Virus record (IMG/VR): IMGVR_UViG_3300026484_000087 | Coordinates: 142,245 to 206,244 of that record | Strand: one strand, 5' to 3' | DNA length: 64,000 nucleotides | Shown here: piece by piece, positions 1-64,000 of the stretch | Position numbering within the stretch: the first letter of the stretch is position 1 | How the letters are laid out: each line of letters opens with the position of its first letter | Position numbers and translations under genes: made by a program | The notes under the pieces: generated by a model | Databases searched by the model: none | Seen by the model: the letters and a program-made list of their open reading frames with translations, nothing else | Told to the model about the DNA's origin: nothing

Positions 1-3000
1 TTATCTAAGATACTTAAAGAAGTAAGTTCTAGTAGATCAGGTAATGAGGAAGAAGAACTTAGATTTGATTATGATACAGGTTCTTTTAAAACAAAATCAG
101 ATATATCTGATAACTTAACAACAAAGCTGGATAATAAGCTTTTGGATTCTGGTACAACATTTAGTATCGATAGAATATTAAACGATATAGATAAAGAAAT
201 AAAACTTAATCTATCTGAAGAAGAATTAGCAGACATTAAAGAAAATATTTTAATGTATACTATAAATGGTAAATCTTTAAATCCTAAAACTCTAGAGAAA
301 AATGGTTTTTACGACGATCTTAATCCAGAGTTGGCAGATAAATTCAAAACAGCTATAGATAAATACCTAAATGTTGAGGACGATAAATTAAGAGATACTA
401 GGGTTAGTTTCCTTAATAAAGAATTAAATAACATTAAAACAAATGCTCCAAGTCCACAAGATATACTTGAAAGCTATGATTCATCTGGAAGTATGGATGT
501 TCTGGTAGATAAAGGCTTTGTTAAACTTGATGAGAAAACAGGTGACTATAAATTAGATAAGGATAATTATAGAGAGTTACTTGGTAAGTCTGTTAGAAAC
601 ATTAAGGATAAAGAAGAAGTAAAAGATAAAGAGTATAAATCTTTTGCTGAAAAGTTACTAGCTGATAAAATGAAGAAAGCTGGAATATCTAAGGACGAAG
701 AATCTGTTACAAATGAACCATCTAGTAATACAGGTAAGTTCTTTAAGGGTATTGCCACAAGTGTAAAAGGGTTTAGTACAAATCTTGAACAAAATGCTAT
801 AGATCTAGTAGATGGCAAAAAAGATATAAGTGGTAAAATATCTGAATTAGGTAAGGGTACAAAAGAGTACATCACTGGCAAAAAAGATTTATCAAATCTT
901 AGTTTTAGTACAGAAGCCAGCGATGACTTTAATCCATTAGCACCTATAAAAGTTAAGAGGTCTTTACTTACCGATTTTAAAACTGGTAAGGATTTTGTTA
1001 GTGGAATACATTCTATATCTGATGTTAAAAATATACTGGAATCTACTGATAAATATAAAACAATAGAAAGTAAAATAAAAGCTGTTAAGAAATTGGCAGA
1101 AGAATCGGAAAATCCTAAAGAGTTTGTAGAATCTTTTAGGAAAACTGATGAATATAAAAAACTATCAACTAGCGGTAAAGCAGCGATAGATAAAGTTAGT
1201 GGTACTATAAGTACTGTTGGAAAAGCCATTAAGGAAGATGTAGAAAATACAAAAACTTTTAAAACAGCTGAAACGGCAGTTACTAGAGGTAAGAAATTAG
1301 CATCTGATGTTGTTAATAGTAAGCCAATTAAAAAGATAACTGAATCTAAGATAGTTACAAATGCTATTGAAGACTTAGATGGAATAAAAACTAAAGTTAC
1401 TAATTTAGCTAATCTATCAGATATGTCTACAGTTGTAGAAGAGTTATGGGTAAAAGTTGAAAGTAAAATAGAAGAGCTAGAAGCATTAGATAAAAATGAT
1501 GTTATAAATAAAAGAATAGAAGCTCTTAGAAATTTATCTTCAGATATAGAAAAATTTGAAGTAGATGAAAATAATATAAATGAAAGTAGAAAAACAGTAT
1601 TAGGTTTTATAAGTACTTTAAGTAAATTACTATCAACAGCTATTGCCACGGATGTTAAAGATACTATAGTTAGTAAAGTATCTCCTATTAGTAAGAAGAT
1701 AAGTCATGTTACTAATAAGTATACATTTAAGAAACCTACAATCGATGAAAAAGATACTAATGCGGAAGAAGTTAGTAAGAAAGTAGAAAAGAAAACTACT
1801 AAACAAACTTATAAACCAAAACCGAGTAGAAAATATATTAAGAAAGAAGCAGGTGAAGTAATACCTGGTAAACCTACTATTATAGCTGGTAAGGCTTCTA
1901 GTTATAAATCTGCAGTAGTTCCTGATAGAAAACCTACATTTGATTTCAGCGATAACAATGCTAAACAGGCTATAATTGATAAATTGAAGTTTACTAAAGG
2001 TGGACAGTATAAGTTCAGTTCTTCAGCGGATGTAGAGCAATTAAAAGATATACTTAAGTTACCGGCTATACCTGTTAAAATAGTTAGATTGTTATTAGAT
2101 TTTAATTTTATAGGAACAATAGGTTCTGATAGCACAATGCCAGCATCATTTAGTGCAGCATTCGTAAAAGAGGTACCTGGTCTAAAAGATGACTATCTAT
2201 TCTTAATAACTAAACAAACTTTAGATATGGCAGAGGCTAATCCAGAAGTACTTATAGAAATGATATCTCATGAACATGAGCATTTGGTTCAAACTACTGA
2301 TGGTAGATTAAGATTTCCTCAACAGGATGAAAGTATAGCTGGTCACTACTACAGTGAAATAGATTTTGATAAAGATAAATTCAAAACAGCTACACATTTA
2401 ATACCGTTTAAACATTACTTAGATTCTCCATGGGAAACAGAAGCATATAGAGAAGGTTACTCTAATGTATATGATTACTATATAGAGAATGGTATAATAC
2501 CTGAAAAGACGACTAGAGAAGAGTTTATAAAACAAGCTCAAGACACTAACTTCAAACAGATAAGAGACCAGAACAAAGTAATACTTAAACAATATGAGGA
2601 TTTATTTAAACAGAATAATGCTCCATGGTATTATGATAAAGAAGGAGATATCGATTATGATAAAATACCTTCTTTAAAAGCTATGCAAGAAACGCCTACA
2701 AGTTTCACATACGAAAGTCCAAATGGGCCAGATGACGGTGTAGTAGATGTTAATGCGGAACAGATTGATATTGGAGGCGATCCAAAAGTTGCTGCCGGTA
2801 TAAAAACTGATAGAAAAGAAACCTTAAAAGATAAGCTATCTAGACAAAAAGATAAACTTGTAAATACTGGAAAAGATATAAGTAAAAAGGTTACTGCTAA
2901 TAAAACAGTAGATAAACTATTACATAAAAATAAAGATCTTACTAAGATGTCTTTTAGTACTGAAGATAATAGCTTTAATAAGTTAGCTCCGGTTAAAAGA

Positions 3001-6000
3001 GAAAATAGAATAGATAGTTTTATACAAAGTACTAAGGATACTGTTAAGGATACAAAGGATACTGTTGTAAACAGTAAACTATATAAAGACAGCATTGAAA
3101 AAATAAAATATATAGAAACATTCTTATCTAATAAAGTAGATAAAATAGTAACTCCAGATATTAAGAGAACAGTTATAGATAAAATAGATTCTTATGTTCT
3201 TGATAAAATGACAGCTCTTGGTAAGATAGATACTGATGATAAACGTAAAACATATGATGGATTACAGAGTGCTAGGGATAAACTAAAAGCTATAGATGTA
3301 AATAAAAATACAACTAAGGATTTTATAAATAGTACAAAATCGGTATATTCAGATATAAATAAATTTGGTCCGAATGAATTTAAAGAACTGGTATCTGATA
3401 TAAAAACTAAATCTATAGATAAGCTTACTGAATTTAAAGGTAGGGTTGAAGATAACGTTGCTATAAACAATATAAAAGATGATGTTATTGAAAGAGCTAC
3501 TGACGTTAAAGAGTTTGTAGACAATAATGAAACAGTTAAAAACATAAAAAACTCTGTTAGTAATGTTGTTAAAGTTAATGATATAAAAGATAGTAAAGCT
3601 GGTAAGTTAATTAAAAAACATATTCCTAAAAGTTTTACTGATAGTATAGCCAACATTAAATCTACTGTATTTGATGCTCCTAAGGATGAGAGAGTACATG
3701 AGTTCGATGTTAATGAAGAAGATAAAACTGAACAACAGGAACTAAAAGATATTCTGTTTAAGATAACTGATAGTTCTGATTCAGATAGTCTTAGATTAAA
3801 TCTAAAAATATATTTGGAAAAAGTAAATAAAGAGATAGATAAAGTAAGTGACTTCATTTCTAAAGATAAAGAAAGAGAACTTAAGTTTAGAGGAAGAGTA
3901 GATAAGTTAAAGAACATTAGTGAAAAACTATTTAATATAGACATTAATGAAAGTTCTACTATAAAAGATCTATCTAAAGAACTTAATGAGGGATTAGGTA
4001 CTCTTATATCTGACGTTACGCCATCTAAGTTTAAAACTAGTAGCGGTCCAACGAAAGAAGAAGAGGATAAAGCTAAAGAAGAAAGTAAAGAAGATTCATT
4101 ATTAGATATACTTGATTCTGATAATCCTATAGATGCATTACAAAGTAAAATTAAGAATGCCGTTAAGTCTAAAATAAAAGGCTTATTAAAATCTGGAGTT
4201 AAAGGTGCTTTTAACTTAGGTAAAGGTATTATTCAGAGAGATATTGAACGTGGTAAAAAACTTAGAGCGTTCCTTAAAAAGAAACTATTTGATAAAAAGG
4301 ATGGTTCACCTGGATTTGTTAAAACTAAACTAAATAAAGGTTTAAACTTTGCTGGTAAGGTTTTAAGAAAAGGTAAAGATCTAGCATCTGATATAAATGA
4401 TAAAAGCATAAATGTAGTTAAAGCTGATATCAGAAATGGTGAACGTCTTAGAGGCATGCTCTTTAAAAGTAAATCTAAAGATAATGAAACAAAACATGAA
4501 GAAGCTAAAACTACAGTAGAACCTATTGTCAAGATATCTAGTGCTACAAAAGATGAAAAAGTAAAAGAGATATCCGATAATGCTAAGGGTACAGTCAAAA
4601 AGAAAAAACCTATTAAATCTAAGAAATCTCATAAACAAAAAAGAGGAATAATAGATCCTTCTACTATTATATATACTAGAGGAGAACATGGACAACGTGT
4701 ACTTAAGAAAACTAGTATAGCTGGAAGTTCTAATAAACTTAGTACTAGTGCTGACAGAGATGGTGATGGTAGACGTGATGGTTCTTGGTTGGATAAGGTC
4801 TCTAAAACAAAAGATGATAAGGTAAAAGCATCTAAGAAAACAAAACAAGTAAAAGGTATATCTGGTAGTGCCAATGTAGTTAAATCTGCTTTCGATAGAG
4901 ATGGTAGCGGTAGACGTGATGGTTCTTGGTTGGATAGACTTAAAAAGAAAAAAGATACTGCGATAAATAGTGGAAAGAACATATTAGCTAAGGCTAAAGA
5001 AAAAGGTTTTTCATGGTTGCCTATGTTAATTGGTGCTTTTGGTTTCTTAAAACCATTGTTGGGCAAATTAATTGGTGGCGTAAGTAGTTTAGGTAAATTT
5101 ATAGTAAATGGTGTTGGAAGTGCTTTTAAATCTGTTGGTAGTTTCTTATTAAATGGAATTAAAGGAATCTTCGGATCATTGGGTAAAATGTTATCTGGTC
5201 CATTAGAGGCTGTTAAGGGTTTTGTTTCTAATGGTATAGACAAAGCCAAGGCTGTTGCTGGAAAAGCTCTTGATGCTGCTAAGAATGCCGGTAGTAAGGT
5301 ATTAGAAGTAGCTAAGAATTCTAAAGCTGGCAAAATTGTTGCTAACGTTGCAAGTAAGGCAAAAAATGCCATTGTATCAGGTGGATCTAAATTATTAAAC
5401 GGAGTTAAGAATTCTAAGGTGGGTGGTGTAGTTGCTAAAGTAGCTAAGAAGATACCTACTGATGGAATACTTAAACTTCTTAAATCTTTTAAAGGTTTAA
5501 TATTTAAGAAACTAGGTAAAAAAGCAGGGGCCACAGTTGCTGCTAAATTGGCTGGTAAAGTTGCATCTAGAATTGTTCCATTTGCCGGAGCAGCATTACT
5601 TGCTTATGATGCTGCTAAAATAGGTTATGATGTCTTCCATAATGGTACTAGTCTTAAGAGTGCCATATCTAAACAGATTCTTGGATTTGATTTATTTAGT
5701 AAAGACGATGTACCTAAAGATGAGGATGGTAATCCTATAAAACCAGATGAGCAAACCTCGGAAGCTTCTAAAGGTAAAAAAGATAATTCAGCTAAAGTAG
5801 AAGCAGTTGTTAAAAAGAAAGTTAAACAAGCTGGATTCATAGATGTTGACGGTAAGAAAGTAAGGGTTTCTACTAAACAAATGGCTATGATAAAGGATTT
5901 AATGGATAAGGGTGAAAGTCAAAAAGCCTTAATGTTATTAAATACTTTAAAAGAACAACAATATAAAGATAAAGATAATGATGCTAAAAATAAAGCGTTA

Positions 6001-7620
6001 GAAGAAGAGAATAATAAAATAGACGAATTTAATTCTAAGATAGATGAAAATAAAACACAATCTAAAAAAGTAATCAAAAAGAAAAGTAAAAAACTTAATA
6101 AAGTTATTTCTATTCTTAATGGCGATAAAAAGAAAATAAGCAAGAAAATAGATAAAGTATTTGAAGATAAGAATATTAATATAAAAGAAAAAAGAAAAAG
6201 AATAAGTAAATTAACGTATATAATAAACAGCATAAATACGATAATTCATGAATTAAAAAATAGTTACGATATAAATGATCCTGAGGATATTGAAGAACTT
6301 GTTAGTTTATATGGTAAAGGCTATAAATATGCTTTAAGTAAATCATTATTAGATACTCTTAATGGCATAGATAAAAATACAAAAGATATAAATACAAAGG
6401 TAAAAAGTAAATATTTAAAAGATCTTAAAGAAGATAAGGATAACAATATAGAAAAACCTAAGGAAGAAAAAGGTTTACTTAGTAGAGCTGCAGATAGCAT
6501 AAAGAATTTCTTTGGATTTAGTAGTAAGAGAGAAGAACCTACTACAATGACCCCTAGTATTAATAGTGCCAGTACAAACAGTGGCGGTAAGATAGCAAAA
6601 CTTAAACCTATGACCGCTACTGATAGTGATCTTATCTCGGACCTTAAACGTGATGAGGGAGTTGTATTACATACATATAAAGATCATCTAGGTTATAAAA
6701 CCATAGGCACAGGACATCTTACTGATGAACGTAAAGGAGGCATTCCATTACGTAAAATAATTGGTGAAGATAAAGATAATATCACTATGGATGAAAATGA
6801 TACTATATTGAAATATGATATAGATAGAACATCTAAAGAGGTAGAATCTAAAATACCATGGTTAAAGAAAAAACCAGAACCGGTTAAAAAATCTATTATT
6901 AACATGGCGTTTAACTTAGGTACTAATGGATTACTTAAATTCAAAAATACTTTAAAACATGTTAAGAATGATGAGTACAATGAGGCTGCTCATGGCATGC
7001 TTAATAGTAAATGGGCAAGACAAGTTGGTAATCGTGCTACAAGAATAGCTAGTACCGTTGCTTCTGTAGATTATGCTACAGCAAAACAACATGATAATAA
7101 AGTTACTGAAAAGCCTTCTGTATTTAATACAGATAAAGCTATAAGTAATAGTAGAAAAGTTGTTCCAGTAGCTAATAATGTTACCTATAAACCAAGACCT
7201 AAAACTGAAGTTAAATCAGTTGCTAAAGTTGAAAGTGTAGCAGCTCCTGTTAGTACTACAAATACTAGTATAGGTAAAACTATAACTAAGAATACTACCA
7301 AAATAAAAGATCCAGCTAAAACTTTAGCGGTTGAAAGTAATAAAAAACTATCTGCTGTTGGAGAAGTTAGCGATAAATCATTAAGCGAATTAAAAACACT
7401 TAATAAGACAATGACTGATTCTCTAGATATACAGAGACAAACATTAGAAGCAATGACTCAAATGTTAAATTTGAATCACGACATGCATAATAGAAGTTTA
7501 AGTATGGATAAAGATATAGTGGATGTAGAGGTATCTAAAACAAAAAAAATAGCTCCTCCGCAAATGCAATCTATGCCTAAACCAGCTATGGGACTTGAAA
7601 AAAGAAGTTTCGCAAGTTAA
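1..7620 (+). CDS. Giant tail/tape-measure-like virion protein (phiKZ gp181-like), 5'-truncated, with internal zincin and C-terminal GH24 lysozyme
   Basis: Frame 1 is open from base 1, so the true start lies upstream of the window. It has a Gly/Ala/Lys-rich amphipathic region (~5000-5650), HEHEH (HExxH) at 2269-2283 followed by PWETEAY, and the T4-lysozyme triad E-x8-D-x5-T (DEGVVLHTYKDHLGYKT) plus MAFNLG..GLLKF and SKWARQV at ~6620-7060. Confidence 0.8.
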   Translation, partial: LSKILKEVSSSRSGNEEEELRFDYDTGSFKTKSDISDNLTTKLDNKLLDSGTTFSIDRILNDIDKEIKLNLSEEELADIKENILMYTINGKSLNPKTLEKNGFYDDLNPELADKFKTAIDKYLNVEDDKLRDTRVSFLNKELNNIKTNAPSPQDILESYDSSGSMDVLVDKGFVKLDEKTGDYKLDKDNYRELLGKSVRNIKDKEEVKDKEYKSFAEKLLADKMKKAGISKDEESVTNEPSSNTGKFFKGIATSVKGFSTNLEQNAIDLVDGKKDISGKISELGKGTKEYITGKKDLSNLSFSTEASDDFNPLAPIKVKRSLLTDFKTGKDFVSGIHSISDVKNILESTDKYKTIESKIKAVKKLAEESENPKEFVESFRKTDEYKKLSTSGKAAIDKVSGTISTVGKAIKEDVENTKTFKTAETAVTRGKKLASDVVNSKPIKKITESKIVTNAIEDLDGIKTKVTNLANLSDMSTVVEELWVKVESKIEELEALDKNDVINKRIEALRNLSSDIEKFEVDENNINESRKTVLGFISTLSKLLSTAIATDVKDTIVSKVSPISKKISHVTNKYTFKKPTIDEKDTNAEEVSKKVEKKTTKQTYKPKPSRKYIKKEAGEVIPGKPTIIAGKASSYKSAVVPDRKPTFDFSDNNAKQAIIDKLKFTKGGQYKFSSSADVEQLKDILKLPAIPVKIVRLLLDFNFIGTIGSDSTMPASFSAAFVKEVPGLKDDYLFLITKQTLDMAEANPEVLIEMISHEHEHLVQTTDGRLRFPQQDESIAGHYYSEIDFDKDKFKTATHLIPFKHYLDSPWETEAYREGYSNVYDYYIENGIIPEKTTREEFIKQAQDTNFKQIRDQNKVILKQYEDLFKQNNAPWYYDKEGDIDYDKIPSLKAMQETPTSFTYESPNGPDDGVVDVNAEQIDIGGDPKVAAGIKTDRKETLKDKLSRQKDKLVNTGKDISKKVTANKTVDKLLHKNKDLTKMSFSTEDNSFNKLAPVKRENRIDSFIQSTKDTVKDTKDTVVNSKLYKDSIEKIKYIETFLSNKVDKIVTPDIKRTVIDKIDSYVLDKMTALGKIDTDDKRKTYDGLQSARDKLKAIDVNKNTTKDFINSTKSVYSDINKFGPNEFKELVSDIKTKSIDKLTEFKGRVEDNVAINNIKDDVIERATDVKEFVDNNETVKNIKNSVSNVVKVNDIKDSKAGKLIKKHIPKSFTDSIANIKSTVFDAPKDERVHEFDVNEEDKTEQQELKDILFKITDSSDSDSLRLNLKIYLEKVNKEIDKVSDFISKDKERELKFRGRVDKLKNISEKLFNIDINESSTIKDLSKELNEGLGTLISDVTPSKFKTSSGPTKEEEDKAKEESKEDSLLDILDSDNPIDALQSKIKNAVKSKIKGLLKSGVKGAFNLGKGIIQRDIERGKKLRAFLKKKLFDKKDGSPGFVKTKLNKGLNFAGKVLRKGKDLASDINDKSINVVKADIRNGERLRGMLFKSKSKDNETKHEEAKTTVEPIVKISSATKDEKVKEISDNAKGTVKKKKPIKSKKSHKQKRGIIDPSTIIYTRGEHGQRVLKKTSIAGSSNKLSTSADRDGDGRRDGSWLDKVSKTKDDKVKASKKTKQVKGISGSANVVKSAFDRDGSGRRDGSWLDRLKKKKDTAINSGKNILAKAKEKGFSWLPMLIGAFGFLKPLLGKLIGGVSSLGKFIVNGVGSAFKSVGSFLLNGIKGIFGSLGKMLSGPLEAVKGFVSNGIDKAKAVAGKALDAAKNAGSKVLEVAKNSKAGKIVANVASKAKNAIVSGGSKLLNGVKNSKVGGVVAKVAKKIPTDGILKLLKSFKGLIFKKLGKKAGATVAAKLAGKVASRIVPFAGAALLAYDAAKIGYDVFHNGTSLKSAISKQILGFDLFSKDDVPKDEDGNPIKPDEQTSEASKGKKDNSAKVEAVVKKKVKQAGFIDVDGKKVRVSTKQMAMIKDLMDKGESQKALMLLNTLKEQQYKDKDNDAKNKALEEENNKIDEFNSKIDENKTQSKKVIKKKSKKLNKVISILNGDKKKISKKIDKVFEDKNINIKEKRKRISKLTYIINSINTIIHELKNSYDINDPEDIEELVSLYGKGYKYALSKSLLDTLNGIDKNTKDINTKVKSKYLKDLKEDKDNNIEKPKEEKGLLSRAADSIKNFFGFSSKREEPTTMTPSINSASTNSGGKIAKLKPMTATDSDLISDLKRDEGVVLHTYKDHLGYKTIGTGHLTDERKGGIPLRKIIGEDKDNITMDENDTILKYDIDRTSKEVESKIPWLKKKPEPVKKSIINMAFNLGTNGLLKFKNTLKHVKNDEYNEAAHGMLNSKWARQVGNRATRIASTVASVDYATAKQHDNKVTEKPSVFNTDKAISNSRKVVPVANNVTYKPRPKTEVKSVAKVESVAAPVSTTNTSIGKTITKNTTKIKDPAKTLAVESNKKLSAVGEVSDKSLSELKTLNKTMTDSLDIQRQTLEAMTQMLNLNHDMHNRSLSMDKDIVDVEVSKTKKIAPPQMQSMPKPAMGLEKRSFAS

Positions 7621-7627
7621 AACATAT

Positions 7628-7662
7628 CATATAGTACATAGGTTAAACCTATGTACTATATG
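7628..7662. terminator. Bidirectional terminator-like inverted repeat
   Basis: Perfect 17-bp arms CATATAGTACATAGGTT-A-AACCTATGTACTATATG between convergent genes. Confidence 0.75.
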
Positions 7663-7663
7663 T

Positions 7664-8269
7664 TTATATGTCTTTTATTTCTATTTCAAACGGTACGCCA
7701 TCAAACATAGATTTATTTTTATCCACTTTGGACTCTTTTATTAAATCCAATATTAGGTCATCCCATTTGCTTTTGTCATTATTTCTTATAATATTATATA
7801 CATCATTAATTATGCTAACATAACTAGTAGCTGATGTATTGTAATCGGTAACAGTGGATTCTAATCCGCATGAACTAAATTTACTTATATTAAAAGATGT
7901 AAATTTTATATCTCTATCTAATTCTAAAAGATCTTTTAATAAAGTTTTATCACCAATGATTCTACTGTAAGCTAAATGGATAACTATCGACCAGTAGTTT
8001 ATAACACTTGCTTTCTTACCTTTAGGTATCTTAGCTATATCCTTTGGAGATAGTTTGTTTTTGCTAATAAACTTTTTAGGATAATCCGGAATGAGAATAT
8101 AATCCATTGCAGTTCTTAAACAGCTAATTTTACCGATTAAAGTCATAACGGGGTTAAATGTAGCAGTATATGCTAAACGTCTACCTATCTTACTTGCAGT
8201 CTGTGAACTAACGTTAATGTAGTTTATTTCTTCTACATCTTCTGGTTTTACTTTATATAGTTTACGCAT
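7664..8269 (-). CDS. Conserved phiKZ-like hypothetical protein
   Basis: 201-aa ORF with an AAGGA RBS. The YINVSSQTASKIGRRL motif resembles a jumbo-phage family I recall as HINIYS...T.LGR.L. Confidence 0.6.
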   Translation of the reverse strand: MRKLYKVKPEDVEEINYINVSSQTASKIGRRLAYTATFNPVMTLIGKISCLRTAMDYILIPDYPKKFISKNKLSPKDIAKIPKGKKASVINYWSIVIHLAYSRIIGDKTLLKDLLELDRDIKFTSFNISKFSSCGLESTVTDYNTSATSYVSIINDVYNIIRNNDKSKWDDLILDLIKESKVDKNKSMFDGVPFEIEIKDI

Positions 8270-8284
8270 AAATATCCTTTAATA

Positions 8285-8710
8285 TTATAAATCTTTTGTT
8301 ACATCATAAGCATATAGTTTAATTATAAACATTATACCCATACTACTATTAAGTTCATCTTTATCTGGTTCAACTAGATCTTTGAAACTACTTGGCATAT
8401 GTAAACTGTCCACAGTTGCATTTAAAGATGTAAATAGTTCTTCAGCTAAGTCATCTACATATAGTTCATTTACTATAAGTTTCAATTTAAGATTTAGAAT
8501 AAATTCTAATTTTAAATCCTGATCATCCTTACTCTTCTTTATGTTATCCATAATGGTATCGATACCACTCTTATTAAAGAACATAATAATATTAACTTTA
8601 GATAAGAAGTTTATAAAATCCAGTATTGTTCTAGTATCCTTGTCGCAAGTACAGACGTCCCTAATAACGCTTTTCATAGTTCTAACTATGATATCTTGTC
8701 TATTTTCCAT
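8285..8710 (-). CDS. Hypothetical protein
   Basis: 141-aa ORF overlapping the upstream gene by 11 nt in a minus-strand operon. Confidence 0.7.
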   Translation of the reverse strand: MENRQDIIVRTMKSVIRDVCTCDKDTRTILDFINFLSKVNIIMFFNKSGIDTIMDNIKKSKDDQDLKLEFILNLKLKLIVNELYVDDLAEELFTSLNATVDSLHMPSSFKDLVEPDKDELNSSMGIMFIIKLYAYDVTKDL

Positions 8711-9380
8711 TGTCTAAATCCTTCAAAACAGTTATCTCATGCTGGCTTTCTCTATTGCTAGCATGTTTTATATCTGTTACTAATCTTAACTTTGTTACAT
8801 TTAATAAGTTAAATATAACATCCACAAAGACACTCCATGTTATTTCTTTGGCGTTTATATTGCCATTCATAGATGATTTTGTCTTTTTCTTTATACCTTT
8901 GTCAGATTTTATATATTCGTCTAACAATTTCTTTCTAGAATCTTTATCGTCAAGTTTTAAATCCACTAACACTTTTTTTAATAGTTTAGCTAACAATCCA
9001 TCCATATCTTTAACGGATGATTTTTTATTTACGGTAACAGAATGTAATGTCGTTACTTGTTCTTCAGATTCGCTAGGTTTTCTAGTTATCTGTATGGATA
9101 AAACAAGTTCCTTTATATTAAGCAGGTTAAATAGAATATAAATAAATGTCTTCCACGTAATTTCATCAGCAGTGATGTTATTAAACATAGTTGACCTAGT
9201 TATGGTTCTATCTACATTAGTCTTATTATACTTGTTAATTCTAACGTACCTATCTACTAAATAGGTAATGCTTTTTATTAAGTTTAACTCCATAAACATT
9301 TTATGTAGTAATTTAGCTAAAACAGAATTTTCTTTATTGTTAGAAGATTTATCTGTGATCTTCTTTAACTTGTTCTTCAT
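8700..9380 (-). CDS. Hypothetical protein with tandem duplicated ~100-aa domain
   Basis: Two copies of LAKLL.K...L.L...ITW..F....FNLLN. ATG at 9380 follows an AAGGA RBS (the track start is 9398). Confidence 0.7.
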   Translation of the reverse strand: MKNKLKKITDKSSNNKENSVLAKLLHKMFMELNLIKSITYLVDRYVRINKYNKTNVDRTITRSTMFNNITADEITWKTFIYILFNLLNIKELVLSIQITRKPSESEEQVTTLHSVTVNKKSSVKDMDGLLAKLLKKVLVDLKLDDKDSRKKLLDEYIKSDKGIKKKTKSSMNGNINAKEITWSVFVDVIFNLLNVTKLRLVTDIKHASNRESQHEITVLKDLDNGK

Positions 9381-9465
9381 TTGTTTTTTCCTTATCATAT
9401 CTCTTATTTTTAAGATATCAGTTGCCTACCCGTTGTTTGAACATCCATTATTTTTTACATGTTTT

Positions 9466-9945
9466 TTATTCCTCCTTAACTTGGTTATTAATTATACCAT
9501 CAATGATATTTTCTATATTAATAATATATGGCTGTATCTTCATCGATATCCAGTATTTCTTTGTATCTTCAATGTTACTGTGGTAGTTATTGTATAATGT
9601 AACAAATTCTATTGCTATTGTTAGAAAGTCCAACCATTTCTTGTTACCATCTTCATAAATTACATTATCCTTATTTGTATACCACATACTAAAACGCTTA
9701 TTTTTTAATTTATTTTCTGTAATGTTATTAGCGTTAAATTCATCTATCTCTATATCATTTATCATATTTGTTATAAGATCTATATACTCACCTATCGTGG
9801 GTTCTAAAGAATTTATTATAATGCTAGAGTTTGTTTTATATGGGTCCACTTTTACATACTTATGTACACATATTAATTTTTTTATTAATGTTTTGCAGTT
9901 ATAGCATTCTTTATTATAGAAAATCTTTTTAAATATATTTAACAT
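9466..9945 (-). CDS. Hypothetical protein
   Basis: 159-aa ORF with an AAGGA RBS, first gene of the minus-strand operon. Confidence 0.65.
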   Translation of the reverse strand: MLNIFKKIFYNKECYNCKTLIKKLICVHKYVKVDPYKTNSSIIINSLEPTIGEYIDLITNMINDIEIDEFNANNITENKLKNKRFSMWYTNKDNVIYEDGNKKWLDFLTIAIEFVTLYNNYHSNIEDTKKYWISMKIQPYIINIENIIDGIINNQVKEE

Positions 9946-10032
9946 ATATAATCCTTATTTATCTTTTCTCATCTATTAGTATGTCGTATAAATGATATTT
10001 TAATGAAGAATACAAGTTTATAAGGATTTGAT

Positions 10033-10440
10033 ATGGAAAATAATGAAGCAGGTCTATTAAGTCAAGAAGACTTAGATCTATTAAGAGAAACCAGAAAGGT
10101 AAGAATGGATCTTATAAAAGATATGACCGTTGATGGAGTACCTACAAGAAGTGGCGATATTAGAGTACTAAATGAAACTTTAGATGCCACTGATAGACAA
10201 GTTATGGAGTTAGCTAAATTAAAAGCTAAACAACAAGAGAATGATACTAATAATGCTGCAGTTGGTCTTGTTGTAGAGATACTTAATAAAGTTGGTGCTA
10301 GTGGACATAAGCAATTAACAAATGTTGAGGTGGAGCTACCAGATGACTTTATACCAGTTGATATAGTTCCAGGTGAAACGGATATAAACGCAGAAGAATT
10401 AGATTTAAGTAATTTTATAAGAGGTGGAGACGATGAATAG
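10033..10440 (+). CDS. Hypothetical protein (acidic)
   Basis: 135-aa ORF with an AAGGA RBS, divergent from the 9945 gene. Confidence 0.7.
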   Translation: MENNEAGLLSQEDLDLLRETRKVRMDLIKDMTVDGVPTRSGDIRVLNETLDATDRQVMELAKLKAKQQENDTNNAAVGLVVEILNKVGASGHKQLTNVEVELPDDFIPVDIVPGETDINAEELDLSNFIRGGDDE

Positions 10441-11260
10441 TACAGTAAAGACTATATATAATATTGATTTGTCGCTAGCTAATTTTAAAAGAAAGGATTA
10501 TAAGCCATTACCAAATACTACGCTAAATGAAAAATTCAATGTTTTAATGGATGTAGATAGTATGAATGTTGACAATCCAATACTTAAGGGTTATTGTTTA
10601 GGTAATGGCAATATAAAAACAATAGGTCAGGATTCTAAAACTTTTCTTCATTATGGCAATCATAGATCTATAGATGGTGCATTATATTCGCATATACCAT
10701 TTTTGATTAGAGAGTTAGATAAAGATCTTGGTGTTACTGATAAAATGAAATATCGTTTAAGAAAAGAGATTCGCATTGATAATATTGATTATGTTGTTTA
10801 CTATATGAAGGTTATAGAGGATGTTTCTGTGACTAATCAGATTTTGAACATAACGTCTAAAGATGGTACTTTGCCTAAATTAAGCGTATTTAATAGTAAT
10901 GATGTGAGTATATTAAATCCAACTCCTAAAGAATATACTGATACCGTAACATCTATAAAAGATGAATATGTTACAGTATCTGATCAAATAGCTTTAATAC
11001 TAACTATGGATGAACTTAATGAAATAAAGAATGCTATGAGTATAATGGGTTTAGATTCGGTAAGTACTAAAATAAATGAGTTAGCTATTTGTAGTGGAGT
11101 TGATGTTGTTAATCCAGAAGATATGACTATAGAATCTGCTTACAGTCAAGTTATGATGTTTGTTGATTTGGATTATGATATTGAATTAGCCATTAATGAA
11201 AATAAAGGTTTTTATCGTGAGATAGAAATAGGTGGTATGGAGCCAATAAGTTTAAGGTAG
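10433..11260 (+). CDS. Putative phiKZ-like virion structural protein
   Basis: ATG at 10433 after GGAG. Motifs GYCLGNG, H...DGALYSHIPF..RELD.DL and YRLRKE resemble a phiKZ-like structural family (recalled, not searched). Confidence 0.6.
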   Translation: MNSTVKTIYNIDLSLANFKRKDYKPLPNTTLNEKFNVLMDVDSMNVDNPILKGYCLGNGNIKTIGQDSKTFLHYGNHRSIDGALYSHIPFLIRELDKDLGVTDKMKYRLRKEIRIDNIDYVVYYMKVIEDVSVTNQILNITSKDGTLPKLSVFNSNDVSILNPTPKEYTDTVTSIKDEYVTVSDQIALILTMDELNEIKNAMSIMGLDSVSTKINELAICSGVDVVNPEDMTIESAYSQVMMFVDLDYDIELAINENKGFYREIEIGGMEPISLR

Positions 11261-11272
11261 TTTAAGTATCTG

Positions 11273-11305
11273 ATATGGAGGCGACTTTTTTGGTTGTCTT
11301 CATAT
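11273..11305 (+). terminator. Intrinsic terminator-like hairpin
   Basis: ATATGGAGGCGAC-loop-GTTGTCTTCATAT stem with G-U pairs just after the 11260 stop. Confidence 0.55.
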
Positions 11306-11361
11306 GTTATATAAATACATATAAACGTATTTTAATGATAATAAAGCATAAGGTTTAAAAA

Positions 11362-11922
11362 ATGAATAACAATACTATAAATATTCTGGCTATAGATCCA
11401 GGAACAACAACTATAGGTGTTTCAATATTTACTATTAATGTAATAGATTATAGTATCGTAGCAATAGAAACCATTTTAGTTGATACCAGTATACGTTTAG
11501 TGTCATCAGATACAGCATCAGATCTTTTATTAAGATTAGAACGATTATACCATCGTGTTGTAGAGCTTATAAATTATTATAAACCATATATAGTTAGTTT
11601 AGAGAATGGTTTTATAAATAGATTACGACCAGCAGCATATGGGCCATTATCACAATCAATAATGGCAATAGAGTTAGCTGTTAGAAATACTAATCCATAT
11701 ATAAAGATTTTTAAATTTGCACCTAAAACTATAAAGAAGGTTACTACTACAGCTGGTACAGCAGGTAAAAATGATATGTTAGCTGGTATAAAGACCATAC
11801 CAGAGATATCTAATAAGATCAATCCAGATCTTATAAGTGAACATGAGGTTGATAGCTTAGGTGTTAATTACACTATGCTTGAATATATAAGAGAGAACCC
11901 AATAATTCTCTTAATGATATAA
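11362..11922 (+). CDS. ruvC: RuvC-like Holliday junction resolvase
   Basis: ILAIDPG (catalytic D), SLENGF (E), P..IKK, AGKNDM and HEVDSLG (D..D) motifs. Confidence 0.88.
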   Translation: MNNNTINILAIDPGTTTIGVSIFTINVIDYSIVAIETILVDTSIRLVSSDTASDLLLRLERLYHRVVELINYYKPYIVSLENGFINRLRPAAYGPLSQSIMAIELAVRNTNPYIKIFKFAPKTIKKVTTTAGTAGKNDMLAGIKTIPEISNKINPDLISEHEVDSLGVNYTMLEYIRENPIILLMI

Positions 11923-11934
11923 AAGGAAAAACAA

Positions 11935-12459
11935 ATGATTAATTTAGCAATATTTAGAAATAAATATGTTTTAGCTGGAGCTATAGCTTTAGTTATTGGT
12001 TTAATTATAGCTATCGGTTATACAGTTACATCTATAAAAGATTTATTTAATCCAAATAACGATCAACAGATCATACAAGCCTCTAAAGCTAGAAAAGTTA
12101 TAACTGATCAAGTCATAGATACAAATGAAAAACTTAAAACTGCTATAGAAGATAAAACTAAAAGTAATAAAGTTGACAATCAAGTTGTTGTTGCATATAT
12201 TAAGAAAGAAACTAAATCTAATAATAAAATAAACAGTATTGTTAATGATTTAACAGTTAAACAAAGTAAAATAAAAATTAAGATTGATAAGATAAAAGAT
12301 GATACTATAAGTTCTATAACTGATAGGAATGAAACGTCTGATTGTTCTTATGTTATTGATGCCATAGAAATGCAATATGATGCAGAGACTAAATCAGCTG
12401 AAGCAAATATAGATGCTTTGTTTGGAGTATATAATGAAGTAAGTAAGGAAGTAAAATGA
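11935..12459 (+). CDS. Putative inner-membrane spanin (Rz-like)
   Basis: Single N-terminal TM helix followed by a long predicted coiled coil. It overlaps a lipoprotein gene by 4 nt. Confidence 0.65.
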   Translation: MINLAIFRNKYVLAGAIALVIGLIIAIGYTVTSIKDLFNPNNDQQIIQASKARKVITDQVIDTNEKLKTAIEDKTKSNKVDNQVVVAYIKKETKSNNKINSIVNDLTVKQSKIKIKIDKIKDDTISSITDRNETSDCSYVIDAIEMQYDAETKSAEANIDALFGVYNEVSKEVK

Positions 12460-12776
12460 TTAAATATGTACTAATGGCAGTCATAGCGTTCATGTTTAGT
12501 GGTTGTTTTAGATGTCAACCAGTTATAGAAACAAAGGTAGTTTATAAAGATAAAGTTATTCTTGTAGCTCCTCCGAAAGAAGTACTTAACGATATCAGTA
12601 TCCCAAGACCACCAGATAGGGAGTTATTTATTCAGTCTAGTTCCATAGATAGATTAAATATGCTTACCAATTATAGCATAGATTTGATGAAAAGACTTAA
12701 CTCGTCTAATAATAGATTCAGAAGTCTTAGAGAATGGGTTGATAAACAAAAGAAAATATATAAGGAAGATAAGTAG
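12456..12776 (+). CDS. Putative outer-membrane spanin lipoprotein (Rz1-like)
   Basis: Lipoprotein signal MIKYVLMAVIAFMFSG-C and a Pro-rich segment (APPKEV..IPRPPD), directly downstream of the i-spanin candidate. Confidence 0.7.
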   Translation: MIKYVLMAVIAFMFSGCFRCQPVIETKVVYKDKVILVAPPKEVLNDISIPRPPDRELFIQSSSIDRLNMLTNYSIDLMKRLNSSNNRFRSLREWVDKQKKIYKEDK

Positions 12777-12801
12777 TTAGAGGCAATACCTCTAACTACT
12801 T
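12771..12801. terminator. Bidirectional terminator-like hairpin
   Basis: AAGTAGTTAGAGG-CAATA-CCTCTAACTACTT between convergent genes. Confidence 0.75.
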
Positions 12802-13612
12802 ATTTGTATGCCTCTAATCTGCTCTTTATTCTGGCATATGCTATTTTGGTATCGTTGTTTGGATCTGATGTAGTGCCATTAGGTGTTATATAAACCGATT
12901 CGTCCAAAACTTTTAATAGATCGGTTAATACCGACAATAGGTTTTCTGTACCATTATTGATGTTAAAATGTGAAGCGTTCAGTGTTACTGAGTTGCTTGC
13001 TGTCATTGTAAGATCACTAGCTTCTAAATTAAATGACTTAGTTTTCAACTTTATATCGTTATTAAATACCATACTAAGTAATTCAGCAGCACTGTCAAAC
13101 CCAATTTTATTACCTTTATCATCAAATATTTCAAATAGACCTACTTTAGTATCTATTTTCATATCCCATGTAGTTTCTTCTCCATCATTCTTGGCAGTAT
13201 GTAAGCTTACCAACTTTTCAATATTGTCAAATAGCATACTATATGAATTATCATTGGTTAATTCTTTTGCTTCATCGTCATTACTAAATCTAAAATAATG
13301 AGTACCTTTTGTATGTATCGCAGATTTATCTAATGTGCTAAATACAAAGAACCAATAATAAACACCAGTATCTCGATGTCTAAATATAATTACCTCTTTA
13401 CCAGCATTTAACGGTGGTACCTCATCATGAATATTCTCTAATAAACCCAGCCATGTAGCGTTTAGATTTTGTGGCGGTGCTTCATCTGCAGGAAAGAATA
13501 TCTTTATGTCTTCGTTGTCTATTCTAATACATTTTACCGTATCGTTTCCAACAGAAGTATCTTCAGTAAGTCTGTATAATCCTATAGTCTTTAATCTAGT
13601 TAACGGTTTCAT
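12800..13612 (-). CDS. Baseplate spike-like protein, paralog 1
   Basis: Shares (S/T)LHT..NDGE.TT.D..I.TK.G...I.D.KGN...FDS with the next gene. It has beta-helix-like repeats and a PNGTTSDP...IKSRLE terminus. Confidence 0.6.
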   Translation of the reverse strand: MKPLTRLKTIGLYRLTEDTSVGNDTVKCIRIDNEDIKIFFPADEAPPQNLNATWLGLLENIHDEVPPLNAGKEVIIFRHRDTGVYYWFFVFSTLDKSAIHTKGTHYFRFSNDDEAKELTNDNSYSMLFDNIEKLVSLHTAKNDGEETTWDMKIDTKVGLFEIFDDKGNKIGFDSAAELLSMVFNNDIKLKTKSFNLEASDLTMTASNSVTLNASHFNINNGTENLLSVLTDLLKVLDESVYITPNGTTSDPNNDTKIAYARIKSRLEAYK

Positions 13613-13621
13613 TTATTCTCC

Positions 13622-14485
13622 TTATCCACATTTAGGTGGTGATGTATCTATTCCTAAGTTACCACAATGTACGTGAGTTTTATCAATACAGATATCGTCA
13701 TGGGTAATTGTACCACCAAGATATTTAACGCTACCAATGTTATGAGTATTATCGCTACTCGTAGTAGTCCATTTATTTGCGTTCATTGTTAGGTTTGGTG
13801 TAGTTATTGTCATTTTGTTTGTAGCATTATATTCTATGATTTTAGTATTGAATACTATTTTATCAATTATGTTAGCAGTGAGAGTATTTATAGAACTATC
13901 AAATAATAATTCATTGCCTTTACCATCTATAATCGAAATAACGCCCTTTTTAGTATTTATCATAATATCATATGTCGTATGTTCTCCATCGTTATCTGAT
14001 GTATGTATACTTACTTCTTTATTAATTGTATCTACTTTAGTCCAATAGGTATTATCATCATGTAGATTTTCCATGAAAACATCTGTATTACTATAATAAT
14101 GTATTACCTTCTCTTTTCTTCTAAGATCAAATTCATTATACATTGTCATCCAATAAAATTCATCTTCATTGGCATATCTAAATAACATTACTTGTTCACC
14201 TTTTTTAACCATAGGTGCAGTTTTACGGTTACTGTGTCCAAGTGCTAACCATTTAGCTTTTATAGTAACGCTTTTATTTAAAACTATTACTTCGGCTTCA
14301 TTATCTATATCTTCGTTAGATACAGTTATGCCTTCTACATAAGCTATATCGCCATCAACATGTGTCATGTTTTCTATTGGAAAACATTCTACAATAAAAC
14401 CATCTTCCTCAATATCCTTGGCTACTATAGCCACTGAGTACATGTGAAATCTACTAATATCATTAAGACGATTATTATTATTCAT
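13622..14485 (-). CDS. Baseplate central spike (gpV/gp138-like), paralog 2 with HxH metal-binding tip
   Basis: OB-fold-like N-terminus (AKWL...APMVKKGEQVMLFRY), beta-helix repeats and C-terminal KTHVH...TSPP typical of spike apex domains. Confidence 0.7.
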   Translation of the reverse strand: MNNNNRLNDISRFHMYSVAIVAKDIEEDGFIVECFPIENMTHVDGDIAYVEGITVSNEDIDNEAEVIVLNKSVTIKAKWLALGHSNRKTAPMVKKGEQVMLFRYANEDEFYWMTMYNEFDLRRKEKVIHYYSNTDVFMENLHDDNTYWTKVDTINKEVSIHTSDNDGEHTTYDIMINTKKGVISIIDGKGNELLFDSSINTLTANIIDKIVFNTKIIEYNATNKMTITTPNLTMNANKWTTTSSDNTHNIGSVKYLGGTITHDDICIDKTHVHCGNLGIDTSPPKCG

Positions 14486-14503
14486 CACCATTCCTTTCTT
14501 TAT

Positions 14504-14530
14504 CTTTAATCAGATAAATGTTATGGGTAA
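14504..14530 (-). promoter_or_regulatory. Class II promoter-like motif TTACCCATAACA-N6-TG
   Basis: 27 bp identical to 21819-21845, lying between a palindrome and the spike-gene RBS. Confidence 0.65.
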
Positions 14531-14551
14531 GAAAAAGAAATAGACTTTATC

Positions 14552-14581
14552 TTACATATGATACCATGGTATCATATGTAA
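14552..14581. terminator. 30-bp perfect palindrome
   Basis: TTACATATGATACCATGGTATCATATGTAA, just past the 14594 stop. Confidence 0.7.
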
Positions 14582-14593
14582 ATATTATTTAAA

Positions 14594-15889
14594 TTATAAT
14601 AAAAGATTAATAATATATGAGTACTCTTCCACTAAGTTATCAAAATTGTTTTCACTAATCAATATTGAACTATAAGTACTGGTACCAAAAGTGGGAAGTT
14701 TATAAGCAATATATTCGCCATCATCAATACCTATACTAAAAATACTTTCACCGAGTAAATTCATTTTGATTTTTGCTTTAACTCTAACATAATTGTTATT
14801 AGTTATACTTGGTATAATAATAGATTTAAGCATTAATAATAACTCATCTACATGATATAAATCACCAAAGAAACCTTTTATGTTATTAAGCGTTATAGCA
14901 TGGTCTCTAGTATCAAAATCAATATCTAATGATCTAATCGATGTCTCAAACATTAAACTTTGTAACGTTTCATTTAAGGCATATGCTATTTTACTATTTT
15001 TACTACCATCTTTTAAAGTTGAGAAGGAACCATGAAATAATGGAGCAACATCAATTATTTCAACTATATCTTTAATATCAGTGTTTATGTTATTTAGTAA
15101 ATCTAAAGTTAATGTGTTTACTATTATTGTTCCACTTAATATGCCTAAGGTATTTAGAAAATGATTTTCAAAGATCTGTCCCTCTACTAAACTACATATA
15201 GCTGTATTTAAATTATCTATTGAACCCATACTTATTTTATTCATTTCATAATCAAGTATAATGGCATTTAATAACTCAGACGTACTGTGTGATAATATGT
15301 TATTCCTAAATTTAGAATTTATTGGAATAATGCTAGAATCGTTTCTTATATCGGTATAGTCTGCAGTAAATGTGTTTTTAGCATTTATAGCTCTTATGAT
15401 ATCTTCTGGTCTACATGTTTTTAATTTTGTTTCTTTATCTGAACTACTTATTATCTGATAATTCTTCATATTGCGAACATGTGTGGGTTCTTTAAAATTA
15501 TCTACAGTATACTCTGCCACGCTATTTATGTATAGTAATGTTCTATCATTTATTGTGTTGTCATCAGTAAACCCTAATACTATTGTAACTATGTTAATAC
15601 CATTGTGCGAATGTTCAGTTTTAATCATAAAGCTGTAACGTTCACTTTCCCAGCCATTGTCAATGACTGCATCTCTAGTCTCTTCAGAATACCTAAGTAC
15701 ATCAGGGTTTATTTTACTTACGCAAAATGGTTCAACCAGTGTACCTTTATTTATAATTGTATCTATTTTGTCTATGTTTTCATATGATATATTTCCTACT
15801 ACATCCCTACTACATATGTCACTGTAACTGTTCATCTTAAAGAATTTTATTTCCTTTATTATAGGACTATTTTCTGGAATTTTAAACAT
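14594..15889 (-). CDS. Putative nvRNAP promoter-specificity subunit (phiKZ gp68-like), 431 aa
   Basis: Likely start is ATG 15889 after AAGGAG (the track's 16183 extension overlaps sbcC). Motifs NGWESERYSF, LGFTD, LYINSV and RPEDI resemble gp68-family proteins as I recall them. Confidence 0.55.
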   Translation of the reverse strand: MFKIPENSPIIKEIKFFKMNSYSDICSRDVVGNISYENIDKIDTIINKGTLVEPFCVSKINPDVLRYSEETRDAVIDNGWESERYSFMIKTEHSHNGINIVTIVLGFTDDNTINDRTLLYINSVAEYTVDNFKEPTHVRNMKNYQIISSSDKETKLKTCRPEDIIRAINAKNTFTADYTDIRNDSSIIPINSKFRNNILSHSTSELLNAIILDYEMNKISMGSIDNLNTAICSLVEGQIFENHFLNTLGILSGTIIVNTLTLDLLNNINTDIKDIVEIIDVAPLFHGSFSTLKDGSKNSKIAYALNETLQSLMFETSIRSLDIDFDTRDHAITLNNIKGFFGDLYHVDELLLMLKSIIIPSITNNNYVRVKAKIKMNLLGESIFSIGIDDGEYIAYKLPTFGTSTYSSILISENNFDNLVEEYSYIINLLL

Positions 15890-15944
15890 TATGTACTCCT
15901 TATTGTTAGAGGTATCATCTAGGATACTTAACCGACATAACTTT

Positions 15945-15976
15945 GATACTGCCACGTATCTACATATATTATATAT
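15945..15976 (-). promoter_or_regulatory. Class I promoter-like ATATATAAT plus GATAC-GTGGCA-GTATC leader hairpin
   Basis: One of four copies with identical 7-nt spacing. Confidence 0.7.
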
Positions 15977-16052
15977 GGTTGAAAATAAGTGGAAAGTTAG
16001 ATGTATAATTATTAAACGCAATATAAATAATTGAATAATTAAAGGATATGAT

Positions 16053-18503
16053 ATGTATATAGAAAATTTAACACTTAGCAGATATAAAAGATTATTTTTG
16101 GCATATATAAATAAATTGGAATATACCCCAGAAAAAAGAATAAATATAATTGTTGGTAAAAATGGATCTGGTAAGTCCTCCACTTTAAAAGAACTTACTC
16201 CGTTGCCAGCTAATTTAACTAAAGACTATGATGAAGATGGTTATAAAAAAATAACTATAAAACATAAGGGTAGTAAATATGTGTTGACTTCTGGCATAGT
16301 AGGTAAGAATAAACATAGTTTCATGGTAGATAATGAAGAGCTTAATCCAGCTGGTACAAGAAAAGTACAACTTATGTTAGTTAAAGAACACTTTAATTTA
16401 ACACAAGATATACACGATACTCTTATAGGACTAAAGAACTTTACATCTATGTCAACCGTAGAAAGAAAAAATTGGTTTACAAATATATCAACAGTAGACT
16501 ACACTTATGCTATAGGCGTATATAATAAGATAAAGCAAAGACATAGGGATATAGTGGGAGCATTAAAGATATCTCAAACAGAATTAACCAAAGGTAGCGA
16601 TAGTATTAAAACCGAAGAGGAAATAAATTCTATAAAGGGTGAAATAAAAATACTTAAAGAGATATTGGATCTGGCTATGTCTTCTAAAGAACAATTTAGA
16701 TCACCAGTAGATATTGATGAAACCAAACTTATGATGCTTGTTGATATGGGTTATAAAGTATTGTCAGAACTCAATAAACCAGATCTAGATGTAGATATAG
16801 ATGTTGCTATTGGATCTATTAGTAATGAAATTACTCTTTTAAAGAATGAGATAGAAAAACAAAATAAAATATTGAAAGATCTAATGTTTATGGAAGATAC
16901 TAAAGATAGTTCTGATGCCAAACTTATAGATGAAACAATACTTGAGTTGCAAAAAAAGATAAGTACACTAGAAGATTCATTTATAGTGAAAATACCAAGA
17001 GATGATCTTCCTGAATTTATAAACTCTTTTAATTATAGATATCAAGACATCATAGTTATATTAAATGAAATTTCTATTAGGAATGATGCTGATTATGATA
17101 TAGACCTATATAAAAAGAATTTAACAGATATTGATGTTATAAATGCAAATATAAATACATTTGTAAATCTTAGAGAGACTTTATTTAAAACGAAGGATTC
17201 TATGGAACATAATAGAGATCATAATGAAGTTGAATGTGTTAAGTGTGGTAATATTTGGTCTATAGGTTATGACGAAAAAGAGTATAAGATAGTTATTGAT
17301 AAGATAGATAAATTAAGTGTTAAAATAGAGAAACTTAAAAAAAGACTTGATGAACTTAATGAAGTAGTAAGTACTTTTAAAGAGAAAATAACCTATACTA
17401 AACAGTTGTTATCTATTAAAGACAATGAAACTAATTTATACAATAAACAGGTTTTAGAACATGTTCTTGATAAATACAATGTTCTTACCGAAAGCAAAGC
17501 TATTATAGACTATATGTATAAAGTTAAGAATAATGTAGCAGAGCTTGAAAAGATACCTATTTATGTAAAAGAATATGAAATGCATCTTAAAGATAAAGAG
17601 ATATTAGAAGTAAAACGTAAAATGGAGGTTGAATACTTCAATACTAATAAGGATAACATAGAAGAAGAGTTAAGTAACAACAAGGTCAGATTAAAAGAAC
17701 TTGATAATAAGTTAAACTCTGTTAAATCCTATAAATCCAATTTATCTATACTTACAAAGATATCTGATACTCTTATAGATAGTATTAAGAAATTGAACTC
17801 TAATAAACAAGTAGAGATATCTATGGCCAGAAATAATAGTCTTAACGAATCCATTAAAGTTATAAATCTTGAGATAAGTAAATTAGAATCTATAATATCA
17901 GATTCTTTATATAACTCTAAACTTATAGAGAATAACAAAGAGAAAGTTATAGAGTTGGATAAAAGAAAGAAAGCCACCGCTTTATTATTGGAAGTAATGT
18001 CTCCTAATAACGGTTTAATAGCTAAATCGATAACACAATTTCTTGATATGTTCATAAACGATATGAATTCTATAATAAATAAGGTATGGAATTATAGTAT
18101 AGATGTTCTTCCTTGTAAGATAGATGATGGAGTTGATTTAGATTATAAGTTTGAGGTTAGGGTAGATGGTAGAAACGTTATGGAGGATGTTAGTAAGACT
18201 AGTTCATCTATGAAGGAGATAATTAATTTAGCTTTTAAAATAGTGAGTATGAAATATCTTAATATGGAAGATTATCCATTATACTTAGATGAGTATGCTG
18301 CATCATTTGACGCACATCATGCTATAAAAGCATATGACGGTATAGAGACGTTAGCTTCATCCAGCTTTAATCAAATTTTCATGATATCGCATTATGAAAG
18401 TACATACACCAGGTTCAGTGATTGTGATATATCTGTATTAGATGCAGAGAATATATTGCTTAATGGAGATATGGAAATAAATAGAGTATTAAAACTTAGT
18501 TAG
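16053..18503 (+). CDS. sbcC: SbcC/Rad50-like SMC ATPase
   Basis: Walker A GKNGSGKS, coiled coils, zinc-hook CVKC, signature-like SSSM and Walker B LYLDE. Confidence 0.9.
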   Translation: MYIENLTLSRYKRLFLAYINKLEYTPEKRINIIVGKNGSGKSSTLKELTPLPANLTKDYDEDGYKKITIKHKGSKYVLTSGIVGKNKHSFMVDNEELNPAGTRKVQLMLVKEHFNLTQDIHDTLIGLKNFTSMSTVERKNWFTNISTVDYTYAIGVYNKIKQRHRDIVGALKISQTELTKGSDSIKTEEEINSIKGEIKILKEILDLAMSSKEQFRSPVDIDETKLMMLVDMGYKVLSELNKPDLDVDIDVAIGSISNEITLLKNEIEKQNKILKDLMFMEDTKDSSDAKLIDETILELQKKISTLEDSFIVKIPRDDLPEFINSFNYRYQDIIVILNEISIRNDADYDIDLYKKNLTDIDVINANINTFVNLRETLFKTKDSMEHNRDHNEVECVKCGNIWSIGYDEKEYKIVIDKIDKLSVKIEKLKKRLDELNEVVSTFKEKITYTKQLLSIKDNETNLYNKQVLEHVLDKYNVLTESKAIIDYMYKVKNNVAELEKIPIYVKEYEMHLKDKEILEVKRKMEVEYFNTNKDNIEEELSNNKVRLKELDNKLNSVKSYKSNLSILTKISDTLIDSIKKLNSNKQVEISMARNNSLNESIKVINLEISKLESIISDSLYNSKLIENNKEKVIELDKRKKATALLLEVMSPNNGLIAKSITQFLDMFINDMNSIINKVWNYSIDVLPCKIDDGVDLDYKFEVRVDGRNVMEDVSKTSSSMKEIINLAFKIVSMKYLNMEDYPLYLDEYAASFDAHHAIKAYDGIETLASSSFNQIFMISHYESTYTRFSDCDISVLDAENILLNGDMEINRVLKLS

Positions 18504-18526
18504 TATAACCATATGGTTATACTAAC
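18499..18526. terminator. 28-bp perfect palindrome
   Basis: GTTAGTATAACCATATGGTTATACTAAC between convergent genes. Confidence 0.75.
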
Positions 18527-19136
18527 AGTTACATTTTATTTTTTTTATATAAGATTCTAGGTTTCTTATATGGGTATCTTTTTTATCTAATAGCGTTAAT
18601 GTTTCTTGGTATCTAGTTCTAAAACTTTTCTTAACAGATGATTTGTTCTCTCTAAGTAATTCCATTTGCTTACTTGTAGTATCATCTAACAATACTTTAG
18701 CAGAGGTAGGGATCTCTTTTAAGGCAGCTTCTACTCCGAGATTGTCGTATATAACATTAATCAAATCATCTTTCAACGTTGTAAGATCTAAATCCAATGG
18801 TAATAAGCCTAATGAAATAGCCAGCATCCTTTCTTGATGTTGTTTACCAACTATAACAGGTATACTTAATATTTTATTAGCTGGTACATAAAGATATTCG
18901 TTACCAGTACTTAATAGAACTACTATAGGTACTTTATTTTCAAGATCTCTTGCTAGGTCTTCTTCAGTAAGACCTACTGGTTTATAGATATTGTCAAGAG
19001 GTTTATCTGTAGCAAGTTCATCTAGACTACGTATAGCTGTAACAAGGTATTCTTCTAAACTACTTAATACATTATCAAATGGGGCTGCTAACACAAACTT
19101 ACCTTTTGAATTTATTGGTGGTACTGTATATTCCAT
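18522..19136 (-). CDS. Conserved phiKZ-like hypothetical protein
   Basis: 204 aa, AAAGGA RBS and a class II motif upstream. The N-terminal PPINSKGKF.L..PF motif is recalled from jumbo phages. Confidence 0.65.
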   Translation of the reverse strand: MEYTVPPINSKGKFVLAAPFDNVLSSLEEYLVTAIRSLDELATDKPLDNIYKPVGLTEEDLARDLENKVPIVVLLSTGNEYLYVPANKILSIPVIVGKQHQERMLAISLGLLPLDLDLTTLKDDLINVIYDNLGVEAALKEIPTSAKVLLDDTTSKQMELLRENKSSVKKSFRTRYQETLTLLDKKDTHIRNLESYIKKIKCNC

Positions 19137-19153
19137 TATTATTCCTTTATTTA

Positions 19154-19179
19154 TTTAATCAATAAAATGTTATGGGTAA
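19154..19179 (-). promoter_or_regulatory. Class II promoter-like motif
   Basis: Minus strand reads TTACCCATAACA-TTTTAT-TGATTAAA. Confidence 0.6.
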
Positions 19180-19206
19180 TAATTGAAAAAAAAAATAAAC
19201 ATGATA

Positions 19207-19491
19207 TTAGATATCATGCTCATCCAGATCAACTGACAGTCTGATCTTATTTGGTGTCATAGACACAACTTTAATGTTGAATTTTGTGTAGATATTAACA
19301 AGATCATTGAAATTATCAATAATATCAGTATAACAAAATCCACCACATACTAGTTCATCGAACTCTCCAGAGCTTGAAGCTATTGGAAATGTTCTTTCCA
19401 ACAACTCTTTATGTACTGTATCAAATCTTACGATAACTACCATAGTTCTTGGATCTATATTTTCTAGTTGTTCTTCAGTTAGTTTTTTCAT
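19207..19491 (-). CDS. Hypothetical protein
   Basis: 94-aa ORF with an AGGAG RBS, coupled to the upstream gene. Confidence 0.65.
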   Translation of the reverse strand: MKKLTEEQLENIDPRTMVVIVRFDTVHKELLERTFPIASSSGEFDELVCGGFCYTDIIDNFNDLVNIYTKFNIKVVSMTPNKIRLSVDLDEHDI

Positions 19492-19873
19492 TGTCTTCTC
19501 CTATTTCCTTAATATAGTCTTTGAATCTATTTAGCTCATTAAGACTCATATTACATTCGAACTCTTCAGTCCATTCTAATGTACAAAGCTCAGCGATGCT
19601 TTTACCAGCATCTTTATAATCCTGAACAGTTCCAGGACTAACTTGATCTTTTAATACATCAACCACTATTTTGTTATTATCATTGTATTCAACAACAACT
19701 CTAACTGTTCCTACGTATATAAGATCTACTTCTCTTTTATTGTCTTGTCTTATTCTACTAGCGAAAGCCATACTATCTTTTGGATAGTTTCCTCTATTGT
19801 CAAAGTTTCTTGTTAGAGGACTAACCCCAGTAGTAGTAAAATTATTAGAAAAGTTTTGTGGATTAAATGACAT
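19475..19873 (-). CDS. Hypothetical protein
   Basis: 132-aa ORF with an AAGGAG RBS and a class I motif at 19991-19999. Confidence 0.7.
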   Translation of the reverse strand: MSFNPQNFSNNFTTTGVSPLTRNFDNRGNYPKDSMAFASRIRQDNKREVDLIYVGTVRVVVEYNDNNKIVVDVLKDQVSPGTVQDYKDAGKSIAELCTLEWTEEFECNMSLNELNRFKDYIKEIGEDNEKTN

Positions 19874-20078
19874 AATGTCTCCTTCCGTAATAGACCATTG
19901 ATTATAGGTTCTAACTTTTGTTAGATTATTTTAAATTACCCATAATAAAAGAATCATTAGCTATTTGATTCTTCCCCTATTACTACTTTTATTATATATG
20001 GTTGAAATATATTCGAAACTCAATTTTAACAGTTTTTATAGACTAAGTAATTTTATGATAAAATATAAGGAAATTAAT

Positions 20079-21518
20079 ATGTTAGATAATGAAAAACAAT
20101 ATGCTGCTTGTGTGTATACTGATGGTAGTGCTAATAATATGTTGAAGATATGGGGATGGGGTTCTCACGGTTATATATATGACATTAATGAAAAGCCTAA
20201 GGTTACTAAAAATAAGCCAGTTAATATGGTAGTTACTGACATAGGATATTTAGAACCAGGAGAGTTGAAGATCAAACCAAATGAATTAGTTAATCCAGTA
20301 GTTTATTTAGATTGGTATGGATCTTACCGTAGAGCTGGTACAAATAATGTTGGAGAATTATTAGCTATAATAGAAACAGTAAAAAAATTACTAGAACATA
20401 ATGTTACTAAGATAACTTTATTCTCAGATTCTACATATGCTATTGGTGTATTTAAATCTAGCAAAACTAAAACAAAAGAATCTATAATTAAAAACGTAGA
20501 AGCTAATCAGGACTTATGGTTACTTGCTAAAGATATAAATGATACTGTAGAAAAAAGTAATATAGAGTTAACTATAGAAAAGATAAAAGCACATAATGGA
20601 CATCTTGGTAATCATACGGCAGATGATATGGCTATGCTTGGTAGATACAATTCTACTAAAATAATGAATGATGAAGAGATTGATTTTACATTAAGGGAAC
20701 CACAAGGTTATTGGAAGCCTAAAAATGAAAGACATCCTTTCTTAACAGCTAAACAAATATTCTTTACCAATAACGATAAGAATCCAAATGAGTATTCTTT
20801 ATTAGGTTATAAGGAAGAAAACGAGATAGGTAAAAAAATGCATATAGCCAACTTTGGTTTAGTTGTTTTAAAAGATAAAGATGAGACTATAGACCTTATT
20901 AAGAATACATATAATGAGTTACTGGGAGAACACTCAGTAGTGTCTACTGTTAGAATGGATCTTTTATTTAAACCAGATAACTTTAAATATGTAGAAAGAT
21001 ATGGTAAGAAATGTTTAATGCCTTTAAATAAAAATAGAAGGGGTATAAGTATACTAGAAAAAGAAATAGTGGCTAACTCTATAAATCCTCCAGCGTTAGC
21101 TTATACAGCCTTAAATAACCTAGACAACCTAAGAGTTGTATTAAATGATTTTAACGCTCTGAAGGCAGATAAAGGCTATATAACAGGCAAAGAATTTATT
21201 GACATTACAGATATGTATTATACTACTAATGATAAAGGTAAAAATGTATTTAGACAGGAATTAGGTAATGATATTAAAAGTTTAAAATATGTCTATGAAG
21301 TAGATGATAAAAAAGCAGATCTTATAATTCAATTTGGTAAAGACATACTTGCTAGAAATCCTATGAAGAAACTAGAAAAATTAGAACCTAAAGTATATTT
21401 AGTTATAGTAAATAGTAACAATGTAAAGTTGGACTATTATACCATAGTTGATATAGAAAGTACAGGCGATCAATCTGTATGGAGTAATTTTTATGCAAAG
21501 ACAGTTTTTATAAAGTAA
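20079..21518 (+). CDS. rnhA: RNase HI-like nuclease with C-terminal extension (phiKZ gp155-like)
   Basis: YTDGS, TNNVGELLA, SDSTY and KIKAHNGHLGNHTADDMA motifs. ATG 20079 follows AAGGA. Confidence 0.85.
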   Translation: MLDNEKQYAACVYTDGSANNMLKIWGWGSHGYIYDINEKPKVTKNKPVNMVVTDIGYLEPGELKIKPNELVNPVVYLDWYGSYRRAGTNNVGELLAIIETVKKLLEHNVTKITLFSDSTYAIGVFKSSKTKTKESIIKNVEANQDLWLLAKDINDTVEKSNIELTIEKIKAHNGHLGNHTADDMAMLGRYNSTKIMNDEEIDFTLREPQGYWKPKNERHPFLTAKQIFFTNNDKNPNEYSLLGYKEENEIGKKMHIANFGLVVLKDKDETIDLIKNTYNELLGEHSVVSTVRMDLLFKPDNFKYVERYGKKCLMPLNKNRRGISILEKEIVANSINPPALAYTALNNLDNLRVVLNDFNALKADKGYITGKEFIDITDMYYTTNDKGKNVFRQELGNDIKSLKYVYEVDDKKADLIIQFGKDILARNPMKKLEKLEPKVYLVIVNSNNVKLDYYTIVDIESTGDQSVWSNFYAKTVFIK

Positions 21519-21547
21519 GAGTAGTATAGCATATGCTATACTACTCT
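21518..21547. terminator. 30-bp perfect palindrome
   Basis: AGAGTAGTATAGCATATGCTATACTACTCT between convergent genes. Confidence 0.75.
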
Positions 21548-21808
21548 ATACCTCATATTTAACATATGAATGTTATCTGCTATATTTTTAAAAAGATTAA
21601 ATTCTCTTGGATCTTTTTTACGATTAACTAAATTTTTTCTATAACCTTCATAATTCAGTTTTATTAAATGTTTGGCATAAGAATCAATATCTTTAAAATC
21701 TATAATGTTATAGTTTAAGTTATATAATTCAACAATGTCTAATAATAAATTATCTAGATCATCCTTAGTGAATGTTATTTCACCAAATTCAATTTTATCT
21801 GTTGTCAT
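21536..21808 (-). CDS. Hypothetical protein
   Basis: 90 aa, AAAGGAG RBS and a class II motif upstream. Confidence 0.7.
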   Translation of the reverse strand: MTTDKIEFGEITFTKDDLDNLLLDIVELYNLNYNIIDFKDIDSYAKHLIKLNYEGYRKNLVNRKKDPREFNLFKNIADNIHMLNMRYRVV

Positions 21809-21818
21809 ATTTTCTCTC

Positions 21819-21845
21819 CTTTAATCAGATAAATGTTATGGGTAA
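21819..21845 (-). promoter_or_regulatory. Class II promoter-like motif
   Basis: 27-bp exact copy of 14504-14530. Confidence 0.65.
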
Positions 21846-21878
21846 AAAAATAAATAGAGTAGAAACTACTCTATCTTA

Positions 21879-22475
21879 CTATCTAAGGTACTTGAACCAA
21901 AGATAGTAGTCATACATATTTTGTATAACGTTTAATATTAACATAACCATGGTAAATTGTATAATATCTATATGTAGAACTGATATAGATACTACTGCTA
22001 TACCTGAACCAATAGCTCCACCAATAGTTATAGTTAAGTCAGCTGCTTTTCTAATTAACTTAAGTGCTTTGTTTCCAGAATCTGTATTAAATTCTTTTTG
22101 CTCATAGGCTCTAGATGTTTCCCCAGTTATTTTTCTAATAATAGCAGATCCTATAATAACGCCATATACGATATAACCAGCAGTGGCTAAATCACTCGTA
22201 TATATAAGACTTATATATAATGCTATTAAGAAGATGGTTTCCTGTGTTATAGATGCTAACTGTCCACCTTTTAATGTAACCCAATTAGTATGGGCTACTT
22301 TGATTCCTACTAGAGCAGTTATAAATATAAGCATCTCAAAGATAGGTATCACATCATTACCCATTGCATTCTTAGCCATAATCATGAATGTAGTTAAAGC
22401 CATCCATGTTGTAGTTCCTAATAAATCACTTAGTATCATTGCTCTTGACCATTTTATATAATTTGTTCTTTTCAT
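21879..22475 (-). CDS. Polytopic inner-membrane protein
   Basis: 198 aa with about 5-6 hydrophobic segments. AAGGAG RBS, a class I motif at 22497-22505 and a hairpin at 21854-21874 downstream. Confidence 0.7.
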   Translation of the reverse strand: MKRTNYIKWSRAMILSDLLGTTTWMALTTFMIMAKNAMGNDVIPIFEMLIFITALVGIKVAHTNWVTLKGGQLASITQETIFLIALYISLIYTSDLATAGYIVYGVIIGSAIIRKITGETSRAYEQKEFNTDSGNKALKLIRKAADLTITIGGAIGSGIAVVSISVLHIDIIQFTMVMLILNVIQNMYDYYLWFKYLR

Positions 22476-22554
22476 TATGTTCTCCTTAAATTACCCATAA
22501 TATATTTTGTTACTTAAAACTAAAAAATAACAGATACCAAATTGGTACCTATTA

Positions 22555-22806
22555 TTAAAGATACTTAGACAATCTGTCTAACTCTTTTCTATATGACTCG
22601 ATCTTAGCTGCTTTCTCTCTAGCGTCTTCAATAACCCTTTCCATATTTATGCCAACTATATGTTTGGCTGACAATAATGATTGAGTATTTATTGAAAATA
22701 TCTCAAACATATATTCACTATTTATCCTAGAATAAATTCTAGAATATACATATTTGCGTCTATCTTTTTTATTTAATCTAACTCTTTTATTTAATTTAAG
22801 CATCAT
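22555..22806 (-). CDS. Hypothetical basic protein
   Basis: 83 aa, ATGA overlap with the upstream gene. Confidence 0.6.
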   Translation of the reverse strand: MMLKLNKRVRLNKKDRRKYVYSRIYSRINSEYMFEIFSINTQSLLSAKHIVGINMERVIEDAREKAAKIESYRKELDRLSKYL

Positions 22807-23018
22807 AATACCTCATTAGCTTTTACAATACACTCGATATTATTTCTAATATCAGTTGCTTGTATTGGTTCATCTTCATAGTTGAATACTATTTCACCAA
22901 TATTAAAACCCATACCGTTAAAATGCGTGCTAGCCATTCTAGCATGATCAGTTAATAGCGTTAATGTTTCTAGATTAAACACTGTATCTTCTTCCACGTC
23001 CATTCTGATATTATACAT
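22803..23018 (-). CDS. Hypothetical acidic protein
   Basis: 71 aa, TAATG overlap. Confidence 0.6.
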   Translation of the reverse strand: MYNIRMDVEEDTVFNLETLTLLTDHARMASTHFNGMGFNIGEIVFNYEDEPIQATDIRNNIECIVKANEVL

Positions 23019-23200
23019 TATCTTTCCTCCACTTTAACTATAATGTTACTGCATTCGGTATTTGACCATATTGTAACTGAACCATTCTTTACTTCCCAAC
23101 AATGACCTGTTCTTGTTTTACTTAAAGGCATTATTTCATATGCCCAACCATTACAAACCTCTACCATTTTCTCACATCCGTCTACTGTTATAACTTGCAT
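23018..23200 (-). CDS. Hypothetical protein
   Basis: 60 aa, AAGGA RBS. Confidence 0.6.
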   Translation of the reverse strand: MQVITVDGCEKMVEVCNGWAYEIMPLSKTRTGHCWEVKNGSVTIWSNTECSNIIVKVEER

Positions 23201-23233
23201 TTTAGTTCCTTATTTATTTTTTAATAATTACCA

Positions 23234-23323
23234 TTAATTGATATAGGAAATTATTTCTTTTAGAATATCTTTTAATAAAGATATCAACACAGTTCTTAAA
23301 AGAGATATTAAAAACTTTCTCAT
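23234..23323 (-). CDS. Unannotated 29-aa amphipathic/hydrophobic peptide
   Basis: MRKFLISLLRTVLISLLKDILKEIISYIN with an AGGA RBS 6 nt upstream. It is below the ORF-track cutoff. Confidence 0.5.
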   Translation of the reverse strand: MRKFLISLLRTVLISLLKDILKEIISYIN

Positions 23324-23343
23324 GTGGATTCCTAGTCAAATTT

Positions 23344-23374
23344 TACAGTATGGTACCGTCAGTACCATACTGTA
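23344..23374. other. 13-bp-stem hairpin within a structured leader
   Basis: TACAGTATGGTAC-CGTCA-GTACCATACTGTA. Confidence 0.75.
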
Positions 23375-23565
23375 GTCATTTGTTTATTTCTAGTTAATCC
23401 ATCGAACTAAATCGATCCACCATATTAAATGGTCCATTCACTAACGATACGTATACCGTAAATGATGGTTCACAGTAATTACAACTGCAAACTCTAATTA
23501 TATTATATATGGTTGAAAAAAAATGGAAACTCAACTTAGAGCATTTAATGCTCTAAGTTGTTAAA

Positions 23566-24231
23566 TTACCTTTTTTTCTCTGTACCAGATAACAAAGCCA
23601 CAGAATTAAATTTAAAATCCAATAAAAGTTTATCTTGTCTATGGTAGTAGTATTCTGTTTTCTTAACAGCTAATATGTTACTTTCACGACTAAAATGATC
23701 TTCATTGAAATCTACACCTAGATACTCTGCTCGATTTTTCTCAACTTCCATGTTTAAGAAATATATTTTTCTATAGATTTCGTACCTAGTCAATTTTGGT
23801 TGTTTATAGTAGATGCTGTTTGATTTAGATCTGGTCCATATAATATCCATTTCATTGTTGGTTTTTATACTTGGGTAGATATCTACGAACCTTTCAGCCA
23901 ATTTACCAAAATTATCTAAATGAATCTCTGGCATATCTATATAGAATCTACAGTTATTCTCTAGAATAAAACTATTTATTATCTTAACTATGTCATCTTT
24001 TGATCTGGCTTCAAGCACAGTATAATTTACATTTTTAAGCTTACCAAATGTTCTTATATCATCAGCTTTGGCACATGCTTGCTTTATGGCTTCTGCTGTT
24101 TCCTCACATGTTATGAAGATGGAGTTATAACTTGTACCACTGGTTTGTTCTGTTATAAATAACCTAATAAGCTCGGTTGTTTTACCGCTTCTTGCTTTAC
24201 CTACTATACATTTTATTTTATTCTTTTCCAT
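23566..24231 (-). CDS. RecA/KaiC-like P-loop ATPase-domain protein
   Basis: Walker A GKARSGKT, FITCEET strand motif and a possible Walker B FYID. Confidence 0.55.
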   Translation of the reverse strand: MEKNKIKCIVGKARSGKTTELIRLFITEQTSGTSYNSIFITCEETAEAIKQACAKADDIRTFGKLKNVNYTVLEARSKDDIVKIINSFILENNCRFYIDMPEIHLDNFGKLAERFVDIYPSIKTNNEMDIIWTRSKSNSIYYKQPKLTRYEIYRKIYFLNMEVEKNRAEYLGVDFNEDHFSRESNILAVKKTEYYYHRQDKLLLDFKFNSVALLSGTEKKR

Positions 24232-24249
24232 AGTATTTCCTTTTATATT

Positions 24250-24843
24250 TTAAATTTCTACCATTAATGCTTTATCTGTATCTTTAAAATACACTTCAGC
24301 TCCATTAAACCACTTATCTATTAGATCTATTTCTTCACATATATCATCATATGTTAATATAAGATCTTTATCACTAAACATATTAGTTTTATATAGCCCA
24401 ATATCATTCATGAAGAATGTATCACCTCTAGCGTTAATAACCTTAGCATAGATTTTATCATTCTTTCTAAGGTAAGACTCTGAATAATAATAGATTCCAT
24501 AGATGTTAAATTCATTTACATTTCTGGTTTGAGGTTTAACCTTAATGTATATGTTATCAAAACTGGTTTTAGTAATGGATGCTATGCTACATTTAACTTT
24601 AGCCAAATTACTACCACCACTACCTATGACATGTTTTATTTCAATAGTAGGTACATAAATAGTAAAATTCAACTTAGGTCTGCCAATAAACTTTGTTGGT
24701 AAAAATACATAACCATCAAATTGTGCCAAATGTACTTTAAATGCTCTAAGTTCCTTTTCAGCCAACTCAAGGTTTCTATCCTCATGGACAGGATACGAAT
24801 TAAACATTCGTATATCGTCTTTATCTTTTAAAATGTTGGACAT
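24250..24843 (-). CDS. KH-domain (GxxG) putative RNA-binding protein
   Basis: IKHVIGSGGSNLAKVK matches the KH helix-GxxG-helix motif. Confidence 0.6.
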   Translation of the reverse strand: MSNILKDKDDIRMFNSYPVHEDRNLELAEKELRAFKVHLAQFDGYVFLPTKFIGRPKLNFTIYVPTIEIKHVIGSGGSNLAKVKCSIASITKTSFDNIYIKVKPQTRNVNEFNIYGIYYYSESYLRKNDKIYAKVINARGDTFFMNDIGLYKTNMFSDKDLILTYDDICEEIDLIDKWFNGAEVYFKDTDKALMVEI

Positions 24844-25247
24844 TATAAGTACTCCATCTTTGTATTTTCAGATATAGTTATGCCTTTATGCTCATATATG
24901 TTTTCTAATGTATCTGTAAAATCTGTATCAATATATGCTAAGTTATCGATATGCGATTCCTTAAGTTCAGCAACAACATCTGCATCTAGAACGATGATCT
25001 TTTTATCCTCATCAACTTTATATGTAATATCATGGTTCTTAAAGTATTTAATAAACCATACAAATATACTTTCACTTTCTTTAACATAAAGTTCGCCTAA
25101 TTCATTCTCTATTTCTTCTAATCGCTCATCGATATCATCAAGTCCATTTACATGACTCTCATCTATGTCTAAACCTTTACATCTGATAACTTCAGCTTGT
25201 GCAAGTAACTCTTCTTCTTCTTTTCTTAAACTTTCTATTCTAGTCAT
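24843..25247 (-). CDS. Hypothetical acidic protein
   Basis: 134 aa, AAGGAG RBS, downstream of a class I motif plus hairpin. Confidence 0.7.
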   Translation of the reverse strand: MTRIESLRKEEEELLAQAEVIRCKGLDIDESHVNGLDDIDERLEEIENELGELYVKESESIFVWFIKYFKNHDITYKVDEDKKIIVLDADVVAELKESHIDNLAYIDTDFTDTLENIYEHKGITISENTKMEYL

Positions 25248-25271
25248 AACGACTCCTTTATATTTATATCT

Positions 25272-25303
25272 GATACTGCCATGTATCTATATTAATAATA
25301 TAT
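25272..25303 (-). promoter_or_regulatory. Class I promoter-like ATATATTAT plus GATAC-ATGGCA-GTATC hairpin
   Basis: Copy 2 of 4. Confidence 0.7.
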
Positions 25304-25320
25304 AAGTAAAAAAAATTAGA

Positions 25321-25352
25321 TAACTACTTAGGACATATGTCCTAAGTAGTTA
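25321..25352. terminator. 32-bp perfect palindrome
   Basis: TAACTACTTAGGACATATGTCCTAAGTAGTTA at the stop of the HNH-fusion gene. Confidence 0.75.
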
Positions 25353-26831
25353 CATCTTAACGATTTTTATAAGGTTATTAACCATGCCTATTTGATGGTT
25401 TATTAAACTATAATTAGTCATTGCTATAGATATCAAACTAGCATTATTATCTAGACCAGTAGATAATGCATGTAATGTAGATTTAGTTATTTCAAACTTA
25501 TTATCTTTACTAACAATATGTTCATGTAGCATATTAGTTTTTTCAGCTATCTCTTTAACTAAGCTATCTATTTTACTAAAATTAACCTTACCAAGTTTAT
25601 TTCCTAGAATGGCAGTATCTTCAGCAAGCTTAGGCAATGAAGTTAAATTTGGTACAAGTTTACCAACTGGCATTCTATCGTTGTTAGAGTTAACATCTAT
25701 AACCCCAGATAGATTATTTTTTATCTCATAAGCAACTTCTTCGGTTTTTTCAAAAAGTGTTTTCTTAGGTTTAAAAGATTTTCTGTAATCTTCATCAGAC
25801 ATTATCTTACTTAAGATGACATTTAACTCACTAAGAGAATCTATAATTAAAGAACCTAACATATGTTCATTTTTACTAAGTTTATTTTCAAGTTCTATTA
25901 GGTTAGTGTTTAAACCAATAACGACTGGGGTTTCTCTAGATTCTATACTAGCATAACTTTTATTCTTAATAATTCTCTTAAGAGAACTAATATCACTTCT
26001 AAGTTGTCTAAGTTCTTTATTGCTTTCACCAGATATACCACTTATGGTTTCTGTAACACCAGAGAATAATTCGCTAATAGAATTTAATCTATTTAAAACA
26101 AAGTTATTTATATTACTAATTAAACCATTTTCATTACTAAGCATATTAACCGCTTCATCTACTGATTCAAAACTAAGAGTTTCTTCTAACGTTACTAACT
26201 GATTAACTTTTTCCATATTCTTTTTCCTTTTATCCCATACATCTTGTATGTTCTGTGATTGACTACCCCATTTAAGATTGGTAGCATTACAATTCTCTTT
26301 ATTATCGTCCTTATGCATAACGACAAAACCTTTTGGACCAACTCCATGAAATGCAGTACAAACCAATATATGTACATACTCCATTTTACTTTTGGTGCTA
26401 CCATCTTTAAAAATAGATACTTTAAGATAGTGTCCAGCACTAACACCTTTAGTAAAATTACCTGTTTTCAATGTAAGTATTTCTCCAAGGTTACTCGCCA
26501 GATACTTACTAAATCCAGGTATAGGTTTCCATATTCTATCCATAGCATTTAATGGGACAGGTATCCTATTTGATACATCTACATTAACTGGCAACTCAAT
26601 TGGTATTATGTTTTTATGTATATAAGGAGCTTCCTCATCTACATATAGGCCATCATCTGATAGACTAAATACTTTATAGTACCATCCATCAAGTTTTCTA
26701 TGTTTTTTCTTAATAGCTTTAACAAGGTCTTTTAATGTCTTATACATTTTTATATAACCAGTGCTATTTACCTTAATTTCTATTTTTTTATTAAGTATAT
26801 CTGTTTTATAAATTGGTAAATATAATACCAC
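25350..26831 (-). CDS. NUMOD4-HNH endonuclease fused in frame to a putative head protein
   Basis: GTG start after AAGGAG. NUMOD4 WKPIPGFSKYLASNLG and HNH VHILVCTAF...HKDDNKENCNATNLKW. An internal AAAGGA RBS plus ATG at 26216 opens a 288-aa helical domain with S-x-E motifs. Confidence 0.75.
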   Translation of the reverse strand: MVLYLPIYKTDILNKKIEIKVNSTGYIKMYKTLKDLVKAIKKKHRKLDGWYYKVFSLSDDGLYVDEEAPYIHKNIIPIELPVNVDVSNRIPVPLNAMDRIWKPIPGFSKYLASNLGEILTLKTGNFTKGVSAGHYLKVSIFKDGSTKSKMEYVHILVCTAFHGVGPKGFVVMHKDDNKENCNATNLKWGSQSQNIQDVWDKRKKNMEKVNQLVTLEETLSFESVDEAVNMLSNENGLISNINNFVLNRLNSISELFSGVTETISGISGESNKELRQLRSDISSLKRIIKNKSYASIESRETPVVIGLNTNLIELENKLSKNEHMLGSLIIDSLSELNVILSKIMSDEDYRKSFKPKKTLFEKTEEVAYEIKNNLSGVIDVNSNNDRMPVGKLVPNLTSLPKLAEDTAILGNKLGKVNFSKIDSLVKEIAEKTNMLHEHIVSKDNKFEITKSTLHALSTGLDNNASLISIAMTNYSLINHQIGMVNNLIKIVKM

Positions 26832-26854
26832 TAATTACTCCTTATAATACATTA

Positions 26855-26878
26855 TTTCATATAAATGTTAGGTGGTAA
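26855..26878 (-). promoter_or_regulatory. Class II promoter-like variant
   Basis: Minus strand reads TTACCACCTAACA-TTTATA-TG. Confidence 0.55.
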
Positions 26879-26895
26879 AAGAAAAATACCATTAG

Positions 26896-26921
26896 GTTAG
26901 ATGTGCCATGGCACATCTAAC
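26896..26921. terminator. 26-bp perfect palindrome
   Basis: GTTAGATGTGCCATGGCACATCTAAC. Confidence 0.7.
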
Positions 26922-27002
26922 ATTATTTCTTAAGTTAATAAATATTGCATGACAATAGTGTATTGCTATCATTATCAATTTGATATTTAAGCTTATACTT
27001 TA

Positions 27003-27656
27003 TTAGACACCCACATTTTCATCTTCCTTCCTAATCATATGCAAGGTTAAGTTTTTATTATCTACTTTAAAATACTTAAAAGGATTACTTTCTTCAGTTA
27101 CATAGCCAGTAACTACATGTGGTCGATACCCCTTTCTAACAAAGATACCAACATTCTCCATAGAGGCTAAGTACTCTTGACCATCATACTGATCTAAATT
27201 ATTTAATTTAGTTATGATATTAATTACATTAGCATTACTTAAACCTTCATTCATGTCTATCATAACAACATTTTCTTTTGGTATCTTATTGCATTTGTTA
27301 CCACAGATATCGTCAATTTCATCATCTATAACTATATATGTTTCCACATTGTGTCCAAATTCAAACAGGTAATCCAATATCTGTTCGCCTCTAAGATTCT
27401 TCTTCCTAGGAGTTGAACCAATTATGCGATCTAGATATTTAAATCTCTGTTTCTCTAATTTTCTTTTAAGTTGATTTTCAAACCATGATGACGAAATAAC
27501 TATTTTTAAATCAGGCACTCTTTCAAGTATAAATTCTAATCTTACCATAAGATGATGTTCAATTGGATCATTTCCAATATTATTAAAGCCATGACTGTAG
27601 TAACTTGGACCCATGATATTAAGTACACCATCTACATCTAAGAATAATATTTTCAT
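27003..27656 (-). CDS. HAD-family phosphatase (HAD_SAK_2-like)
   Basis: ILFLDVDGVLN (DxD), ISSSW and YIVIDD motifs. Confidence 0.8.
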   Translation of the reverse strand: MKILFLDVDGVLNIMGPSYYSHGFNNIGNDPIEHHLMVRLEFILERVPDLKIVISSSWFENQLKRKLEKQRFKYLDRIIGSTPRKKNLRGEQILDYLFEFGHNVETYIVIDDEIDDICGNKCNKIPKENVVMIDMNEGLSNANVINIITKLNNLDQYDGQEYLASMENVGIFVRKGYRPHVVTGYVTEESNPFKYFKVDNKNLTLHMIRKEDENVGV

Positions 27657-27859
27657 TACTGACCACCAATATAAAAAACAATGGTACCATCATCTAAATT
27701 TTTTAAACCGTGCTTAGTATTAGTAAAGCGAGCTGGGTGTTCATGTAAGCTTCCATCAAGATCTTGTTGTACGAACCCCTTTCTATCAACAATAATAATA
27801 TTACTAGTAGTTCTAGATATTGGTTCGAGAAACGACTTTTCAATATTGTAATTCTCCAT
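27656..27859 (-). CDS. Hypothetical protein
   Basis: 67 aa, TAATG coupling to the HAD gene. Confidence 0.6.
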   Translation of the reverse strand: MENYNIEKSFLEPISRTTSNIIIVDRKGFVQQDLDGSLHEHPARFTNTKHGLKNLDDGTIVFYIGGQ

Positions 27860-27870
27860 AATAATCCCCT

Positions 27871-28641
27871 TTATTCCATTACAGATTCACCAGTAGACTT
27901 AAAATACTTTAAGTCTACTGTAGCATCGTGTTCTAAATACTTAGCTGTATTATAAACACACATTGTTTTATCTATTTTATGTTTTACGTTCATGCTACTT
28001 AGTAAAATAGAATGTCCTTTAACACATTGATTATAGTATTCACCAAATAAAGTTATCTCAGTATCCTCACCAATTTCAATATGTTTGTAAAAATGTTCTG
28101 CAAACTTATTTACATATGGAATGCTACCATGACTAAATTGCATAATATTTATATTATTAATCTCTAAAGATTTAAATTTATTCATATGCTGTTCGAACTT
28201 ATCCATAAAACTATAATCGCCATCAAATAGAATTCCAGAGAACTCTGTAGCCATTAAATCTTCTATATGTTTACTCCTAAATAATTTATTTAAACGATGT
28301 TCTAAATTAAATTTTCCTAACGCAATATTATTTTTATATCTTTTAGGAGTTTTTATCTTAGTTGTTAACATATCTAAGAAAATCTTTATACCTTGTTTAC
28401 GAATAGGACATGCTATGCCATCTACAATAAACTCTTTACCATATAGGTAATACTTAATAATATCACTACTAAACGCTTTAATATATATTAAACGTAGTTT
28501 AATGTCAACGGTACATTGGTATATAATAACTGTATCAAAACGTTTAATGTATTCTATATATTCATCCATCATCTTAGCATTATTGTTGTTGCCAATAGTG
28601 GACCATCCTGGATGAACCAGGATACCTACTTTAGTTTTCAT
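27871..28641 (-). CDS. Hypothetical protein, possible cysteine-hydrolase (isochorismatase-like) fold
   Basis: ILVHPG at the N-terminus and TLFGEYYNQCV near the C-terminus. The CDS is solid; the fold call is weak. Confidence 0.4.
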   Translation of the reverse strand: MKTKVGILVHPGWSTIGNNNNAKMMDEYIEYIKRFDTVIIYQCTVDIKLRLIYIKAFSSDIIKYYLYGKEFIVDGIACPIRKQGIKIFLDMLTTKIKTPKRYKNNIALGKFNLEHRLNKLFRSKHIEDLMATEFSGILFDGDYSFMDKFEQHMNKFKSLEINNINIMQFSHGSIPYVNKFAEHFYKHIEIGEDTEITLFGEYYNQCVKGHSILLSSMNVKHKIDKTMCVYNTAKYLEHDATVDLKYFKSTGESVME

Positions 28642-28940
28642 TGTTCCTCCTCAATAGGATCCAGATTATACTTAGGTATGGAATATGCTTTCTTTTCTTC
28701 TTTTATTTTGTCAAGTGTTCTTTGCGTTTTTCTAACCTTTTCTAATAATGTCCTGTCTAGAGGCGTTTGTATCGCATCTTGTAAATCAACAATACTTACT
28801 TCAAACCCATCAGTACCCGTGGTTGAAGCTATGGCACTTTTAAGTTCTTCCATAAATTCATCTGGAGTTTGTTTAGATTGTGAAACTATCTTTATATCAC
28901 CAACTATCTTCTGTTTAAAGTTGTCCATGACTAATTCCAT
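28638..28940 (-). CDS. Hypothetical protein
   Basis: 100 aa, overlapping both neighbours. Confidence 0.65.
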   Translation of the reverse strand: MELVMDNFKQKIVGDIKIVSQSKQTPDEFMEELKSAIASTTGTDGFEVSIVDLQDAIQTPLDRTLLEKVRKTQRTLDKIKEEKKAYSIPKYNLDPIEEEQ

Positions 28941-29650
28941 GCATAAAGATGATCACTAACATACCCGCATGTAGCAATAATCTCTTTTTCCATAACCGCT
29001 CTACCAGCTATCATCTCAAGACTTGTTGCATCTACATACATATCGTTCTCTTCAGCAAATTCCATAAGGTCATCTGGTAAAGGTATATGGTCTATCCAAC
29101 CATCGAACCCTTCAAGTATCTCAACTTTACGATCTGGATGAACTACATATAGCCTATACCATTTACATGTATTTTCTATAGTGATAACTGGTTTATCAGC
29201 TTTAGTATGTCTATATACTAATGGTACGTTTCCTTTAGTACTATAGTATGTAGTATAGTCATCATCTATAATAGTTAAACCAATTAACAAATCTAAAGCT
29301 TTGAATATATTGAATTTAATATCGTCTGTAGCATCTTTAACTGCTTCAGGGATGCTGCAATCTAATGGTGTTAGCATGTGTAGGTTAGAGAAATCATTTA
29401 TAACTTCACCAGTACTTATATTAACTACTTTATAACACCTATATTCAGGAGATTCATTCTCAAATCTAAAGTATCCTGGTTTTATGACTACAATCATATC
29501 GCCATAGTAAGGCATGCTGTTGTGCTTATCTTGCTTATAAACTACATGGCCGAATTTAATAACTTCCCCATTAGCATCTAGATGACTTAAACATTTTTTA
29601 CCATCGTAATATAAATATCCATCTCTTATTTCAATATTTGATTTTTTCAC
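28931..29650 (-). CDS. Hypothetical protein
   Basis: A GTG start at 29650 after AAAGGAG removes the 46-nt overlap implied by the track's TTG start. Confidence 0.7.
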   Translation of the reverse strand: MKKSNIEIRDGYLYYDGKKCLSHLDANGEVIKFGHVVYKQDKHNSMPYYGDMIVVIKPGYFRFENESPEYRCYKVVNISTGEVINDFSNLHMLTPLDCSIPEAVKDATDDIKFNIFKALDLLIGLTIIDDDYTTYYSTKGNVPLVYRHTKADKPVITIENTCKWYRLYVVHPDRKVEILEGFDGWIDHIPLPDDLMEFAEENDMYVDATSLEMIAGRAVMEKEIIATCGYVSDHLYAWN

Positions 29651-29664
29651 AATATCTCCTTTTA

Positions 29665-29970
29665 TTAAATATTGCCTGTCTGAATTAACTCTATTTGCCC
29701 AGTACCCCAATCTTTATTAATGTCATGTATTTCTGGATTAAAACGGATCCTACCGTCAGCTTCTGGTAAACCAAGAGCGTATGAGTTTTTACCATTATCC
29801 TCATTCGGATAGTATTTTTCATGATTTCCATTTTTCTTAAGAAATTCAATCGTTTCCGATAAAGGAATGTTATTATTTCCAACATTTATTTTATGTTCAA
29901 TACCATATATAGAAACTATGTTGTTAGCAGTATCTACAATATGAATATTGGGTTTAATCATTTTATTCAT
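29665..29970 (-). CDS. Hypothetical protein
   Basis: 101 aa, AAGGAG RBS. Confidence 0.65.
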   Translation of the reverse strand: MNKMIKPNIHIVDTANNIVSIYGIEHKINVGNNNIPLSETIEFLKKNGNHEKYYPNEDNGKNSYALGLPEADGRIRFNPEIHDINKDWGTGQIELIQTGNI

Positions 29971-30306
29971 TTATTCTCCTTTTTCAATTTTGGTTGTTAA
30001 TATTTTACATATTTCATCCGTATTTAAATTCGGACCTATAAGCAAGTCACCTGTTTCAATTGTCTTTTCTACATTTACATAATCCGTAGCCCATATTTCG
30101 ATACCAAGAATTCTTGATATCATAGTCATAACTTTTGTTCTACGTTCGTTTGTAAGTAGTTCCGATATTGGTTTAAAGCTATTAAACTCAACTCTTCTCC
30201 GTGTTGTACGTCCAAGCATACCCTTTTGTTCTATGTGGACATCTACATTATCTCTTATTAGAGTAGTTATAATATCAGCAATCATTATACTTGTTTCTAA
30301 TTTCAT
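29971..30306 (-). CDS. Hypothetical protein
   Basis: 111 aa, AGGAG RBS. Confidence 0.65.
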   Translation of the reverse strand: MKLETSIMIADIITTLIRDNVDVHIEQKGMLGRTTRRRVEFNSFKPISELLTNERRTKVMTMISRILGIEIWATDYVNVEKTIETGDLLIGPNLNTDEICKILTTKIEKGE

Positions 30307-30314
30307 TCTATCTC

Positions 30315-30587
30315 CTATTTACTAAATGTCAATGGTCCTAGATTAATAGGATTATTAAAACCATCTATTATATGGTTATGTCCATGTATAATAATTTGAT
30401 CTTTTAGATCATGATGATCGCTTCTCACTAGATTCATATCACCAATGTGTCCATCTATTATATCTGCGATTTCATCGTTGCAGTATATAGTATAATCAGC
30501 ACTATAATTAGTAGTATCAAATTTCTTTTTTAAACCTTGGTCTATCTTTTTAAGAAGGGTAAACAGAGTTTCAGATTTATTTGTCAT
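30315..30587 (-). CDS. Hypothetical protein
   Basis: ATG 30587 after GGGAG, 90 aa. Confidence 0.6.
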   Translation of the reverse strand: MTNKSETLFTLLKKIDQGLKKKFDTTNYSADYTIYCNDEIADIIDGHIGDMNLVRSDHHDLKDQIIIHGHNHIIDGFNNPINLGPLTFSK

Positions 30588-31239
30588 TATTTTTTCTCCC
30601 AAACATACTAGATAAAACCTCATGTAATAGTTTAGTATCATCTACACAGAAACTCATCATTTCATCGGTAGATATATTAAAACAATCTTCAGGTTTACCG
30701 ACATATTTAATTGTTTTACCTAATTCAGCCTTAGCCATATCATTTAATGTAAAAGCATGTTCTTTTTTCTTATTGTTGTTATAGAAAGTAACCATGTCTA
30801 AGAATTTAAAGTTAATAGGCAATTCAACTGTATAAGTATACTTCCATACATCCAATGGTTTTATTTTATCACCATCCATAGTTGTTCTTTCTACAACTAT
30901 ATTGACATTCTTATCAGGATACTTATTATCAGGGTCCACAAGTTCTCTTAAAGGAACTCCTAAAGCTTCAGCACGATGACTGATGAGACTTAAGAATGTA
31001 TCTAAGAAACTTATTAAAACATAGTCATAATTAAGAGAATCTAAACTTCTAAAAAAACATTGTATCATTGATTTCTCATCTGGAAAATCGCTAATATTAA
31101 ATGTGAGCGTGCTACCGCATGGGTTGTTATCTTTTACGATAACAAACCCAAACATTGGACCATAGCCCATATTTTCTTTTAAAAATGAATACTCAAAATC
31201 TATAACAGCTATTTTACTGTGTCGATTTACATTATACAT
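30577..31239 (-). CDS. Stand-alone DnaQ-like 3'-5' exonuclease (PolB-proofreading-like)
   Basis: ExoI VIDFE, ExoII-like FLD...RAEALG, FLDM, TLNDMAKAELG and ExoIII FCVDD. Confidence 0.7.
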   Translation of the reverse strand: MYNVNRHSKIAVIDFEYSFLKENMGYGPMFGFVIVKDNNPCGSTLTFNISDFPDEKSMIQCFFRSLDSLNYDYVLISFLDTFLSLISHRAEALGVPLRELVDPDNKYPDKNVNIVVERTTMDGDKIKPLDVWKYTYTVELPINFKFLDMVTFYNNNKKKEHAFTLNDMAKAELGKTIKYVGKPEDCFNISTDEMMSFCVDDTKLLHEVLSSMFGRKNNDK

Positions 31240-31432
31240 GGTTAAACCCTATAAAACAATTAGGCATTTGATACTCTGGAAATTCCTTAACGAATTTATC
31301 TTTAAGGCGTCTAAACGTATCTACATCATCATCTTCAAACGATACCAACATTAACTCAAGACCATCAGCTATTGCTTTCTTGTCTAACTCTCTTAATTCA
31401 GCAATGTCCGCTCTTAAATCATCTACGCTCAT
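31232..31432 (-). CDS. Hypothetical protein
   Basis: 66 aa, AGGAG RBS. Confidence 0.6.
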   Translation of the reverse strand: MSVDDLRADIAELRELDKKAIADGLELMLVSFEDDDVDTFRRLKDKFVKEFPEYQMPNCFIGFNHV

Positions 31433-31478
31433 TTTCTACTCCTATTTTTTTATTTACATTATACATAATACATTATCT

Positions 31479-31883
31479 TTATTCTATAATGAATGCATCA
31501 TCTAATGATTTGAACTCCATCTCACTAATTTCTGAACGGATGCTATTACTATTGCCAGATAATGAGATACATGAAAACGACCCATCAGTTTCATGTACTG
31601 ATACGTTATAATTGTCACATTTTATATCCTTAACAGTTTTACCAGAAATCCATTTTTCAAAGAATATATCATTATCCATATCAGGATCTTTATCCACGTG
31701 TAATGTTAGAACATAAAGATTACCATGACAAAGCACCCATATCTCTTGTTCAGTTATAACCATTTTATCTACATCAGTAGCACTGCCAATAAAAGTCTTA
31801 TTACCATCAATAACTGTAAAGTTAACTGAATATTTAGTCTTTTCTACTTTTACTTTAAAACCATTTTTATTAAATTCTTGCAT
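31479..31883 (-). CDS. Hypothetical beta-rich protein
   Basis: ATG 31883 after GGAG. Confidence 0.6.
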   Translation of the reverse strand: MQEFNKNGFKVKVEKTKYSVNFTVIDGNKTFIGSATDVDKMVITEQEIWVLCHGNLYVLTLHVDKDPDMDNDIFFEKWISGKTVKDIKCDNYNVSVHETDGSFSCISLSGNSNSIRSEISEMEFKSLDDAFIIE

Positions 31884-31994
31884 CTTATATCTCCATTTCA
31901 TTTATTTAAATACTGCTTATTGTCAGTATGTCTTATTTTACGCCAAGTTTACTATTATACCAATGATTGTCATTTTTTTATTTTTCACTAGATA

Positions 31995-33056
31995 TTATAG
32001 TTCCTTATTTAAAATCTTAGTTACAATATTAGAACCAACCTCACCTTTTTTATCATATACTGATCTAGTAAACACATCACCAACTGTTTCAGCCTGTAAG
32101 TAATCATTAGTTAAAATAAGACTGCCTGCATGTTTAATCTTTTTTATATCACCAGTAAAGTAAACTGTCTTCTTATCCTTATGAAATAAAGCATACGTTG
32201 CAACAGATACCCATGCATGAGACCTATATTTAGGTATGTATATAATTACCACTTTAGCATTGTCTACTTTAGCAAGTATATCATTCTTAATCTTTTCTGA
32301 ACTATCAAGATCATATGTTAACAATCTACGCTCCATTTGAAGTTTAGAATTGTATGTATATTTAGCCATGAAGTCTTTCTTATCATCAAGACGTTCTTGC
32401 ATCTCTTTTCTAATAGCTAAGACTTTACCACATGCTTTCATAAACATATTATTAACAGATACTTTACCTTCTAAATCAGCTCTCTTAATCTCAGCTTCAA
32501 GTTCTTCCATTCTAGAAACAGTACTATTTCTAATTGACGTTTGGCCATAGTAGAATATAATGGCATCTTTAAGTTCTTTCTTTCTAAGAACCTCATCACG
32601 CTGTTGATTTAGTTTAATAGCAAAAGCATCTACGCCCGCATTACTAATAATACTCTTAGCTCTAAATGTCAATACCGTACCATGACTATTGCTTAATCCA
32701 GTTGGCATCATACCAGTTACTAAATAATTCATTCCATAATATCCCTCAATAAGCAATATTATTTCAAAATCTGATGGTTTTGTTTCAGGTTTAAGTGGTA
32801 CATTGAAAGTTTCATATAGCTTAGTATATGCATCTATAAACTCAGTACCGCCAGGCAATGTCATTAGATCTGTGTAATCTAAATCTAAATGTACGGAACC
32901 AATCATTTTTTTAATATTATCAAATGTAACCCCACCACTAACTAATGAATCGCCTATCTTAATAACATTAACTAAACATCTACCCGTGATCTCTTCCATA
33001 CGTCTATTGCTATGCGTAGGTACCATAAAGTAATTTTCTGTTAAATCTAGTTCCAT
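31995..33056 (-). CDS. Hypothetical protein with central coiled coil
   Basis: 353 aa, AAGGAG RBS, first gene after a class I motif plus hairpin. Confidence 0.75.
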   Translation of the reverse strand: MELDLTENYFMVPTHSNRRMEEITGRCLVNVIKIGDSLVSGGVTFDNIKKMIGSVHLDLDYTDLMTLPGGTEFIDAYTKLYETFNVPLKPETKPSDFEIILLIEGYYGMNYLVTGMMPTGLSNSHGTVLTFRAKSIISNAGVDAFAIKLNQQRDEVLRKKELKDAIIFYYGQTSIRNSTVSRMEELEAEIKRADLEGKVSVNNMFMKACGKVLAIRKEMQERLDDKKDFMAKYTYNSKLQMERRLLTYDLDSSEKIKNDILAKVDNAKVVIIYIPKYRSHAWVSVATYALFHKDKKTVYFTGDIKKIKHAGSLILTNDYLQAETVGDVFTRSVYDKKGEVGSNIVTKILNKEL

Positions 33057-33088
33057 AATGAACTCCTTGTTTATTGTTATATTTATTC

Positions 33089-33120
33089 GATACTGCCTAG
33101 TATCTATTTTAATAATATAT
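33089..33120 (-). promoter_or_regulatory. Class I promoter-like ATATATTAT plus GATAC-TAGGCA-GTATC hairpin
   Basis: Copy 3 of 4. Confidence 0.7.
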
Positions 33121-33214
33121 AACTATAATAATGTTGAAAATAAAACTTTAACAGTTAGCATATGTTTGATAATAAACATCTATAAAGATATGATGATAAA
33201 CAAAGGATAAAATA

Positions 33215-34657
33215 ATGGCTATTAAATTTAATGTACCAAAGCCTAGACAGGCTAGAATATTAATAAACATCGGTGCCTCATTTGACATCCCTACAGGTTT
33301 CCCTGTAACTGGTGCAAAAGGTGAAACAATATGGAATGGTGGTATTGGTTTAACTACAGGTATCATTGGTAGAAGCAATAACTTTAAATCTTCTATTATG
33401 CATTATATGATGTTATCTGCAGCAGATAAGATAGCATATACTCATGAAACATCTATGCATCTTTATGATACAGAGGTTACAGCTATACCTGAAAGATTGG
33501 ATGCTTTAGGTAATCAATTCGAACATCTTGGTAAGGATGTAGCTACTAGGGAAGATCCATCTTTAGTCATAACTGATAAATCGCAATACGCTGCTGATGA
33601 ATGGGGTAGTCTTTTAAAAGCGTTTCTATCTGAAAAAGAAAATGATAAGAATTCTATTATTGATTATACTGCATTCAGAGATCCAAATACTAAAGGTATG
33701 CTTAGAACACAGGTTCCCACATTTGTAGAGATAGATTCATTATCTGAATTTGAAGCAGGTACTACTATAGAGATGCTTAATAAGAGTAAGTTAGATGATG
33801 GTTCTACAAATACTTTATTCATGAGACAAGGTTTATACAAATCTAAATTCTTAGCAGAACTACCTAGACTTACCACAAACAGTAATACATTCTTTTTTAT
33901 GTCGGCTCATCTTGGCGAGGAGATAGCTATGGGTTCTAGTCCTTATTCTCCTGGACCAACTAAGAAATTACAATTTTTAAAAGTCGGCGATAAGATTAAG
34001 GGCGTATCTGATAAGTTTTTATTCTTAATGTCTAATGCATGGTATGCTAGTGGAGTATCTGTACTCAAAAATCAAACAACTAGACAAGCTGAATATCCAC
34101 TAGATAATAAAGCTGATTCTGCAGAAACTGAGTTGCAGGTAGTTAGATTAACGCAACTAAGAAGTAAGTCTGGTATATCTGGATATACATTAGATATAGT
34201 TGTTTCTCAAAATGAAGGCGTTCTACCGACACTTACAGAGTTCCACCAAATAAAAACAAATGGTAAATTTGGTATATCTGGAAGTAACCTAAGTTATAAC
34301 TTAGATCTTTTACCAGATGTTAAACTTAGTAGAACTACGGTTAGAACTAAAATAAATACAGATCCTAAACTTAGAAGAGCTATAAATATCACTAGTGAGC
34401 TAGCACAAATGTATAAGTTCCATCCGAAGTTAAATGAAGATGGCTTATTATGTAGTCCAATGGAATTATATGAAGATATAACTAAAATGGGTTATGATTG
34501 GGATTTATTATTAAATACAAGAGGTTGGTGGACTCCTAATAACTATGAAACTGAAATACCGTTTCTAAGTACTATGGATTTACTTAAAATGAGAAAAGGT
34601 TTATATAAACCATTCTGGTATCCAAAAGATAAATTAAAAGATATAAAGGAATTATAA
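33215..34657 (+). CDS. uvsX: UvsX/RecA-like recombinase (phiKZ gp152-like)
   Basis: Walker A variant GRSNNFKS, YDTE, Walker B VEIDS and QLRSKSG. Confidence 0.8.
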   Translation: MAIKFNVPKPRQARILINIGASFDIPTGFPVTGAKGETIWNGGIGLTTGIIGRSNNFKSSIMHYMMLSAADKIAYTHETSMHLYDTEVTAIPERLDALGNQFEHLGKDVATREDPSLVITDKSQYAADEWGSLLKAFLSEKENDKNSIIDYTAFRDPNTKGMLRTQVPTFVEIDSLSEFEAGTTIEMLNKSKLDDGSTNTLFMRQGLYKSKFLAELPRLTTNSNTFFFMSAHLGEEIAMGSSPYSPGPTKKLQFLKVGDKIKGVSDKFLFLMSNAWYASGVSVLKNQTTRQAEYPLDNKADSAETELQVVRLTQLRSKSGISGYTLDIVVSQNEGVLPTLTEFHQIKTNGKFGISGSNLSYNLDLLPDVKLSRTTVRTKINTDPKLRRAINITSELAQMYKFHPKLNEDGLLCSPMELYEDITKMGYDWDLLLNTRGWWTPNNYETEIPFLSTMDLLKMRKGLYKPFWYPKDKLKDIKEL

Positions 34658-34658
34658 A

Positions 34659-35078
34659 ATGGCAATCGGACATAACTTTGGGACAGCAGACTTATCTGCT
34701 GGCAATGTAAAAAATACTGAAAAGAAGATCTCTGCATTAGAGATGTTTAATACTAAAAGAGTTGCAGGTGAACCTGATTTAGTAGCGATAGTAGCTAGAG
34801 ATATAGCTACTACTTATGGTGATGTAGCATCTGCTATGTTCTTAAATGATAGTGAAATTAGTAGTGTTAAAGAGCTTAATCCTGTTAGTCAGAGAATAAT
34901 CATTAATAAATGGTTTACTAGTAGTTTGTTAATCTACAGATCACATACTGACAATAAAGATGTTGCTGAGATCATGATGCATGTTATTAATGATGGTACA
35001 GTAGATCAATGGTTTGAACATCTTAGGGATGTAGTTATTTTATTCTTTAAAAAGAATAACGTTCTTGGTATAGCATAA
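34659..35078 (+). CDS. Hypothetical protein
   Basis: 139 aa, 1 nt after uvsX. Confidence 0.7.
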   Translation: MAIGHNFGTADLSAGNVKNTEKKISALEMFNTKRVAGEPDLVAIVARDIATTYGDVASAMFLNDSEISSVKELNPVSQRIIINKWFTSSLLIYRSHTDNKDVAEIMMHVINDGTVDQWFEHLRDVVILFFKKNNVLGIA

Positions 35079-35115
35079 GCTATTTACTTTGATAATTAAA
35101 TAAAAGGAAACAGAT

Positions 35116-35937
35116 ATGAAAGAATCTACATTCGAGATGAGATATGCTAAAGTTCTTAATAATGAAGATGATAAAGAATGCAATAATAGAAGAGTAGCCA
35201 TAAACATTATAGGTACTCTTCCTATTTTAGCTGGTACATTTATGGATAGAATAAGTGGTGATGATGGTGCTAGTTATGGTCTTATAGATAGCATTACTAC
35301 GGATACTCCGCATGGAAAGAAAGACAACAAGAATTTCTTGTATGACGATGAAAAAGATACCGATGGTAATCTAGTTAACCCTGATAGATATGTATTCTTA
35401 GGAAATGCACAAAGTATGGTTAGCAAATTATTTGCTTCTATATATTACGATGCGTTATTTAATGACATTATAGTTATCCCTGATATTTATTCTTTAGGTA
35501 TTGAAGATGAAAATATAGATTTCTATAAGGACAATGAGATGACCTTAAATGCATATAGTGTTGGTAGAGGTCAGTTCAAGGATAGACCTTTTAAAGAACT
35601 TACTATACCTATAGATCAAATAGATAGCGACGGTATGCCGCAACCGGATAAGTTTGATAAGACTAAAACATTATTAGTTACTACATATGGTTTAGCTATA
35701 AATTCACTATGTACATCGAATACTACAGTTGTTAACGATGGTGGTGAAACAAGCTATATCGGTGCTGATAAAGTTGTGCCTTTACAATATATTCAGTTTC
35801 CAGATAATTCTGATATTTATGATGAAGTACCACCATTAAATACCCATAATCTAATACAGCAAACACATGCTGGATTGTCTGTAGATTTCGTTGGTAAAAG
35901 ACTCATTACTAAAATGATGATTCCTTTAAACTTCTAA
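35116..35937 (+). CDS. Hypothetical (possibly virion) protein
   Basis: 273 aa, AAAGGA RBS, in an operon with the RNAP subunit. Confidence 0.65.
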   Translation: MKESTFEMRYAKVLNNEDDKECNNRRVAINIIGTLPILAGTFMDRISGDDGASYGLIDSITTDTPHGKKDNKNFLYDDEKDTDGNLVNPDRYVFLGNAQSMVSKLFASIYYDALFNDIIVIPDIYSLGIEDENIDFYKDNEMTLNAYSVGRGQFKDRPFKELTIPIDQIDSDGMPQPDKFDKTKTLLVTTYGLAINSLCTSNTTVVNDGGETSYIGADKVVPLQYIQFPDNSDIYDEVPPLNTHNLIQQTHAGLSVDFVGKRLITKMMIPLNF

Positions 35938-35946
35938 GGATAAGTT

Positions 35947-36636
35947 ATGGATAAAAAAAGAAAAGAAGTTCAAGATTTTATCCTTAAGTATGTAGACAAA
36001 ATAGCTCCTGGTGGATATAACCATGGGCTATATGTCGATCTATTTAAGAAAATGTCAGATAAAGATTTTAAAGAGTTTATGATAAAGCTTAGAGATAAAG
36101 ATTTAACCATATCTATAATAGCTCCTGTTAGCGGTAAAGTAAAATTAGATACTAAACGTAACTTTAAGATAGGTAAAGAATTAGGCTACGATTTCTTTCA
36201 ACCTCTTATTATAGGTCCAAAAGGTAATAAAAAAGATGGTACTTATATACCTAAGTTTAAAACTAATATAAAATATCTTACATACGATCTTCCTATTAGA
36301 AGAACTGCACAGTTACTTATGAAAGGTGTTTCTGTTGGTACGGATAATAAAGTTATAGATTTAACTACTGGACAAGTTACTGGTGATTCTAAATCTGCTA
36401 AACTAACAAAACCTGAGCTTGAATTATTAGTTGGTATGGGATTAGATAAAAGTATAAAAGAGCTAATGAAAGTTAGGGGTGGTGATTTAGGTTCAGCAAG
36501 AGCAGCTGAAGCTTCTATAAGTAGAACAGGACAAGTTAGTCAAGACGCTATAGAACCGTACGGCACTGGAGTTGTATCTACTAAAACATTAAATACTATG
36601 TTCAATGCAGCACATTTAAAAACGACATTAAAATAA
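35947..36636 (+). CDS. Virion RNA polymerase beta C-terminal subunit (phiKZ gp149-like)
   Basis: P.RR..QLL.K, ID..TGQVTG.SK..KLT.PE and ELMKVRGGD motifs of the split beta subunit. Confidence 0.8.
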   Translation: MDKKRKEVQDFILKYVDKIAPGGYNHGLYVDLFKKMSDKDFKEFMIKLRDKDLTISIIAPVSGKVKLDTKRNFKIGKELGYDFFQPLIIGPKGNKKDGTYIPKFKTNIKYLTYDLPIRRTAQLLMKGVSVGTDNKVIDLTTGQVTGDSKSAKLTKPELELLVGMGLDKSIKELMKVRGGDLGSARAAEASISRTGQVSQDAIEPYGTGVVSTKTLNTMFNAAHLKTTLK

Positions 36637-36637
36637 C

Positions 36638-36671
36638 TACTATAGATGATGGAAATCCATCATCTATAGTA
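36638..36671. terminator. Bidirectional terminator-like hairpin
   Basis: TACTATAGATGATGGA-AA-TCCATCATCTATAGTA between convergent genes. Confidence 0.75.
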
Positions 36672-36677
36672 TTGCCG

Positions 36678-39600
36678 TTATTTTATCTCAGTAGTATCTT
36701 TAGTAACCACATTAGGTTTATCTACAGTTTCATCTTCATAAACTATAGTTTTTAGTTCATTTATATTAACTAAACCATTTATATCTATTTCATTATTTAT
36801 AGAAATAGTATCTTTTGTTTTATCTAAACTACCTTTAAGTTTAGGACTATACATATCTACAGGAGTTCTATTATCGCCTATCACATTAGGTTTACTAGAT
36901 TTATCTCTATCCATATCATACATAATTGTTCTTGTTGTACTAACATTTATTTCACCTATTACTACATCCGTATTTATATTAGATGTTTTATTTGTTTCAA
37001 TATCTTTTGTTCTACTTAACTTAGGTTTAAACATTCCTACATCTACTTTACCATCAGTAGCTATTAAAGCTGGTGTACTATCTACCCCATCCTCATTACT
37101 ATATATAATAGTATTTAACTCGCTACTTATAGCAAGACCAGTAAGATCATTAACATTTATAACTTCAGTATCCTCTAATTCTAAAGTTTCTGTTTTTGGC
37201 ATAACTGGAACAAACATGTTGTCTAATTCATTATCTATAGAACCAACAAGTTCAGGTACTATAGTTTTAGCCAAATTGTTTTCCTCTACCCTACCAATAC
37301 CAGTAACATCCTTTTTGGTTTTACTACCTTTAATTGTATTGTCAACAACATATTCAGTATCTTTGAAAACAATCTCTACTGATTTATTTATTTTAGGTTT
37401 AAACATATCTACATTAGAACTCATATCACCTATTAATTCAGCATCATTGTTTGTATTTAAATCTTTACTATATAATAGGGCTTTAACAAACTTGCGATTA
37501 TATGTACCAGTGAATGTATCTGTAGTTAAAGTATATGTTTCATTTAACTTATATCCTTTAGCTGTACTAGTTGGACTAAACATATCATCTAGATCACTAT
37601 TTACAGAACCATATAGTACGGGGTTAAGGTCTCCCGCTATAACTGGTGACATATTAAGAAGTATACCATTGGTAGTTTTAACTCTTTTACTACCAACAAT
37701 AGTCTCAGTAATTATGCCATCTATATCATCGGCTCTATTGCTAATAACGTCTGTTACTAAAGGTTTGAATAGGTTAAGTGCAACATCATTGTTTCCTATT
37801 AAAGATCCAACTTCATATTCACTTATCTCACCATTTTCACCATACATTATTATTTTATTTATATCTTGTAGAACGTTACCTTTATAATTTATACCTTTAG
37901 GTATAGAATCAAGGATATCCTTTTCATCTACAGAACCTGTTTTAAAATCAGGTTTAAATAATGTTAATGTTGATAAATTAGTATTAAATTTACCTATAGG
38001 AGCAACATCTACCCATATATCTTTACTATTTATATCCATAGTAATTTTATTGGCATCACTTCTACTTGTACCAGAGACAGTACTCGTATTAATTGTAGTA
38101 TCCAAACCATCAACTTGTTCATTGGAGTTAACTCTAAACTTAGGATGATACATCTCTATTATGTTCTTAGTAGTATTGAAGTAAACATTAGGTTCTATAT
38201 CACCATCTATAACATTACTTGTATTATAGAACATCATTTCATTCTTACCAGTAACACTACCCATAGGAACATAGTTTTCACTGTAAGGATTTCTTACAAC
38301 TTCATCTATACCGTAAGTTATACCGTCAACTTTTGGAGAGAACATATCTATGGTTTTATAGTTTCTACTACCTCTAAGTACTGGCTTGCTTCCATCATTA
38401 GGTCTATTATCTATATCTTCTAATAATACTTCCATATGATTATTGATATATCTACCTTTACTAGTATCAAAGCTGCCAGCCACTATTCTATATGATTCAT
38501 TTATACTAAATACTTCAGATCTAGGCTTATAAAGTTTAGTATCAGCTTTTCTAACAGAACCGTATACGTTTGGTTTATTAGAGCTTTCTATATCCATTGT
38601 TTCATTAAACATAGTAAGTACATTATGATCATTATTTAAAGAACCATTGTATCCATAATTATTTTTCATTGGAACAAGATCTTCTGCTAATGGGTTATAG
38701 ATATTTGAAACATTTGGTTTAAAGTAATCCAAAACTCTCATACCAGTATCTATGATAGCAGTTGGTTTATTATTTTCTAAAATATCATCTGTATACATTC
38801 TAAGTTTGGTTGTATTTATTTGTACTCTACCAAAACCTTTGGTAAAGTTACTTACGAATGCTAATGTAGTATCCTCTACACTAGTATTTAAAGCTACAAT
38901 AGGATTAAACATATTTATAATACTATTATTAGTAGATACCTTAAATGTAGAAATTTCACTAGACCACAATTCTTTACTAATAACAGACATACTCACCATA
39001 TTTCTATGGTTATTAGTTTTACCCATAACAACCGTTTTGGATGCTGAATAATTTATACTAGATACTTCATCATTAGTTATGCCGCTAACTATAGGACTAA
39101 ACCAATTAAGTACGTCTTTATTAACGTGTCCTAGAACATTAGGTATGGTACTAAAATCCTCATATAGTTTAACATCCGTAACGCCTTTACCAAGATTACC
39201 ATACATACTTACTCTATATTCTATTTCAGAATTAAGTACTTCCCTTTCTTTCTTATCCATGCTAATATTAGGAGAATACATATTCACTGTACCAAATTCA
39301 CTAACAAAAGATAATACTGGAAGGGTGCTGTTTTCAAGATCATGATGTAATTGCATATCCATTTTAACAGGAGTATTTAAAACAGTACCTGATAATTTAT
39401 TTACGGTATTTATACCATCTATAAACGTTCTATCAAAACCACCATTGGATAACAGGATAGGACTATACATTGTTATAGAGGCTTTTTTGCTCCTACTTAT
39501 CATAGTTGTCTGTTCTACAATAATATCAGTTTTATCAACATGCATTGTAATAATATTATCATCAGTTCTAGATGAACCATGAATAAACTCATTTTCTGTT

Positions 39601-42600
39601 TTATCTATAACATCTACAATATCATTTATGTTTCCACTAACTATAGGAGAGAACCATTTAAGTAGTCTCTTACTTGTATTCATCACTAATGTAGGCATAG
39701 CATTATCGGTATTTAATCCAGTTTCCCCACTAACTATAAGTTTGGTTTCACCTCTTTTTATGTTAACGTTACTATTAAACTTATTACTTATGAATTTTAA
39801 ATCAAGAGTAATATTTAAAGTATCTGTTGTAAATGTTGGTTTAAAGAAATCAATGCCTTTTAAAGGAACATTGGCTATAAGAGTACTTGTCTCTTGATAC
39901 ATTTCAGAATCATAGTTCTCGATTCTTGTTTTTAAAGTATGGTCTTTAGCTATACCTTTAATATATGTATCTTTAAAATACTCAGTACTTTCTTTATTGT
40001 TTTTATCTATAAACGATCCTATTTTAGGAGAGTACATATTTAAACTAGACTCTATGTTTCTTATAAGATTAATAGAAGTCTCTCCAGTTATAGAATGTAT
40101 TCCATCAGACATAAGTAATTTAACCTTAGCCTTTTGTTTACCATAAGGAATCATGCTAGCGTTAAATACGTTGTCTATTGTTTTATAATAATCTTCATCA
40201 TTTTTACCACTATCTAAGCTAGGTCTAAACATATCTGGTATACCACCAATACTATAAGTAATATTAGGCATACTATAATTGAAAATACCTAAAGGCGTTT
40301 CCATAGTTATGTTTATACTATCTTGTTTAATGTAACCTGTTTGACCTCTATCTATAGTTAAAGAATCACTTTTGTTCATGGTCTTATCTGACATAGATTT
40401 AACTGTAGGTTTATACCAATCTAATAGTCTTCTGTTTGTACTCATAACCATTTCTGGTTTGCCATTTACTTCAACATTACTTGATATATCATAAAGCTTA
40501 AATTTGGTAACATCATTTATAAAATTACCATAACTTAAGTTAAATGAATTAGAACCTATGGTCTGAATTATATTATCAGACTTACTGTTAACTATCGGAC
40601 TAAATAGTCTAAAAGACAATGGTCCAGCAGTTGTGGTAATCGTAGGTGTATTAGAATAATCCAATTCTTTACTATACCACTCCATAGCAGTTTGGATGTA
40701 TCTTTTAACAACTCTACCAACTTTACTAGTCTCACTACTAGCTAATTGGATAATATCTTTCATATCATTTATTTTAGTACCTATATAAGGTCTAAACATA
40801 GTTAGATATGATTTATTGCTAAATACAACATCAGGCATTTCATTTTTAACATGTAGTACATTGGTTAACGCTAAACGTTCTTCAGGTTCGTATAACATTA
40901 ATTTAGGAGGATTTATTCTGGTATAACCTCTTGGTATCATCAATTCTATATCAGACTTTAAGAAGCATCCATAAGGAGCATCTCTGGCGGCCATATAACC
41001 ATAAAAGTCTTCAAGTGCTCTAAATGTACCTTCATGAATATCAATGATACCAGGAGTACTTATTGACATATTTGTATTATATCTAGTAGACATAACATCT
41101 AAACTATTTGTACTATTCATAAACTGTATTGTGCTAGAAGATAAGTTTTTAACTATCTTAATATATTTGTCAACCATTTCATTAACATCATCTTTATCAA
41201 AATAGAATCCAGTAAATGCATAAAGAACCTTATTTAATGTTTCTTTATAATCATATACGTCTGTAAAATAGAAATCCACAAATTGGTTAGCCATTAGTTC
41301 GTCTATAGTACTATCTCCTTGATTGAAGATAATAGTCTCTTTCATATGTAAACGTTTATACATTGTTTTTATAGAATTGTTTATGAGCATATCGTTAGAG
41401 TTTGTTGCTATATTCCAAATTACTGAATTAAAACTATTCAAGTCTTTTAAATATTGATTAAATATATCTCTATCTAAGTATGTTAGTCTATCTGGTCTTA
41501 ATTCTATAAGTTTTTTAGCTATGTCATATGTTATAGTAGGGTTTATCATGTTATAATTAAGGGCATCCACTGTTATAACGCTATTTAAAAGTTTATTTGC
41601 AGTATAAGATGGAATCTTTGGATTAACATTGCCACTAATAACTGCTAGTAACTTAAGAATTAAGAAAGCTGCTTGCTTAGCATCTAAGTCATAAGTAAAT
41701 CCAGTATTATTATCTATAAATGTTATTGATGTTTTATAAATATCTCTAAATGCCATTTGTATAAAGTTATCTAGAACCATTTTTAGTTCTATCTTATTCT
41801 CAACTACATAAGATCTATTCACTTTTATCTTAAATGTTTTAGTTTTTTGTTTATTGAATTTATTTTTATCCAATTTATATTCTAAGGTATTGTCGTAAAA
41901 ATTCGTATCTTTTATAACCATATCGTTATCTACAAATGCTTTACTAAATTGTCTAAGCAATAAAGCCTTACCACTTGTATCATCATTATCATCTATTAGA
42001 TAATAATCATTTCTTCTTTTAGATATGAACCTATTCTCTTTTTTATCATATATTGGCTTAGTTATATCTGTTAAATTCAATAAGTCTTCATCTGGTAAAC
42101 CGTTTAGAAGTTCTACCTCAGCTACGCCTATACCATTTTCAGTAAGTATCTTTTCTATAAGTATATCAAGAGTTTTGTTTTTACCTATATTATTCTTGAT
42201 ATATCTAAGATTCTTATATAACCAAAACCTAGTTTCTTTACTAAGAACCTTAACATCTACATCTATACCATAATTAGATCTAAAAAATTCATAGATATGA
42301 AAACTGTGTGCTTCAGATGTAAAGATATAATCCTGTCTTATATTCAATGTTTTTAAAACCATTTTAGTATAGAGTGTTGCTAATAGTGACGGTATATAAA
42401 GATCATCAATTATGCCATAATCTCTAATATGCCAACGTAGAAAATAGTTCTTAGAGAACTCATTAAGTCTATGTATTAAATTGGTTTCCTGCTCTTCAAC
42501 TAGATAAGGACTATGTGCAACTAATTCTCCATTAGTGCAGTTAATGACATCGTTTATATCAAGTCCATATATAATACCCTTTATAAGCAATTCATCTTCA

Positions 42601-42935
42601 GGATACTCTGCTACTAAATCATTATAGTATGTATCAAATTTCTTTAATTCATTTCTAGTAGTCTTATATTTATCAAGGAGTTCTTTAGTTAGTTTTTGAA
42701 CAGAACCATCTTCAATGATAGTTATATTTATTCGATGGTCTAATTTATGATATTCTCCAGATATGTTCATAAAGTATTTCCAGGTAGTACGATCCTCTGG
42801 TTCATCTCCTAGAATACTTGTGCCGTATATTTTAACAAGTTCATTGTTAATTTGTATTGCTGTATCTATACTGAGAATGATTAAACTTTTAATCAATCTT
42901 ACAGTATCTTCAATATATTTTGTAGTTGTAATCAT
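36678..42935 (-). CDS. Large virion structural protein (phiKZ-like baseplate/tail N-domain) with long C-terminal repeat array
   Basis: The N-terminal ~600 aa carry WKYF.N.SGEYH..D, EEQE..LI and LYKNLRY motifs. The remainder has about 24 degenerate ~50-55-aa repeats ending in (M/L/W/Y)(F/Y)(S/K)P. Confidence 0.7.
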   Translation of the reverse strand: MITTTKYIEDTVRLIKSLIILSIDTAIQINNELVKIYGTSILGDEPEDRTTWKYFMNISGEYHKLDHRINITIIEDGSVQKLTKELLDKYKTTRNELKKFDTYYNDLVAEYPEDELLIKGIIYGLDINDVINCTNGELVAHSPYLVEEQETNLIHRLNEFSKNYFLRWHIRDYGIIDDLYIPSLLATLYTKMVLKTLNIRQDYIFTSEAHSFHIYEFFRSNYGIDVDVKVLSKETRFWLYKNLRYIKNNIGKNKTLDILIEKILTENGIGVAEVELLNGLPDEDLLNLTDITKPIYDKKENRFISKRRNDYYLIDDNDDTSGKALLLRQFSKAFVDNDMVIKDTNFYDNTLEYKLDKNKFNKQKTKTFKIKVNRSYVVENKIELKMVLDNFIQMAFRDIYKTSITFIDNNTGFTYDLDAKQAAFLILKLLAVISGNVNPKIPSYTANKLLNSVITVDALNYNMINPTITYDIAKKLIELRPDRLTYLDRDIFNQYLKDLNSFNSVIWNIATNSNDMLINNSIKTMYKRLHMKETIIFNQGDSTIDELMANQFVDFYFTDVYDYKETLNKVLYAFTGFYFDKDDVNEMVDKYIKIVKNLSSSTIQFMNSTNSLDVMSTRYNTNMSISTPGIIDIHEGTFRALEDFYGYMAARDAPYGCFLKSDIELMIPRGYTRINPPKLMLYEPEERLALTNVLHVKNEMPDVVFSNKSYLTMFRPYIGTKINDMKDIIQLASSETSKVGRVVKRYIQTAMEWYSKELDYSNTPTITTTAGPLSFRLFSPIVNSKSDNIIQTIGSNSFNLSYGNFINDVTKFKLYDISSNVEVNGKPEMVMSTNRRLLDWYKPTVKSMSDKTMNKSDSLTIDRGQTGYIKQDSINITMETPLGIFNYSMPNITYSIGGIPDMFRPSLDSGKNDEDYYKTIDNVFNASMIPYGKQKAKVKLLMSDGIHSITGETSINLIRNIESSLNMYSPKIGSFIDKNNKESTEYFKDTYIKGIAKDHTLKTRIENYDSEMYQETSTLIANVPLKGIDFFKPTFTTDTLNITLDLKFISNKFNSNVNIKRGETKLIVSGETGLNTDNAMPTLVMNTSKRLLKWFSPIVSGNINDIVDVIDKTENEFIHGSSRTDDNIITMHVDKTDIIVEQTTMISRSKKASITMYSPILLSNGGFDRTFIDGINTVNKLSGTVLNTPVKMDMQLHHDLENSTLPVLSFVSEFGTVNMYSPNISMDKKEREVLNSEIEYRVSMYGNLGKGVTDVKLYEDFSTIPNVLGHVNKDVLNWFSPIVSGITNDEVSSINYSASKTVVMGKTNNHRNMVSMSVISKELWSSEISTFKVSTNNSIINMFNPIVALNTSVEDTTLAFVSNFTKGFGRVQINTTKLRMYTDDILENNKPTAIIDTGMRVLDYFKPNVSNIYNPLAEDLVPMKNNYGYNGSLNNDHNVLTMFNETMDIESSNKPNVYGSVRKADTKLYKPRSEVFSINESYRIVAGSFDTSKGRYINNHMEVLLEDIDNRPNDGSKPVLRGSRNYKTIDMFSPKVDGITYGIDEVVRNPYSENYVPMGSVTGKNEMMFYNTSNVIDGDIEPNVYFNTTKNIIEMYHPKFRVNSNEQVDGLDTTINTSTVSGTSRSDANKITMDINSKDIWVDVAPIGKFNTNLSTLTLFKPDFKTGSVDEKDILDSIPKGINYKGNVLQDINKIIMYGENGEISEYEVGSLIGNNDVALNLFKPLVTDVISNRADDIDGIITETIVGSKRVKTTNGILLNMSPVIAGDLNPVLYGSVNSDLDDMFSPTSTAKGYKLNETYTLTTDTFTGTYNRKFVKALLYSKDLNTNNDAELIGDMSSNVDMFKPKINKSVEIVFKDTEYVVDNTIKGSKTKKDVTGIGRVEENNLAKTIVPELVGSIDNELDNMFVPVMPKTETLELEDTEVINVNDLTGLAISSELNTIIYSNEDGVDSTPALIATDGKVDVGMFKPKLSRTKDIETNKTSNINTDVVIGEINVSTTRTIMYDMDRDKSSKPNVIGDNRTPVDMYSPKLKGSLDKTKDTISINNEIDINGLVNINELKTIVYEDETVDKPNVVTKDTTEIK

Positions 42936-42986
42936 TGTTTTTCCTCAATATGTAAACTGAAATAAAATAAGTAAAAGGACTTTATT

Positions 42987-45638
42987 ATGTCAAAGAAAAC
43001 AGAAGCTAAGATTCCATCTGTCATTAACGAAAATAAAAATCTGGCAGCAGTAGTTAGTAAGCTAAATACTGACGATAGAACTAGTGCTCCTAAGCAATTA
43101 AAGACTGCTAATCTACCAGACATATCTGAATCTATAAAAGATAAAATAACAAACAATGAAACCATAGTTAGATTATTTCCAGATATAGAGCTTAGCATAC
43201 AGATAATGGTGTCGTCTATCTTATCACCTAATGATATGTCTAGTACCAGCATCATCTATGGAATAGATGGTTTAGAGTTACCAACAGACGTTAAGGTAGG
43301 GTTATTAGAGAACATTAAATCTTATGTATCAAATAACTACAAGCTGGAAGATAAATTGTCAACTATTATAAGAGAAGCCTTATTTACTAAAGGGGCATAC
43401 ATAGAAACAATTATACCCGAATCATCTGTTGATGCTATGATAAATGGTAATGGTGAAGTAACAAGTTTAGAAACATTTGTTAATGATAATTTAAGGACTT
43501 CTAAACTAAAGATACTTGGTGATAATGAAAAAAGCGTAACTACATTTTCTTTAGAAGATATGGATTTAAGCTTATCTAAAGATAAAACTGTAAAATCACC
43601 GATATCCGTAGAAATATCGGATGAAGATTTAGGTATTGATATAACTGATAATTATTCTATATTGGCAGCAACTAGTCAAATGTCTAAAATAGTAAGTAAC
43701 AAGATAAGTACTGAAATGTATAAAGAAGATACGGTTACTGATGATGATGATGACTTCTTTAATAACTTATTTAAGCCAACTACAGTTAATAATAAAAGTG
43801 GTTCAGTTACAGTTCTTACTGAAGATGAAACTAATAGAGAAAGCATTGGTATGCCTTTAACTATGAAATTACCAGTAGAATCAACCATACCCGTTTATGT
43901 TAGTGGTGATGTTACTAATCATTTGGGTTACTTTGTATTGTTAGATGATAAAGGGGTTCCTATTACTAATAGTTCTGACTTTACTGTATCTAACGATGAC
44001 TTTAAAAATAACTCTAATATAAAAGCCAAGTCTATTATAGATAAAGCATCTACTGCGATCAATGGTTATTCTAAAGCCGTTCCTAAAGTTGAGAATATAG
44101 AGGAGATCTATAGTTATGTAGTTAATCAAAAACTAAAGAATAAACTTAAAAACGGCTTACTAGGTGATTTAGCAGATTTTAGTAAAGACAATAGTGAAAT
44201 ATATAGAACTATGCTTAGTAGAGTTTTATCTAAACAAAAAACCAAAATACTATTTGTTCCAAAAGAACTGGTTGCATTTTATGCTTTTAAATTTAGAGAT
44301 AATGGTACTGGTGAATCTTTATTAGAAACCATATCAGTATTGTCTAGTATTAGAGCTATTCTCTTATTCTCTAGAATAATGGCAAATATTAAGAATTCAA
44401 TAACTACAACTGAAGTATCTGCTACATTAGATGAAAATGATTTGGATCCATCTAAAACCATGGATAAAATAGTATCTGAAGTTATGCGTAGTAGAAGCAC
44501 ACAAATGCCTATTGGTGTTACTAGAGTAGAAGATCTTGTTGACTGGACCAAGAAAGTAGGTTATAAATTTAATTTTAAACATGATAGTTTACCAGATATG
44601 GAAATAAACACTAGTGAAGAAAATACGAGTAAGGTAATTCCTGATTCAGATCTAGATGAAGAAATAAGAAAACAAATACTTATGTCTTTTTCTTTGCCAC
44701 CAAAAGCAGTTGAAGATGGTTACGACAGTGATTTTGCAACTACTATTGTACAGAACAATGTTTTATTTACCAAACGTGTTATGGTGCATCAAGACATACT
44801 AGCACCTTTAGTTGCTAACCATATTAAGATTATTCTTAAAAATGATATGGTTATTTTTAATGAAATTAAAGATACTATTAGTAAAAACATAACTGCTATT
44901 ATTAGAGAACTTAAAAAAGAAAAAAATGATCTTGTGTCTAGTAAAGATATAGATAAAGACAAACTTACTATATGGCTTACAAATGCATATATAGATAAAA
45001 TAACAATAAGTTTTCCTAGAATAGAAGAACATGAAACTGATAATATGAAAGAATCTTTTGATAATTATAAAGATAGCCTTGATGATTATATAGAAACATT
45101 CTTTAGTACAGATGCTTTACCAGACGAGTTAGCTGGTCAATTAGTAGATAAAATGGATGACTTTAAGTTGGCTATACAAAATAGTTTACTTAGAAAATGG
45201 ATGAGTGATAATAATTACTTACCAGAACTACTAAATGCTACTACTGTTGATAAAGATGGGAAACCTATTTATGATGTTCTTGGCGAATACGAGACTTATC
45301 TTAAAACTCTTAGTGAGATTATTGTTCCATTTATGAAACAAAATAATAGTGACGTAGAAAAAATAGATGCTAAAGTTGATAAAGCAGAAGGAAACGATGA
45401 AGAAGAGGAAGAAGATATGGATAACGATGAAACATCTACTGATGATACAGGAAACACTGATGTAGATAATGATGACAACACTGAAGGCGGTGATGATACA
45501 GAAGAAGCAGATGATGCTGAAACCAATGATGGTGATCCAACAGATGATCTTGAGCCAAATAGTGGAGACACTGATGGTGATGATGATAACAATGAAACAG
45601 ATGATGGTACTGAACCACCTGAACCAAGTTTTGATTAA
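42987..45638 (+). CDS. Putative portal protein (phiKZ gp129-like)
   Basis: 883 aa. LFPDIEL..QIMVSSILSPNDM, LGYFVLLD..G.P and GTGESLL motifs as recalled for this family, with an acidic C-terminal tail. Confidence 0.65.
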   Translation: MSKKTEAKIPSVINENKNLAAVVSKLNTDDRTSAPKQLKTANLPDISESIKDKITNNETIVRLFPDIELSIQIMVSSILSPNDMSSTSIIYGIDGLELPTDVKVGLLENIKSYVSNNYKLEDKLSTIIREALFTKGAYIETIIPESSVDAMINGNGEVTSLETFVNDNLRTSKLKILGDNEKSVTTFSLEDMDLSLSKDKTVKSPISVEISDEDLGIDITDNYSILAATSQMSKIVSNKISTEMYKEDTVTDDDDDFFNNLFKPTTVNNKSGSVTVLTEDETNRESIGMPLTMKLPVESTIPVYVSGDVTNHLGYFVLLDDKGVPITNSSDFTVSNDDFKNNSNIKAKSIIDKASTAINGYSKAVPKVENIEEIYSYVVNQKLKNKLKNGLLGDLADFSKDNSEIYRTMLSRVLSKQKTKILFVPKELVAFYAFKFRDNGTGESLLETISVLSSIRAILLFSRIMANIKNSITTTEVSATLDENDLDPSKTMDKIVSEVMRSRSTQMPIGVTRVEDLVDWTKKVGYKFNFKHDSLPDMEINTSEENTSKVIPDSDLDEEIRKQILMSFSLPPKAVEDGYDSDFATTIVQNNVLFTKRVMVHQDILAPLVANHIKIILKNDMVIFNEIKDTISKNITAIIRELKKEKNDLVSSKDIDKDKLTIWLTNAYIDKITISFPRIEEHETDNMKESFDNYKDSLDDYIETFFSTDALPDELAGQLVDKMDDFKLAIQNSLLRKWMSDNNYLPELLNATTVDKDGKPIYDVLGEYETYLKTLSEIIVPFMKQNNSDVEKIDAKVDKAEGNDEEEEEDMDNDETSTDDTGNTDVDNDDNTEGGDDTEEADDAETNDGDPTDDLEPNSGDTDGDDDNNETDDGTEPPEPSFD

Positions 45639-45654
45639 AAGAAAAAAGTACAGT

Positions 45655-45687
45655 ATATACTATATAGCATAACGCTATATAGTATAT
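45655..45687. terminator. Bidirectional terminator-like hairpin
   Basis: ATATACTATATAGC-ATAAC-GCTATATAGTATAT between convergent genes. Confidence 0.7.
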
Positions 45688-45691
45688 GTAT

Positions 45692-47128
45692 TTAAATTTG
45701 CTCTATAGTATAGCTGTTAGTTAATTTAGATTTAATTAATCTAAATATATCACCTTCATCAGTAGTTAGGATGATAACATTATTAACAAGATCTTGTGAA
45801 GTTAGTACTGTTTGTATTAAACTATTTAGTATAGGAGTAAGTTCATCTTTAATGTATTTAACCGTTCCTTTACTAACGTCCGTTAACTCATATTTAACAT
45901 CCATATTACATGTGTTAATAAGAGTAAGTTTTTCACCATACAATAACTTACCAACCTTATTACTGTTAACAGTATCTTCTATCTCTAAAGAACTTAATGT
46001 ACTTGCATTCTCTTTAAGAACAGTATAAAGATCAGTTAATAAAGCTTTGTGTAGACTTGCTTCTCTAACATCAGTGAAATTCTCAATCGTATGCAATAAA
46101 CTCATATAGTCATCTGCAAAGCTATCTATTTTAGTAGGAGCCCCTATCATTGATCTAAAATAGTTATTAACCAATTTAGTAATAGAATTATCTATTGATT
46201 TAAAGGCTTTAGATAAAAGTGAGTTCTTACTATATTTATATTTAGCAATGAAATCAGCAACTTCTTTAAGGTTATCGCTTTCCATTACTGTTTTATAATA
46301 GAACATCTCAGTTGGATCATTAGTAACTCTATTAACTATAAAAGTATCTACAATCATAACCTCCATAGCAGTGTTCTCAAACATACCATCTTTATTATCA
46401 TGAACAATGAAGTCCATTCTATTAAACATCTCTTTAACGCTATCAACGATCTCTATTTTATCTAACACTAGGTTTAGTTTATGATCTATTTTACCGTTAA
46501 CTATTTTACCACTTATTACATTAGCCGTATCATATACGCTAGCATGTTCTGAATATTTCATAGTCTTCTTGATCTCCTCATCTGTCTTCTTTTCTATCTT
46601 GTTTTTAAACGTACCATCTTCACTAACAATAACCCTAACACATTTTAAATCAGGTGTAGTAAGAAATAAGAATTCATTACCGTCCAAAGGAGTGGTTGCA
46701 ACTAACTCTTTCTTCTTTTGTGGTTGTGGTTGTTGAGGTGCCTGCTGTGGTTGTTGTTTACTAATCATTTCATCAACATAATCTAATGCACCAAAGTTTT
46801 TACCACTATGTTTTACATCAGTACCTTGAGATAACCCATTTCTAACATTACTATTAAATATACTGCCACCAGTGTTTTGATACATTGGATCTTGTTGTTG
46901 GTTATACATTGGTCTCTGTTGCTGTGGTTGTTGTTGAACTGGATTTATATACATACCTGTATTTTGCTGTTGCGGAGGATATATATTCTGTTGCTGATTC
47001 ATCATTTGTTGTATGTGTGGTAATAATGAATTGTAATCACTAGCTTCCTGTTGGTTGAATGGTATGCCAGCTACCCTCATAGCCTCCAGTTTATTAAAAT
47101 ACTCTACTTGACTTTGATTTAATGCCAT
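45692..47128 (-). CDS. Hypothetical protein with Q/P/N-rich low-complexity N-terminus
   Basis: 478 aa with QQMMNQQQNIYPPQQQ... in the first ~135 aa. AAAGGA RBS. Confidence 0.75.
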   Translation of the reverse strand: MALNQSQVEYFNKLEAMRVAGIPFNQQEASDYNSLLPHIQQMMNQQQNIYPPQQQNTGMYINPVQQQPQQQRPMYNQQQDPMYQNTGGSIFNSNVRNGLSQGTDVKHSGKNFGALDYVDEMISKQQPQQAPQQPQPQKKKELVATTPLDGNEFLFLTTPDLKCVRVIVSEDGTFKNKIEKKTDEEIKKTMKYSEHASVYDTANVISGKIVNGKIDHKLNLVLDKIEIVDSVKEMFNRMDFIVHDNKDGMFENTAMEVMIVDTFIVNRVTNDPTEMFYYKTVMESDNLKEVADFIAKYKYSKNSLLSKAFKSIDNSITKLVNNYFRSMIGAPTKIDSFADDYMSLLHTIENFTDVREASLHKALLTDLYTVLKENASTLSSLEIEDTVNSNKVGKLLYGEKLTLINTCNMDVKYELTDVSKGTVKYIKDELTPILNSLIQTVLTSQDLVNNVIILTTDEGDIFRLIKSKLTNSYTIEQI

Positions 47129-47152
47129 TTGTTTTCCTTTATATTTGTATTT

Positions 47153-47183
47153 GATACTGCCTGTATCTAAGTTAATAATATAT
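47153..47183 (-). promoter_or_regulatory. Class I promoter-like ATATATTAT plus GATAC-AGGCA-GTATC hairpin
   Basis: Copy 4 of 4. Confidence 0.7.
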
Positions 47184-47204
47184 CATTATTAACTGTTTAA
47201 AAAT

Positions 47205-47230
47205 GATAACCTAGATTAATCTAGGTTATC
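47205..47230. terminator. 26-bp perfect palindrome
   Basis: GATAACCTAGATTAATCTAGGTTATC over the stop of the RNAP-subunit gene. Confidence 0.7.
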
Positions 47231-48910
47231 TATTTCAACTTCTATCTCCGAATTAAGAATCTCTTTATTCTCAATTATTTTACCATTAAACATCTTATCT
47301 AATAGTGTTATGCTTTCCATAATATCTTCTTTCGGCTTGAGTCTACCACTAGCTATATCTAATGTTATAAATGGATTTATTCTAAGCTTTGGTGTAGGTG
47401 CTTTCTTAGGTAGGTATAATATACTACCCATAAATAAATCTGGACCAGTAATAGTTCTAGTAGCCTTTGGGAATACTTGAGATTTACTCTTGGTAACATT
47501 CTTACCACGTTCCTGTAACTCAAGTACTGAAGTAATCTTATGGTACTTATTATCACTAGCATAATCCGTAAGCAACATTGTAATGTTCTGGTTTGAACTC
47601 TTAATAAGCATAAATATCTTCTTAGAGGATATGTTAGCGTTGAATATTCTAGTAACCTCATTTATAGCAAGATCTTTCTTAAGAGATTTTCTAGTAAGTT
47701 CAAAGATAGTTTTGTTTATACCAAGTATGATGTCATACATAATGTAATATAGAACATCTATGTATCTATTAAATATATTGTTATTATATGTTTTACTATT
47801 TAATAACCACTCGCTATATTTACCAAGTATAACCGCTAACAGATCAAAGAAGTCGTTAACCATAATTCCTATTTCTGCTAACTTTGTCTTAATTAGATTA
47901 TCTATATAAGACTTTAAAGATATAAAATGATCAACTATATCTGCATAGATTCTATCTGCAGAATAATTGTTCTTAAATATGATTTTACCTAACATAAGTT
48001 TCCAGTAAACCAACTCATTCTTTAAATCTCCAGAATTTATAACATCAACCATTTCATTAGCATTAGCAGGTAGTGCATCTAAGGTATATATTAGGCCTAC
48101 TATGATGTTTTCTACGTAAGGAGTAGTTTTACCCTTTGGAACTAAAACTTTAACGTTATGACCAATGTAGTGCGTTTCTTTAAGGCTTCTTGGTTTAAGC
48201 TTTATAGATTCATAAATATCATGTGTTTCTTGATACTTACTAACGTCTTGATCATATGTGATTATAGGTTCTATGCCAGCATACTTTAAGAATGTATCTT
48301 TAAAACCATACTCTGCTAATAAATACAATGCTATAGGTGGCACTATGCTTCCAAGATCATCCTTTATGGCTCTAGTAGAAACTCTATAAATAGTTGACGA
48401 TATTACTTGTCCAGCTATCTTATTGCCATTTAGGATAACGTTTCTATTTGTACGGGTAAAGATAAGTTTATCTCTTAATAGACGTATAAATACTTTCTTT
48501 TCATCTGGACTAACAACAGTATCTGAAAGCACTGGTACTATATGGTATTTAGTATCAGATATATGCATCATACCACCATCTTCTAAAAATGGCATATATA
48601 AATATCTTTTAGGCAATGGTGCTCCATTGTAACTAAATAATAGTTCTATCTTATAAATATCCGATACCGCTATATCATAATTTATTCTATTGTTACCAGT
48701 TGTAAATAAAGTATCGTATTCTTCTTTAGGAGATAACATTCTCCAGCCATGGTATTCTAACTTTTCAGTAGCTGATTTCATAGCACTTCTAATTATAGCA
48801 TCTATATATTCTGGTGCTGATTTAACAGATTCAGTTGCTATACCGTTAACCACGGCATCGTTAAAATGAGGAACACAATTATCCATCATTTTACTTAAAA
48901 CATCATTCAT
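47216..48910 (-). CDS. Non-virion RNA polymerase beta N-terminal subunit (phiKZ gp123-like)
   Basis: YLYMPF...G...ISDTKYHIVPVLSD.V.S....VF.RLLRDKL.F motif, located two genes from the capsid gene as in phiKZ. Confidence 0.78.
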   Translation of the reverse strand: MNDVLSKMMDNCVPHFNDAVVNGIATESVKSAPEYIDAIIRSAMKSATEKLEYHGWRMLSPKEEYDTLFTTGNNRINYDIAVSDIYKIELLFSYNGAPLPKRYLYMPFLEDGGMMHISDTKYHIVPVLSDTVVSPDEKKVFIRLLRDKLIFTRTNRNVILNGNKIAGQVISSTIYRVSTRAIKDDLGSIVPPIALYLLAEYGFKDTFLKYAGIEPIITYDQDVSKYQETHDIYESIKLKPRSLKETHYIGHNVKVLVPKGKTTPYVENIIVGLIYTLDALPANANEMVDVINSGDLKNELVYWKLMLGKIIFKNNYSADRIYADIVDHFISLKSYIDNLIKTKLAEIGIMVNDFFDLLAVILGKYSEWLLNSKTYNNNIFNRYIDVLYYIMYDIILGINKTIFELTRKSLKKDLAINEVTRIFNANISSKKIFMLIKSSNQNITMLLTDYASDNKYHKITSVLELQERGKNVTKSKSQVFPKATRTITGPDLFMGSILYLPKKAPTPKLRINPFITLDIASGRLKPKEDIMESITLLDKMFNGKIIENKEILNSEIEVEIDNLD

Positions 48911-48957
48911 ATATTCTCCTTATATAATAATTCAATTAACTCATTTAATGACAATTT

Positions 48958-50205
48958 TTATTTATAAATTGTCGGTAAAAACTTAATAATACCACCGAGT
49001 AAACCAATGGCATTAGTTGTAGTTTTTATTCTTTCAGCATTTACTTTATGTCTATGTATTTGCTCATCTCTTATGACATTTATCGTATTGGATAAAGTAT
49101 CACTCTTGATTTTCAATAAACTTGCCTTATATCCAATAAGTTTAGTTTCTCTTTCTATTTTAGCTAAATCAACTGCTGTTACATATTTTAATTCCTCCAT
49201 TTTACTTTCATGTTTACGCTTTACTGTTTCATTACTTAATTGTTGTTTAGACAATTCAACTTTATTATCTTCTATATCCAACTTCCTATATAATAACTCC
49301 TTGTTAACATCTTCTAATATTAATTTCTTATCACCATTAAATCTAGCTAACTCCTCTGTCTTATAAATACCTATGTTATCTAATTCAGATAACTCAAATT
49401 CCGTTCTATCGGCAAGTAATTCATTATCCTTTTTAATTATGTAAGTAACACCATTGGCTTTCGTATTAGATGGATTAGATAAAAATCTTTGTACTTTATT
49501 ACCTAGTTGCATATAATAAGGCCTATATGGATTATCGTTATCAACTATATCTATAGATACAGTATTTGGATGGTCATCATTAAGTATCCTATAACGTTTT
49601 AACTTATCAGTTTCGGTTAATGAATTAGGATGCTTAACTATATCAGTTGGCATACCTTTAACTATAGCTACGTTATTATTACTAACAAATAAATACTTAT
49701 AATGGTCTATATCATATTTAGGTATATACGTAACTATGCGTACGGTAATAGAATTATTTAAACTACATGTAGCTATCTTTGATTCTATCTCCTTTATAGT
49801 ATGTTCCGTAAGATCCGCTGCTCTTCTATAATATTTCATTAATGAATGAATATTAACGCCAGTAACATCCAATATGGTATAGCGTTCTATTATATATACG
49901 CCTAAACCACTGCTCTTATCCACATCATCCTTAGTATTATACTTTATACCAAATGACGTTATATCACTATAGTTACGTATAGGCAAAGCTATGTTCCTTT
50001 CATCTATCATAAATAGATTATTACCCATATTAGTAAATACATGCTTCGTATAATCTGGATTACCGTAATGTTGATTACGTACAATATTATCATCGTTGAA
50101 AGAATTATTTATTCTATTTGATCTAAACACCTCATCATTGTATCTTTGTTCTGGACTTTCAAAAACTCTATTAAATTCGGATACAGGTGTAAAAGGTACG
50201 TTCAT
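48958..50205 (-). CDS. Conserved hypothetical protein with C-terminal coiled coil
   Basis: 415 aa, AAGGAG RBS and a class I motif at 50282-50290. Confidence 0.75.
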   Translation of the reverse strand: MNVPFTPVSEFNRVFESPEQRYNDEVFRSNRINNSFNDDNIVRNQHYGNPDYTKHVFTNMGNNLFMIDERNIALPIRNYSDITSFGIKYNTKDDVDKSSGLGVYIIERYTILDVTGVNIHSLMKYYRRAADLTEHTIKEIESKIATCSLNNSITVRIVTYIPKYDIDHYKYLFVSNNNVAIVKGMPTDIVKHPNSLTETDKLKRYRILNDDHPNTVSIDIVDNDNPYRPYYMQLGNKVQRFLSNPSNTKANGVTYIIKKDNELLADRTEFELSELDNIGIYKTEELARFNGDKKLILEDVNKELLYRKLDIEDNKVELSKQQLSNETVKRKHESKMEELKYVTAVDLAKIERETKLIGYKASLLKIKSDTLSNTINVIRDEQIHRHKVNAERIKTTTNAIGLLGGIIKFLPTIYK

Positions 50206-50305
50206 ATATTCTCCTTATATTTTGTTATACGAATAAATTTGGAGACTTTATATTTCCACACTTATTCGTATTTATACATAAATAATATATGGTTAAGATT
50301 ATTTC

Positions 50306-50522
50306 AAAAAAAAAAATAAGATGTACGCTACGCCAACTGAATGACGTAACATATCTTTTTGGCAGTATCTTTTCTTAACTATATTACTGCTACCGCAAAC
50401 GTACATTTCTATACGGACTCATACTTTAGAACTATAAGGAGTTAAGAATTCTAAAGTATGTTTCTCTCCCTTATAATACATCATTCGATTACTTAGGGAT
50501 TACATATATCAGCTATATGTCA
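50306..50522 (-). ncRNA. Candidate ~200-nt structured small RNA
   Basis: Own class I motif (50528-50536), 12-bp stem CATACTTTAGAA/TTCTAAAGTATG (50420-50460), and a 3' hairpin plus T11 tract. No RBS-led ORF. Confidence 0.45.
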
Positions 50523-50568
50523 TGTAAATAATATATGATTAAAAAAGATTTAAAACTAATAAAGATAC

Positions 50569-50598
50569 AGTACTGTATGGAATTAACCATACAGTACT
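50569..50598 (-). terminator. Capsid operon terminator-like hairpin
   Basis: AGTACTGTATGG-AATTAA-CCATACAGTACT. Confidence 0.7.
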
Positions 50599-50652
50599 AT
50601 TGTATCTAAATGCATTGTTTTTTTTTTTGGATATACTTATATCAATCAGCTA

Positions 50653-52821
50653 TTAAACTGTTGCAAAGTTTTTAGTAACTTTACCTAGTGACTCTTCAAT
50701 ACCACTAATGTTAATAACAGTTAGAATAGGTAGTTGAGGAACATGTAAGAATCTTGGTAATGTAGAAAGTTCTCTAACGATGCTTCCACCTCTGTTAGCA
50801 ACAACATCTAAAGAAACTTCTGGAGACCAGAAACATACACCAAAACCAAGTGGGTTAACTTTTTCATTTTTACTTGCACCTGTATCACCAAATGAAATGA
50901 ACATTTTACCTTTAACTAGTGGATTTTGAGTAGTAGCTAAATGTACTTCAAACTCATCACCAATTTCAATTTTACCAGTACCATTTGTTAAGTATTGTGC
51001 AGTTCTACTATCTGTACCAATGATTACCGAAGTTTTACCAGCAACACCACCATTAAGAACTTTACTAGCGATAGCGTAGTTAGATTCAATGAACATTTTG
51101 ATAACTTCATCTTTAATTTTACCAGTTAATGTACCTTTAATATCTTCCATTTTCTCACCAGATCTAACTGAGTCAATGTTGTTAGCAATATTTAAGTTTG
51201 TTTCATTATAGTAAGCATCTACAAAGAATCTTGATACACCAAGAATTGCAGCATCTTTAACATTACCATTAGATGTAATTTGTCTTAAAGTTTCAGAGAA
51301 TGAAACAAGAGTATTTACAGCTTCAAGAGACATTTTGATACCAGTGAATGCTACTTGTGAAGCAAGGTATGTTGCATCGTTGTCAGTATCATTAGAGTTA
51401 CCAACTGTTTTAAGAATTGTTACACCTGATCTAACTGGAACAGTATAGATTTGGTTATGAATATCAACACCAACTAATTGACCTCTTTGTCTAATGTTAG
51501 AGTTAGTTGTATAAGCTTCTACAGAGTAAGCTCTAGGTTTACAAGTTTCAATAACTGCAGCAATTGCTTTGTAGTTATCATTATCTTCATCAAGAATATT
51601 TCCACCAGCATCAAGAACTTCAACAAGTTTAACAGAAGAACTGTATACAGCAACATCACCAATTTGAGTATTACCATCACCATGAAGAACAAGTTCAACT
51701 CTAACAGTATAGTTTTGAGCAAGTTGTGCTAAGATTTCAGAACCAGCACCATTCCATTGTTTAGTAGCAGCAGTATTTAAGATCATTCCATCTGTTGTGA
51801 AAGAAAGCATTAAATCTTTGTTATGATCTTGTGTGCTATATGTAAAGTTTGAATGTGGTAACATAGAAATGTTAAATTTGAATGTTTCAGTAATCTCTTT
51901 ATCATCAGCATCTTTACCAGTAAGATCAAAGAATACATCTTGAACTTGAACTCTTCTATCAAGAGCATCAGTATTATCCATAACACCTTTAGCAAGTTGT
52001 GCATCAGTTTGAGAAACACCTAATACAGAAATAGCTTTACCCATTTTTAATGGAGCAGTAGTGATTTTCTCACCTTTTTCAGTATTTACAGTTTTAAGAT
52101 CAGCAGCAAGTACTGCAGCATTTTCTTCTCTTAATACAGGAACAAGTAGGTTTTTATCTACAGATAAGATAGTTGGATCAACGATAGCTTTAACAATTGA
52201 TTTTTTATTAAATTTACCTCTATCAGATGCACCATTAGTACCTCTTGTAACTTCATCATAAAGATTGATAACTCTAGCTTCAATACTAGCACCAGAAGAT
52301 GTAGGATCAATTGTAACAGTTGGGAAGAATAGTTCACCAAATGCATCTTGTTTAGAAGCAAGTAAGTTATATACAACAGAGAAGTAAACAGCAGAGTTAA
52401 TAGTTTGACCATCAAAAGACTCTACAGAGATATTTTCTGTATCCATGATATCTTCAACACCAAGTGCCATAGCATCTACAGTACCAACAACATTTTGTGC
52501 AGTAACAGCTTTAAGGTTATTTAAATTTTGTCTAGCAGCAGTTGGATCCATTGCAAGACCAGCAACTAGTTGTGCAGCTTTTAATTGTGCAGCAGTTGGA
52601 TCAAAATCTTCCATACCTTCAGAAGAGATAACTGAATCAATTGTATTTTGTACAATTTCATTAAGAGAGTCTAAACTAGACTTAGCTGTAGCGGCAGTAC
52701 CTTCATCCATGCTTTCTGAAGAGATTACAACTTGTGTAATTTCTGGTCTATTAGTAAGACCGTGTACTGTTAAACCTGTTTTCATTCCGTCAATAAGACC
52801 TACAATGTTTGTTTTATCCAT
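50653..52821 (-). CDS. Major capsid protein (phiKZ gp120-like)
   Basis: 722 aa with QDAFGELFFPT.TIDP, DNTDALD and N.RQRGQL motifs, S-x-E sites in the prodomain (ISVE/SF) and strongly biased codon usage. Confidence 0.88.
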   Translation of the reverse strand: MDKTNIVGLIDGMKTGLTVHGLTNRPEITQVVISSESMDEGTAATAKSSLDSLNEIVQNTIDSVISSEGMEDFDPTAAQLKAAQLVAGLAMDPTAARQNLNNLKAVTAQNVVGTVDAMALGVEDIMDTENISVESFDGQTINSAVYFSVVYNLLASKQDAFGELFFPTVTIDPTSSGASIEARVINLYDEVTRGTNGASDRGKFNKKSIVKAIVDPTILSVDKNLLVPVLREENAAVLAADLKTVNTEKGEKITTAPLKMGKAISVLGVSQTDAQLAKGVMDNTDALDRRVQVQDVFFDLTGKDADDKEITETFKFNISMLPHSNFTYSTQDHNKDLMLSFTTDGMILNTAATKQWNGAGSEILAQLAQNYTVRVELVLHGDGNTQIGDVAVYSSSVKLVEVLDAGGNILDEDNDNYKAIAAVIETCKPRAYSVEAYTTNSNIRQRGQLVGVDIHNQIYTVPVRSGVTILKTVGNSNDTDNDATYLASQVAFTGIKMSLEAVNTLVSFSETLRQITSNGNVKDAAILGVSRFFVDAYYNETNLNIANNIDSVRSGEKMEDIKGTLTGKIKDEVIKMFIESNYAIASKVLNGGVAGKTSVIIGTDSRTAQYLTNGTGKIEIGDEFEVHLATTQNPLVKGKMFISFGDTGASKNEKVNPLGFGVCFWSPEVSLDVVANRGGSIVRELSTLPRFLHVPQLPILTVINISGIEESLGKVTKNFATV

Positions 52822-52839
52822 AATGGGATCCTTTTATAT

Positions 52840-53358
52840 TTATTTTGTTTTGTTTAAAATTAAAAAATTTTTAAAATATCTACTGTCATATATATCACTA
52901 GATTTAAAATACTTAAATGCAAAATTAATTAATTCCGTATGTAACGTTGCTTTATCAACATTATTACTGAACTTTATAAAATTACTAAATCCTTCTTTTA
53001 GGATCACATAGATTGTATTATTTTCATATGTCAATATAAATGTATCTTTTACGTTAACATTTTGGTTATTAGATAATGTTTCTATTACCTCTCTAGCATC
53101 TTTCGCTATGTTGTTACCATTATACAGACAATCTATTTTGAAACCAATCGTAGTTCCATCGTGGTTGATGAATAGTGTTTCATGCATAAATTTGTTAATT
53201 AGTATAAGATCTTTAAAATCCAATCTAGACATTTTAGATATCTTGTCATCTGTTTCATTTTGTATATCGTTACCTAAATCCGATATAGAAACATTAGCAT
53301 TATCCATAGATACCTTAGTATACCATGGGATAAATACTATATTCATTTCACTTTCCAT
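52840..53358 (-). CDS. Hypothetical protein
   Basis: 172 aa, AAAGGA RBS, immediately upstream of the capsid gene. Confidence 0.7.
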   Translation of the reverse strand: MESEMNIVFIPWYTKVSMDNANVSISDLGNDIQNETDDKISKMSRLDFKDLILINKFMHETLFINHDGTTIGFKIDCLYNGNNIAKDAREVIETLSNNQNVNVKDTFILTYENNTIYVILKEGFSNFIKFSNNVDKATLHTELINFAFKYFKSSDIYDSRYFKNFLILNKTK

Positions 53359-53403
53359 ATTATCATCCTTTGATTATTTACTTAAATAATGAATTAAAAA
53401 AGT

Positions 53404-53442
53404 TTAACAACCAATAGCGATTAACCATAACCACTTTTTCAT
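53404..53442 (-). CDS. Possible 12-aa micro-ORF MKKWLWLIAIGC
   Basis: Strong AAAGGAG RBS 5-6 nt before the ATG. Confidence 0.35.
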   Translation of the reverse strand: MKKWLWLIAIGC

Positions 53443-53535
53443 GTATGCTCCTTTAATAAAAATATTTATATCATTAAAAATGATTTTTAGCAATGATTAA
53501 TATTAATGATATAAATAAATTATAAGGAACTATAG

Positions 53536-55062
53536 ATGCAAAAAATGGATATAATATTCAAATCTATAACTTTACTATATAGAGAATCATTTATAGAGAA
53601 CAATGATATAAACAATAGTAACGATTTAGTTAGAACAGTTTTAAATACTATTGTAACTGATAGTAAATATAGTATGCTTGGTGCTGGTGCTGATAAAATA
53701 GAAAATCTTAAAAAGTTTACACTTGAATTATGTAATAGTAGCGATAAGCCTTTTGATAAGGAAATGATAAGACAAACTGTTGCTCTAATAATGGGTGACG
53801 ATATAGCTACTTTAGAAATACTGATGAGAACTATTGAGGATGATCTAGTTGAGGAAAAATTAAAAAGAGCCATATTGACACTTAAAAGATATCTAAACAA
53901 TTACTATAAAGAATACCAAATAAATGATGTTCTTAGCAAAGCACATTATAGGTTTAAAAACAATAGAAGTGGTATAAAAAGCACAAATGACTTTATTGCT
54001 AATTTGGTAACTAATCTAGAGGCTTTAGAATTAACCAGTAAAACAAAGGATCCAGCTATTGCAAATGAAGTTGACCTTGGAGATGAAAGTGGTTTATCAG
54101 AAGTATTAGACAGTGTTAAAGATGACAATACTACATTACCTAAATTAAAAACCGGTTGGCAGGGATTTAACACCATTACATCTGGTGGTTTCAGAAGAGG
54201 TGAAATGGTTTTATTAGCATCTCTACAGCATAAATATAAATCAGGTACCACTAATAGTCTATTCATGCAGGTAGCCATGGAGAATGAACCGAAAATGATT
54301 GATGGTACTAAAAAACCATTATTACTTTTAATTAGTTTAGAAGACGATATGGTTATTACTACTGATTTTATGTATAGATATTTATATAATGATGAACATG
54401 GAGAGCTTCCTGATTTTGATAAGGTAAGTCCTAAAGAGGCCAGTGATTATATAAAGAAAAAACTAAGTGTTAATGGATACCATATAAAGATGCTTAGAGT
54501 TAATCCAACTGAATGGTCCTTTAAACATTTATTCAATAAGATAATCTCTTATGAAGCTGATGGTTTTGAATTGCATGGAGTATTCATGGATTACCTCGGT
54601 ATGGTTCCAACTGTTGGTTGTAATTTAAGTGGTCCTATGGGTACGGATATAAGGGATTTATTTAGAAGAGTAAGAAACTTTTTCTCTGTTAGAAAATGTA
54701 CATTCTTTACACCGCATCAATTATCTGTTGATGCTAAGATGCTTATTCGTAATGGTGTTCCTGAAGCTACATTTGTTAAAGAACTTATAGGTAAAGGATA
54801 TTTTAGTGGTACCAAACAGTTAGATCAAGAACTAGATTTAATTTTATATAATCACATAGCTAAGATTAATGGTAAAGCCTGTTTGACAATAAGCAGGGAT
54901 AAACATAGAACTCCAGTAATACTTGATGATGAGTATAAATACTTCTATATGCCTTTCCCTAAGGGTGCTCCAATACCATCTGATATACATAGAGAAAAGT
55001 CTCTAGCAGTATTTCCAGATGCAAATGGTTCAGCTGGTGGAGATGATGTATTTGATTTTTAA
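53536..55062 (+). CDS. dnaB: DnaB-like replicative helicase (phiKZ gp118-like)
   Basis: LKTGWQGFN, GGFRRGE, degenerate Walker A ASLQHKYKS, ISLED, MDYL, TPHQLS and QELD. Confidence 0.85.
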   Translation: MQKMDIIFKSITLLYRESFIENNDINNSNDLVRTVLNTIVTDSKYSMLGAGADKIENLKKFTLELCNSSDKPFDKEMIRQTVALIMGDDIATLEILMRTIEDDLVEEKLKRAILTLKRYLNNYYKEYQINDVLSKAHYRFKNNRSGIKSTNDFIANLVTNLEALELTSKTKDPAIANEVDLGDESGLSEVLDSVKDDNTTLPKLKTGWQGFNTITSGGFRRGEMVLLASLQHKYKSGTTNSLFMQVAMENEPKMIDGTKKPLLLLISLEDDMVITTDFMYRYLYNDEHGELPDFDKVSPKEASDYIKKKLSVNGYHIKMLRVNPTEWSFKHLFNKIISYEADGFELHGVFMDYLGMVPTVGCNLSGPMGTDIRDLFRRVRNFFSVRKCTFFTPHQLSVDAKMLIRNGVPEATFVKELIGKGYFSGTKQLDQELDLILYNHIAKINGKACLTISRDKHRTPVILDDEYKYFYMPFPKGAPIPSDIHREKSLAVFPDANGSAGGDDVFDF

Positions 55063-55076
55063 ACCAAAAGAAACAG

Positions 55077-55105
55077 AGTAGTATACGGTTAAACCGTATA
55101 CTACT
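55077..55105. terminator. Bidirectional terminator-like hairpin
   Basis: AGTAGTATACGGTT-A-AACCGTATACTACT. Confidence 0.75.
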
Positions 55106-55304
55106 TACCTATTTTAATGTTATCTATAATTTTACCAAGTAAATCTTTAGTAAAATCTGATCTAAACATCATAAAGATTGAACTATATAATGCAACAAAA
55201 CCAGTAGTTTCAATAACATCCGGATCCATATTCTTATAAACAGTAAACATATATACTGCTATGAAAATAAAGAAAGCCAATGTACTTTTCCAATTCTTAA
55301 ACAT
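55101..55304 (-). CDS. Small two-TM membrane protein, holin candidate
   Basis: 67 aa with two hydrophobic helices and a charged C-tail. AAAGGA RBS. Confidence 0.4.
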   Translation of the reverse strand: MFKNWKSTLAFFIFIAVYMFTVYKNMDPDVIETTGFVALYSSIFMMFRSDFTKDLLGKIIDNIKIGK

Positions 55305-55376
55305 ACTAATCCTTTAATATTAAATTTTCATATTAAAGCAAAAAAATATATTTGTTTAATTTGAAAGGATTAGCTT

Positions 55377-55586
55377 ATGGAATATATTTTAGACATAATT
55401 GGCATACTATGTTTTATGGTGATACTTTATTCATTTACAAATAAAGAAACTATGCCGTGTACAAATGAACAGTGTGACGGTACTATGGAAAGCTTTATTT
55501 ATACTGGCGATGGTGATGGACCAGCTCCAGATCATTTACATTTTAAATGCAATAAGTGTGGAAAAGAAGAACAAATATTACAATAG
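55377..55586 (+). CDS. Small membrane-anchored Zn-ribbon-like protein
   Basis: N-terminal TM, then CxxxxC and CxxC. AAAGGA RBS. Confidence 0.55.
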   Translation: MEYILDIIGILCFMVILYSFTNKETMPCTNEQCDGTMESFIYTGDGDGPAPDHLHFKCNKCGKEEQILQ

Positions 55587-55618
55587 TATACTAAGAGGTT
55601 TAACCTCTTAGTATACTA
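55584..55618. terminator. Bidirectional terminator-like hairpin closing the signalling cassette
   Basis: TAGTATACTAAGAGGTT-T-AACCTCTTAGTATACTA. Confidence 0.75.
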
Positions 55619-56755
55619 GAAATCATACTCTATTTCAAATCTTATATCATGCTGGGGTTTTCTAGAATCTACGTCATATCTTTTAAATCCGCCATTTTGT
55701 ATAACATTATATCCATCTGGCTCATACCTACTTAATCTAAATTTGGCATGCATTTTATTGGTTGCTTCTAGGTCTATATAAACTGTATTCTGTTTACCAT
55801 TTTTAAACATACTATATGTAGATAAAAATCTACCAGTATTTAAGCTAACATAATCATCTTTTATAAGACTATGTTCAAATCCAATTGTCGCATCCCTATT
55901 TATATATGGTACCGTAATGTATTTATTAAAACCCAATACAAAAGAATATCCAGTTAACGTATTACCTAAATTCTCACTATGTGAATAAGCCCCATAGTTA
56001 AAAAACGTATAACCACTATCCATAGAATCATCAAGTATATAAGTGTAACCAAATATATCTGCATTTATATCCCCACCTAACTTTTCGCATGCTTTACCAT
56101 TTATCTTAAAATAATTAAATGATAAATTGTTTTTACTACCTTTAAAACTATACATTAAAGACAGACCACCAACTTCTTTATATGTAGGAGCATACATCTG
56201 GTCTTCATTAATTAGAATAGAATTAAAGAAAACATCTTTAGATAAATAACCTATGTTCATTACATGATTGCCTACATGATAATTTAAATAAGCTCCATCT
56301 GCTATATAATTACTCATCAATGGGTTTATGTTATTCTTACGATCTTGTGGTAAAGTAACAACCGATCCATTATCTGTTCTAAAATCTATTTTACCAGCAA
56401 TGAAACTAAGATTATCATTAATTATATATTTATAATACATCTCATCAATGATTATTAAAGTTATGCTATCCTTTTCATTAAGACTAGTATCTAAATCAGA
56501 TTTATAATCATAATTAAGATACATTATTTCAGTTGTAAGTGATATCATACCGCCATCAACATTCTTTTTATATCTACTATAAAGTAATATGTCCTCCGTT
56601 GCTATATTACCGTAATTCCTATCAACATTAAGGTAACTTAAATGTAATTCATTTTTTAATAAATAACCTTTATCTTTAAGTTCATTGCAACTAACAACAG
56701 TTGTAAATGTAAATAAAGCTAAAATGATTAAAAGTATTTTTTTATTTGTTATCAT
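55616..56755 (-). CDS. Outer-membrane beta-barrel porin-like protein
   Basis: Signal peptide, alternating amphipathic beta-strands rich in Tyr/Gly/Phe, and C-terminal beta-signal IRFEIEYDF. ATG 56755 follows AGGAG. Confidence 0.72.
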   Translation of the reverse strand: MITNKKILLIILALFTFTTVVSCNELKDKGYLLKNELHLSYLNVDRNYGNIATEDILLYSRYKKNVDGGMISLTTEIMYLNYDYKSDLDTSLNEKDSITLIIIDEMYYKYIINDNLSFIAGKIDFRTDNGSVVTLPQDRKNNINPLMSNYIADGAYLNYHVGNHVMNIGYLSKDVFFNSILINEDQMYAPTYKEVGGLSLMYSFKGSKNNLSFNYFKINGKACEKLGGDINADIFGYTYILDDSMDSGYTFFNYGAYSHSENLGNTLTGYSFVLGFNKYITVPYINRDATIGFEHSLIKDDYVSLNTGRFLSTYSMFKNGKQNTVYIDLEATNKMHAKFRLSRYEPDGYNVIQNGGFKRYDVDSRKPQHDIRFEIEYDF

Positions 56756-57023
56756 CAAAAGCTCCTTTAGTTATTTCTATATCACTTCTGTAAAGGCCTT
56801 TTATGCAATCACAGATTTTTCTTTTTTTACTGTAAGAAATTTCTTTATATAAATATTGATCTATTTTATTTTTCTTACATACTCTATACCAACCTTTATT
56901 AGACTTAATATCGTAGTCTATTAAATCTCTATTATATAAAATACCACAACTTGCAATATCAGAATATAGATTTATATTAAATATTAAGATTAGTCCTAAA
57001 AAAACAAAAAAATTTTTGTTCAT
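56742..57023 (-). CDS. Small secreted 4-Cys protein
   Basis: Signal peptide MNKNFFVFLGLILIFNINLYS, with a ~72-aa mature part carrying four Cys. Confidence 0.65.
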   Translation of the reverse strand: MNKNFFVFLGLILIFNINLYSDIASCGILYNRDLIDYDIKSNKGWYRVCKKNKIDQYLYKEISYSKKRKICDCIKGLYRSDIEITKGAFDDNK

Positions 57024-57025
57024 AT

Positions 57026-58417
57026 TTACTCCTTTTTATAAGTATAAGGTTCTACTGGTATCAACAGTTTAAAAATAGTCCCCTCAGATGACGTCTTATG
57101 TAGACTTATCTCTCCTTTATATTTTATAAGTGTTTCTCTTATCACATACATGCCGAGTCCCCTTCCTGATTCAGACGTAAATAATTCTGGTTTATAAAAT
57201 ATCTTTTTAAATAACGATGTAAAGAAACTAGTTTTTTCATGTATTATGTCACCTGATAAAGTTTTACTAGATACTCCATATGCAAATATTAAATCATATT
57301 CTTCCTTAATAATAGGTTTATTATTTTTACCAAGTACACCTGTACCATTATCTATACAATACAGTTGTAACGTTGAATTATTTATTAATTCACATTCTAT
57401 TATAACTTTACTACATTTTGCTTCTACCGAATTTGTAACTAAATTAGAAAGTATATTCATATACTCACCATTTGGTAGACCTCTCAAATGTAATGATTCT
57501 AAAAGTTTCATATTCTTTATTTCATACTCAAAGTGTCTACTTGTAAATATAGATGTAGTAGCAAATAAATTCTTAGTAAGCATTGCCATATTTTTGTTAC
57601 CGTTACTATAGCGATTATCTTTGCTCTCTCTTAATAGAGCTAGTACGCCATGTAGTCTATCTATAGAATTACTTATCTTTTCAATGTAGTCTAATATAAC
57701 CACTCTTGGTAAATATTCATCGGAATTTCTTACTTTTAACTTCATGCTGCAAGTTTTACAATCATCTACATATTGTGTTTGTATAGCGAGCCTTATCTCA
57801 TCAAATAAATCCTTTATTACTGTTATTGGACCAAGCATCTCATGGTGCATCGAACCAGCAACAGTATATTGTAACTTACCTTCTAGAACCGTCTTAACGT
57901 TTTTGTTAGCTAACAATGCCGCAGCTACCTCATTTCTAGCATTTCTAAAATATATAAAAGCATACCATATCAAGAAAAATATAGTAACTGTATAGAATTG
58001 ATTCATTACAACAGAATAATCATATGTATTTAATTCTATAGTCATTTTATGCTTGTCATATTCTATATCAAATGTATCCTTTATAACAATATCTCTTATC
58101 TTTTTTAAGTAAGTATTATCAGTAATTGTAGCATAATCATCATCTCTCATTAAGACATTATTCCTAGATATGTCTGGACTGAAATAAACGCCATCTAACG
58201 TTATTGACTTACAATTACTAGCATAACAAAATAATGATATATCTATGTCATCACTATGATATATTTTATCTATATTAGTCTTATATTCGTTTATAAGATA
58301 AAGTCTTTTATTGTACTCAGTATACATGAATATTATAAACAAACTAATGGCTAATAGAATAGAATGTTTAAAATATATTGCCAGTATATTCCTATTTATT
58401 ATCCATTTATTTTCCAT
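57026..58417 (-). CDS. Membrane sensor histidine kinase
   Basis: Two TM helices flank a ~100-aa extracytoplasmic domain. H-box MHHEMLGP, N-box NLVTNSVEA, G1 DNGTG, F-box LIFAYG and G2 GRGLGMY. Confidence 0.88.
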   Translation of the reverse strand: MENKWIINRNILAIYFKHSILLAISLFIIFMYTEYNKRLYLINEYKTNIDKIYHSDDIDISLFCYASNCKSITLDGVYFSPDISRNNVLMRDDDYATITDNTYLKKIRDIVIKDTFDIEYDKHKMTIELNTYDYSVVMNQFYTVTIFFLIWYAFIYFRNARNEVAAALLANKNVKTVLEGKLQYTVAGSMHHEMLGPITVIKDLFDEIRLAIQTQYVDDCKTCSMKLKVRNSDEYLPRVVILDYIEKISNSIDRLHGVLALLRESKDNRYSNGNKNMAMLTKNLFATTSIFTSRHFEYEIKNMKLLESLHLRGLPNGEYMNILSNLVTNSVEAKCSKVIIECELINNSTLQLYCIDNGTGVLGKNNKPIIKEEYDLIFAYGVSSKTLSGDIIHEKTSFFTSLFKKIFYKPELFTSESGRGLGMYVIRETLIKYKGEISLHKTSSEGTIFKLLIPVEPYTYKKE

Positions 58418-59030
58418 CTTTCTTAATTACCTTTACTATTTTATCATAAATAACTTTATATCTAGTATCTGCTTTAGACATATAGAAATCATCAAATTTT
58501 AATTTAGTATTATCCTCAAATTTAGTTATATATTGACTCATAAGTGGATCACGTTTATTAAGACTATGTGCTGTACAAAATACTATTTGACACTCAGGAA
58601 ACTTTTCTAATATCTCTATAGCGATATCAACTCCATCGTATTCAATTATCTTACCATTAGAGAGTTTTATTGACATTTCTAGAGTCATGTCTAATATAGC
58701 TATACTAAGATCATCTATCTCTTCTAGTAATTTATGCGTAGTGAATCCTGCATAAACTCCTATTGCCTCATACACTTTAAATTCTTTAAGTATATCAAAC
58801 TCATACTGTCTCTTTACTCTGTTAAAGTCTAATTCATATAATGTAAATTGCTCTACGAAGTCATCCATAAGTAATATACTTTTACTAGCCTCTTCATTAC
58901 CCTTAATCAATATAGGATCCATAAGATTATATTGTATGCTTTCTGGGAGATTACTATTTTCTTCTTTTAAATCTGTATCAACTTTAGGTTTCTTATTTAA
59001 ACCAAATATATCTTTCAATTTATTAAACAT
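58407..59030 (-). CDS. Single-domain response regulator (receiver only)
   Basis: Acid pocket LLMDD, phosphoacceptor AILDM, switch FCTA and conserved Lys YMSK. There is no output domain. Confidence 0.8.
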   Translation of the reverse strand: MFNKLKDIFGLNKKPKVDTDLKEENSNLPESIQYNLMDPILIKGNEEASKSILLMDDFVEQFTLYELDFNRVKRQYEFDILKEFKVYEAIGVYAGFTTHKLLEEIDDLSIAILDMTLEMSIKLSNGKIIEYDGVDIAIEILEKFPECQIVFCTAHSLNKRDPLMSQYITKFEDNTKLKFDDFYMSKADTRYKVIYDKIVKVIKKDGK

Positions 59031-59045
59031 CTTTTAGTCCTTTTT

Positions 59046-59504
59046 CTAAATTTTTAATATTGTAGTCAGTATGTATTTCTTCATACTTGAGAATGTATCG
59101 GATATGAGACCAATAACGTATTTGGTAGCTTCTGGATCATATAGATATCCTAACCAAATAAGGAAGAATACCAACATCCCACCGCCTATTATATATGGTA
59201 AATTATGAGTTGTAAATAATTTTGCTTTACTTTTCTTAACATCACCATTAACTTGCTCTGTCATTTCTAATAGCTTTTCCATAATGTTAGTAACATCAGT
59301 TAATAAAATCTCGTTTTCATTTTTCATTAGACTTACGCTATGTTTATTATATGTATGTATTAGAACTATAACTTCATGGAGATCGTCAGGAACATCTTTA
59401 AGTTTTAAAAGTATATTTAAGTCATCTGCTTCTATTCTATTGTTTCTTAAGTCGTCTTTTATTCTGGCTATAGCATCTTTAACAGTAATTATTTTCTTTT
59501 CCAT
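59046..59504 (-). CDS. Membrane protein with C-terminal TM helix
   Basis: 152 aa with hydrophobic IIGGGMLVFFLIWLGYLY. AAAGGAGG RBS; first gene of the cassette. Confidence 0.7.
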   Translation of the reverse strand: MEKKIITVKDAIARIKDDLRNNRIEADDLNILLKLKDVPDDLHEVIVLIHTYNKHSVSLMKNENEILLTDVTNIMEKLLEMTEQVNGDVKKSKAKLFTTHNLPYIIGGGMLVFFLIWLGYLYDPEATKYVIGLISDTFSSMKKYILTTILKI

Positions 59505-59554
59505 AATAACCTCCTTTATAAATTTTATTTTTAAATATCAACTAAATAGTCGTA

Positions 59555-59584
59555 TAAGTAGACTACAATTAAGTAGTCTACTTA
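59555..59584. terminator. Terminator-like hairpin opening the signalling cassette
   Basis: TAAGTAGACTAC-AATTAA-GTAGTCTACTTA. Confidence 0.7.
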
Positions 59585-59922
59585 ACGCCGTATCTAATAA
59601 AATGATAGCTTCTAACACTGCTAACCATAATAAATCTAGTCACTGGTCCTATTTCCAAGGACTCTAGACATTCTTCAAATATGTCATCAGCAAGTTTATA
59701 CATTTCTTTATCAGTTAGGTAATCATGTAAGATTACCGCTGGCAAATAATCAGATCTATTTGGAGGTAAAAAAATCCAAAATAATCTTGGAACATCAGCC
59801 CCATTTGTTTCGTATCCAGCTGGTACAGTTATCCCATTATAGGTAAAATCTTCTAATAAGACATATCTATCTTTATGCAATGGACTTGTTTTAACAGCTG
59901 AATATATTTCACTTCTTGTCAT
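59578..59922 (-). CDS. DUF1353-family protein
   Basis: ITVPAGYETNGADVPRLFW and AVILHDYL motifs. Confidence 0.8.
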   Translation of the reverse strand: MTRSEIYSAVKTSPLHKDRYVLLEDFTYNGITVPAGYETNGADVPRLFWIFLPPNRSDYLPAVILHDYLTDKEMYKLADDIFEECLESLEIGPVTRFIMVSSVRSYHFIRYGVK

Positions 59923-60580
59923 TATAATCCTTTATAATTTTTTTACAGCTTATAATATGCCTAAATGGATGATCTCCTCTGTTATAAAGTGTTCTATCAT
60001 TAACATATTTAAAGCACATCTTATCCTTACCATTTATAATAAAGATCTTATAAAATACTATAGGTAACCTCATATCAGAAGTTGAAAAATTCTTTTCACC
60101 ATATTTTATCAAATCCAATACCTGAATGGAACCGTATATATTAGAAATATTTCTACTATATGTTTCTACTCTCTTCCAATAATACCTATTTACAGAAGAA
60201 TCCTGAGGAACGCCATTTACGCCTAAAACATAAGTCATTTTTAGAACATCTTTATCATAGTCAAATGTAGCATCATTAGCTAAATGACCTATATCCATGC
60301 GTTGTTTATTTTTATAATAAGCTTTCTTATATGGCCAATATTCCTTTGGTATACCTTTTGGATACCTCCAACTAAAACGTTTTTTGATATTTCTTTTATT
60401 GTTATTGTTTGATTCTACAGAATACAAAACTGCTTTAGTACCCTTATATTTATAATCGTAACAAGATTTATAAATCTTGTTACTGTATATGAAATCACAT
60501 TTATTTTTATTTAAAAAATAATCTGATAGTCCTGATGAGAATAAATTTATTGTTAATAATAGGACTATTAATATTTTCAT
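59909..60580 (-). CDS. Secreted DNA/RNA non-specific endonuclease (NucA-like)
   Basis: Signal peptide MKILIVLLLTINLFS, DIGHLA (DRGH-type), N..PQ...VN..YW and P..FYKI. Confidence 0.8.
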   Translation of the reverse strand: MKILIVLLLTINLFSSGLSDYFLNKNKCDFIYSNKIYKSCYDYKYKGTKAVLYSVESNNNNKRNIKKRFSWRYPKGIPKEYWPYKKAYYKNKQRMDIGHLANDATFDYDKDVLKMTYVLGVNGVPQDSSVNRYYWKRVETYSRNISNIYGSIQVLDLIKYGEKNFSTSDMRLPIVFYKIFIINGKDKMCFKYVNDRTLYNRGDHPFRHIISCKKIIKDYNDKK

Positions 60581-61089
60581 GTCACTTTCACTTTACTGTA
60601 GATGTTATTTATCTGTTTGATTGTCATTCTTTTATAATTGTGTTTCTTATCTTTTAATTTAAGAACACGTTTATTATTACCATCTTGTGCAGCAACATGG
60701 ATCCAACCATGTGGGAAATACTCAGCTATAAGTTCTTTGTACTCTAAATTTTTATTTATATACTTAAGTATTTTCATATACTTAATCTTCTTATTATATG
60801 GTTTAAAATCAACAGCAAAACCATAAGCATGATTAGAATGTTTAGAACTACCTATGGCTAAACATAAGGCAACAGATCTATAGCCAGACGTTATTTTAAT
60901 AGGACCAAACTTATCTCTAAGAGGTTGTAACACCGTATCTACTAAAAACTGTATTCTTTTTAAATACTTAGCTGGCATATCGTTGTTTATACCTTTTCTA
61001 AGTGCAGTATCTGAAATCAAGAATTCATCCAATGTGAAATTCTTAGATAATCTTATTTTTTTAGCTTGTTTTAATGTAATTACTTTCAC
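60577..61089 (-). CDS. Peptidase M15A (D-Ala-D-Ala) putative endolysin
   Basis: SKNFTLDEF, ITSGYRS, S.H..G.AVD and WIHV zinc-ligand motifs. Confidence 0.85.
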   Translation of the reverse strand: MKVITLKQAKKIRLSKNFTLDEFLISDTALRKGINNDMPAKYLKRIQFLVDTVLQPLRDKFGPIKITSGYRSVALCLAIGSSKHSNHAYGFAVDFKPYNKKIKYMKILKYINKNLEYKELIAEYFPHGWIHVAAQDGNNKRVLKLKDKKHNYKRMTIKQINNIYSKVKVT

Positions 61090-61091
61090 AA

Positions 61092-61370
61092 TTATCCCTT
61101 TAATCGAATATAACTATCGTGTAGTTCTGATAACAATCTTTCTTTAGTTGGATCAGCTATTCCATCTAATCTATTTATCTTTTTAATAAAAGTAGTATAA
61201 AGATCTTCTCTTATGTTGTCCAACGTACCTTTACTTATTTCTAACATATTACCATACGTTATAACCTCTTCAAATACAGATATGATGTTATTCTTATCCA
61301 CATTTTTTATAGCTTTCTTGTAGAAAGTTTTAATTTTAAAACTACTACCTATATCCTGAAAAAAACCCAT
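61092..61370 (-). CDS. Hypothetical protein
   Basis: ATG 61370 after AAGGAG (the track start is 61400). Confidence 0.6.
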   Translation of the reverse strand: MGFFQDIGSSFKIKTFYKKAIKNVDKNNIISVFEEVITYGNMLEISKGTLDNIREDLYTTFIKKINRLDGIADPTKERLLSELHDSYIRLKG

Positions 61371-61476
61371 ATTGATCTCCTTTTTTTTTTTTGCTAACAT
61401 AAAAAACTGTAAGCAATAATATACATTATTAAGTTAAATATTAACTCAATACCAACAATGAATAAAACAAACATTA

Positions 61477-62037
61477 TTATTCATCAAATAAGGCTTTAAC
61501 ATCATCAGGTTGCGATGTACCTCCAAGCAATACAGCTCTTTCAAATATAACATTAACCCTATCGTAATCCTTAGATAGTATAATTGACTTGGTCTTTACT
61601 CTAAAAGCCTCTATCATACTATTAAATCTCATTAAATTATATTTATAAGCATCTCCCAACTCTATGATCTTTGTTGTCAGATCATCTATAGATATTCCAA
61701 TTAAATCTGATTCTAATTTAAAGAAATCCTCATAACTACCATCTTCTTTATATTTTTTAGCTGTAAGATACTTACTTTCATATCTCTCCATTTGTTCTAT
61801 AGATATCTCTTTACCTGCTATAAAGTGTTTAGCACCTTGTGATGTTTTATCACATATATCATTTAATAAGTATAAATAATATTCCATCATATCTTCTTCT
61901 TTAACAAGGGAGATGGCGTTATTTATTTCATCTGTAGACGGTATATTATCATTATCCAACCATTCAATCTTGTCGTCAATTATATTGTATCTTATTTCAG
62001 GAGCTATTTTTTGTATAGCTTTATCTATTACGGTCAT
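61477..62037 (-). CDS. Putative tail-fibre assembly/chaperone protein
   Basis: IEWLD..IPS.DEI N-terminus, YESKY..A helical domain and tail-fibre gene context. Confidence 0.5.
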   Translation of the reverse strand: MTVIDKAIQKIAPEIRYNIIDDKIEWLDNDNIPSTDEINNAISLVKEEDMMEYYLYLLNDICDKTSQGAKHFIAGKEISIEQMERYESKYLTAKKYKEDGSYEDFFKLESDLIGISIDDLTTKIIELGDAYKYNLMRFNSMIEAFRVKTKSIILSKDYDRVNVIFERAVLLGGTSQPDDVKALFDE

Positions 62038-62641
62038 ATGTTTCTCCTATTTCTTTTACTAGTATCTTTGTAGTATAGTCAAGATTCTCATATTTACTAT
62101 TAGTATTTATAAATATGCCACCTTTATTAGAACCCACCTTTAAAATAAAATGTTTTACTGTCTTATCAGTATTGTTAAATATTATCTTGAATGTATCAAA
62201 TTTAACGTCATTATCAGTTACTTCTATATAAACATTTTCTATAAGCTTATTAGTAGTAGCTTCCCATAAACTAAACGTATTAAATATATTTGTCTTATGA
62301 AATCCAAAACGTCCATGTTTACCTTTTCTACTATGATATACCTGTATATTAAACTCTATAATAGATGTTTTGTGTTCTGGTTCTATAATAAAATCAAATA
62401 AACTATATCCATCTTCTATAGTGTTGTCCGTAGATGGTATAATATTATTTAGATTATATCTTGATTTATTTTCAATTCTAACCAAACTAATAAGATCTTT
62501 TATTTGTTTAAGATTAACCGCTTCATTATCGTCATCAGCCTCTTTTACTTTAAACTGTACGCCAGCATTGCCTTCTAATGTAGTTAATTTAAGTCTAATT
62601 ATATCGGCTTCTGTTAAATTTAAACGTTGCTTAACTATCAT
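62021..62641 (-). CDS. Putative tail-fibre-related protein
   Basis: DNEAVNLKQ trimeric-fibre neck-like motif followed by a beta-sandwich-like C-terminus. Confidence 0.45.
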   Translation of the reverse strand: MIVKQRLNLTEADIIRLKLTTLEGNAGVQFKVKEADDDNEAVNLKQIKDLISLVRIENKSRYNLNNIIPSTDNTIEDGYSLFDFIIEPEHKTSIIEFNIQVYHSRKGKHGRFGFHKTNIFNTFSLWEATTNKLIENVYIEVTDNDVKFDTFKIIFNNTDKTVKHFILKVGSNKGGIFINTNSKYENLDYTTKILVKEIGETYDRNR

Positions 62642-62656
62642 TTTTAACTCCTTTAA

Positions 62657-62983
62657 CTAATTATTATAATTTATTGCTCTTATTAATATCATGCTAACAA
62701 CTATAAGAGTAGGTATAGTTATTGTAGCGATAAAATCATAAACATCAGATGTATGATTATCTTTATTAACACGGTCATATAACTCTTTAAAGAATGCAAC
62801 CAGAACTACAATTAAATAAGGTGCTAGTATAGTAACCAAATAATGTTCTGAAACTATAAATGTACCAATTAAACTAAAGTAATATACGAAGAAACCGTAT
62901 ACCATATGTAAAAGTTTATCCTTAGCAAATAACGTGTTTAAACTATATAGAAGTGCTTCTATATTTTCTTTTAAATAAAGCAT
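62657..62983 (-). CDS. Membrane protein (DKLLH motif)
   Basis: About 3 TM helices with DKLLH...G..KELYD. ATG 62983 follows AAGGA; the longer start would cross a hairpin. Confidence 0.6.
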   Translation of the reverse strand: MLYLKENIEALLYSLNTLFAKDKLLHMVYGFFVYYFSLIGTFIVSEHYLVTILAPYLIVVLVAFFKELYDRVNKDNHTSDVYDFIATITIPTLIVVSMILIRAINYNN

Positions 62984-63026
62984 ATCCTTATCCTTGTGTT
63001 TTATTTTATAATCAAATAAAATAGTT

Positions 63027-63058
63027 ACTATAACAGAACAATTAAGTTCTGTTATAGT
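63027..63058. terminator. Terminator-like hairpin
   Basis: ACTATAACAGAAC-AATTAA-GTTCTGTTATAGT. Confidence 0.7.
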
Positions 63059-63065
63059 TTTACTA

Positions 63066-63971
63066 TTAATTTGTTTCTTCTTTAACTTTATCAACTATAT
63101 CAGCAATAGCAACTTCTCTATCGTATAGTTTATCAACTAAAGCAGTACCTTCTGCAGCGATTTGTCTATCTGCACGAGTATTAATCTGGTTAAACTTAAA
63201 TACAGCGTAATCAATTAAACCCTTTTTATCAGCAGAAATATTATCTTTTGCATCATCAGGAGTAAGTTCCCATAATGTAGCAATAACAGAGAATGCTAGT
63301 GAAACCATTTTAGCAACATCAGCAATAGAATCTTCAGAGTTACGAACAGTAAGGTCTCTCTCGTGAGCTATAAGTTTTTTAACATCTTCTTTTTCTATCT
63401 TAGCATTAGCAGCAGGGTTGGGTCTAACTGCATCTGTTTCTTCACCACGATATGCTTTTAACCACTTATTAGCTTCTTCTAACTTAAGCATCTCTGCTCT
63501 AGTTTTAGAAATAAGACCTTCAACTACATGTACTAATTTAGAAGATCTAGGTCCATCATTAGTTGTATAAGAATAACCATTAAGCTCTTTAAGTCTTTTC
63601 TCATTAGCTTCTAACTCATCTTCAGTTAGTGGGATATCTTTACCGTCATTATCTTGTTTAAGAACAATATGTTCTAACTGATATTTTTCTTCTTCTAAAG
63701 CAAGTACTTTAGTGGCAACTTTAAACCATCTCTCTTCTATAGCAATTATAGGGGCTTCAGCTTCGCCTTGTATAGCTTTAGTTAAACCCTTTTGGATGGT
63801 ACTAGTTGGTCTATTAACGGCTAAACCATTATCAAGAATATCTCTTTTTGGATAACTTTCAATAACAGTTTTATTAATTACAACTCTTGTTCTTACAACA
63901 ACATCTTCATTTTTACCAGCATTAAATTCTTTAATTTCAATAATCTCTGGCGTATATGCATACTTAATCAT
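63066..63971 (-). CDS. Hypothetical (likely tail-fibre-associated) protein
   Basis: 301 aa, coiled-coil-rich, AAAGGA RBS and high-expression-like codon usage. Confidence 0.65.
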   Translation of the reverse strand: MIKYAYTPEIIEIKEFNAGKNEDVVVRTRVVINKTVIESYPKRDILDNGLAVNRPTSTIQKGLTKAIQGEAEAPIIAIEERWFKVATKVLALEEEKYQLEHIVLKQDNDGKDIPLTEDELEANEKRLKELNGYSYTTNDGPRSSKLVHVVEGLISKTRAEMLKLEEANKWLKAYRGEETDAVRPNPAANAKIEKEDVKKLIAHERDLTVRNSEDSIADVAKMVSLAFSVIATLWELTPDDAKDNISADKKGLIDYAVFKFNQINTRADRQIAAEGTALVDKLYDREVAIADIVDKVKEETN

Positions 63972-64000
63972 ATTTTTTTCCTTTTAGGTTTTAATTATAT

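Follow-up and report, generated by a model that had tools for sequence, protein, structure and literature searches.

The giant gene and its surroundings

The window, a stretch of 64,000 nucleotides from a 206,244-bp virus record, opens within a giant open reading frame (ORF) of 2976 aa. The single reading frame leaves the window at the 5′ end. Its start is 1311 nt upstream of window base 1, the part inside the window (1–7620, + strand) encodes aa 438–2976 and terminates with the stop codon at 7618–7620, and the complete ORF is found at L003:10690–19620 of the record. Full-length homologues are 2281–2987 aa in length. The initial annotation had placed a giant tail protein with two enzymatic domains at 1980–7065; both domains are inside this range, but the range does not represent the whole gene. 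The phage DNA is present in a hydrothermal-vent metagenome run.

The sequence shows that the gene encodes the giant virion protein, of the gp181 type, in a phiKZ-like jumbo phage that has ~29% G+C. The N-terminal ~600–700 aa are homologous to the phiKZ gp181 family: phrog_3201 matches aa 5–712 (E 4.8e-57), BLASTP to phiKZ gp181 gives an E of 3e-12, and the giant proteins of RSF1, RSL2, Goslar and PCH45 are matched by tblastn. The conserved N-terminal region as a whole extends from aa 1 to ~1000, and its remainder in the window is at 1–1689 (+). The homologue P0007 is 51% identical to the giant protein across aa 29–1000. In all, 42 members of the family were recovered.

The gene neighbourhood is that of phiKZ. 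Upstream and on the opposite strand are ORFs for the virion RNA polymerase beta and beta′ subunits (phrog_2986 and phrog_3148), and the same divergent gene order is found in phiKZ, RSF1 and Goslar. Small ORFs of no assigned function follow the giant gene downstream. The phrog_3201 and phiKZ gp181 matches, together with the conserved locus, uphold the earlier reading as a giant tail (or ejection) protein from the family of phiKZ gp181.

The passage of PMC5380687 that cites Briers 2008 describes phiKZ gp181 as virion-associated and located in the virion tail; by analogy with phiKZ gp181 only, the giant protein would also be a part of the virion. The phiKZ protein, a virion-associated peptidoglycan hydrolase of 2237 aa, shares with it the N-terminal region and the locus beside the divergent virion RNA polymerase genes. 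Like their counterpart in the window, phiKZ gp181 and its homologues are giant proteins whose wall-hydrolase cassette is found in the C-terminal quarter. There are differences as well. The protein described here is 700–850 aa longer than its phiKZ gp181-type counterparts, it has a different lysin, and it contains a central HExxH module, which phiKZ, RSF1 and Goslar do not have.

Overall layout of the protein

The giant protein is long, largely helical and free of Cys. From the N- to the C-terminus it consists of the conserved ~1000 aa, a variable centre, DxDxDG-like repeats, Gly-rich hydrophobic segments, a conserved block, the hydrolase cassette and a conserved tail. The two DxDxDG-like repeats, DRDGxGRRDGSW, are at aa 2022–2033 and 2069–2080 (4753–4929, +) and are present also in P0003, P0004, P0005, P0007 and P0009. 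A hydropathy scan and the sequence itself reveal a Gly-rich hydrophobic segment at aa 2106–2178 (5005–5223, +), which may be membrane-active or tape-measure-like. The best-conserved C-terminal block follows at aa 2200–2360 (5287–5769, +), with 44–53% identity to P0008 and P0010, and encompasses a second hydrophobic stretch detected by the same scan at aa 2287–2310. The conserved tail at aa 2838–2976 (7201–7617, +) is common to P0004, P0005 and P0010; it is kept in relatives that have other lysins or no lysin.

The GH24 lysozyme cassette

The hydrolase cassette is a T4-type lysozyme domain of the GH24 family at aa 2654–2781 (6649–7032, +). PF00959 scores 41.3 bits on the full protein against a cut-off of 22.3, and 44.8 bits on the excised domain. 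The domain is also matched by phrog_13211 (baseplate hub and tail lysozyme) and, by phmmer, by T4 lysozyme PDB chains at E 1e-18. The catalytic triad E2656, D2665 and T2671 (6655–6702, +) aligns with E11, D20 and T26 of T4 lysozyme. It should be pointed out that the string E-x8-D-x5-T alone is a weak sign, since a second and meaningless copy is found at window positions 46–93. The intact triad reported initially is nevertheless genuine, as it is inside the PF00959 match and aligned to the T4 lysozyme residues. Thus there is a solid sequence case for an intact GH24 muramidase, with predicted activity. Its role would be the local digestion of the cell wall as the tail penetrates, a function shown experimentally for phiKZ gp181 and extended from there to the protein discussed here.

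In phiKZ gp181, the corresponding place is occupied by an SLT lytic transglycosylase (aa 1885–1978), in agreement with the initial annotation, and RSF1 also has SLT, whereas Goslar has a GH19-like domain. As GH24 occupies the place of the phiKZ SLT, the lysin has been exchanged. The proposed lysozyme swap is thus correct, but a survey of domain architecture in the 42 family members, which had been suggested as a check, reveals that such exchanges are the norm and represent no special event. Cassettes among relatives include SLT, VgrG3-like, GH19-like, Amidase_2, VanY, M15_4, NlpC/P60 and glucosaminidase domains. The sequences show the gp181 family to be a mosaic carrier whose C-terminal lysin changes freely from member to member, the relatives having eight or more types of enzyme in this place.

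A zincin-like module in the variable centre

An orphan zincin-like domain of 277 aa (aa 1071–1347; 1900–2730, +) is located in the variable central region and is flanked on each side by Pro/Gly-rich linkers. It contains HEHEH, a HExxH motif (H1194, E1195 and H1198; aa 1194–1198; 2269–2283, +), which is invariant in seven homologues and is followed by an invariant Q1201. The protein has only 28 His among its 2976 aa, and chance alone would give 0.018 HExxH motifs. Further downstream is SPWETEAY (2425–2448, +), whose S-x-W-E-x-E-A-Y pattern is invariant and in which E1249 or E1251 is the candidate third zinc ligand. The two Glu residues are themselves invariant and are 51–53 residues downstream of H1198. 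Both HEHEH and PWETEAY (aa 1247–1253; 2428–2448) were found where they had been annotated. A PWYYD motif (aa 1312–1316; 2623–2637, +), with invariant W, Y and D, marks the end of the domain.

The module is carried by 7/42 members of the family. These seven proteins are 23–93% identical, and each has HExxHxxQ, G-x-L, PF, S-x-W-E-x-E-A-Y-x-x-G and YD unchanged. All seven carriers belong to one nine-member clade (SH-aLRT 97), the other two members of which have no module. P0007 and P0008 are relatives without it, and the entire central region is replaced in P0007. P0004 has kept the module and has no recognisable glycosidase.

Sequence searches return few relatives. A phmmer search of 1.84 billion representatives gave only two true matches, P0004 and P0005; P0006 also appeared, and was rejected as a low-complexity false match. 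When IMG/VR, JGI metagenomes and 185,579 prokaryote genomes were scanned under the guidance of a profile, only the contig of the window and one 93%-identical copy were recovered. No match was obtained by tblastn of the module against 50,697 phage records, a profile word search revealed no stand-alone module proteins of 152–485 aa, and a six-frame search found no paralogue in the phage's own record. There is one other HExxH ORF in the virus record, which is unrelated to the module. Searches that reached to E 10 or 1 gave no Pfam or NCBIfam match to the module, zincin models included, and no PDB sequence matches it, whether it is queried alone or as a profile. The M48 profile PF01435 matches neither the module nor, in a six-frame search, any part of the whole record. 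The sequence comparisons suggest that the variable centre in this one clade has acquired an enzyme-like module that matches no described family. In a language-model embedding, it is close to DUF3920, SprT-like and Zn_peptidase_2 clusters (0.91–0.94).

Structural evidence on a possible zincin fold

AlphaFold models of the module, built on four sequences only, have pLDDT values of 58.8 and 63.5. The HExxH motif is on a long predicted helix (model residues 115–133 or 99–117 in the two models) that comes straight after a three-stranded sheet, and this half of the domain is modelled at pLDDT 70–93. The segment with the proposed third ligand, E1249/E1251, has a pLDDT of 30–60. Presumably E1249-x-x-A1252 resembles the third-ligand motif of M48 peptidases, E-x-x-A-D.

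Among the solved structures that align with the well-modelled half, most are zincins, and they come from several families. The best is domain I of anthrax lethal factor (Z 5.1), which we take to be a non-catalytic zincin-like fold. The minimal gluzincins of the M48/M56 type are also among the best, with HtpX at Z 4.8 (89/101 residues aligned) and BlaR1 at Z 4.0–4.5. Scores of Z 4.2–4.6 are reached by leukotriene A4 hydrolase and M1 aminopeptidase and of Z 4.1 by ArdC, and TTHA0227, Acel_2062 and Wss1 are also among the zincin matches. BFVD matches include SprT-like and phage metallopeptidase proteins, and fold matches in the ESM Atlas include the U49, M78, M48, M10 and M1 families. On the same half of the module, HECT-domain C-lobes score as high as zincins, and the ChlB alpha-ketoglutarate oxygenase (8s5f), a non-peptidase HExxH domain, reaches Z 3.8–4.0, near the peptidase scores. 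Every structure match is below the significance guides of the tools themselves (Z ≤5.1, Foldseek E ≥0.03, TM <0.5).

The expectation that the region would model as a zincin is therefore borne out in part: the three strands and the HExxH helix are predicted, but the matches are below significance and the third-ligand segment is of low confidence. The same can be said of the ‘added protease’ of the initial annotation. There is indeed a discrete conserved module with an invariant HExxH and downstream Glu, and almost all of its neighbours by structure and language model are zincins, but the likeness to zincins is below significance and no curated profile recognises it.

Proposed function

The reading we favour, at a probability of about one half, is that of a gp181-type protein with a GH24 cassette and, at its centre, an accessory, ejected metallopeptidase of the gluzincin type that cuts a protein at entry. 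In the putative active site, zinc would be coordinated by H1194, H1198 and, as the third ligand, E1249 or E1251 from a helix further downstream, with E1195 as the general base. The module would leave the virion with its carrier protein and cleave protein substrates as the phage enters. The likeliest substrate would be a host protein of the envelope, periplasm or cytoplasm, and the next likeliest the carrier polypeptide itself. None of the analyses supports the targets suggested in the initial annotation, namely an S-layer, surface or periplasmic protein or a defence factor. The module is ~1300 aa upstream of the lysozyme, beyond the hydrophobic segments, and is missing in two close relatives, and its activity is therefore regarded as accessory.

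A more far-reaching proposal is that the module represents a new family of zincins, confined to the ejected giant tail protein of one low-GC phiKZ-like clade, and acts as an injected effector protease. It would then cut a specific envelope or immunity protein of the host at the very onset of infection, before phage gene expression. We consider this doubtful. The consequences would nonetheless be of interest. The gp181-type proteins are the largest ejected component of nucleus-forming jumbo phages, for which the crossing of the host envelope and early survival are poorly understood. Should the module prove to be an active protease, it would represent both a virion-delivered effector that acts ahead of phage gene expression and a new peptidase family, and would offer a tractable entry point to early host takeover. 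An inactive module would leave just another gp181 homologue with a different lysin.

The module might instead process the carrier itself, at maturation or after ejection, and so free the N-terminal, central and lysin-bearing parts from one another. Autoproteolysis has been proposed as the main role of the metallopeptidase (MPTase) domains in large virion-delivered proteins, such as DdrB of phage P1 (PMC5512222), and the Pro/Gly-rich linkers that border the module are in keeping with such a role, as is the repeated motif SFSTE-x-FNxLAP, whose copies at aa 737 and aa 1420 bracket it, one on each side. However, the first copy is present in P0007, which has no zincin-like domain, and is missing from four proteins that do have one. 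The distribution of the motif is thus independent of the domain, and the copies were rejected as processing sites tied to the module. In addition, P0007, P0008 and phiKZ gp181 share the overall architecture without the module, and processing by it is therefore not essential. Self-cleavage appears unlikely on these grounds, although less so than a role in wall digestion, i.e. a peptidase that acts on peptidoglycan stem peptides or envelope tethers as a partner of GH24. That role we rate as the least probable of those considered. Pairs of a glycosidase and a wall peptidase are certainly common in the family (VanY with SLT, VanY with VgrG3-like, M15_4 with SLT, and NlpC/P60 with SLT), but the peptidases of relatives are at most ~300 aa from the glycosidase and in the C-terminal quarter, whereas the module is in the middle of the protein. 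For this difference in place, the module was rejected as a stand-in for the VanY, M15 or NlpC/P60 of relatives. The known wall peptidases of the family are moreover of the LAS type or NlpC/P60, none being HExxH enzymes, and in P0004 the module occurs without a recognisable glycosidase to act with.

The HExxH domain may also be no protease at all, but a structural metal-binding module or another enzyme on a zincin-like scaffold. Curated peptidase profiles give no match, the fold evidence is weak, and the near-peptidase score of ChlB (8s5f) and the presumed non-catalytic nature of the best match, lethal factor domain I, point the same way. Against this, the Glu proposed as general base, the two His and the pair of Glu further downstream are invariant while the sequence around them diverges, a pattern expected of a working active site. 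We regard a non-peptidase as improbable, somewhat more so than self-cleavage.

Comparison with other virion-delivered proteins

For the favoured metallopeptidase, the mode of action can be compared, by analogy, with that of the MPTase domains in phage polyvalent proteins. The zincin MPTase core consists of a three-stranded sheet, the HExxH helix and a later helix that bears a Glu (Iyer et al., 2017, PMC5512222), and the predicted core of the module resembles it. Polyvalent proteins are likewise large, virion-delivered and multidomain, with an HExxH-plus-Glu metallopeptidase-like domain and often a lysozyme (PMC5512222). They differ in that they are head-packaged proteins of the N4-RNAP, DarB and ArdC types, whereas the carrier described here is a gp181-type tail protein. 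Furthermore, the module matches none of the Pfam zincin models, and the giant protein yielded no additional effector domain of the conflict type.

Tape measure proteins offer another comparison. Phage T5 Pb2 and the phiIPLA35 TMP muramidase are listed as virion-associated lysins (PMC5380687). As in the giant protein, the chain is long, largely helical and without Cys, has hydrophobic segments rich in Gly and bears a muralytic domain towards the C-terminus. The gene in the window, however, is outside any module of tail chaperone and baseplate genes. To our knowledge, the peptidase modules of tape measure and tail-tip proteins are wall peptidases and not HExxH zincins. The giant protein also far exceeds the length that a ruler needs.

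Genomic context and relationship to phiKZ gp181

The window covers bases 142,245–206,244 of a virus record that is 206,244 bp in length, with an IMG/VR completeness estimate of 77%, and the G+C content of the window is ~29% throughout (range about 27–33%). A word-index search matched this DNA to a metagenome run from a hydrothermal vent, and that run is a possible source; related giant proteins turn up in several other metagenomes. The reading frame of interest is open from window base 1 through 7620. In the full record the open reading frame (L003:10690–19620) begins 1311 nt upstream of the window and encodes a protein of 2976 aa, termed P0002.

P0002 matches phrog_3201 over aa 5–712 (PHROGs, E 4.8e-57), and phiKZ gp181 aligns across aa 196–636 (BLASTP, E 3e-12). 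A tblastn search of phage records with the whole protein aligns aa 30–640 with giant proteins of Ralstonia phages RSF1 and RSL2, Escherichia phage Goslar, Serratia phage PCH45 and other phiKZ-like jumbo phages. Upstream of the gene, on the opposite strand, are two large open reading frames for virion RNA polymerase subunits (phrog_2986, E 1e-166; phrog_3148, E 0), just as gp180 and gp178 adjoin gp181 in phiKZ, and the arrangement recurs in RSF1 and Goslar. Thus, by both position and sequence, P0002 is the counterpart of phiKZ gp181, which is listed as a virion-associated lysin belonging to the cell-puncturing device of the tail (PMC5380687). P0002 has no cysteine and 15% lysine, and most of the 42 family members recovered by a search with its aa 1–700 (1664–3857 aa in length) have 0–2 cysteines. 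This composition fits passage of the unfolded protein through the tail tube.

The contig of P0003, a 93%-identical copy, carries an extra 303-aa open reading frame (L007:3552–4463) that separates the giant gene from the RNA polymerase gene. Its weak NUMOD1 match suggests a homing endonuclease, and a DUF723 open reading frame is found further upstream. Both are absent from the corresponding position in the record studied here.

The lysozyme domain and exchange of lysins

The initial annotation proposed an intact T4-type GH24 lysozyme, a reading that holds firmly at the sequence level. PF00959 matches aa 2654–2781 with 41.3 bits (Pfam cut-off 22.3), and T4 lysozyme is matched at E 1e-18 (phmmer against PDB sequences). 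The E-x8-D-x5-T string, located at window 6655–6702, places E2656, D2665 and T2671 opposite E11, D20 and T26 of T4 lysozyme in the phmmer alignment. The phiKZ gp181 and RSF1 proteins have SLT domains instead, in keeping with the lysozyme swap that was proposed relative to the phiKZ transglycosylase, and the Goslar protein has a weak GH19-like match.

Precomputed Pfam domains across the 42 family members show that the swap is real but routine rather than special. GH24 is found in P0002, P0003 and P0007; other members have VgrG3-like C-terminal, SLT, Amidase_2, VanY, Peptidase_M15_4, NlpC/P60 or glucosaminidase domains, and several have two together. Where positions were mapped, every lysin cassette falls within the last quarter of the protein, with paired enzymes no more than ~300 aa apart. 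Taken alone, a gp181 homologue that bears another lysin adds one member to a known family. In the distant member P0037, a weak match to Peptidase_S74 (endosialidase chaperone; aa 730–769) suggests that other proteins of the family may have self-cleaving modules.

A central zincin-like module

The HEHEH motif at window 2269–2283 (aa 1194–1198) and the PWETEAY motif at 2428–2448 were both correctly read in the initial annotation. With just 28 histidines in P0002, the chance expectation for HExxH is only 0.018 motifs. The surrounding 277-aa module (aa 1071–1347) is without a match in Pfam, in NCBIfam and among PDB sequences, also when thresholds are relaxed, and none of 50,697 phage records matches it. 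When 1.84 billion representatives were searched exhaustively with phmmer, the only real relatives were P0004 (48% identity) and P0005 (33%), both giant proteins of the gp181 family. A domain HMM run over all 42 members finds the module in seven: P0002, P0003, P0004, P0005, P0009, P0010 and P0011. No further copies came from pattern-guided scanning of IMG/VR, JGI metagenomes and prokaryote genomes, a profile search found no stand-alone proteins, and the 206,244-bp record has no paralogue. The seven sequences are 23–93% identical to P0002, and in all of them H1194, E1195, H1198 and Q1201 are invariant, as are G-x-L, P-F, S-x-W-E1249-x-E1251-A-Y-x-x-G, Y-D and W-x-Y-D, which is the conservation pattern expected of an active site.

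Two AlphaFold2 models made with four-sequence alignments (mean pLDDT 58.8 and 63.5) predict, for the N-terminal half (pLDDT 70–93), three helices, a three-stranded sheet, a short helix and a long HExxH helix, a topology that matches that of the zincin MPTases (PMC5512222). The 40–50 residues preceding the SxWExEAY motif have pLDDT <50. Solved structures that align with the N-terminal half are mostly zincins of different families: anthrax lethal factor residues 32–165 (Z 5.1), HtpX (4.8), leukotriene A4 hydrolase and an M1 aminopeptidase (4.2–4.6), BlaR1 (4.0–4.5), ArdC (4.1), and TTHA0227, Acel_2062, Wss1 and PPEP-1 (3.0–4.3). BFVD neighbours are SprT-like and phage metallopeptidase proteins, shape searching of the ESM Atlas gives clusters of U49, M78, M48, M10 and M1, and language-model neighbours are DUF3920, SprT-like and Zn_peptidase_2 clusters (0.91–0.94). 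It should be pointed out that none of these scores reaches the significance guide of its tool, that HECT C-lobes match about as well as zincins do, and that the matches permit no family assignment. The proposed zincin is partly supported, by its invariant HExxH/Glu motif and by mostly zincin matches, but not by any significant score or sequence match. Three weak, partly independent lines that agree, together with the invariant motif, give reasonable support, short of proof, to a zincin-like fold, with a probability of roughly three in four.

The only other HExxH open reading frame in the record (G000:C1, about 45844–47286, minus strand, 481 aa, LLHEVGHAF) lies outside the window and is unrelated to the module. 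It could correspond to the stand-alone, conserved zincin-like peptidase that has been reported from phiKZ-like phages (PMC7824862).

Position and history of the module

P0007, the closest relative after P0003, aligns with P0002 over aa 29–1000 (51%) and 2056–2975 (45%). Its central region is ~480 aa, compared with ~1056 aa in P0002, is unrelated and has no module. In a quick maximum-likelihood tree built from aa 1–700, all seven carriers fall in a nine-member clade (SH-aLRT 97) with the non-carriers P0007 and P0008, so that the module would have been either gained once and lost twice, or exchanged between lineages. Within this clade P0002, P0003 and P0007 have GH24, P0005, P0009, P0010 and P0011 have a VgrG3-like lysin, and P0004 and P0008 have no recognised lysin. 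Given the non-carriers, the varied lysins and the central location, the module is accessory, independent of lysin type, and lies in the family's variable centre, outside the lysin cassette.

P0004 has a deletion at the site of the GH24 domain. A short stretch there, 'GY-TGKGDPDKKAGI-VHKDEHVT' (contig L006, about aa 2060–2100), may resemble a motif often present close to the C-terminus of tape measure proteins.

Zincin-like domains are already well established in large virion-delivered proteins that also bear lysozymes (PMC5512222). The novelty is a zincin-like family, orphan by sequence, that is restricted within the reach of the searches to the centre of gp181-type proteins of one small clade.

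Possible roles

By analogy with phiKZ, P0002 would be carried in the tail and exit at infection, and its GH24 domain would open the cell wall locally. The motif, the predicted fold and the precedent of polyvalent proteins suggest that the module acts after ejection as a zinc endopeptidase. Action on host proteins appears the most probable role. The S-layer and defence-factor targets of the initial annotation are guesses.

Self-processing comes next. Candidate flanking motifs exist in two copies of (L/M)SFSTE-x-FNxLAP (15–16 aa; window 898–945, aa 737, and 2947–2991, aa 1420), also a short DNA repeat. However, these do not co-vary with the module: the first copy is common to P0007 and partly to P0004, and is missing from four other zincin-bearing relatives. 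Cleavage of wall peptides is less probable again, because the module is wrongly positioned relative to the family's real wall peptidases, and a non-catalytic role seems least probable.

A second pair of repeats, DRDGxGRRDGSW (window 4753–4788 and 4894–4929), is directly upstream of a Gly-rich hydrophobic segment. These look like DxDxDG calcium-binding loops and are kept in P0003, P0004, P0005, P0007 and P0009.

What the first reader, a model, noticed from the sequence alone, without database searches (positions are those of the whole stretch)
14504..26878. Class II motif TTACCCATAACA-N6-TG resembles the AR9 late-promoter consensus
Seen: four copies upstream of minus-strand genes (14504-14530 and 21819-21845 identical over 27 bp; 19154-19179; variant 26855-26878), all with AACA-N6-TG and usually just after a hairpin. 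Established (recalled): Bacillus phage AR9 nvRNAP recognises AACA-N6-TA/G through template-strand uracils, whereas phiKZ late promoters are TATG. Inference: these are nvRNAP promoters with an extended upstream element. It raises, but does not show, the possibility of uracil-containing or otherwise modified DNA in this very AT-rich genome.
Basis: partly seen in the sequence, partly recalled or inferred. Interest (0 to 1): 0.62.

Follow-up and report, generated by a model that had tools for sequence, protein, structure and literature searches.

The report
Extended promoter motif in vent jumbo phage
A 12-base word followed six bases later by TG recurs in front of genes of an uncultivated hydrothermal-vent jumbo phage and is most likely a stronger, extended version of the promoter that the phage's own RNA polymerase uses for its non-early genes; it copies the AR9 pattern in spacing, but the genome shows no sign of the uracil DNA that AR9 needs.

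Summary
TTACCCATAACA-N6-TG occurs exactly at window 14511-14530, 19160-19179 and 21826-21845 (minus strand), with a variant at 26858-26878. A fourth exact copy and further variants lie elsewhere in the 206-kb contig.

All copies sit in intergenic DNA, point toward the downstream gene, and place the G 18-27 nt before the start codon. Seven of eight follow a strong hairpin and T-run.

The genome is a distant phiKZ-like (chimallin-encoding) phage from a vent metagenome. It has a full phiKZ-type non-virion RNA polymerase.

The motif's 3' half belongs to a genome-wide element: T-6 T-5 WWW T-1 G+1 A+2, with weak C-9 A-8. This element lies 22-28 nt before the start codon of 44 of 111 operon-first genes, including DNA polymerase, helicase, virion RNA polymerase and structural genes. 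A separate AT-rich Class I motif precedes the polymerase-subunit and chimallin genes and marks early promoters.

AACA at -11..-8 is spacing-specific but rare (7-8 sites). The 12-mer is conserved only in close relatives.

ThyX and dCMP deaminase argue against uracil DNA. No RNA data exist, so the start site is inferred.

Verdict: probable phage-polymerase promoters, a new variant of a known kind.

The parts
14504..14530 (-). Class II copy 1: TTACCCATAACA-TTTATC-TG-ATTAAAG. Predicted +1 is the G at 14511, 26 nt before the ATG at 14485.
   Evidence: conserved upstream of the orthologous gene in relatives G001/L115 and L122
14552..14581 (-). Palindromic hairpin followed by a T-rich run, directly upstream of copy 1 (terminator-like)
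   Evidence: MFE -16.8
12800..14485 (-). Two paralogous baseplate-like genes (13622-14485 and 12800-13612) downstream of copy 1
   Evidence: phrog_3216, E 6e-51 and 1e-22; a PAAR-motif gene follows in relative L122
19154..19179 (-). Class II copy 2. Predicted +1 is the G at 19160, 24 nt before the ATG at 19136.
   Evidence: identical in L122; replaced by a plain TTTATTGATTA element in G001
19200..19218 (-). Hairpin core followed by a T-run, upstream of copy 2
   Evidence: MFE -13.6
18522..19136 (-). DUF7194 gene, homolog of phiKZ gp161 (baseplate horn protein)
   Evidence: gp161 role from PMC13250141
21819..21845 (-). Class II copy 3, 27 nt identical to copy 1. Predicted +1 is the G at 21826, 18 nt before the ATG at 21808.
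   Evidence: a related copy (ACCCATAACA-N6-TA) sits at the same place after the 198-aa gene in L115
21852..21876 (-). Terminator-like hairpin whose T-tail runs into copy 3
21536..21808 (-). 90-aa gene of unknown function downstream of copy 3
   Evidence: no family hit
26858..26878 (-). Variant copy TTACCACCTAACA-TTTATA-TG. Predicted +1 is the G at 26858, 27 nt before the GTG at 26831.
26896..26921 (-). Palindromic hairpin upstream of the variant copy
   Evidence: MFE -19.8
25350..26831 (-). Free-standing HNH endonuclease (HNH_3 + NUMOD4) downstream of the variant copy
47216..48910 (-). Homolog of phiKZ gp123, the beta-like polymerase subunit whose pocket binds T-3..G+1 in phiKZ. It is the likely reader of the shared T-1 G+1 element.
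   Evidence: 24% identity; F151, K158, H331, S334, Q466 conserved; H185 to Y; PMC12809450

Best explanation
The Class II elements are compact terminator-promoter junctions. After the hairpin and T-run that end the upstream transcript, the phage's own non-virion RNA polymerase (nvRNAP) re-initiates at or within a base or two of the G of TG. This gives a 5' leader of about 18-27 nt ahead of the Shine-Dalgarno sequence.

The polymerase is phiKZ-type, with homologs of gp55, gp68, gp71, gp73, gp74 and gp123.

The initiator part (T-6 T-5 WWW T-1 G+1 A+2) is shared with about 50 other non-early promoters of the genome. [quoted passage not shown]

Class II adds an extended upstream element, TTACCCAT at -19..-12 plus AACA at -11..-8. 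This region is where, in phiKZ, the sigma-like gp68 and gp71-73 hold the duplex and begin strand separation. The element therefore most likely makes a stronger or more autonomous promoter for insulated, mostly single-gene units.

Shown here: the motif, its position, orientation, spacing specificity, hairpin association and conservation; the polymerase gene set; the early class. Inferred: that it is a promoter, which polymerase uses it, the start site, and which subunit reads which part.
For: - Motif statistics and spacing.
- Shared initiator: the G of WTGAW lies 22-28 nt before the start codon in 44 of 111 genes with an upstream gap of at least 35 nt, against about 1 per position elsewhere and no peak for genes inside operons (P=6e-21).
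- Position-specific composition against intergenic control TGA sites: T-6 81% vs 27%, T-5 83% vs 40%, C-9 33% vs 8%, T-21 81% vs 44%.
- The same element is seen in relative G001 and in more distant AT-rich relatives L117, L123 and L125.
- The TG element precedes DNA polymerase, DnaB, UvsX-like, virion-polymerase subunits and virion proteins. Class I, not Class II, precedes the nvRNAP subunits and chimallin.
- The 12-mer is conserved at orthologous sites in relatives with 50-88% protein identity, although the flanking hairpins differ.
- It is not palindromic, which fits asymmetric recognition by a polymerase.
- Published frameworks: phiKZ T-3ATG+1 and AR9 A-11ACA-N6-T-A/G+1; phiKZ gp68 deforms -11..-8 and contacts -13/-14, -18/-19 and -22/-23.
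- The nvRNAP gene set and its synteny with phiKZ gp68-75.
Against: - There are no transcript data, so the start site and promoter activity are inferred only.
- In G001 the orthologous DUF7194 promoter lacks the 12-mer and keeps only the TG element. Relatives with 49-53% protein identity lack it altogether. The extension is therefore dispensable.
- Most AACA sites belong to one sequence family, so shared descent inflates the count. Counted as independent events there are about 3 (P=0.003).
- Three TTACCCATAA copies (window 19936 +, window 22491 +, genome 82945 -) have no TG at N6 and are not placed before a start codon.
- The downstream genes are functionally mixed.
Confidence: 0.6

Rival explanations
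1. The 12-mer is an operator or recruitment site for a separate phage-encoded factor, laid over an ordinary TG promoter. Such a factor could define a middle class, which purified phiKZ nvRNAP cannot transcribe alone. The 12-mer would then set the timing of a small regulon.
For: - The extension is present at only 5-8 of about 52 TG promoters.
- It is dispensable in orthologs.
- TTACCCATAA also occurs in other orientations and positions in intergenic DNA.
- phiKZ middle promoters need something beyond the purified polymerase (PMC7598289).
Against: - The word has no dyad or direct-repeat symmetry.
- AACA sits at exactly the AR9 -11..-8 register relative to TG, which suggests polymerase contact.
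- No candidate factor was identified.
- The downstream genes do not form a coherent functional set.
Confidence: 0.2
2. This is an AR9-type uracil-dependent promoter. The genome carries dU in place of dT, and the sigma-like subunit reads template-strand UUGU at -11..-8.
For: - Same pattern and spacing as the AR9 consensus.
- Very AT-rich genome, 29.8% GC.
- No dUTPase, ThyA or dCTP deaminase was found in the 77%-complete contig.
Against: - ThyX (90 bits, above the cut-off) and a dCMP deaminase lie in one cluster at genome 21848-23977. Uracil-DNA jumbo phages lack TS/ThyX (PMC7824862).
- Chimallin is present, whereas the review describes the uracil phages as not encoding a pseudo-nucleus.
- The sigma-like subunit matches phiKZ gp68 (E 4e-17) and shows no match to AR9 gp226 at E<=1.
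- The gp55 homolog matches phiKZ at 8e-66 and AR9 at 6e-18.
- AACA is a minority feature.
Confidence: 0.04
3. The element acts at the RNA or termination level. It could be a downstream part of the intrinsic terminator, or a processing or stability site in read-through transcripts, rather than a promoter.
For: 7 of 8 sites abut a hairpin plus T-run.
Against: - Most terminator-like hairpins in the region lack it.
- Its 3' half is shared with about 45 sites, two thirds of which have no strong hairpin.
- Its distance is fixed to the downstream start codon, not to the hairpin.
Confidence: 0.08
4. TG plus the A-rich downstream stretch is an extended -10 element (TGnTAtaAT) for the host sigma-70 polymerase.
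For: TGATWAAA loosely resembles TGnTATAAT. AT-rich vent hosts such as Campylobacterota use extended -10 promoters (my own knowledge, not tested here).
Against: - Positions +3..+8 carry at most 0.28 bit each, and the key -7 T equivalent is T in only 17 of 52 sites.
- A start about 7 nt after such a hexamer would fall on or after the Shine-Dalgarno sequence.
- Sigma-70-like sites are not enriched, 111 against 100 +/- 12.
- phiKZ-like phages transcribe independently of the host polymerase.
Confidence: 0.04

Closest known systems
AR9 (Bacillus jumbo phage) late promoters, A-11ACA-(6N)-T-1 A/G+1, read by the nvRNAP through gp226
   Same: - The AACA tetranucleotide.
- The exact 6-nt spacer.
- T then purine at the predicted start.
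- Location shortly upstream of genes.
- A separate AT-rich early class (ATATATTAT-6N) that is almost the same as AR9's AAATATATATTAT-(6N)-G.
   Different: - AACA is found at only 7-8 sites rather than about 80% of non-early promoters.
- There is an added TTACCCAT at -19..-12.
- The genome encodes ThyX, dCMP deaminase and chimallin.
- The sigma-like subunit is gp68-type.
phiKZ late promoters, T-3ATG+1, read by gp123 in the non-template strand
   Same: - A phiKZ-type five-subunit polymerase with gp68-75 synteny.
- T-1 G+1 at the predicted start.
- The G+1-stacking Phe and several pocket residues of gp123 are conserved.
   Different: - Positions -3 and -2 are only A/T, not strictly TA.
- There is clear upstream information (T-6 T-5, C-9 A-8, a T-run near -21, and the 12-mer), whereas phiKZ shows none.
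- A+2 and an A-rich leader follow the start.
phiKZ / 201phi2-1 middle promoters (weak AT-rich motif near -24; not transcribed by purified nvRNAP)
   Same: A T-rich tract at -24..-18. Mixed structural and non-structural downstream genes, as reported for 201phi2-1.
   Different: Here the T-run is largely the tail of an upstream terminator. No temporal data exist.

Membership tests
AR9-type nvRNAP late promoter | AACA at -11..-8, a 6-nt spacer, then T and a purine | tested here: met
   7 sites at N6 against 0-2 at other spacings; alignment A1
AR9-type nvRNAP late promoter | It is the consensus of most non-early promoters (94 of 118 in AR9) | tested here: not met
   7-8 of about 52 TG-type sites
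AR9-type nvRNAP late promoter | Uracil-containing template strand | tested here: not met
   Indirect test: ThyX and dCMP deaminase are present. The criterion comes from PMC7824862. DNA chemistry itself could not be tested.
AR9-type nvRNAP late promoter | gp226-type specificity subunit | tested here: not met
   The 516-aa subunit matches phiKZ gp68 (E 4e-17) and gives no AR9 chain at E<=1
AR9-type nvRNAP late promoter | Transcription starts at the final purine | not testable with these tools
   No RNA run holds the sequence
phiKZ-type nvRNAP late promoter | A five-subunit non-virion polymerase is encoded | tested here: met
   Homologs of gp55, gp68, gp71, gp73, gp74 and gp123
phiKZ-type nvRNAP late promoter | TATG overlapping the start, with all four bases required | tested here: inconclusive
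   T-1 G+1 was the selection anchor. Position -3 is A in 33 and T in 15 of 52; position -2 is A in 31 and T in 19 of 52. Only a minority of sites read TATG.
phiKZ-type nvRNAP late promoter | No conserved sequence upstream of -3 | tested here: not met
   T-6, T-5, C-9, A-8, T-21 and the 12-mer carry information
Jumbo-phage vRNAP early promoter | An extended, highly conserved AT-rich block about 6 nt before the start, upstream of early genes | tested here: not met
   Class II lacks the block. Class I carries it and precedes the nvRNAP and chimallin genes.
Host sigma-70 extended -10 promoter | TGn followed by a conserved TAtaAT, at a workable distance from the RBS | tested here: not met
   Low information at +3..+8; the geometry clashes with the RBS; no enrichment

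The most novel reading that the evidence does not exclude
The extended element is read by the phiKZ-type polymerase itself as a two-part promoter. The gp68-like sigma subunit would recognise -19..-8 (including AACA at the AR9 register) in ordinary thymine DNA, and the gp123-like subunit would recognise T-1 G+1.

This would mean that the AR9 -11..-8 element is an older, general feature of jumbo-phage non-virion polymerases and not a uracil-specific invention. It would also supply the 'unknown sequence determinants' of strand opening that the phiKZ structures left open.
Probability: 0.25. Interest if true: 0.7.

Novelty: new variant of a known kind. Interest (0 to 1): 0.45.

Why it matters
The published view is that middle and late promoters of RNA-polymerase-encoding jumbo phages cannot be predicted from sequence (PMC7598289). 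It also holds that phiKZ-type promoters carry only four informative bases, which leaves their specificity unexplained (PMC12809450).

This AT-rich vent phage clade shows a readable non-early promoter signal. One sub-class combines the AR9 upstream register with the phiKZ start-site dinucleotide, in a genome that looks thymine-based.

If confirmed, this gives a natural set of strong and weak promoter variants for testing which subunit reads which bases. It would also provide a bioinformatic handle for operon annotation in uncultivated chimalliviruses.

Tried and rejected
- Near-identity search of 'phages' with 8 kb of the window found nothing.
- Scanning IMG/VR for the exact motif gave 97 loci. 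Nearly all are single chance hits inside genes; only L029 (= G001) was a true relative.
- Single-protein locus searches found no relative or only G001.
- My first EM motif runs converged on the Shine-Dalgarno sequence and Class I. They worked only after the region next to the start codon was masked.
- The genome search could not reach the ENA record behind L115, so conservation of the copies at genome 20.1, 26.8 and 35.4 kb was not tested.
- No RNA run holds the sequence. I did not use read laying, because DNA contigs cannot show a start site.
- No tRNA gene or Rfam family lies in the window.
- The ORFs next to the gp68 homolog are gp69/gp70 homologs, not polymerase subunits. L001:4127-5653 is an XPB-like helicase (gp75 homolog), not gp123.
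- I considered and rejected three readings: a host sigma-70 extended -10, a duplicated neutral cassette (the flanking hairpins differ between copies), and WTG as a real start codon (a Shine-Dalgarno sequence and ATG follow at the proper distance).
- Only genetic code 11 was used.
Full report
**The observation**

The pattern TTACCCATAACA-N6-TG has three exact minus-strand copies in the window, at 14511-14530, 19160-19179 and 21826-21845. At up to two mismatches there are five hits against 0.84 expected, and none of 100 shuffles reached five.

- 14504-14530 and 21819-21845 are identical over 27 nt.
- 19154-19179 shares the 12-mer and TG.
- 26858-26878 is a variant with TTACCACCTAACA.

Each copy lies in intergenic DNA on the sense strand of the gene downstream. 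The G of TG sits 18-27 nt before the start codon.

The window is the last 64 kb of a single 206,244-bp contig of 29.8% GC. In the whole contig:
- The 12-mer occurs six times against about 0.05 expected.
- A fourth promoter-like exact copy lies at genome 26.76 kb.
- Variants lie at about 20.13 kb (AATA instead of AACA), 35.37 kb and 93.12 kb.

**What the genome is**

The contig is an IMG/VR virus record, 77% complete by CheckV. Its only full holder among sequencing runs is a hydrothermal-vent metagenome, and no RNA run holds it.

Its proteins match phiKZ-like jumbo phages at only 25-35% identity. It encodes:
- chimallin;
- a phiKZ-type major head protein;
- virion-polymerase subunits;
- a complete non-virion polymerase set.

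The non-virion polymerase homologs are:

| phiKZ subunit | E-value |
|---|---|
| gp74 | 5e-50 |
| gp55 | 8e-66 (against 6e-18 for the AR9 chain) |
| gp68 | 4e-17 (no AR9 gp226 match at E<=1) |
| gp71 and gp73 | see call |
| gp123 (window 47216-48910) | see call |

Genome 4.1-19.4 kb is syntenic with phiKZ gp68-gp75. The transcription machinery is therefore phiKZ-type, not AR9-type.

**Three kinds of upstream signal**

I called 224 genes and examined the 111 that have at least 35 nt of upstream intergenic DNA.

*Class I.* The consensus is ATATATTAT-TAAAGTAG-GATAC-N6-GTATC-GAATAAA. There are about 16 strict copies and about 10 variants. Four lie in the window, at 15956-15975, 25283-25302, 33100-33119 and 47163-47182. 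Class I precedes the gp74, gp55 and gp68 homologs and chimallin. It closely matches the AR9 early consensus AAATATATATTAT-(6N)-G. It is the virion-polymerase early promoter.

*A general element.* The G of WTGAW falls 22-28 nt before the start codon in 44 of the 111 regions. The background is about one hit per position elsewhere, and genes inside operons show no peak (P=6e-21).

I aligned 52 such sites, 49 of which had a single candidate, and compared them with TGA sites elsewhere in intergenic DNA:

| Position | At promoter-like sites | At control TGA sites |
|---|---|---|
| T-6 | 81% | 27% |
| T-5 | 83% | 40% |
| C-9 | 33% | 8% |
| A-8 | 62% | 45% |
| T-21 | 81% | 44% |

There is also almost no G or C at -3 and -2 (4 of 52 and 2 of 52 sites), and the leader is A-rich.

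This element precedes DNA polymerase, DnaB helicase, a UvsX-like recombinase, virion-polymerase subunits and virion proteins. It also precedes a conserved mini-ORF at the head of the capsid operon. The same positional signal appears in the 110-kb relative G001 and in the more distant AT-rich relatives L117, L123 and L125.

*Class II.* Class II is the subset of the general element that carries TTACCCAT at -19..-12 and AACA at -11..-8.

**How the AR9 resemblance fares**

- AR9 late promoters are A-11ACA-(6N)-T-A/G+1.
- They are read on the template strand, with obligatory uracils at -11 and -10.
- phiKZ late promoters are T-3ATG+1.

Here AACA-N6-TG is spacing-specific: 7 sites at N6 against 0-2 at any other spacing, and the dinucleotide CA gives 16 against 1-13. 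It is also rare, at 7-8 of about 52 TG-type sites. Five of those sites belong to one sequence family.

Counted as three independent events the enrichment is still significant (P=0.003). A weak C-9 A-8 preference also survives removal of the AACA sites (9 of 44 C, P=0.03).

The -11..-8 register is therefore real, but it is not the main determinant in this phage.

**Conservation**

G001 (IMGVR_UViG_3300026484_000105) is syntenic with genome 93-198 kb at 50-87% protein identity.
- Upstream of the baseplate-like gene it keeps TTACCCATAACATTT...TG exactly.
- After the 198-aa gene it keeps ACCCATAACA-N6-TA.
- Upstream of the DUF7194 gene it has only TTTATTGATTA, without the 12-mer.

The closer relative L122 (88% identity) keeps both copies, one of them with a single substitution.

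Relatives at 49-53% identity (L117, L123, L124, L125) have only the plain TG element at the same place.

The initiator is therefore clade-wide. The 12-mer is a lineage-specific and dispensable addition.

**Context**

Seven of eight AACA-type sites follow a strong hairpin and a T-run, against 15 of 46 other TG sites (P=0.006). The hairpin sequences differ between copies, so the copies are not duplicates of one cassette. Terminator-like sites are enriched in the region and sigma-70-like sites are not.

The downstream units are short and mostly monocistronic:
- two baseplate-like paralogs;
- the homolog of the phiKZ baseplate horn gp161;
- a 90-aa unknown;
- an HNH endonuclease;
- outside the window, an SbcD-like nuclease, thioredoxin and unknowns.

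The motif is thus partly, but not specifically, associated with late structural genes.

**Mechanism proposed**

In phiKZ, gp123 binds T-3..G+1 of the non-template strand. Separately, gp68 bends the duplex from -11 to -8 and contacts the backbone near -13/-14, -18/-19 and -22/-23. Opening is 'supported by unknown sequence determinants'.

In this phage's gp123 homolog, several pocket residues are conserved:
- Phe151, which stacks on G+1;
- Lys158, His331, Ser334 and Gln466.

His185 is Tyr, and the Tyr399/Tyr406 region is uncertain. The alignment is at only 24% identity, so this is weak evidence. It fits a fixed T-1 G+1 with relaxed -3 and -2.

I therefore read Class II as a non-virion-polymerase promoter. 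Its start-site element would be read as in phiKZ. Its -19..-8 extension lies where the sigma-like subunit holds and opens the DNA. The whole would give strong re-initiation directly after a terminator. This is inference; nothing here shows transcription.

**Uracil**

The contig encodes a ThyX (genome 21848-22717; 90 bits against a cut-off of 24.8). A dCMP deaminase lies 0.6 kb away (23339-23977). Together they form the ordinary route to dTMP.

Comparative work lists the absence of thymidylate synthase or ThyX, and of dUTPase, as the requirement for uracil genomes. The uracil jumbo phages are also described as lacking a pseudo-nucleus, and chimallin is present here.

No dUTPase, ThyA or dCTP deaminase was found. 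Because the contig is incomplete, these absences say little.

Uracil DNA is unlikely. A thymine-derived modification cannot be excluded.

**Verdict**

- The promoter reading is probable but unproven.
- The AR9 likeness is one of pattern and register, not of family membership.
- The uracil suggestion is disfavoured.

The wider and more useful result is that this phage clade has a sequence-readable non-early promoter signal, of which Class II is the extended form.

Noticed in passing
window 15956-15975, 25283-25302, 33100-33119, 47163-47182 (all minus strand); about 20 more copies in the contig: Class I motif: ATATATTAT, then about 8 nt, then a conserved hairpin GATAC-N6-GTATC and GAATAAA. It precedes the non-virion polymerase subunits and chimallin. 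It is probably the virion-polymerase early promoter, with a conserved 5'-leader hairpin of unknown role.
   Followed up: partly
window 15965-16000 (+), 23499-23535 (+); genome 52301, 86546: A conserved block TATATTATATATGGTTGAAAA(A)AATGGAAAC flanks some Class I variants on the opposite strand. This suggests divergent or two-faced early promoter regions.
   Followed up: no
L002:1848-3977 (genome 21848-23977): ThyX and dCMP deaminase sit in one cluster, indicating a phage-encoded dTMP supply for a 30% GC genome.
   Followed up: yes
L001:10912-11265 (-): A weak group I intron match (RF00028, 25 bits, E 5e-4, below the gathering score) lies between the gp71 and gp73 homologs. This is the same place where phiKZ carries gp72.
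   Followed up: partly
L001:4127-5653 (-): An XPB/RAD25-like SF2 helicase (homolog of phiKZ gp75) lies directly downstream of the polymerase beta-prime subunit gene, in the same early operon.
   Followed up: partly
window 53404-53442 (-): A 12-codon ORF (MKKWLWLIAIGC) has its own RBS and TG-type promoter (G at 53472) and heads the operon that contains the major head protein. It is conserved in G001.
   Followed up: partly
L007:17939-18481 (-): An early (Class I) gene has a sub-threshold nucleoside 2-deoxyribosyltransferase-like match (27.2 bits, cut-off 28.8). It is 82% identical in G001 and is possibly nucleotide-pool editing.
   Followed up: no
window 39019-39038 (+); genome 58479 (-): Two copies of TTACCCATAACA lie inside genes on the antisense strand. 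The one at genome 58479 has TA at N6 and could be an antisense promoter, as described for AR9.
   Followed up: no
window 19936-19945 (+), 22491-22500 (+); genome 82945 (-): These TTACCCATAA copies lack TG at N6 and are not placed before a start codon. The one at 22491 overlaps an early-like TATATTAT on the other strand and is conserved in G001.
   Followed up: partly
window 1-7620 (+), continuing upstream to genome 140934: A 2976-aa ORF whose ortholog in relative L115 carries a phage lysozyme domain. It is probably a virion-associated lysin or tail protein.
   Followed up: no

What the first reader, a model, noticed from the sequence alone, without database searches (positions are those of the whole stretch)
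15945..47183. Conserved leader hairpin GATAC-(N1-2)GGCA-GTATC at a fixed distance from an AT-rich promoter motif
Seen: four intergenic copies on the minus strand (15945-15976, 25272-25303, 33089-33120, 47153-47183), each ATATATWAT-N5-TA-GATAC-loop-GTATC. The spacing is exactly 7 nt and the loop always ends in GGCA, so loop sequence, not only pairing, is conserved. Downstream genes are the gp68-like factor, the KH/ATPase operon, the large accessory operon and the Q-rich protein. Inference: a 5'-terminal RNA hairpin bound by a regulator or protecting mRNA, or a DNA hairpin read by the virion RNAP as in N4-type promoters. It would define a sub-regulon.
Basis: partly seen in the sequence, partly recalled or inferred. 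Interest (0 to 1): 0.72.

Follow-up and report, generated by a model that had tools for sequence, protein, structure and literature searches.

The report
Early promoter with built-in 5' hairpin
The four sites are copies of the early promoter of an uncultured giant (phiKZ/AR9-like) phage. Each is joined to a small hairpin that should form at the very first bases of the early mRNAs, most likely to protect their 5' ends. The promoter is a known kind; the stereotyped hairpin is a new twist on it.

Summary
The window is the last 64 kb of a 206-kb, 30% GC phage contig from a hydrothermal-vent metagenome. The phage encodes chimallin and split RNAP beta-like subunits.

The AT-rich box occurs about 29 times in the genome, always on the minus strand. 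It has the same core as the mapped AR9 virion-RNAP early promoter (AAATATATATTAT-N6-G+1). By that analogy transcription starts at the A/G of the invariant TAG. GATAC is then the first transcribed bases, and the inverted repeat forms a hairpin starting at nt +1/+2.

Seventeen genome copies carry the GATAC-loop-GTATC hairpin. Most other early promoters carry a different hairpin at the same place. Four or five related metagenomic phages share the design, with loop N1-3 + GG(C/T)A.

- Nine of the ten stem changes are G.U wobbles on the sense strand.
- Loop length varies from 4 to 7 nt.
- Orthologous leaders keep a 5' hairpin with unrelated sequence.

These points favour an RNA structure over a DNA operator or an N4-type promoter hairpin. 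AR9 and phiKZ early leaders lack the feature.

The most likely function is a 5'-terminal stabiliser; this is inferred. The conserved GGYA loop is unexplained. "gp68-like" is really gp69-like, and no KH domain was found.

The parts
15965..15976 (-). Site 1: AT-rich early-promoter box ATATATAATATA, centred at about -10
   Evidence: same core as the AR9 early promoter
15990..15995 (-). Site 1: upstream TTTCCA element at about -34, followed by a T-rich spacer. It is conserved in the promoter logo.
15945..15960 (-). Site 1: hairpin GATAC-GTGGCA-GTATC. The predicted +1 is G15960 (or A15961).
15903..15932 (-). Second conserved leader element in site 1's leader: hairpin GTATC-CTAGAT-GATAC plus CTCTAACAA. 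The same element sits in two other leaders of unrelated genes.
   Evidence: compensatory T-A to C-G in the third copy
14594..15889 (-). Gene downstream of site 1, 431 aa from ATG 15889. It matches phrog_3141, which is PHIKZ069 (gp69-like, not gp68-like).
25292..25303 (-). Site 2: promoter box ATATATTATTAA
25272..25287 (-). Site 2: hairpin GATAC-ATGGCA-GTATC. Predicted +1 is G25287; the leader is 40 nt to ATG 25247.
25320..25353 (-). Terminator-like 15-bp hairpin plus T-run directly upstream of the site 2 promoter (terminator-promoter-hairpin cassette)
33109..33120 (-). Site 3: promoter box ATATATTATTAA
33089..33104 (-). Site 3: hairpin GATAC-TAGGCA-GTATC. Predicted +1 is G33104; the leader is 48 nt to ATG 33056.
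47172..47183 (-). Site 4: promoter box ATATATTATTAA
47153..47167 (-). Site 4: hairpin GATAC-AGGCA-GTATC. Predicted +1 is G47167; the leader is 39 nt to ATG 47128.
47205..47230 (-). Inverted repeat followed by ATTTTT directly upstream of the site 4 promoter (terminator-like)
   Evidence: sequence read directly
50258..50290 (-). Early-type promoter without the family hairpin. Predicted +1 is near 50274, and a long 5'-proximal hairpin starts at about +4. The orthologous G001 leader has an unrelated 20-bp hairpin.
50502..50536 (-). Weaker early-type box followed by the hairpin ACATATA-GCTGA-TATATGT at the family hairpin's position. The G001 orthologue has a different hairpin there.
23467..23510 (-). 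Early-type promoter (box ATATATAATATA, upstream GAGTTTCCA) with its own hairpin from +1. Predicted +1 is 23494.
19983..19999 (-). Early-type promoter with no hairpin in the first 32 nt. A longer stem starts at about +4.
9494..9529 (-). Early-type promoter inside the 3' end of the upstream ORF. A weak hairpin starts at +5. The orthologues in G001 and G005 have different hairpins starting at +2/+3.

Best explanation
The four sites are copies of the early-class promoter of an uncultured, chimallin-encoding phiKZ/AR9-like jumbo phage, fused to a short leader hairpin.

The promoter. The box (TTTC.A at about -34, a T-rich spacer, then ATATAT(T/A)AT(T/A)(A/T)A-NN-TA) is the -10-centred AT-rich element. 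In this phage group that element is read by the injected multisubunit virion RNAP.

The hairpin. Transcription is predicted to start at the A or G of the invariant TAG. GATAC is then the first transcribed sequence, and the downstream GTATC folds back on it. The mRNA therefore begins with a 5-6 bp stem-loop that leaves 0-1 unpaired 5' nucleotides. An unstructured A-rich spacer, the Shine-Dalgarno sequence and the start codon follow. The left arm is fixed by the promoter's preferred initial transcribed sequence; the right arm is fixed by pairing.

The function. The hairpin most likely acts in cis as a 5'-terminal stabiliser. It would hide the triphosphate end of early mRNAs from 5'-end-dependent decay (RppH-type pyrophosphohydrolase plus RNase E or RNase J).

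The conserved GG(C/U)A on the 3' side of the loop suggests an additional sequence-specific contact whose partner is unknown.

What is shown: the motif, its copy number, the strand bias, the coupling of promoter and hairpin, conservation in relatives, and sense-strand-only pairing. What is inferred: the identity of the polymerase, the exact +1, and the stabilising function.
For: Promoter identity:
- The core ATATATTAT plus 6-7 nt to a conserved purine matches the experimentally mapped AR9 vRNAP early promoter AAATATATATTAT-(6N)-G+1. It also fits the general rule for RNAP-encoding jumbo phages.
- There are 29 sites, all on one strand.
- Downstream genes include two RNAP beta-like subunits (phrog_2987, phrog_3015), chimallin (phrog_4795) and a gp69-like gene.
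- AR9, phiKZ and other phages with the same box also start with GAT(A)(C) but lack the right arm. The left arm is therefore promoter-constrained.

RNA hairpin:
- 40 of 55 promoter sites in six related genomes fold from nt +1/+2 with dG of -2.8 kcal/mol or better. Random TAG-anchored windows do so in 15% of cases (p = 2e-21).
- 11 of 24 sites outside the GATAC family also do so (p = 4e-4).
- Orthologous leaders keep a 5' hairpin with unrelated sequences.
- Among 23 distinct family hairpins, 99% of cells are paired. Nine one-sided changes are all G.U on the sense strand and only one change breaks a pair.
- Loop length varies from 4 to 7 nt while GGYA stays next to the right arm.
- The fold is -2.8 to -3.9 kcal/mol as RNA but only -1.0 to -2.5 as DNA.
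- The hairpin stands alone and leaves the SD free; UTRs are 36-48 nt.
- It never occurs without the promoter.

Stabiliser model: it requires the stem to start within a few nucleotides of the 5' end, whatever the sequence. That is the pattern seen. This rests on established knowledge of 5'-terminal stem-loops such as the E. coli ompA leader and B. subtilis 5' stabilisers; it was not tested here.
Against: - No transcription start has been mapped for this phage. The +1 rests on analogy, and the spacing to G is 7 nt against 6 nt in AR9.
- The only RNA data set found holds contigs of a 90-97% identical relative and gives no 5'-end resolution.
- Within the family the stem shows no double compensatory change. 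Support for the structure comes from wobble changes and from the non-family hairpins.
- The rows of that alignment were collected with a pattern that allowed only transitions in the arms. The PWM-only lists show no transversion variants.
- A pure stabiliser does not explain why GGYA is conserved across genomes, or why G001-G004 use GGTA where G000 mostly uses GGCA.
- The stem is weak (5 bp, AT-rich). It would melt if the host is thermophilic, and the host is unknown.
- AR9 and phiKZ manage without such hairpins: 2 of 18 and 3 of 24 leaders.
Confidence: 0.5

Rival explanations
1. The hairpin is a factor-binding RNA tag. It would be read through its GGYA loop by a phage or host protein. That protein could modify the elongating virion RNAP (as with lambda boxB/N or HIV TAR/Tat). 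Alternatively it could control translation, localisation or timed decay of early mRNAs.
For: - The loop's 3' side, GG(C/T)A, is conserved across five or six diverged genomes, while the first 1-3 loop bases vary freely.
- The size (5-bp stem, 4-7 nt loop) is like boxB.
- Orthologous genes keep the family hairpin while the rest of the leader diverges, for example site 4 versus G001.
- The copies changed together, from GGCA in G000 to GGTA in G001-G004. That would fit co-evolution with a reader.
Against: - About 40% of early promoters use unrelated hairpins at the same place. The shared property is therefore position and pairing, not sequence.
- No candidate RNA-binding protein was identified. 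No KH or other RNA-binding domain was found in the genes tested.
- Some family members lack GGYA: AACT, GACA, CGCA, ACTA.
Confidence: 0.2
2. The element acts at the DNA level as part of the promoter. It could be a downstream promoter or initially-transcribed element. It could also be a hairpin extruded from the melted non-template strand that helps a sigma-less virion RNAP open or escape. The N4-type hairpin-promoter idea belongs here.
For: - The left arm GATAC is promoter-linked, since it is shared by AR9-like phages without the right arm.
- The hairpin is strictly coupled to the promoter at a fixed distance.
Against: - The right arm starts anywhere from +10 to +13, and GGYA moves with it. 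A DNA element read by the polymerase should keep register.
- The DNA hairpin is marginal, at -1.0 to -2.5 kcal/mol.
- The wobble changes would be A.C mismatches on the template strand.
- N4 hairpins lie upstream of +1 and have 3-nt loops (from my own knowledge of N4 promoters; the held review PMC4496689 was listed but not read).
- No T7/N4-like RNAP domain was found, though that search had no positive control.
- Non-family promoters have unrelated sequences at +1..+20.
Confidence: 0.12
3. The box is an ordinary host sigma70/sigmaA promoter: TTTCCA, 16 nt, then TATAAT/TATTAT, with start about 7 nt downstream. Host RNAP would then make these transcripts. The hairpin reading would be unchanged.
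For: Two window sites score 10 of 12 in the sigma-70 scan, and the implied start coincides with the TAG. The upstream TTTC.A element sits where a -35 would.
Against: - The scan finds 151 such sites against 141 expected, so the match carries little information.
- Conservation extends over about 17 contiguous positions, including the start. That is far beyond two hexamers, and it equals the AR9 vRNAP consensus.
- The phage belongs to the group that encodes its own virion and non-virion RNAPs and transcribes independently of the host.
Confidence: 0.08
4. The inverted repeat is a palindromic operator for a dimeric DNA-binding repressor that shuts off early transcription.
For: An inverted repeat overlapping +1 is the classical place for a repressor. 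It is present on many early promoters.
Against: - Half-site spacing varies from 4 to 7 bp.
- The centre is asymmetric and conserved on one side only.
- Nearly all deviations keep sense-strand pairing as G.U rather than preserving half-site sequence.
- Non-family promoters have unrelated stems.
Confidence: 0.05

Closest known systems
[quoted passage not shown]
   Same: - A highly conserved AT-rich element of about 10 nt centred near -10.
- A T-rich or conserved upstream region.
- A conserved purine start a fixed 6-7 nt downstream.
- Tens of copies in front of early operons, including non-virion RNAP genes.
- Transcripts starting GAT....
   Different: In AR9 and phiKZ the leaders are mostly unstructured at the 5' end: 2 of 18 and 3 of 24 have a +1 hairpin, against a 15% background. 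Here 73% do, and 17 copies share one stereotyped hairpin with a conserved loop. No paper read or searched here mentions such a hairpin.
5'-terminal stabilising stem-loops of bacterial and phage mRNAs (E. coli ompA leader hairpin; B. subtilis 5' stabilisers)
   Same: A short stem-loop with 0-1 unpaired 5' nucleotides, followed by a single-stranded leader and RBS. Position and pairing are conserved rather than sequence. The comparison with these systems rests on my own knowledge.
   Different: Here the hairpin is hard-wired to one promoter class of a phage-encoded polymerase and repeated 17 times. Its loop motif (GGYA) is conserved. The effect on stability is untested.
Lambda nut boxB / HIV-1 TAR (leader RNA hairpins that recruit a regulator of the transcribing polymerase)
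   Same: A small hairpin in the early leader with a sequence-specific loop, made by the first polymerase molecules. TAR also starts at +1.
   Different: The loop is not a GNRA-like pentaloop. No boxA-like partner or N-like or Tat-like protein was identified. Many early promoters use unrelated hairpins.
N4 virion-RNAP hairpin promoters
   Same: A virion-delivered polymerase and an inverted repeat in the early promoter region.
   Different: The N4 hairpin lies at -17 to -7, has a 3-nt loop, forms in DNA on the template strand and is read by a single-subunit enzyme. Here the hairpin is at +1..+16 with a 4-7 nt loop. It pairs on the sense strand only, and the phage has multisubunit RNAP genes.
T4-type PeSL cassettes (promoter-early plus stem-loop modules)
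   Same: Repeated, stereotyped early-promoter modules with an associated stem-loop. Some modules here follow a terminator hairpin directly, and some leaders are duplicated word for word.
   Different: In PeSLs the stem-loop precedes the promoter. Here the focal hairpin follows it and is transcribed.

Membership tests
Jumbo-phage virion-RNAP early promoter (phiKZ/AR9 type) | Highly conserved AT-rich element of about 10 nt centred near -10 | tested here: met
   The 10-mer ATATATTATT occurs 24 times, and the PWM finds 29 sites with about 17 conserved positions. The core is identical to AR9's ATATATTAT.
Jumbo-phage virion-RNAP early promoter (phiKZ/AR9 type) | Conserved purine start site 6 nt downstream of the element | tested here: inconclusive
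   An invariant TAG follows. The A is 6 nt and the G is 7 nt after ATATATTAT. No start-site data exist for this phage.
Jumbo-phage virion-RNAP early promoter (phiKZ/AR9 type) | Many copies in front of early operons, including non-virion RNAP subunit genes | tested here: met
   Sites precede phrog_2987 and phrog_3015 RNAP beta-like genes, chimallin, and gp69-like and other phiKZ-core genes. All sites are on one strand.
Jumbo-phage virion-RNAP early promoter (phiKZ/AR9 type) | Phage encodes multisubunit RNAP sets of the phiKZ type | tested here: met
   RNAP beta-like PHROGs, phrog_2943, and virion proteins phrog_3004 and phrog_3222 shared with phiKZ-like phages. I did not split the genes into virion and non-virion sets.
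Jumbo-phage virion-RNAP early promoter (phiKZ/AR9 type) | Transcribed early by the injected polymerase without new protein synthesis | not testable with these tools
   The phage is uncultured and from a metagenome.
N4-type hairpin promoter | Hairpin upstream of the start (about -17 to -7) | tested here: not met
   The hairpin lies 7 nt downstream of the -10-type box, at predicted +1..+16.
N4-type hairpin promoter | 5-7 bp stem with a 3-nt loop, formed in template-strand DNA | tested here: not met
   The loop is 4-7 nt. Wobble pairs exist only on the non-template (sense) strand. DNA fold energy is only -1.0 to -2.5 kcal/mol.
N4-type hairpin promoter | Giant single-subunit T7-like virion RNAP | tested here: inconclusive
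   No PF00940 match in the contig, but the control genomes were silent too and the contig is estimated 77% complete. The two giant ORFs match a lysozyme-bearing virion protein and phrog_3222.
5'-terminal mRNA stabiliser stem-loop | Stem begins within about 0-4 nt of the 5' end | tested here: met
   Met relative to the inferred +1. 40 of 55 sites fold from nt 1-2, against a 15% background.
5'-terminal mRNA stabiliser stem-loop | Structure and position matter, not sequence | tested here: met
   Non-family and orthologous leaders carry unrelated hairpins at the same place. The conserved GGYA loop of the family goes beyond this requirement.
5'-terminal mRNA stabiliser stem-loop | Lengthens mRNA half-life by blocking 5'-end-dependent RNases | not testable with these tools
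   Needs half-life measurements with stem mutants.
Lambda-type nut site (boxA + boxB) | 5-bp stem with a GNRA-like pentaloop, plus a boxA element and an N-type protein | tested here: not met
   The loop is N1-3 + GGYA. Only A-rich sequence follows. No N-like protein was searched for specifically.
Any curated RNA family (Rfam 15) | Match at the gathering score | tested here: not met
   0 matches over the whole contig.

The most novel reading that the evidence does not exclude
The GGYA-loop hairpin is a cis tag that marks mRNAs made by the injected virion RNAP of a nucleus-forming phage. An as yet unidentified phage factor would read it. That factor could keep the sigma-less polymerase elongating. 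It could route or translate the first transcripts before the phage nucleus exists. It could also destroy them on schedule at the early-to-late switch. This would be a boxB/TAR-like system in chimalliviruses. The second conserved leader hairpin, in front of the gp69-like gene and two other genes, would be a further layer of the same RNA-level control.
Probability: 0.15. Interest if true: 0.7.

Novelty: new variant of a known kind. Interest (0 to 1): 0.45.

Why it matters
Early gene expression of phiKZ-like (nucleus-forming) jumbo phages is run entirely by an injected, sigma-less multisubunit RNA polymerase. How its transcripts are recognised, protected and later switched off is poorly understood.

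This uncultured clade shows an early promoter with a transcribed hairpin built onto its start site. The hairpin is conserved across several diverged genomes and absent from the two best-studied models, AR9 and phiKZ. It gives three things:
- a ready-made motif for annotating early genes in metagenomic chimalliviruses;
- a compact promoter-plus-leader module whose effect on mRNA stability is easy to test;
- a candidate RNA handle (the GGYA loop) for finding a regulator.

If the hairpin only stabilises RNA, it is a neat but unsurprising adaptation.

Tried and rejected
- Megablast of 8 kb against the phage collection found nothing. tblastn of the gp69-like protein also found nothing.
- A scan of viral contigs for TAGATAC-N1-2-GGCAGTATC gave 64 hits. 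All lack the AT box and are at the chance level.
- Bacillus phage AgentSmith, the best named relative at 34% aa identity, lacks the box.
- The metagenome scan with a final Y in the pattern returned mostly chance AT-rich hits. Only L227, L248 and L276 were new family members.
- G006, a 184-kb phage, was a chance hit with no enrichment of the box.
- The sigma-70 scan was uninformative in this AT-rich DNA.
- Rfam found nothing.
- Pfam and PHROGs gave no RNA-binding candidate and no KH domain.
- phrog_3141 was not found in AR9.
- I looked for a late-promoter motif upstream of plus-strand genes. Only the A-rich context of the ribosome-binding site is shared.
- RNA evidence: one metatranscriptome (X3) holds contigs of a 90-97% identical relative over the RNAP beta-like and chimallin genes. 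No RNA coverage lies upstream of the predicted chimallin start. Coverage is patchy, the contigs have no direction and break in the diverged intergenic regions, so no start site can be read.
- Folding 60-nt instead of 32-nt leaders raises the background so much that the simple count loses power. The energy difference remains (median -8.9 versus -4.2 kcal/mol, p = 3e-5).
- I did not use structure prediction or complex prediction. No protein partner was in hand.

Full report
**1. What is there**

All four sites read as described on the minus strand:
- Site 1: box ATATATAATATA, then TG-TA, then GATAC-GTGGCA-GTATC.
- Sites 2-4: box ATATATTATTAA, then NN-TA, then GATAC-(ATGGCA / TAGGCA / AGGCA)-GTATC.

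The strict hairpin pattern matches 4 times in the window and never in 100 shuffles.

The window is the last 64 kb of a single 206,244-bp contig with 29.8% GC. The contig comes from a hydrothermal-vent metagenome and its own record is Ga0256837_1000004.

In the whole contig the strict pattern occurs 9 times, and close variants bring the family to 17 hairpins. The 10-mer ATATATTATT occurs 24 times, all on the minus strand. A PWM of the box plus TAG finds 29 sites, again all on the minus strand.

The loop-plus-right-arm word GGYAGTATY also occurs 13 times elsewhere. It never has a left arm there. The hairpin therefore exists only as an appendage of the promoter.

**2. What phage this is**

- The 883-aa and 2085-aa proteins match virion proteins of phiKZ-like phages (phrog_3004, phrog_3222). 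tblastn hits fall on about 280 phiKZ-like genomes. The best named relative is Bacillus phage AgentSmith at 34% identity.
- Genes behind the motif include two RNAP beta-like subunits (phrog_2987, phrog_3015) and the nuclear-shell protein chimallin (phrog_4795). They also include several phiKZ-core families of unknown function.
- The gene behind site 1 matches phrog_3141. In phiKZ that family is PHIKZ069, not PHIKZ068. From my own knowledge, gp69 is the protein reported as a nuclear import factor (PicA/Imp1); I did not check this here.
- No KH domain was detectable in the operon behind site 2. One gene there has a weak P-loop ATPase match.

**3. The box is the early promoter**

For AR9, dRNA-seq and primer extension defined 41 early promoters with the consensus AAATATATATTAT-(6N)-G+1. 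They are transcribed without new protein synthesis, so by the injected virion RNAP (PMC5312081).

Reviews and later transcriptome papers state the general rule. Every RNAP-encoding jumbo phage has a highly conserved AT-rich element of about 10 nt centred near -10 in front of early operons. Further conservation lies near -20 and -30 (PMC7598289, PMC8244752, PMC11512511).

The motif here has the same core, ATATATTAT. It also has an upstream TTTC.A at about -34, a T-rich spacer, and an invariant TAG 5-7 nt after the core. The A of TAG is 6 nt and the G is 7 nt after the core. The start is thus predicted at one of these two purines, so GATAC is nt +1/+2 to +5/+6 of the RNA. This is analogy, not measurement.

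A host sigma-70-type reading (TTTCCA-16-TATAAT) is formally possible for some sites. The scan finds as many such sites as in shuffled sequence, 151 against 141.

**4. The left arm belongs to the promoter**

AR9 early transcripts start GATA/GAAT. phiKZ ones start GAT/GAA/GTA. Other metagenomic jumbo phages with exactly the same box also read TAGATAC, but nothing complementary follows (L136, L137).

So G+1-A-T-A-C is the preferred initial transcribed sequence of this promoter class. This explains why the stem sequence is conserved without covariation. One arm is fixed by the polymerase and the other by pairing.

**5. The hairpin is a clade-wide, position-specific RNA structure**

Relatives were found through a protein search and through the box pattern:
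- G001: a 110-kb fragment, 66% aa identity in the 883-aa protein.
- G002, G003, G004 and G005.
- Three short metagenome contigs, L227, L248 and L276.

All use the same promoter. Their family hairpins read GATAC-N1-3-GGTA-GTATC.

I folded the first 32 nt after the predicted start for all PWM-defined sites of the six genomes. Forty of 55 have a hairpin whose first paired base is nt 1 or 2, with dG of -2.8 kcal/mol or better. Random TAG-anchored windows from the same genomes reach this in 15% of cases (binomial p = 2e-21). Among sites that are not of the GATAC family the count is 11 of 24 (p = 4e-4). Some of those are orthologous pairs and therefore not independent.

Orthologous leaders keep a 5' hairpin while its sequence is replaced:
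- G000 leader near window 50274 versus the G001 orthologue, which has a perfect 20-bp stem of unrelated sequence.
- G000 108330 versus G001 15243.
- Window 9513 versus G001 58038 versus G005 5110.

Among the 23 distinct family hairpins, 99.1% of cells pair. Nine one-sided changes all give G.U on the sense strand (A2>G, C16>U, C5>U, A14>G). One change breaks a pair. No change is doubly compensatory. The collecting pattern allowed only transitions in the arms; the PWM-only lists show no transversion variants.

Three further points:
- Loop length varies from 4 to 7 nt, with GGYA always adjacent to the right arm.
- The isolated hairpin folds at -2.8 to -3.9 kcal/mol as RNA and -1.0 to -2.5 as DNA.
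- In complete leaders the hairpin stands alone. An unstructured A-rich stretch and a free Shine-Dalgarno follow, and UTRs are 36-48 nt.

Comparators, by the same criterion:

| Phage | Early leaders with a +1 hairpin |
|---|---|
| This clade | 40 of 55 |
| G007 (218-kb phage with the same box) | 9 of 27 |
| phiKZ | 3 of 24 |
| AR9 | 2 of 18 |
| Random TAG-anchored windows | 15% |

The feature is characteristic of this clade and not of the whole phage group.

**6. Mechanism**

The data argue for a structure on the sense strand, hence in the RNA, that must start at the very 5' end. Its sequence is free except where the promoter fixes it. That is the known requirement for 5'-terminal stabilising stem-loops. 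These block pyrophosphate removal and 5'-end-dependent attack by RNase E or RNase J (established knowledge, not tested here). I take this as the most likely function, with about 0.5 confidence for the whole chain.

GGYA is conserved on the 3' side of the loop across diverged genomes, and most copies differ together (C in G000, T in the relatives). A pure stabiliser does not explain either fact. This keeps a factor-binding reading alive (boxB- or TAR-like, or a tag for timed decay or translation).

DNA-level readings are disfavoured for three reasons:
- The register of the right arm varies.
- The half-site spacing varies.
- Pairing holds on the sense strand only.

The N4 comparison fails on position, loop size, strand and polymerase type. 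The polymerase test had no positive control.

**7. Sub-regulon?**

The family hairpin marks 17 of about 29 early promoters. These include two RNAP beta-like genes, the gp69-like gene, the Q-rich protein gene and several unknown genes. Chimallin and others have idiosyncratic hairpins.

Orthologues retain their type across 35-82% protein identity. The distinction is therefore stable, but no functional theme is evident.

**8. RNA data**

No RNA run holds the phage itself. One biofilm metatranscriptome has contigs of a 90-97% identical relative over the RNAP beta-like and chimallin genes. There is none upstream of the predicted chimallin start. Coverage is patchy and gives no 5'-end resolution.

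**9. Verdict**

The promoter is a new member of a known kind. The obligatory, stereotyped +1 hairpin is a new variant that I did not find described. Its function is inferred. Interest is moderate.

Noticed in passing
window 15903-15932 (-); also G000 113,2xx and 52,2xx (L173:11240-11360, L169:18200-18320); G001 near 62,5xx; G002 near 25,2xx: A second conserved leader element, GTTAAG-[GTATC-CTAGAT-GATAC]-CTCTAACAA, sits between the 5' hairpin and the RBS of three genes that are not paralogues: the gp69-like gene, a 306-aa gene and a 322-aa gene. The third copy has a compensatory T-A to C-G change in the stem, and relatives carry the element too. It looks like a shared RNA operator of unknown function.
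   Followed up: partly
The listed 529-aa ORF from GTG 16183 overruns the promoter; the likely start is ATG 15889.
   Followed up: yes
G000 62738-64651 (L170:11738-13651, -), outside the window: There is a chimallin (nuclear shell protein, phrog_4795, E = 3e-40) homologue. This low-GC vent phage is therefore probably nucleus-forming. Its early promoter has its own +1 hairpin.
   Followed up: partly
window 25320-25353, 23532-23560, 47205-47230 (-), 18499-18526 (both strands): Long perfect terminator-like hairpins lie directly upstream of early promoters, forming terminator-promoter-hairpin cassettes. One at 18499-18526 is bidirectional, between convergent genes. Terminator-like sites number 13 against 5.1 expected in 20 kb.
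   Followed up: partly
window 23200-23494 (-): The early promoter at 23494 is followed in G000 by a leader of about 290 nt, rich in strong hairpins, before a 60-aa ORF. The G001 orthologue has a 55-nt leader. This may be an inserted structured RNA or an ncRNA.
   Followed up: no
G000 62239 and 12958 (L170, L167), outside the window: Two family leaders are identical from the box to the start codon (GGTAC variant) in front of different genes. Promoter-leader modules seem to spread by duplication or conversion.
   Followed up: no
window 25350-26831 (-): A 493-aa HNH endonuclease gene (phrog_59 and others) sits between two early operons, just upstream of site 2. It is probably a mobile homing-type element.
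   Followed up: no
window 142-7620 (+): A giant ORF of 2492 aa or more carries a phage-lysozyme domain near its C-terminus (PF00959, residues 2170-2297). It is probably a virion-associated lysin or tail protein.
   Followed up: no
window 50653-52821 (-): The major head protein (phrog_3231) lies on the same strand as all the early promoters, so strand does not equal temporal class. No late-promoter motif could be found upstream of plus-strand genes.
   Followed up: partly
G007 (IMGVR_UViG_3300009430_000004, loci L324-L350): A complete 218-kb phage with the same box and TAGATAC start shows several leaders in which the +1 GAT... pairs with a segment 15-25 nt downstream (9 of 27 sites). A looser form of 5'-end pairing may exist outside the clade.
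   Followed up: partly
L170:8000-13900 (G000 59,000-64,900): A 2025 biofilm metatranscriptome (run X3) contains contigs 90-97% identical to the RNAP beta-like and chimallin genes. A close relative of this phage is therefore present, and probably active, in another sampled habitat.
   Followed up: partly

Follow-up and report, generated by a model that had tools for sequence, protein, structure and literature searches.

A predicted small RNA beside the capsid gene of an uncultured phiKZ-like jumbo phage may pair with the leader tag of early mRNAs

Described systems and how this locus compares

Small RNAs of jumbo phages have been catalogued, none of them with a known target or function (PMC11512511, PMC8244752). 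In 201phi2-1, ONT-cappable-seq and dRNA-seq data list 11 sRNAs, including sRNA005 upstream of the gp182-type tail gene; the sRNA at that position is conserved, and in phiKZ one is predicted and remains unconfirmed (PMC11512511, PMC8244752). A 2025 review of phage-derived sRNAs mentions neither jumbo phages nor leaders. The RNA that we predict here is similar to the sRNAs of 201phi2-1 and phiKZ in being a short non-coding unit with a phage promoter and an intrinsic terminator, and among those sRNAs, too, some are intergenic and some keep their position in related phages. Unlike sRNA005, which belongs to the 5' UTR of the tail gene, it lies elsewhere in the genome, a class-wide target is predicted for it, and its seed covaries with that target.

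The promoters involved also have described counterparts. In AR9, early transcription follows the consensus AAATATATATTAT-(6N)-G+1, the site read by the virion polymerase that the phage injects; in phiKZ and phiR1-37, too, transcripts begin 6 nt past an AT-rich element (PMC5312081). In the phiKZ scheme, the nvRNAP genes are driven by early promoters. The promoters described here share with those of AR9, phiKZ and phiR1-37 the AT-rich ATATATTAT, a start site 6 nt downstream and a place before nvRNAP subunit genes. Unlike in AR9, about 15 of them lead into a transcribed hairpin that hardly varies (AGATAC-nn-GGYA-GTATC); the words 'hairpin' and 'stem-loop' are absent from the AR9 paper (PMC5312081). 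Short and nearly identical early promoter/stem-loop cassettes repeated before many early genes are not unprecedented: the PeSL of T4-type phages, in which a terminator stem-loop precedes a sigma70 promoter, have been discussed as recombination substrates (PMC2839356, PMC4122927). Unlike in PeSL, the stem-loop here lies 3' of the promoter (at about +2 to +17, as predicted), where it would be transcribed, and it is complementary to an RNA encoded in trans.

Nearest in logic is the c4 RNA of phages P1 and P7. c4 pairs with short boxes in phage mRNA and covers the ribosome site, and its boxes co-vary between phages; it serves immunity in temperate phages, where one operon is both its source, by processing, and its target. 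The short co-varying boxes are alike, whereas the unit described here has its own promoter, belongs to a virulent-type jumbo phage and faces a box common to many unlinked transcripts; it does not match the C4 family of Rfam. CopA/CopT and RNAI/RNAII are antisense pairs that are cis-encoded, fully complementary and initiated at loops. The pairing that we propose would likewise start at a hairpin loop and spread by strand displacement, unlike theirs with a trans-encoded regulator and a match of only 9-12 nt. Trans-acting sRNAs of phages are already known; what would be new is one predicted to target a tag that a whole temporal class has in common.

The DNA that was analysed, a stretch of 64,000 nucleotides referred to below as the window, corresponds to bases 142245-206244 of a 206-kb IMG/VR viral contig (G000), 29.8% G+C. 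The phage is uncultured and metagenomes are the sole source of knowledge about it; the public runs that contain it are hydrothermal-vent, epibiont and biofilm samples. A near-identity DNA search of GenBank phages gave no match, the best capsid relatives among GenBank phages are at most 34% identical, and a search for tRNA and tmRNA found none. The locus of interest is a gap of 447 bp (50206-50652) between two groups of genes:

50653 to 52821, minus strand: major capsid protein gene of the phiKZ gp120 type (PF25620, E 6e-132; phrog_3231, E 2e-127), the upstream neighbour of the predicted sRNA unit
47216 to 50205, minus strand: operon downstream of the gap, with a 415-aa gene and a 564-aa gene
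48958 to 50205, minus strand: 415-aa gene, the first of the downstream operon, with its ATG at 50205
47216 to 48910, minus strand: 564-aa homologue of phiKZ gp123, an nvRNAP subunit (PDB 7ogp_E, E 1e-34; phrog_2943)

A phiKZ-type capsid together with a gp123-type nvRNAP subunit therefore points to a phiKZ/AR9-like jumbo phage.

The transcription unit in the gap

The minus strand of the gap carries the parts of a complete transcription unit: an early-type promoter, a 5' hairpin, a variable body, the segment GATACTGCC and a T11 terminator. Listed from the capsid gene downwards, with the neighbouring signals, the features are:

50564 to 50628, minus strand: terminator of the capsid gene, with A11 (50618-50628), a conserved CAATGCA..TTAGATACA, a long hairpin (50564-50606) and a T-rich tail
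50521 to 50556, minus strand: P1, the promoter of the sRNA, with the core ATATATTATTTA (50525-50536), a conserved A/T-rich upstream part and a predicted +1 at G 50521; its inner motif ATATATTAT lies at 50528-50536
50306 to 50521, minus strand: predicted sRNA of 216 nt, defined by promoter and terminator, without conserved ORF or SD and without Rfam family
50502 to 50520, minus strand: 5'-terminal hairpin of the sRNA, with a 7-bp stem ACAUAUA/UAUAUGU
50420 to 50460, minus strand: 14-bp stem in the sRNA, whose loop displays the anti-SD-like CUCCUUAU (50434-50441)
50361 to 50369, minus strand: seed GAUACUGCC (DNA segment GATACTGCC), complementary to the leader sequence GGCAGUAUC
50306 to 50355, minus strand: intrinsic terminator of the sRNA, with a hairpin (50320-50355) and T11 (50306-50316)
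50275 to 50290, minus strand: P2, promoter for the 415-aa and nvRNAP subunit genes, with ATATATTATTTA at 50279-50290 and a predicted +1 at A 50275
50227 to 50271, minus strand: 5' hairpin of the P2 leader, followed by an SD (50211-50216) and the ATG at 50205

Read as ATATATTAT-6N-G, P1 equals the published AR9 early consensus (PMC5312081). From this match and its spacing we infer that what the original prediction had called a class I motif is a virion-RNAP early promoter of the phiKZ/AR9 type; that it acts early is likewise an inference. The AR9 spacing therefore puts the start of the sRNA at G 50521, that of the P2 transcript at A 50275 and that of the cassette mRNAs discussed below at the A of TAGATAC. 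Early-type motifs precede about 20 genes, all on one strand, including the operon of the gp123-type nvRNAP subunit, and P2 in front of that subunit gene is consistent with the phiKZ scheme.

Relatives were recovered through the capsid protein as a graded series: L015/L165 (98% capsid identity to the window), G001, which is the same as L003 (86%), L023 (83%), L022 (77%), L020 (74%), and L024, L025 and L026 (64-68%). The four closest lineages (L015/L165, G001 = L003, L023 and L022) have an sRNA-type unit at the same site. At the capsid site of relatives of 64-74% capsid identity the unit is absent, leaving only a terminator and one promoter, and these relatives still carry GGU leaders. A sixth unit was found in another context, between a 182-aa and a 261-aa gene of a 99-kb contig (G002:7336-7575). 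The predicted RNAs measure 216 nt in the window, 216 in L015, 93 in L003, 259 in L023, 371 in L022 and 225 in G002; all six start with G, and their bodies are unrelated and cannot be aligned. What the six loci have in common is a promoter with an upstream A/T block, a 5' stem, GAUACURCC, and a terminator with a U-run. The five capsid-linked RNAs begin with GACA..AUAG; the 5' stem begins at nt 1-3 in all six, in a sequence that differs by lineage, and every locus has a terminator, again with a stem sequence particular to its lineage. GAUACURCC is thus the sole conserved internal segment of bodies of 93-371 nt, and in five of the six loci it occurs as RGAUACURCC(A)AA placed 4-6 nt 5' of the terminator, the exception being G002, where the seed is about 100 nt away from it. 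The distance from the gap copy of the seed to P2 varies (about 75, 95 and 165 nt).

Wider searches added little to this set. When viral contigs were scanned for the seed followed by a spacer and a T-run, more than 119 stretches came back; after these had been screened for the promoter and leader motifs, none of them belonged to this phage group. A search with the sRNA 5' end as the pattern brought up G001 and two unrelated giant-virus contigs and nothing more, the leader pattern did not occur in a collection of genome contigs, and the only homologues recovered for the 478-aa neighbour came from the L015 lineage. A copy of the seed near position 13283 of G003 lies in a long divergent intergenic region with no clear promoter and was left uncounted.

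The gap region has a predicted folding energy of -57.5 kcal/mol (z = -4.3), which none of 200 shuffles equalled, and a terminator scan finds four sites against 0.5 expected. The capsid-gene terminator is bidirectional in form, and relatives keep its hairpin with a different stem sequence; the L003 counterpart of the P2-leader hairpin is longer and differs in sequence. Most of what the original prediction had read from sequence alone held: the 447-bp gap, the minus-strand motif at 50528-50536 and the T11 tract, a second such motif serving the next gene (50279-50290, before the SD and ATG of the 415-aa gene), and a leader-complementary segment at 50361-50369. The stem at 50420-50460 is where it had been placed, with 14 bp instead of the claimed 12. 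The claim of nested stems failed: ATAAGGGAG (50466-50474) and its partner CTCCTTAT (50434-50441, minus strand) form a stem that excludes the one at 50420-50460, and because CTCCTTAT sits in the loop of the 14-bp stem, the two can be read as alternatives or as a strained pseudoknot. The ATAAGGGAG/CTCCTTAT stem is moreover weakened in the closest relative, where GGGAG becomes GGGAA. The seed itself is only moderately unpaired in the predicted ensembles (0.16-0.73). An Rfam search, one of the checks that the original prediction had proposed, yielded no family: with Rfam 15 at the gathering threshold there were no matches in the window, L003, L156 or L176 (C4, riboswitches and known phage RNAs included), and at E<=1 the sole match was a chance hit on the capsid terminator.

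Could the unit code for a small protein, or be a remnant without function whose structure arose by chance? In favour of the former, the window does contain an ATG ORF of 35 codons at 50299-50406. This ORF has no SD, however, its frame is broken in L015, and it is absent from L003, L022 and L023; no ORF with an SD or common to the loci was found, and in the L003 unit no ORF reaches 12 codons. A remnant is contradicted by the conservation of promoter, seed and terminator in six loci. We regard either possibility as very unlikely.

Evidence that the unit is transcribed comes from a metatranscriptome run (X4), available as Logan contigs of a phage variant with 98% capsid identity. In this run, a 186-nt contig matches 50335-50520 end to end at a depth of 7.3, its upper end falling 1 nt inside the predicted +1. 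The capsid contigs are separate, beginning at 50666 and reaching depths of up to 45; no X4 contig covers 50521-50665 or 50205-50334, and the 415-aa gene is covered at 49186-49410 only, at a depth of 3.8. In three DNA runs, single contigs span the whole region, and the uneven pattern of X4 argues against DNA carry-over. The contig thus supports, without proving, a separate RNA: it comes from a single RNA run for which there are no raw reads, and strand, ends and level are beyond what contig data can tell. A variant shared by L015 and the X4 contig (50429 G>A on the plus strand) gives independent support for the strand, since it turns a G-C pair of the 14-bp stem into G-U, a change tolerated only in a minus-strand RNA. 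The independent sRNA of about 200 nt that had been proposed is therefore supported (216 nt predicted) by the conserved positions of promoter and terminator and by the contig from an RNA library, with its strand and exact ends inferred.

A referee might object that the unit acts in cis, as an insulator or attenuator between a strongly expressed capsid gene and an early operon, with read-through tuning the expression of the 415-aa/gp123 operon. Two terminators and two promoters within 447 bp would fit this view, and 8 of the 11 sRNAs of 201phi2-1 stem from premature termination within 5' UTRs. Against it, the operon has no need of P1 because P2 lies between the sRNA terminator and the gene; the RNA is thus not continuous with the mRNA, as a cis-acting leader, attenuator or riboswitch would be, nor is its body (93-371 nt) conserved. 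Pure insulation would not keep a 9-nt segment tracking sequences elsewhere in the genome, the G002 unit sits in another gene context, and relatives do without the unit. A cis role thus appears unlikely.

Leader tags and the covarying seed

The early promoter motif extends into a 32-nt cassette, ATATATTATT-aAag-TAGATAC-nn-GGCAGTATC, whose DNA is almost invariant. The whole genome has 15 copies, every one on the minus strand and followed by an SD (UAAGGAG in this phage) and a start codon. The transcribed part is predicted to fold into a tag hairpin, AGAUAC-nn-GGCA-GUAUC, with a GAUAC(U)/(A)GUAUC stem and a GGCA loop, at about +2 to +17 of 15 early mRNAs, and the target 9-mer GGYAGTATC would occupy about +9 to +17 of these 15 leaders genome-wide. 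These positions depend on leader start sites inferred from the AR9 rule and not measured; a start 3' of the 9-mer would mean that there is no RNA target. All early transcripts here, that of the sRNA included, are predicted to begin with a 5' stem, and the P2 leader itself lacks the 9-mer. The original prediction had counted four leader hairpins, which is right for the window (the genome total being 15), where they are:

47153 to 47183, minus strand: early promoter and leader hairpin before a 478-aa gene
33089 to 33120, minus strand: early promoter and leader hairpin before a 353-aa gene
25272 to 25303, minus strand: early promoter and leader hairpin before a 134-aa gene
15945 to 15976, minus strand: variant early promoter ATATATAATAT and leader hairpin before a 431-aa gene

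Annotation of the leader-bearing genes with PHROG and Pfam was mostly uninformative.

The complementary sequences are distributed very unevenly. GGCAGTATC occurs six times in the window, against 0.15 expected; in the 206-kb G000 it occurs 13 times on the minus strand, always in leaders, and only three times in the opposite orientation, one of these being the gap copy. With two wobble sites added to the 13 perfect ones, the seed has 15 targets in G000. In G001 (110 kb), five cassettes contain GGTAGTATC and two further copies run the opposite way, one of them inside the 93-nt unit, and L022, L023 and G002 show the same leader/antisense pattern. On these counts, we judge that the complementarity between seed and leaders is not due to chance. 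The tag being an inverted repeat, GAUAC, which makes up five of the nine paired bases, also has the same sequence as the tag's 5' arm; what separates complementarity from similarity is UGCC/UACC, the complement of the loop GGCA/GGUA, together with the flanks. The idea that the gap copy is a leader-cassette remnant in the same orientation was considered and rejected: it is the tag's complement, and not the tag, that the seed continues to match after GATAC(T), the same-sense match in G001 ends after GATAC, and no promoter is found at the cassette distance before the seed.

The position that changes between lineages falls inside this discriminating UGCC/UACC part. Seeds, leaders and the resulting pairs are as follows:

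Window/G000: seed GAUACUGCC; 13 GGC and 2 GGU leaders; G-C and G.U
L015/L165: seed GAUACUGCC; one GGC leader; G-C
L022 with L177: G-type seed; one GGU leader; G.U
L023 with L176 (same sample): A-type seed; one GGU leader; A-U
G001: seed GAUACUACC; 5 of 5 leaders GGU; A-U
G002: seed GAUACUACC; 3 of 3 leaders GGU; A-U

Seed and leaders thus change in step across the related phages, and the A.C combination (an A seed with a GGC leader) was not seen in any of the lineages compared. The pairings of L022 with L177 and of L023 with L176 rest solely on a common sample and on complementary gene fragments, a gene truncated by the end of L022 having its C-terminal remainder on L177. A flanking pair covaries as well, CCU facing A-GG in G002 and CCA facing U-GG in G001 and L023. 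The capsid tree, ((window, L015), (G001, L023)) with support of 91/97 and L022 outside, suggests a simplest history in which an ancestral G.U pair apparently became A-U through a change of the sRNA in one branch and G-C through a change of 13 leaders in the other, although few independent events stand behind it. Repetition of cassettes in the manner of PeSL may explain how 13 leaders changed in concert. Passage through G.U is a signature of RNA pairing that a DNA-site model would not predict. Calculated on short segments (RNAduplex on whole-length RNAs gave unrealistic duplexes with long loops), the observed combinations form duplexes of -14.8 to -17.4 kcal/mol and the unobserved combination of seed A with GGC only -10.2 kcal/mol; the leader hairpins themselves have energies of -4.3 to -6.0 kcal/mol. 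Compensatory change between seed and leaders is therefore present, on the strength of few independent events. The pairing with the leaders that had been proposed gains support from the conserved 9-nt segment and this covariation, while physical pairing and the opening of the hairpins remain inferred.

Another challenge is that GGYAGTATC could be a DNA-level operator or a polymerase-contact site, in which case the gap copy would be an extra, inverted site, for example for the control of P2, and complementarity at the RNA level a mere by-product. In support of this rival, the 9-mer belongs to a 32-nt cassette whose DNA hardly varies, the leader of P2 has no 9-mer of its own, and a site in double-stranded DNA functions in both orientations. 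Against it, the copy keeps its distance from the sRNA terminator (4-6 nt in five loci) and not from P2; the G002 unit has no P2-like partner nearby; in the L022 lineage the copy corresponds to GGC and the sole leader to GGT, which is a mismatch in DNA and a G.U pair in RNA; and the stretch is present in RNA. We consider a DNA site unlikely.

It is also conceivable that the RNA is real and that the leaders are not its regulatory targets: it might act on a host mRNA, on another phage RNA or on a protein, or the leaders might serve as a sponge for it. The complementarity is only 9-12 bp long, the sRNA has the same class of promoter as its supposed targets, the ratio of 15 targets to one sRNA gene is unfavourable, and host targets are outside the reach of any scan as long as the host genome is unknown. 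Nevertheless, the seed follows the leaders across lineages and the flank covaries in G002, neither of which a host target would predict, so that this explanation, too, seems unlikely.

Proposed mode of action

We favour, by a modest margin, the reading that the unit encodes a phage trans-acting sRNA that pairs with the leader tag of early mRNAs. The reading is founded on what is shown: the anatomy of the unit and how it is conserved, its complementarity to and covariation with the leaders, and its occurrence in an RNA library. The strand and ends of the RNA, pairing in vivo, and regulation and its direction are inferred. In this model, the sRNA would be made from an early promoter of the virion RNA polymerase type, starting at about G 50521 and stopping at about 50306. 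Its functional core would be a seed of 9-12 nt (GAUACUGCC and flank), complementary to the loop and 3' arm of the tag: UGCC would nucleate on the loop GGCA, and the seed would then displace the 5' arm, which has the identical sequence GAUAC, opening the 5'-terminal hairpin and leaving the first ~8 nt of the early mRNA single-stranded. A 5'-terminal stem protects an RNA against decay that depends on the 5' end. In most lineages, the CUCCUU motif could in addition pair with the SD of the same mRNA and cover the ribosome site. The outcome would probably be a coordinated repression of the early class, by decay, by a block of translation or by both, and hence a delayed negative feedback run by the same polymerase. 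Coordinated down-regulation is the direction we favour, less firmly than pairing itself: the sign is inferred and activation is not excluded. The timing logic is speculative since the sRNA and its targets share one promoter class.

A bolder reading, to which we give rather less credence than to its negation, is that early transcripts throughout this jumbo-phage clade bear one 5' tag, a short hairpin with the loop GGYA, and that the sRNA is a dedicated riboregulator that reads it and thereby controls the whole early class post-transcriptionally. Opening of the protective hairpin together with the anti-SD block would then amount to an RNA-based switch from early to later expression, tag and seed co-evolving via a G.U intermediate. 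The predicted target is a tag on an entire temporal class transcribed by the injected polymerase, a prediction that comes solely from sequence and is supported by covariation. If true, this would be the first mechanism of post-transcriptional class switching in phiKZ-like phages, it would give a function to the conserved leader hairpin, and it would provide a compact, portable pair of tag and sRNA for co-regulating many genes.

The anti-SD-like motif deserves separate mention. It is absent 5' of the seed in L003; CUCCU(U) does precede the seed in four of five independent lineages (window/L015, L023, L022 and G002), and the background of CUCCU on the sense strand of these genomes is 0.4-0.6 per kb. 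Anti-SD followed by seed in the sRNA mirrors the order of tag followed by SD in the mRNA, so that both could pair at once, and it is possible, by inference, that the motif adds occlusion of the ribosome site. Its placement differs: it occupies the loop of the 14-bp stem in the window and L015, and lies 8 nt before the seed in L022.

Leader cassettes across the genome

The early promoter and its transcribed hairpin make up a nearly invariant 32-nt cassette that occurs 15 times in the whole 206-kb genome (G000), on one strand only; 11 copies lie elsewhere in the genome and the others in the window:
15945-15976, (-), leader cassette
25272-25303, (-), leader cassette
33089-33120, (-), leader cassette
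47153-47183, (-), leader cassette

Because 13 of the 15 copies carry GGC where all related phages have GGT, the cassettes have probably changed in concert, through selection or recombination between copies. Possible recombination between repeated copies is also where they resemble PeSL, the promoter-stem-loop cassettes of T4-type phages.

Other sRNA-like units and structured RNA

The predicted sRNA has a second type of locus in a related phage contig:
G002:7336-7575 (= L156:1222-1461), (+), sRNA-like unit

In this unit an early promoter is followed by a 5' hairpin (GAGAU/AUCUC), CCUCCUC and the seed GAUACUACC; after the seed come two hairpins, and a terminator with a T11 tract closes the unit. 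The neighbouring genes encode 182 and 261 aa, with no capsid gene adjoining. Another sense-oriented copy of GATACTACC, of ambiguous standing, is found in a second contig (G003, around 13283, in stretch L159), where divergent genes are separated by over 450 nt of non-coding DNA; this copy has no recognisable canonical early promoter.

Directly before the capsid-gene terminator, the 3' UTR keeps CAATGCA..TTAGATACA in the window and in two related loci:
window 50596-50615, (-)
L003, about 6203-6221
L023, about 2860-2882

Its AGATAC hexamer is identical to the leader 5' arm and to the start of the sRNA seed, and in the window it pairs at the foot of the terminator stem (GATAC/GTATC).

At four further early promoters the transcript would begin with a long structured leader that has no start codon nearby:
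G000 64738, 108346 and 123729 (-), all beyond the window
G001 (related contig) 29870

The 123729 leader and its G001 counterpart have ATAGTCGATTGGATCCAGTCGCC in common. These leaders could represent further non-coding RNAs or regulatory leaders.

Giant ORFs, assembly and the nvRNAP gene

Two giant ORFs lie in the window:
1-7620, (+), over 2539 aa, left open where the window begins
36678-42935, (-), 2085 aa

A more complete assembly of this phage may exist, since the same 478-aa protein is also recorded, in the protein collection, on a 213,312-bp contig, which exceeds the 206,244 bp of the record analysed.

In a relative, the gp123-type nvRNAP gene stops at 76% of its length:
L176:1614-2431, truncated nvRNAP end and insertion-like stretch

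Some 440 nt of structured non-coding DNA of higher G+C and a 124-aa ORF lie 3' of the shortened gene and have the look of an intron or of a mobile insertion; no Rfam family matched. The same gene region is also broken into several ORFs in G001 (L003:7864-10166).
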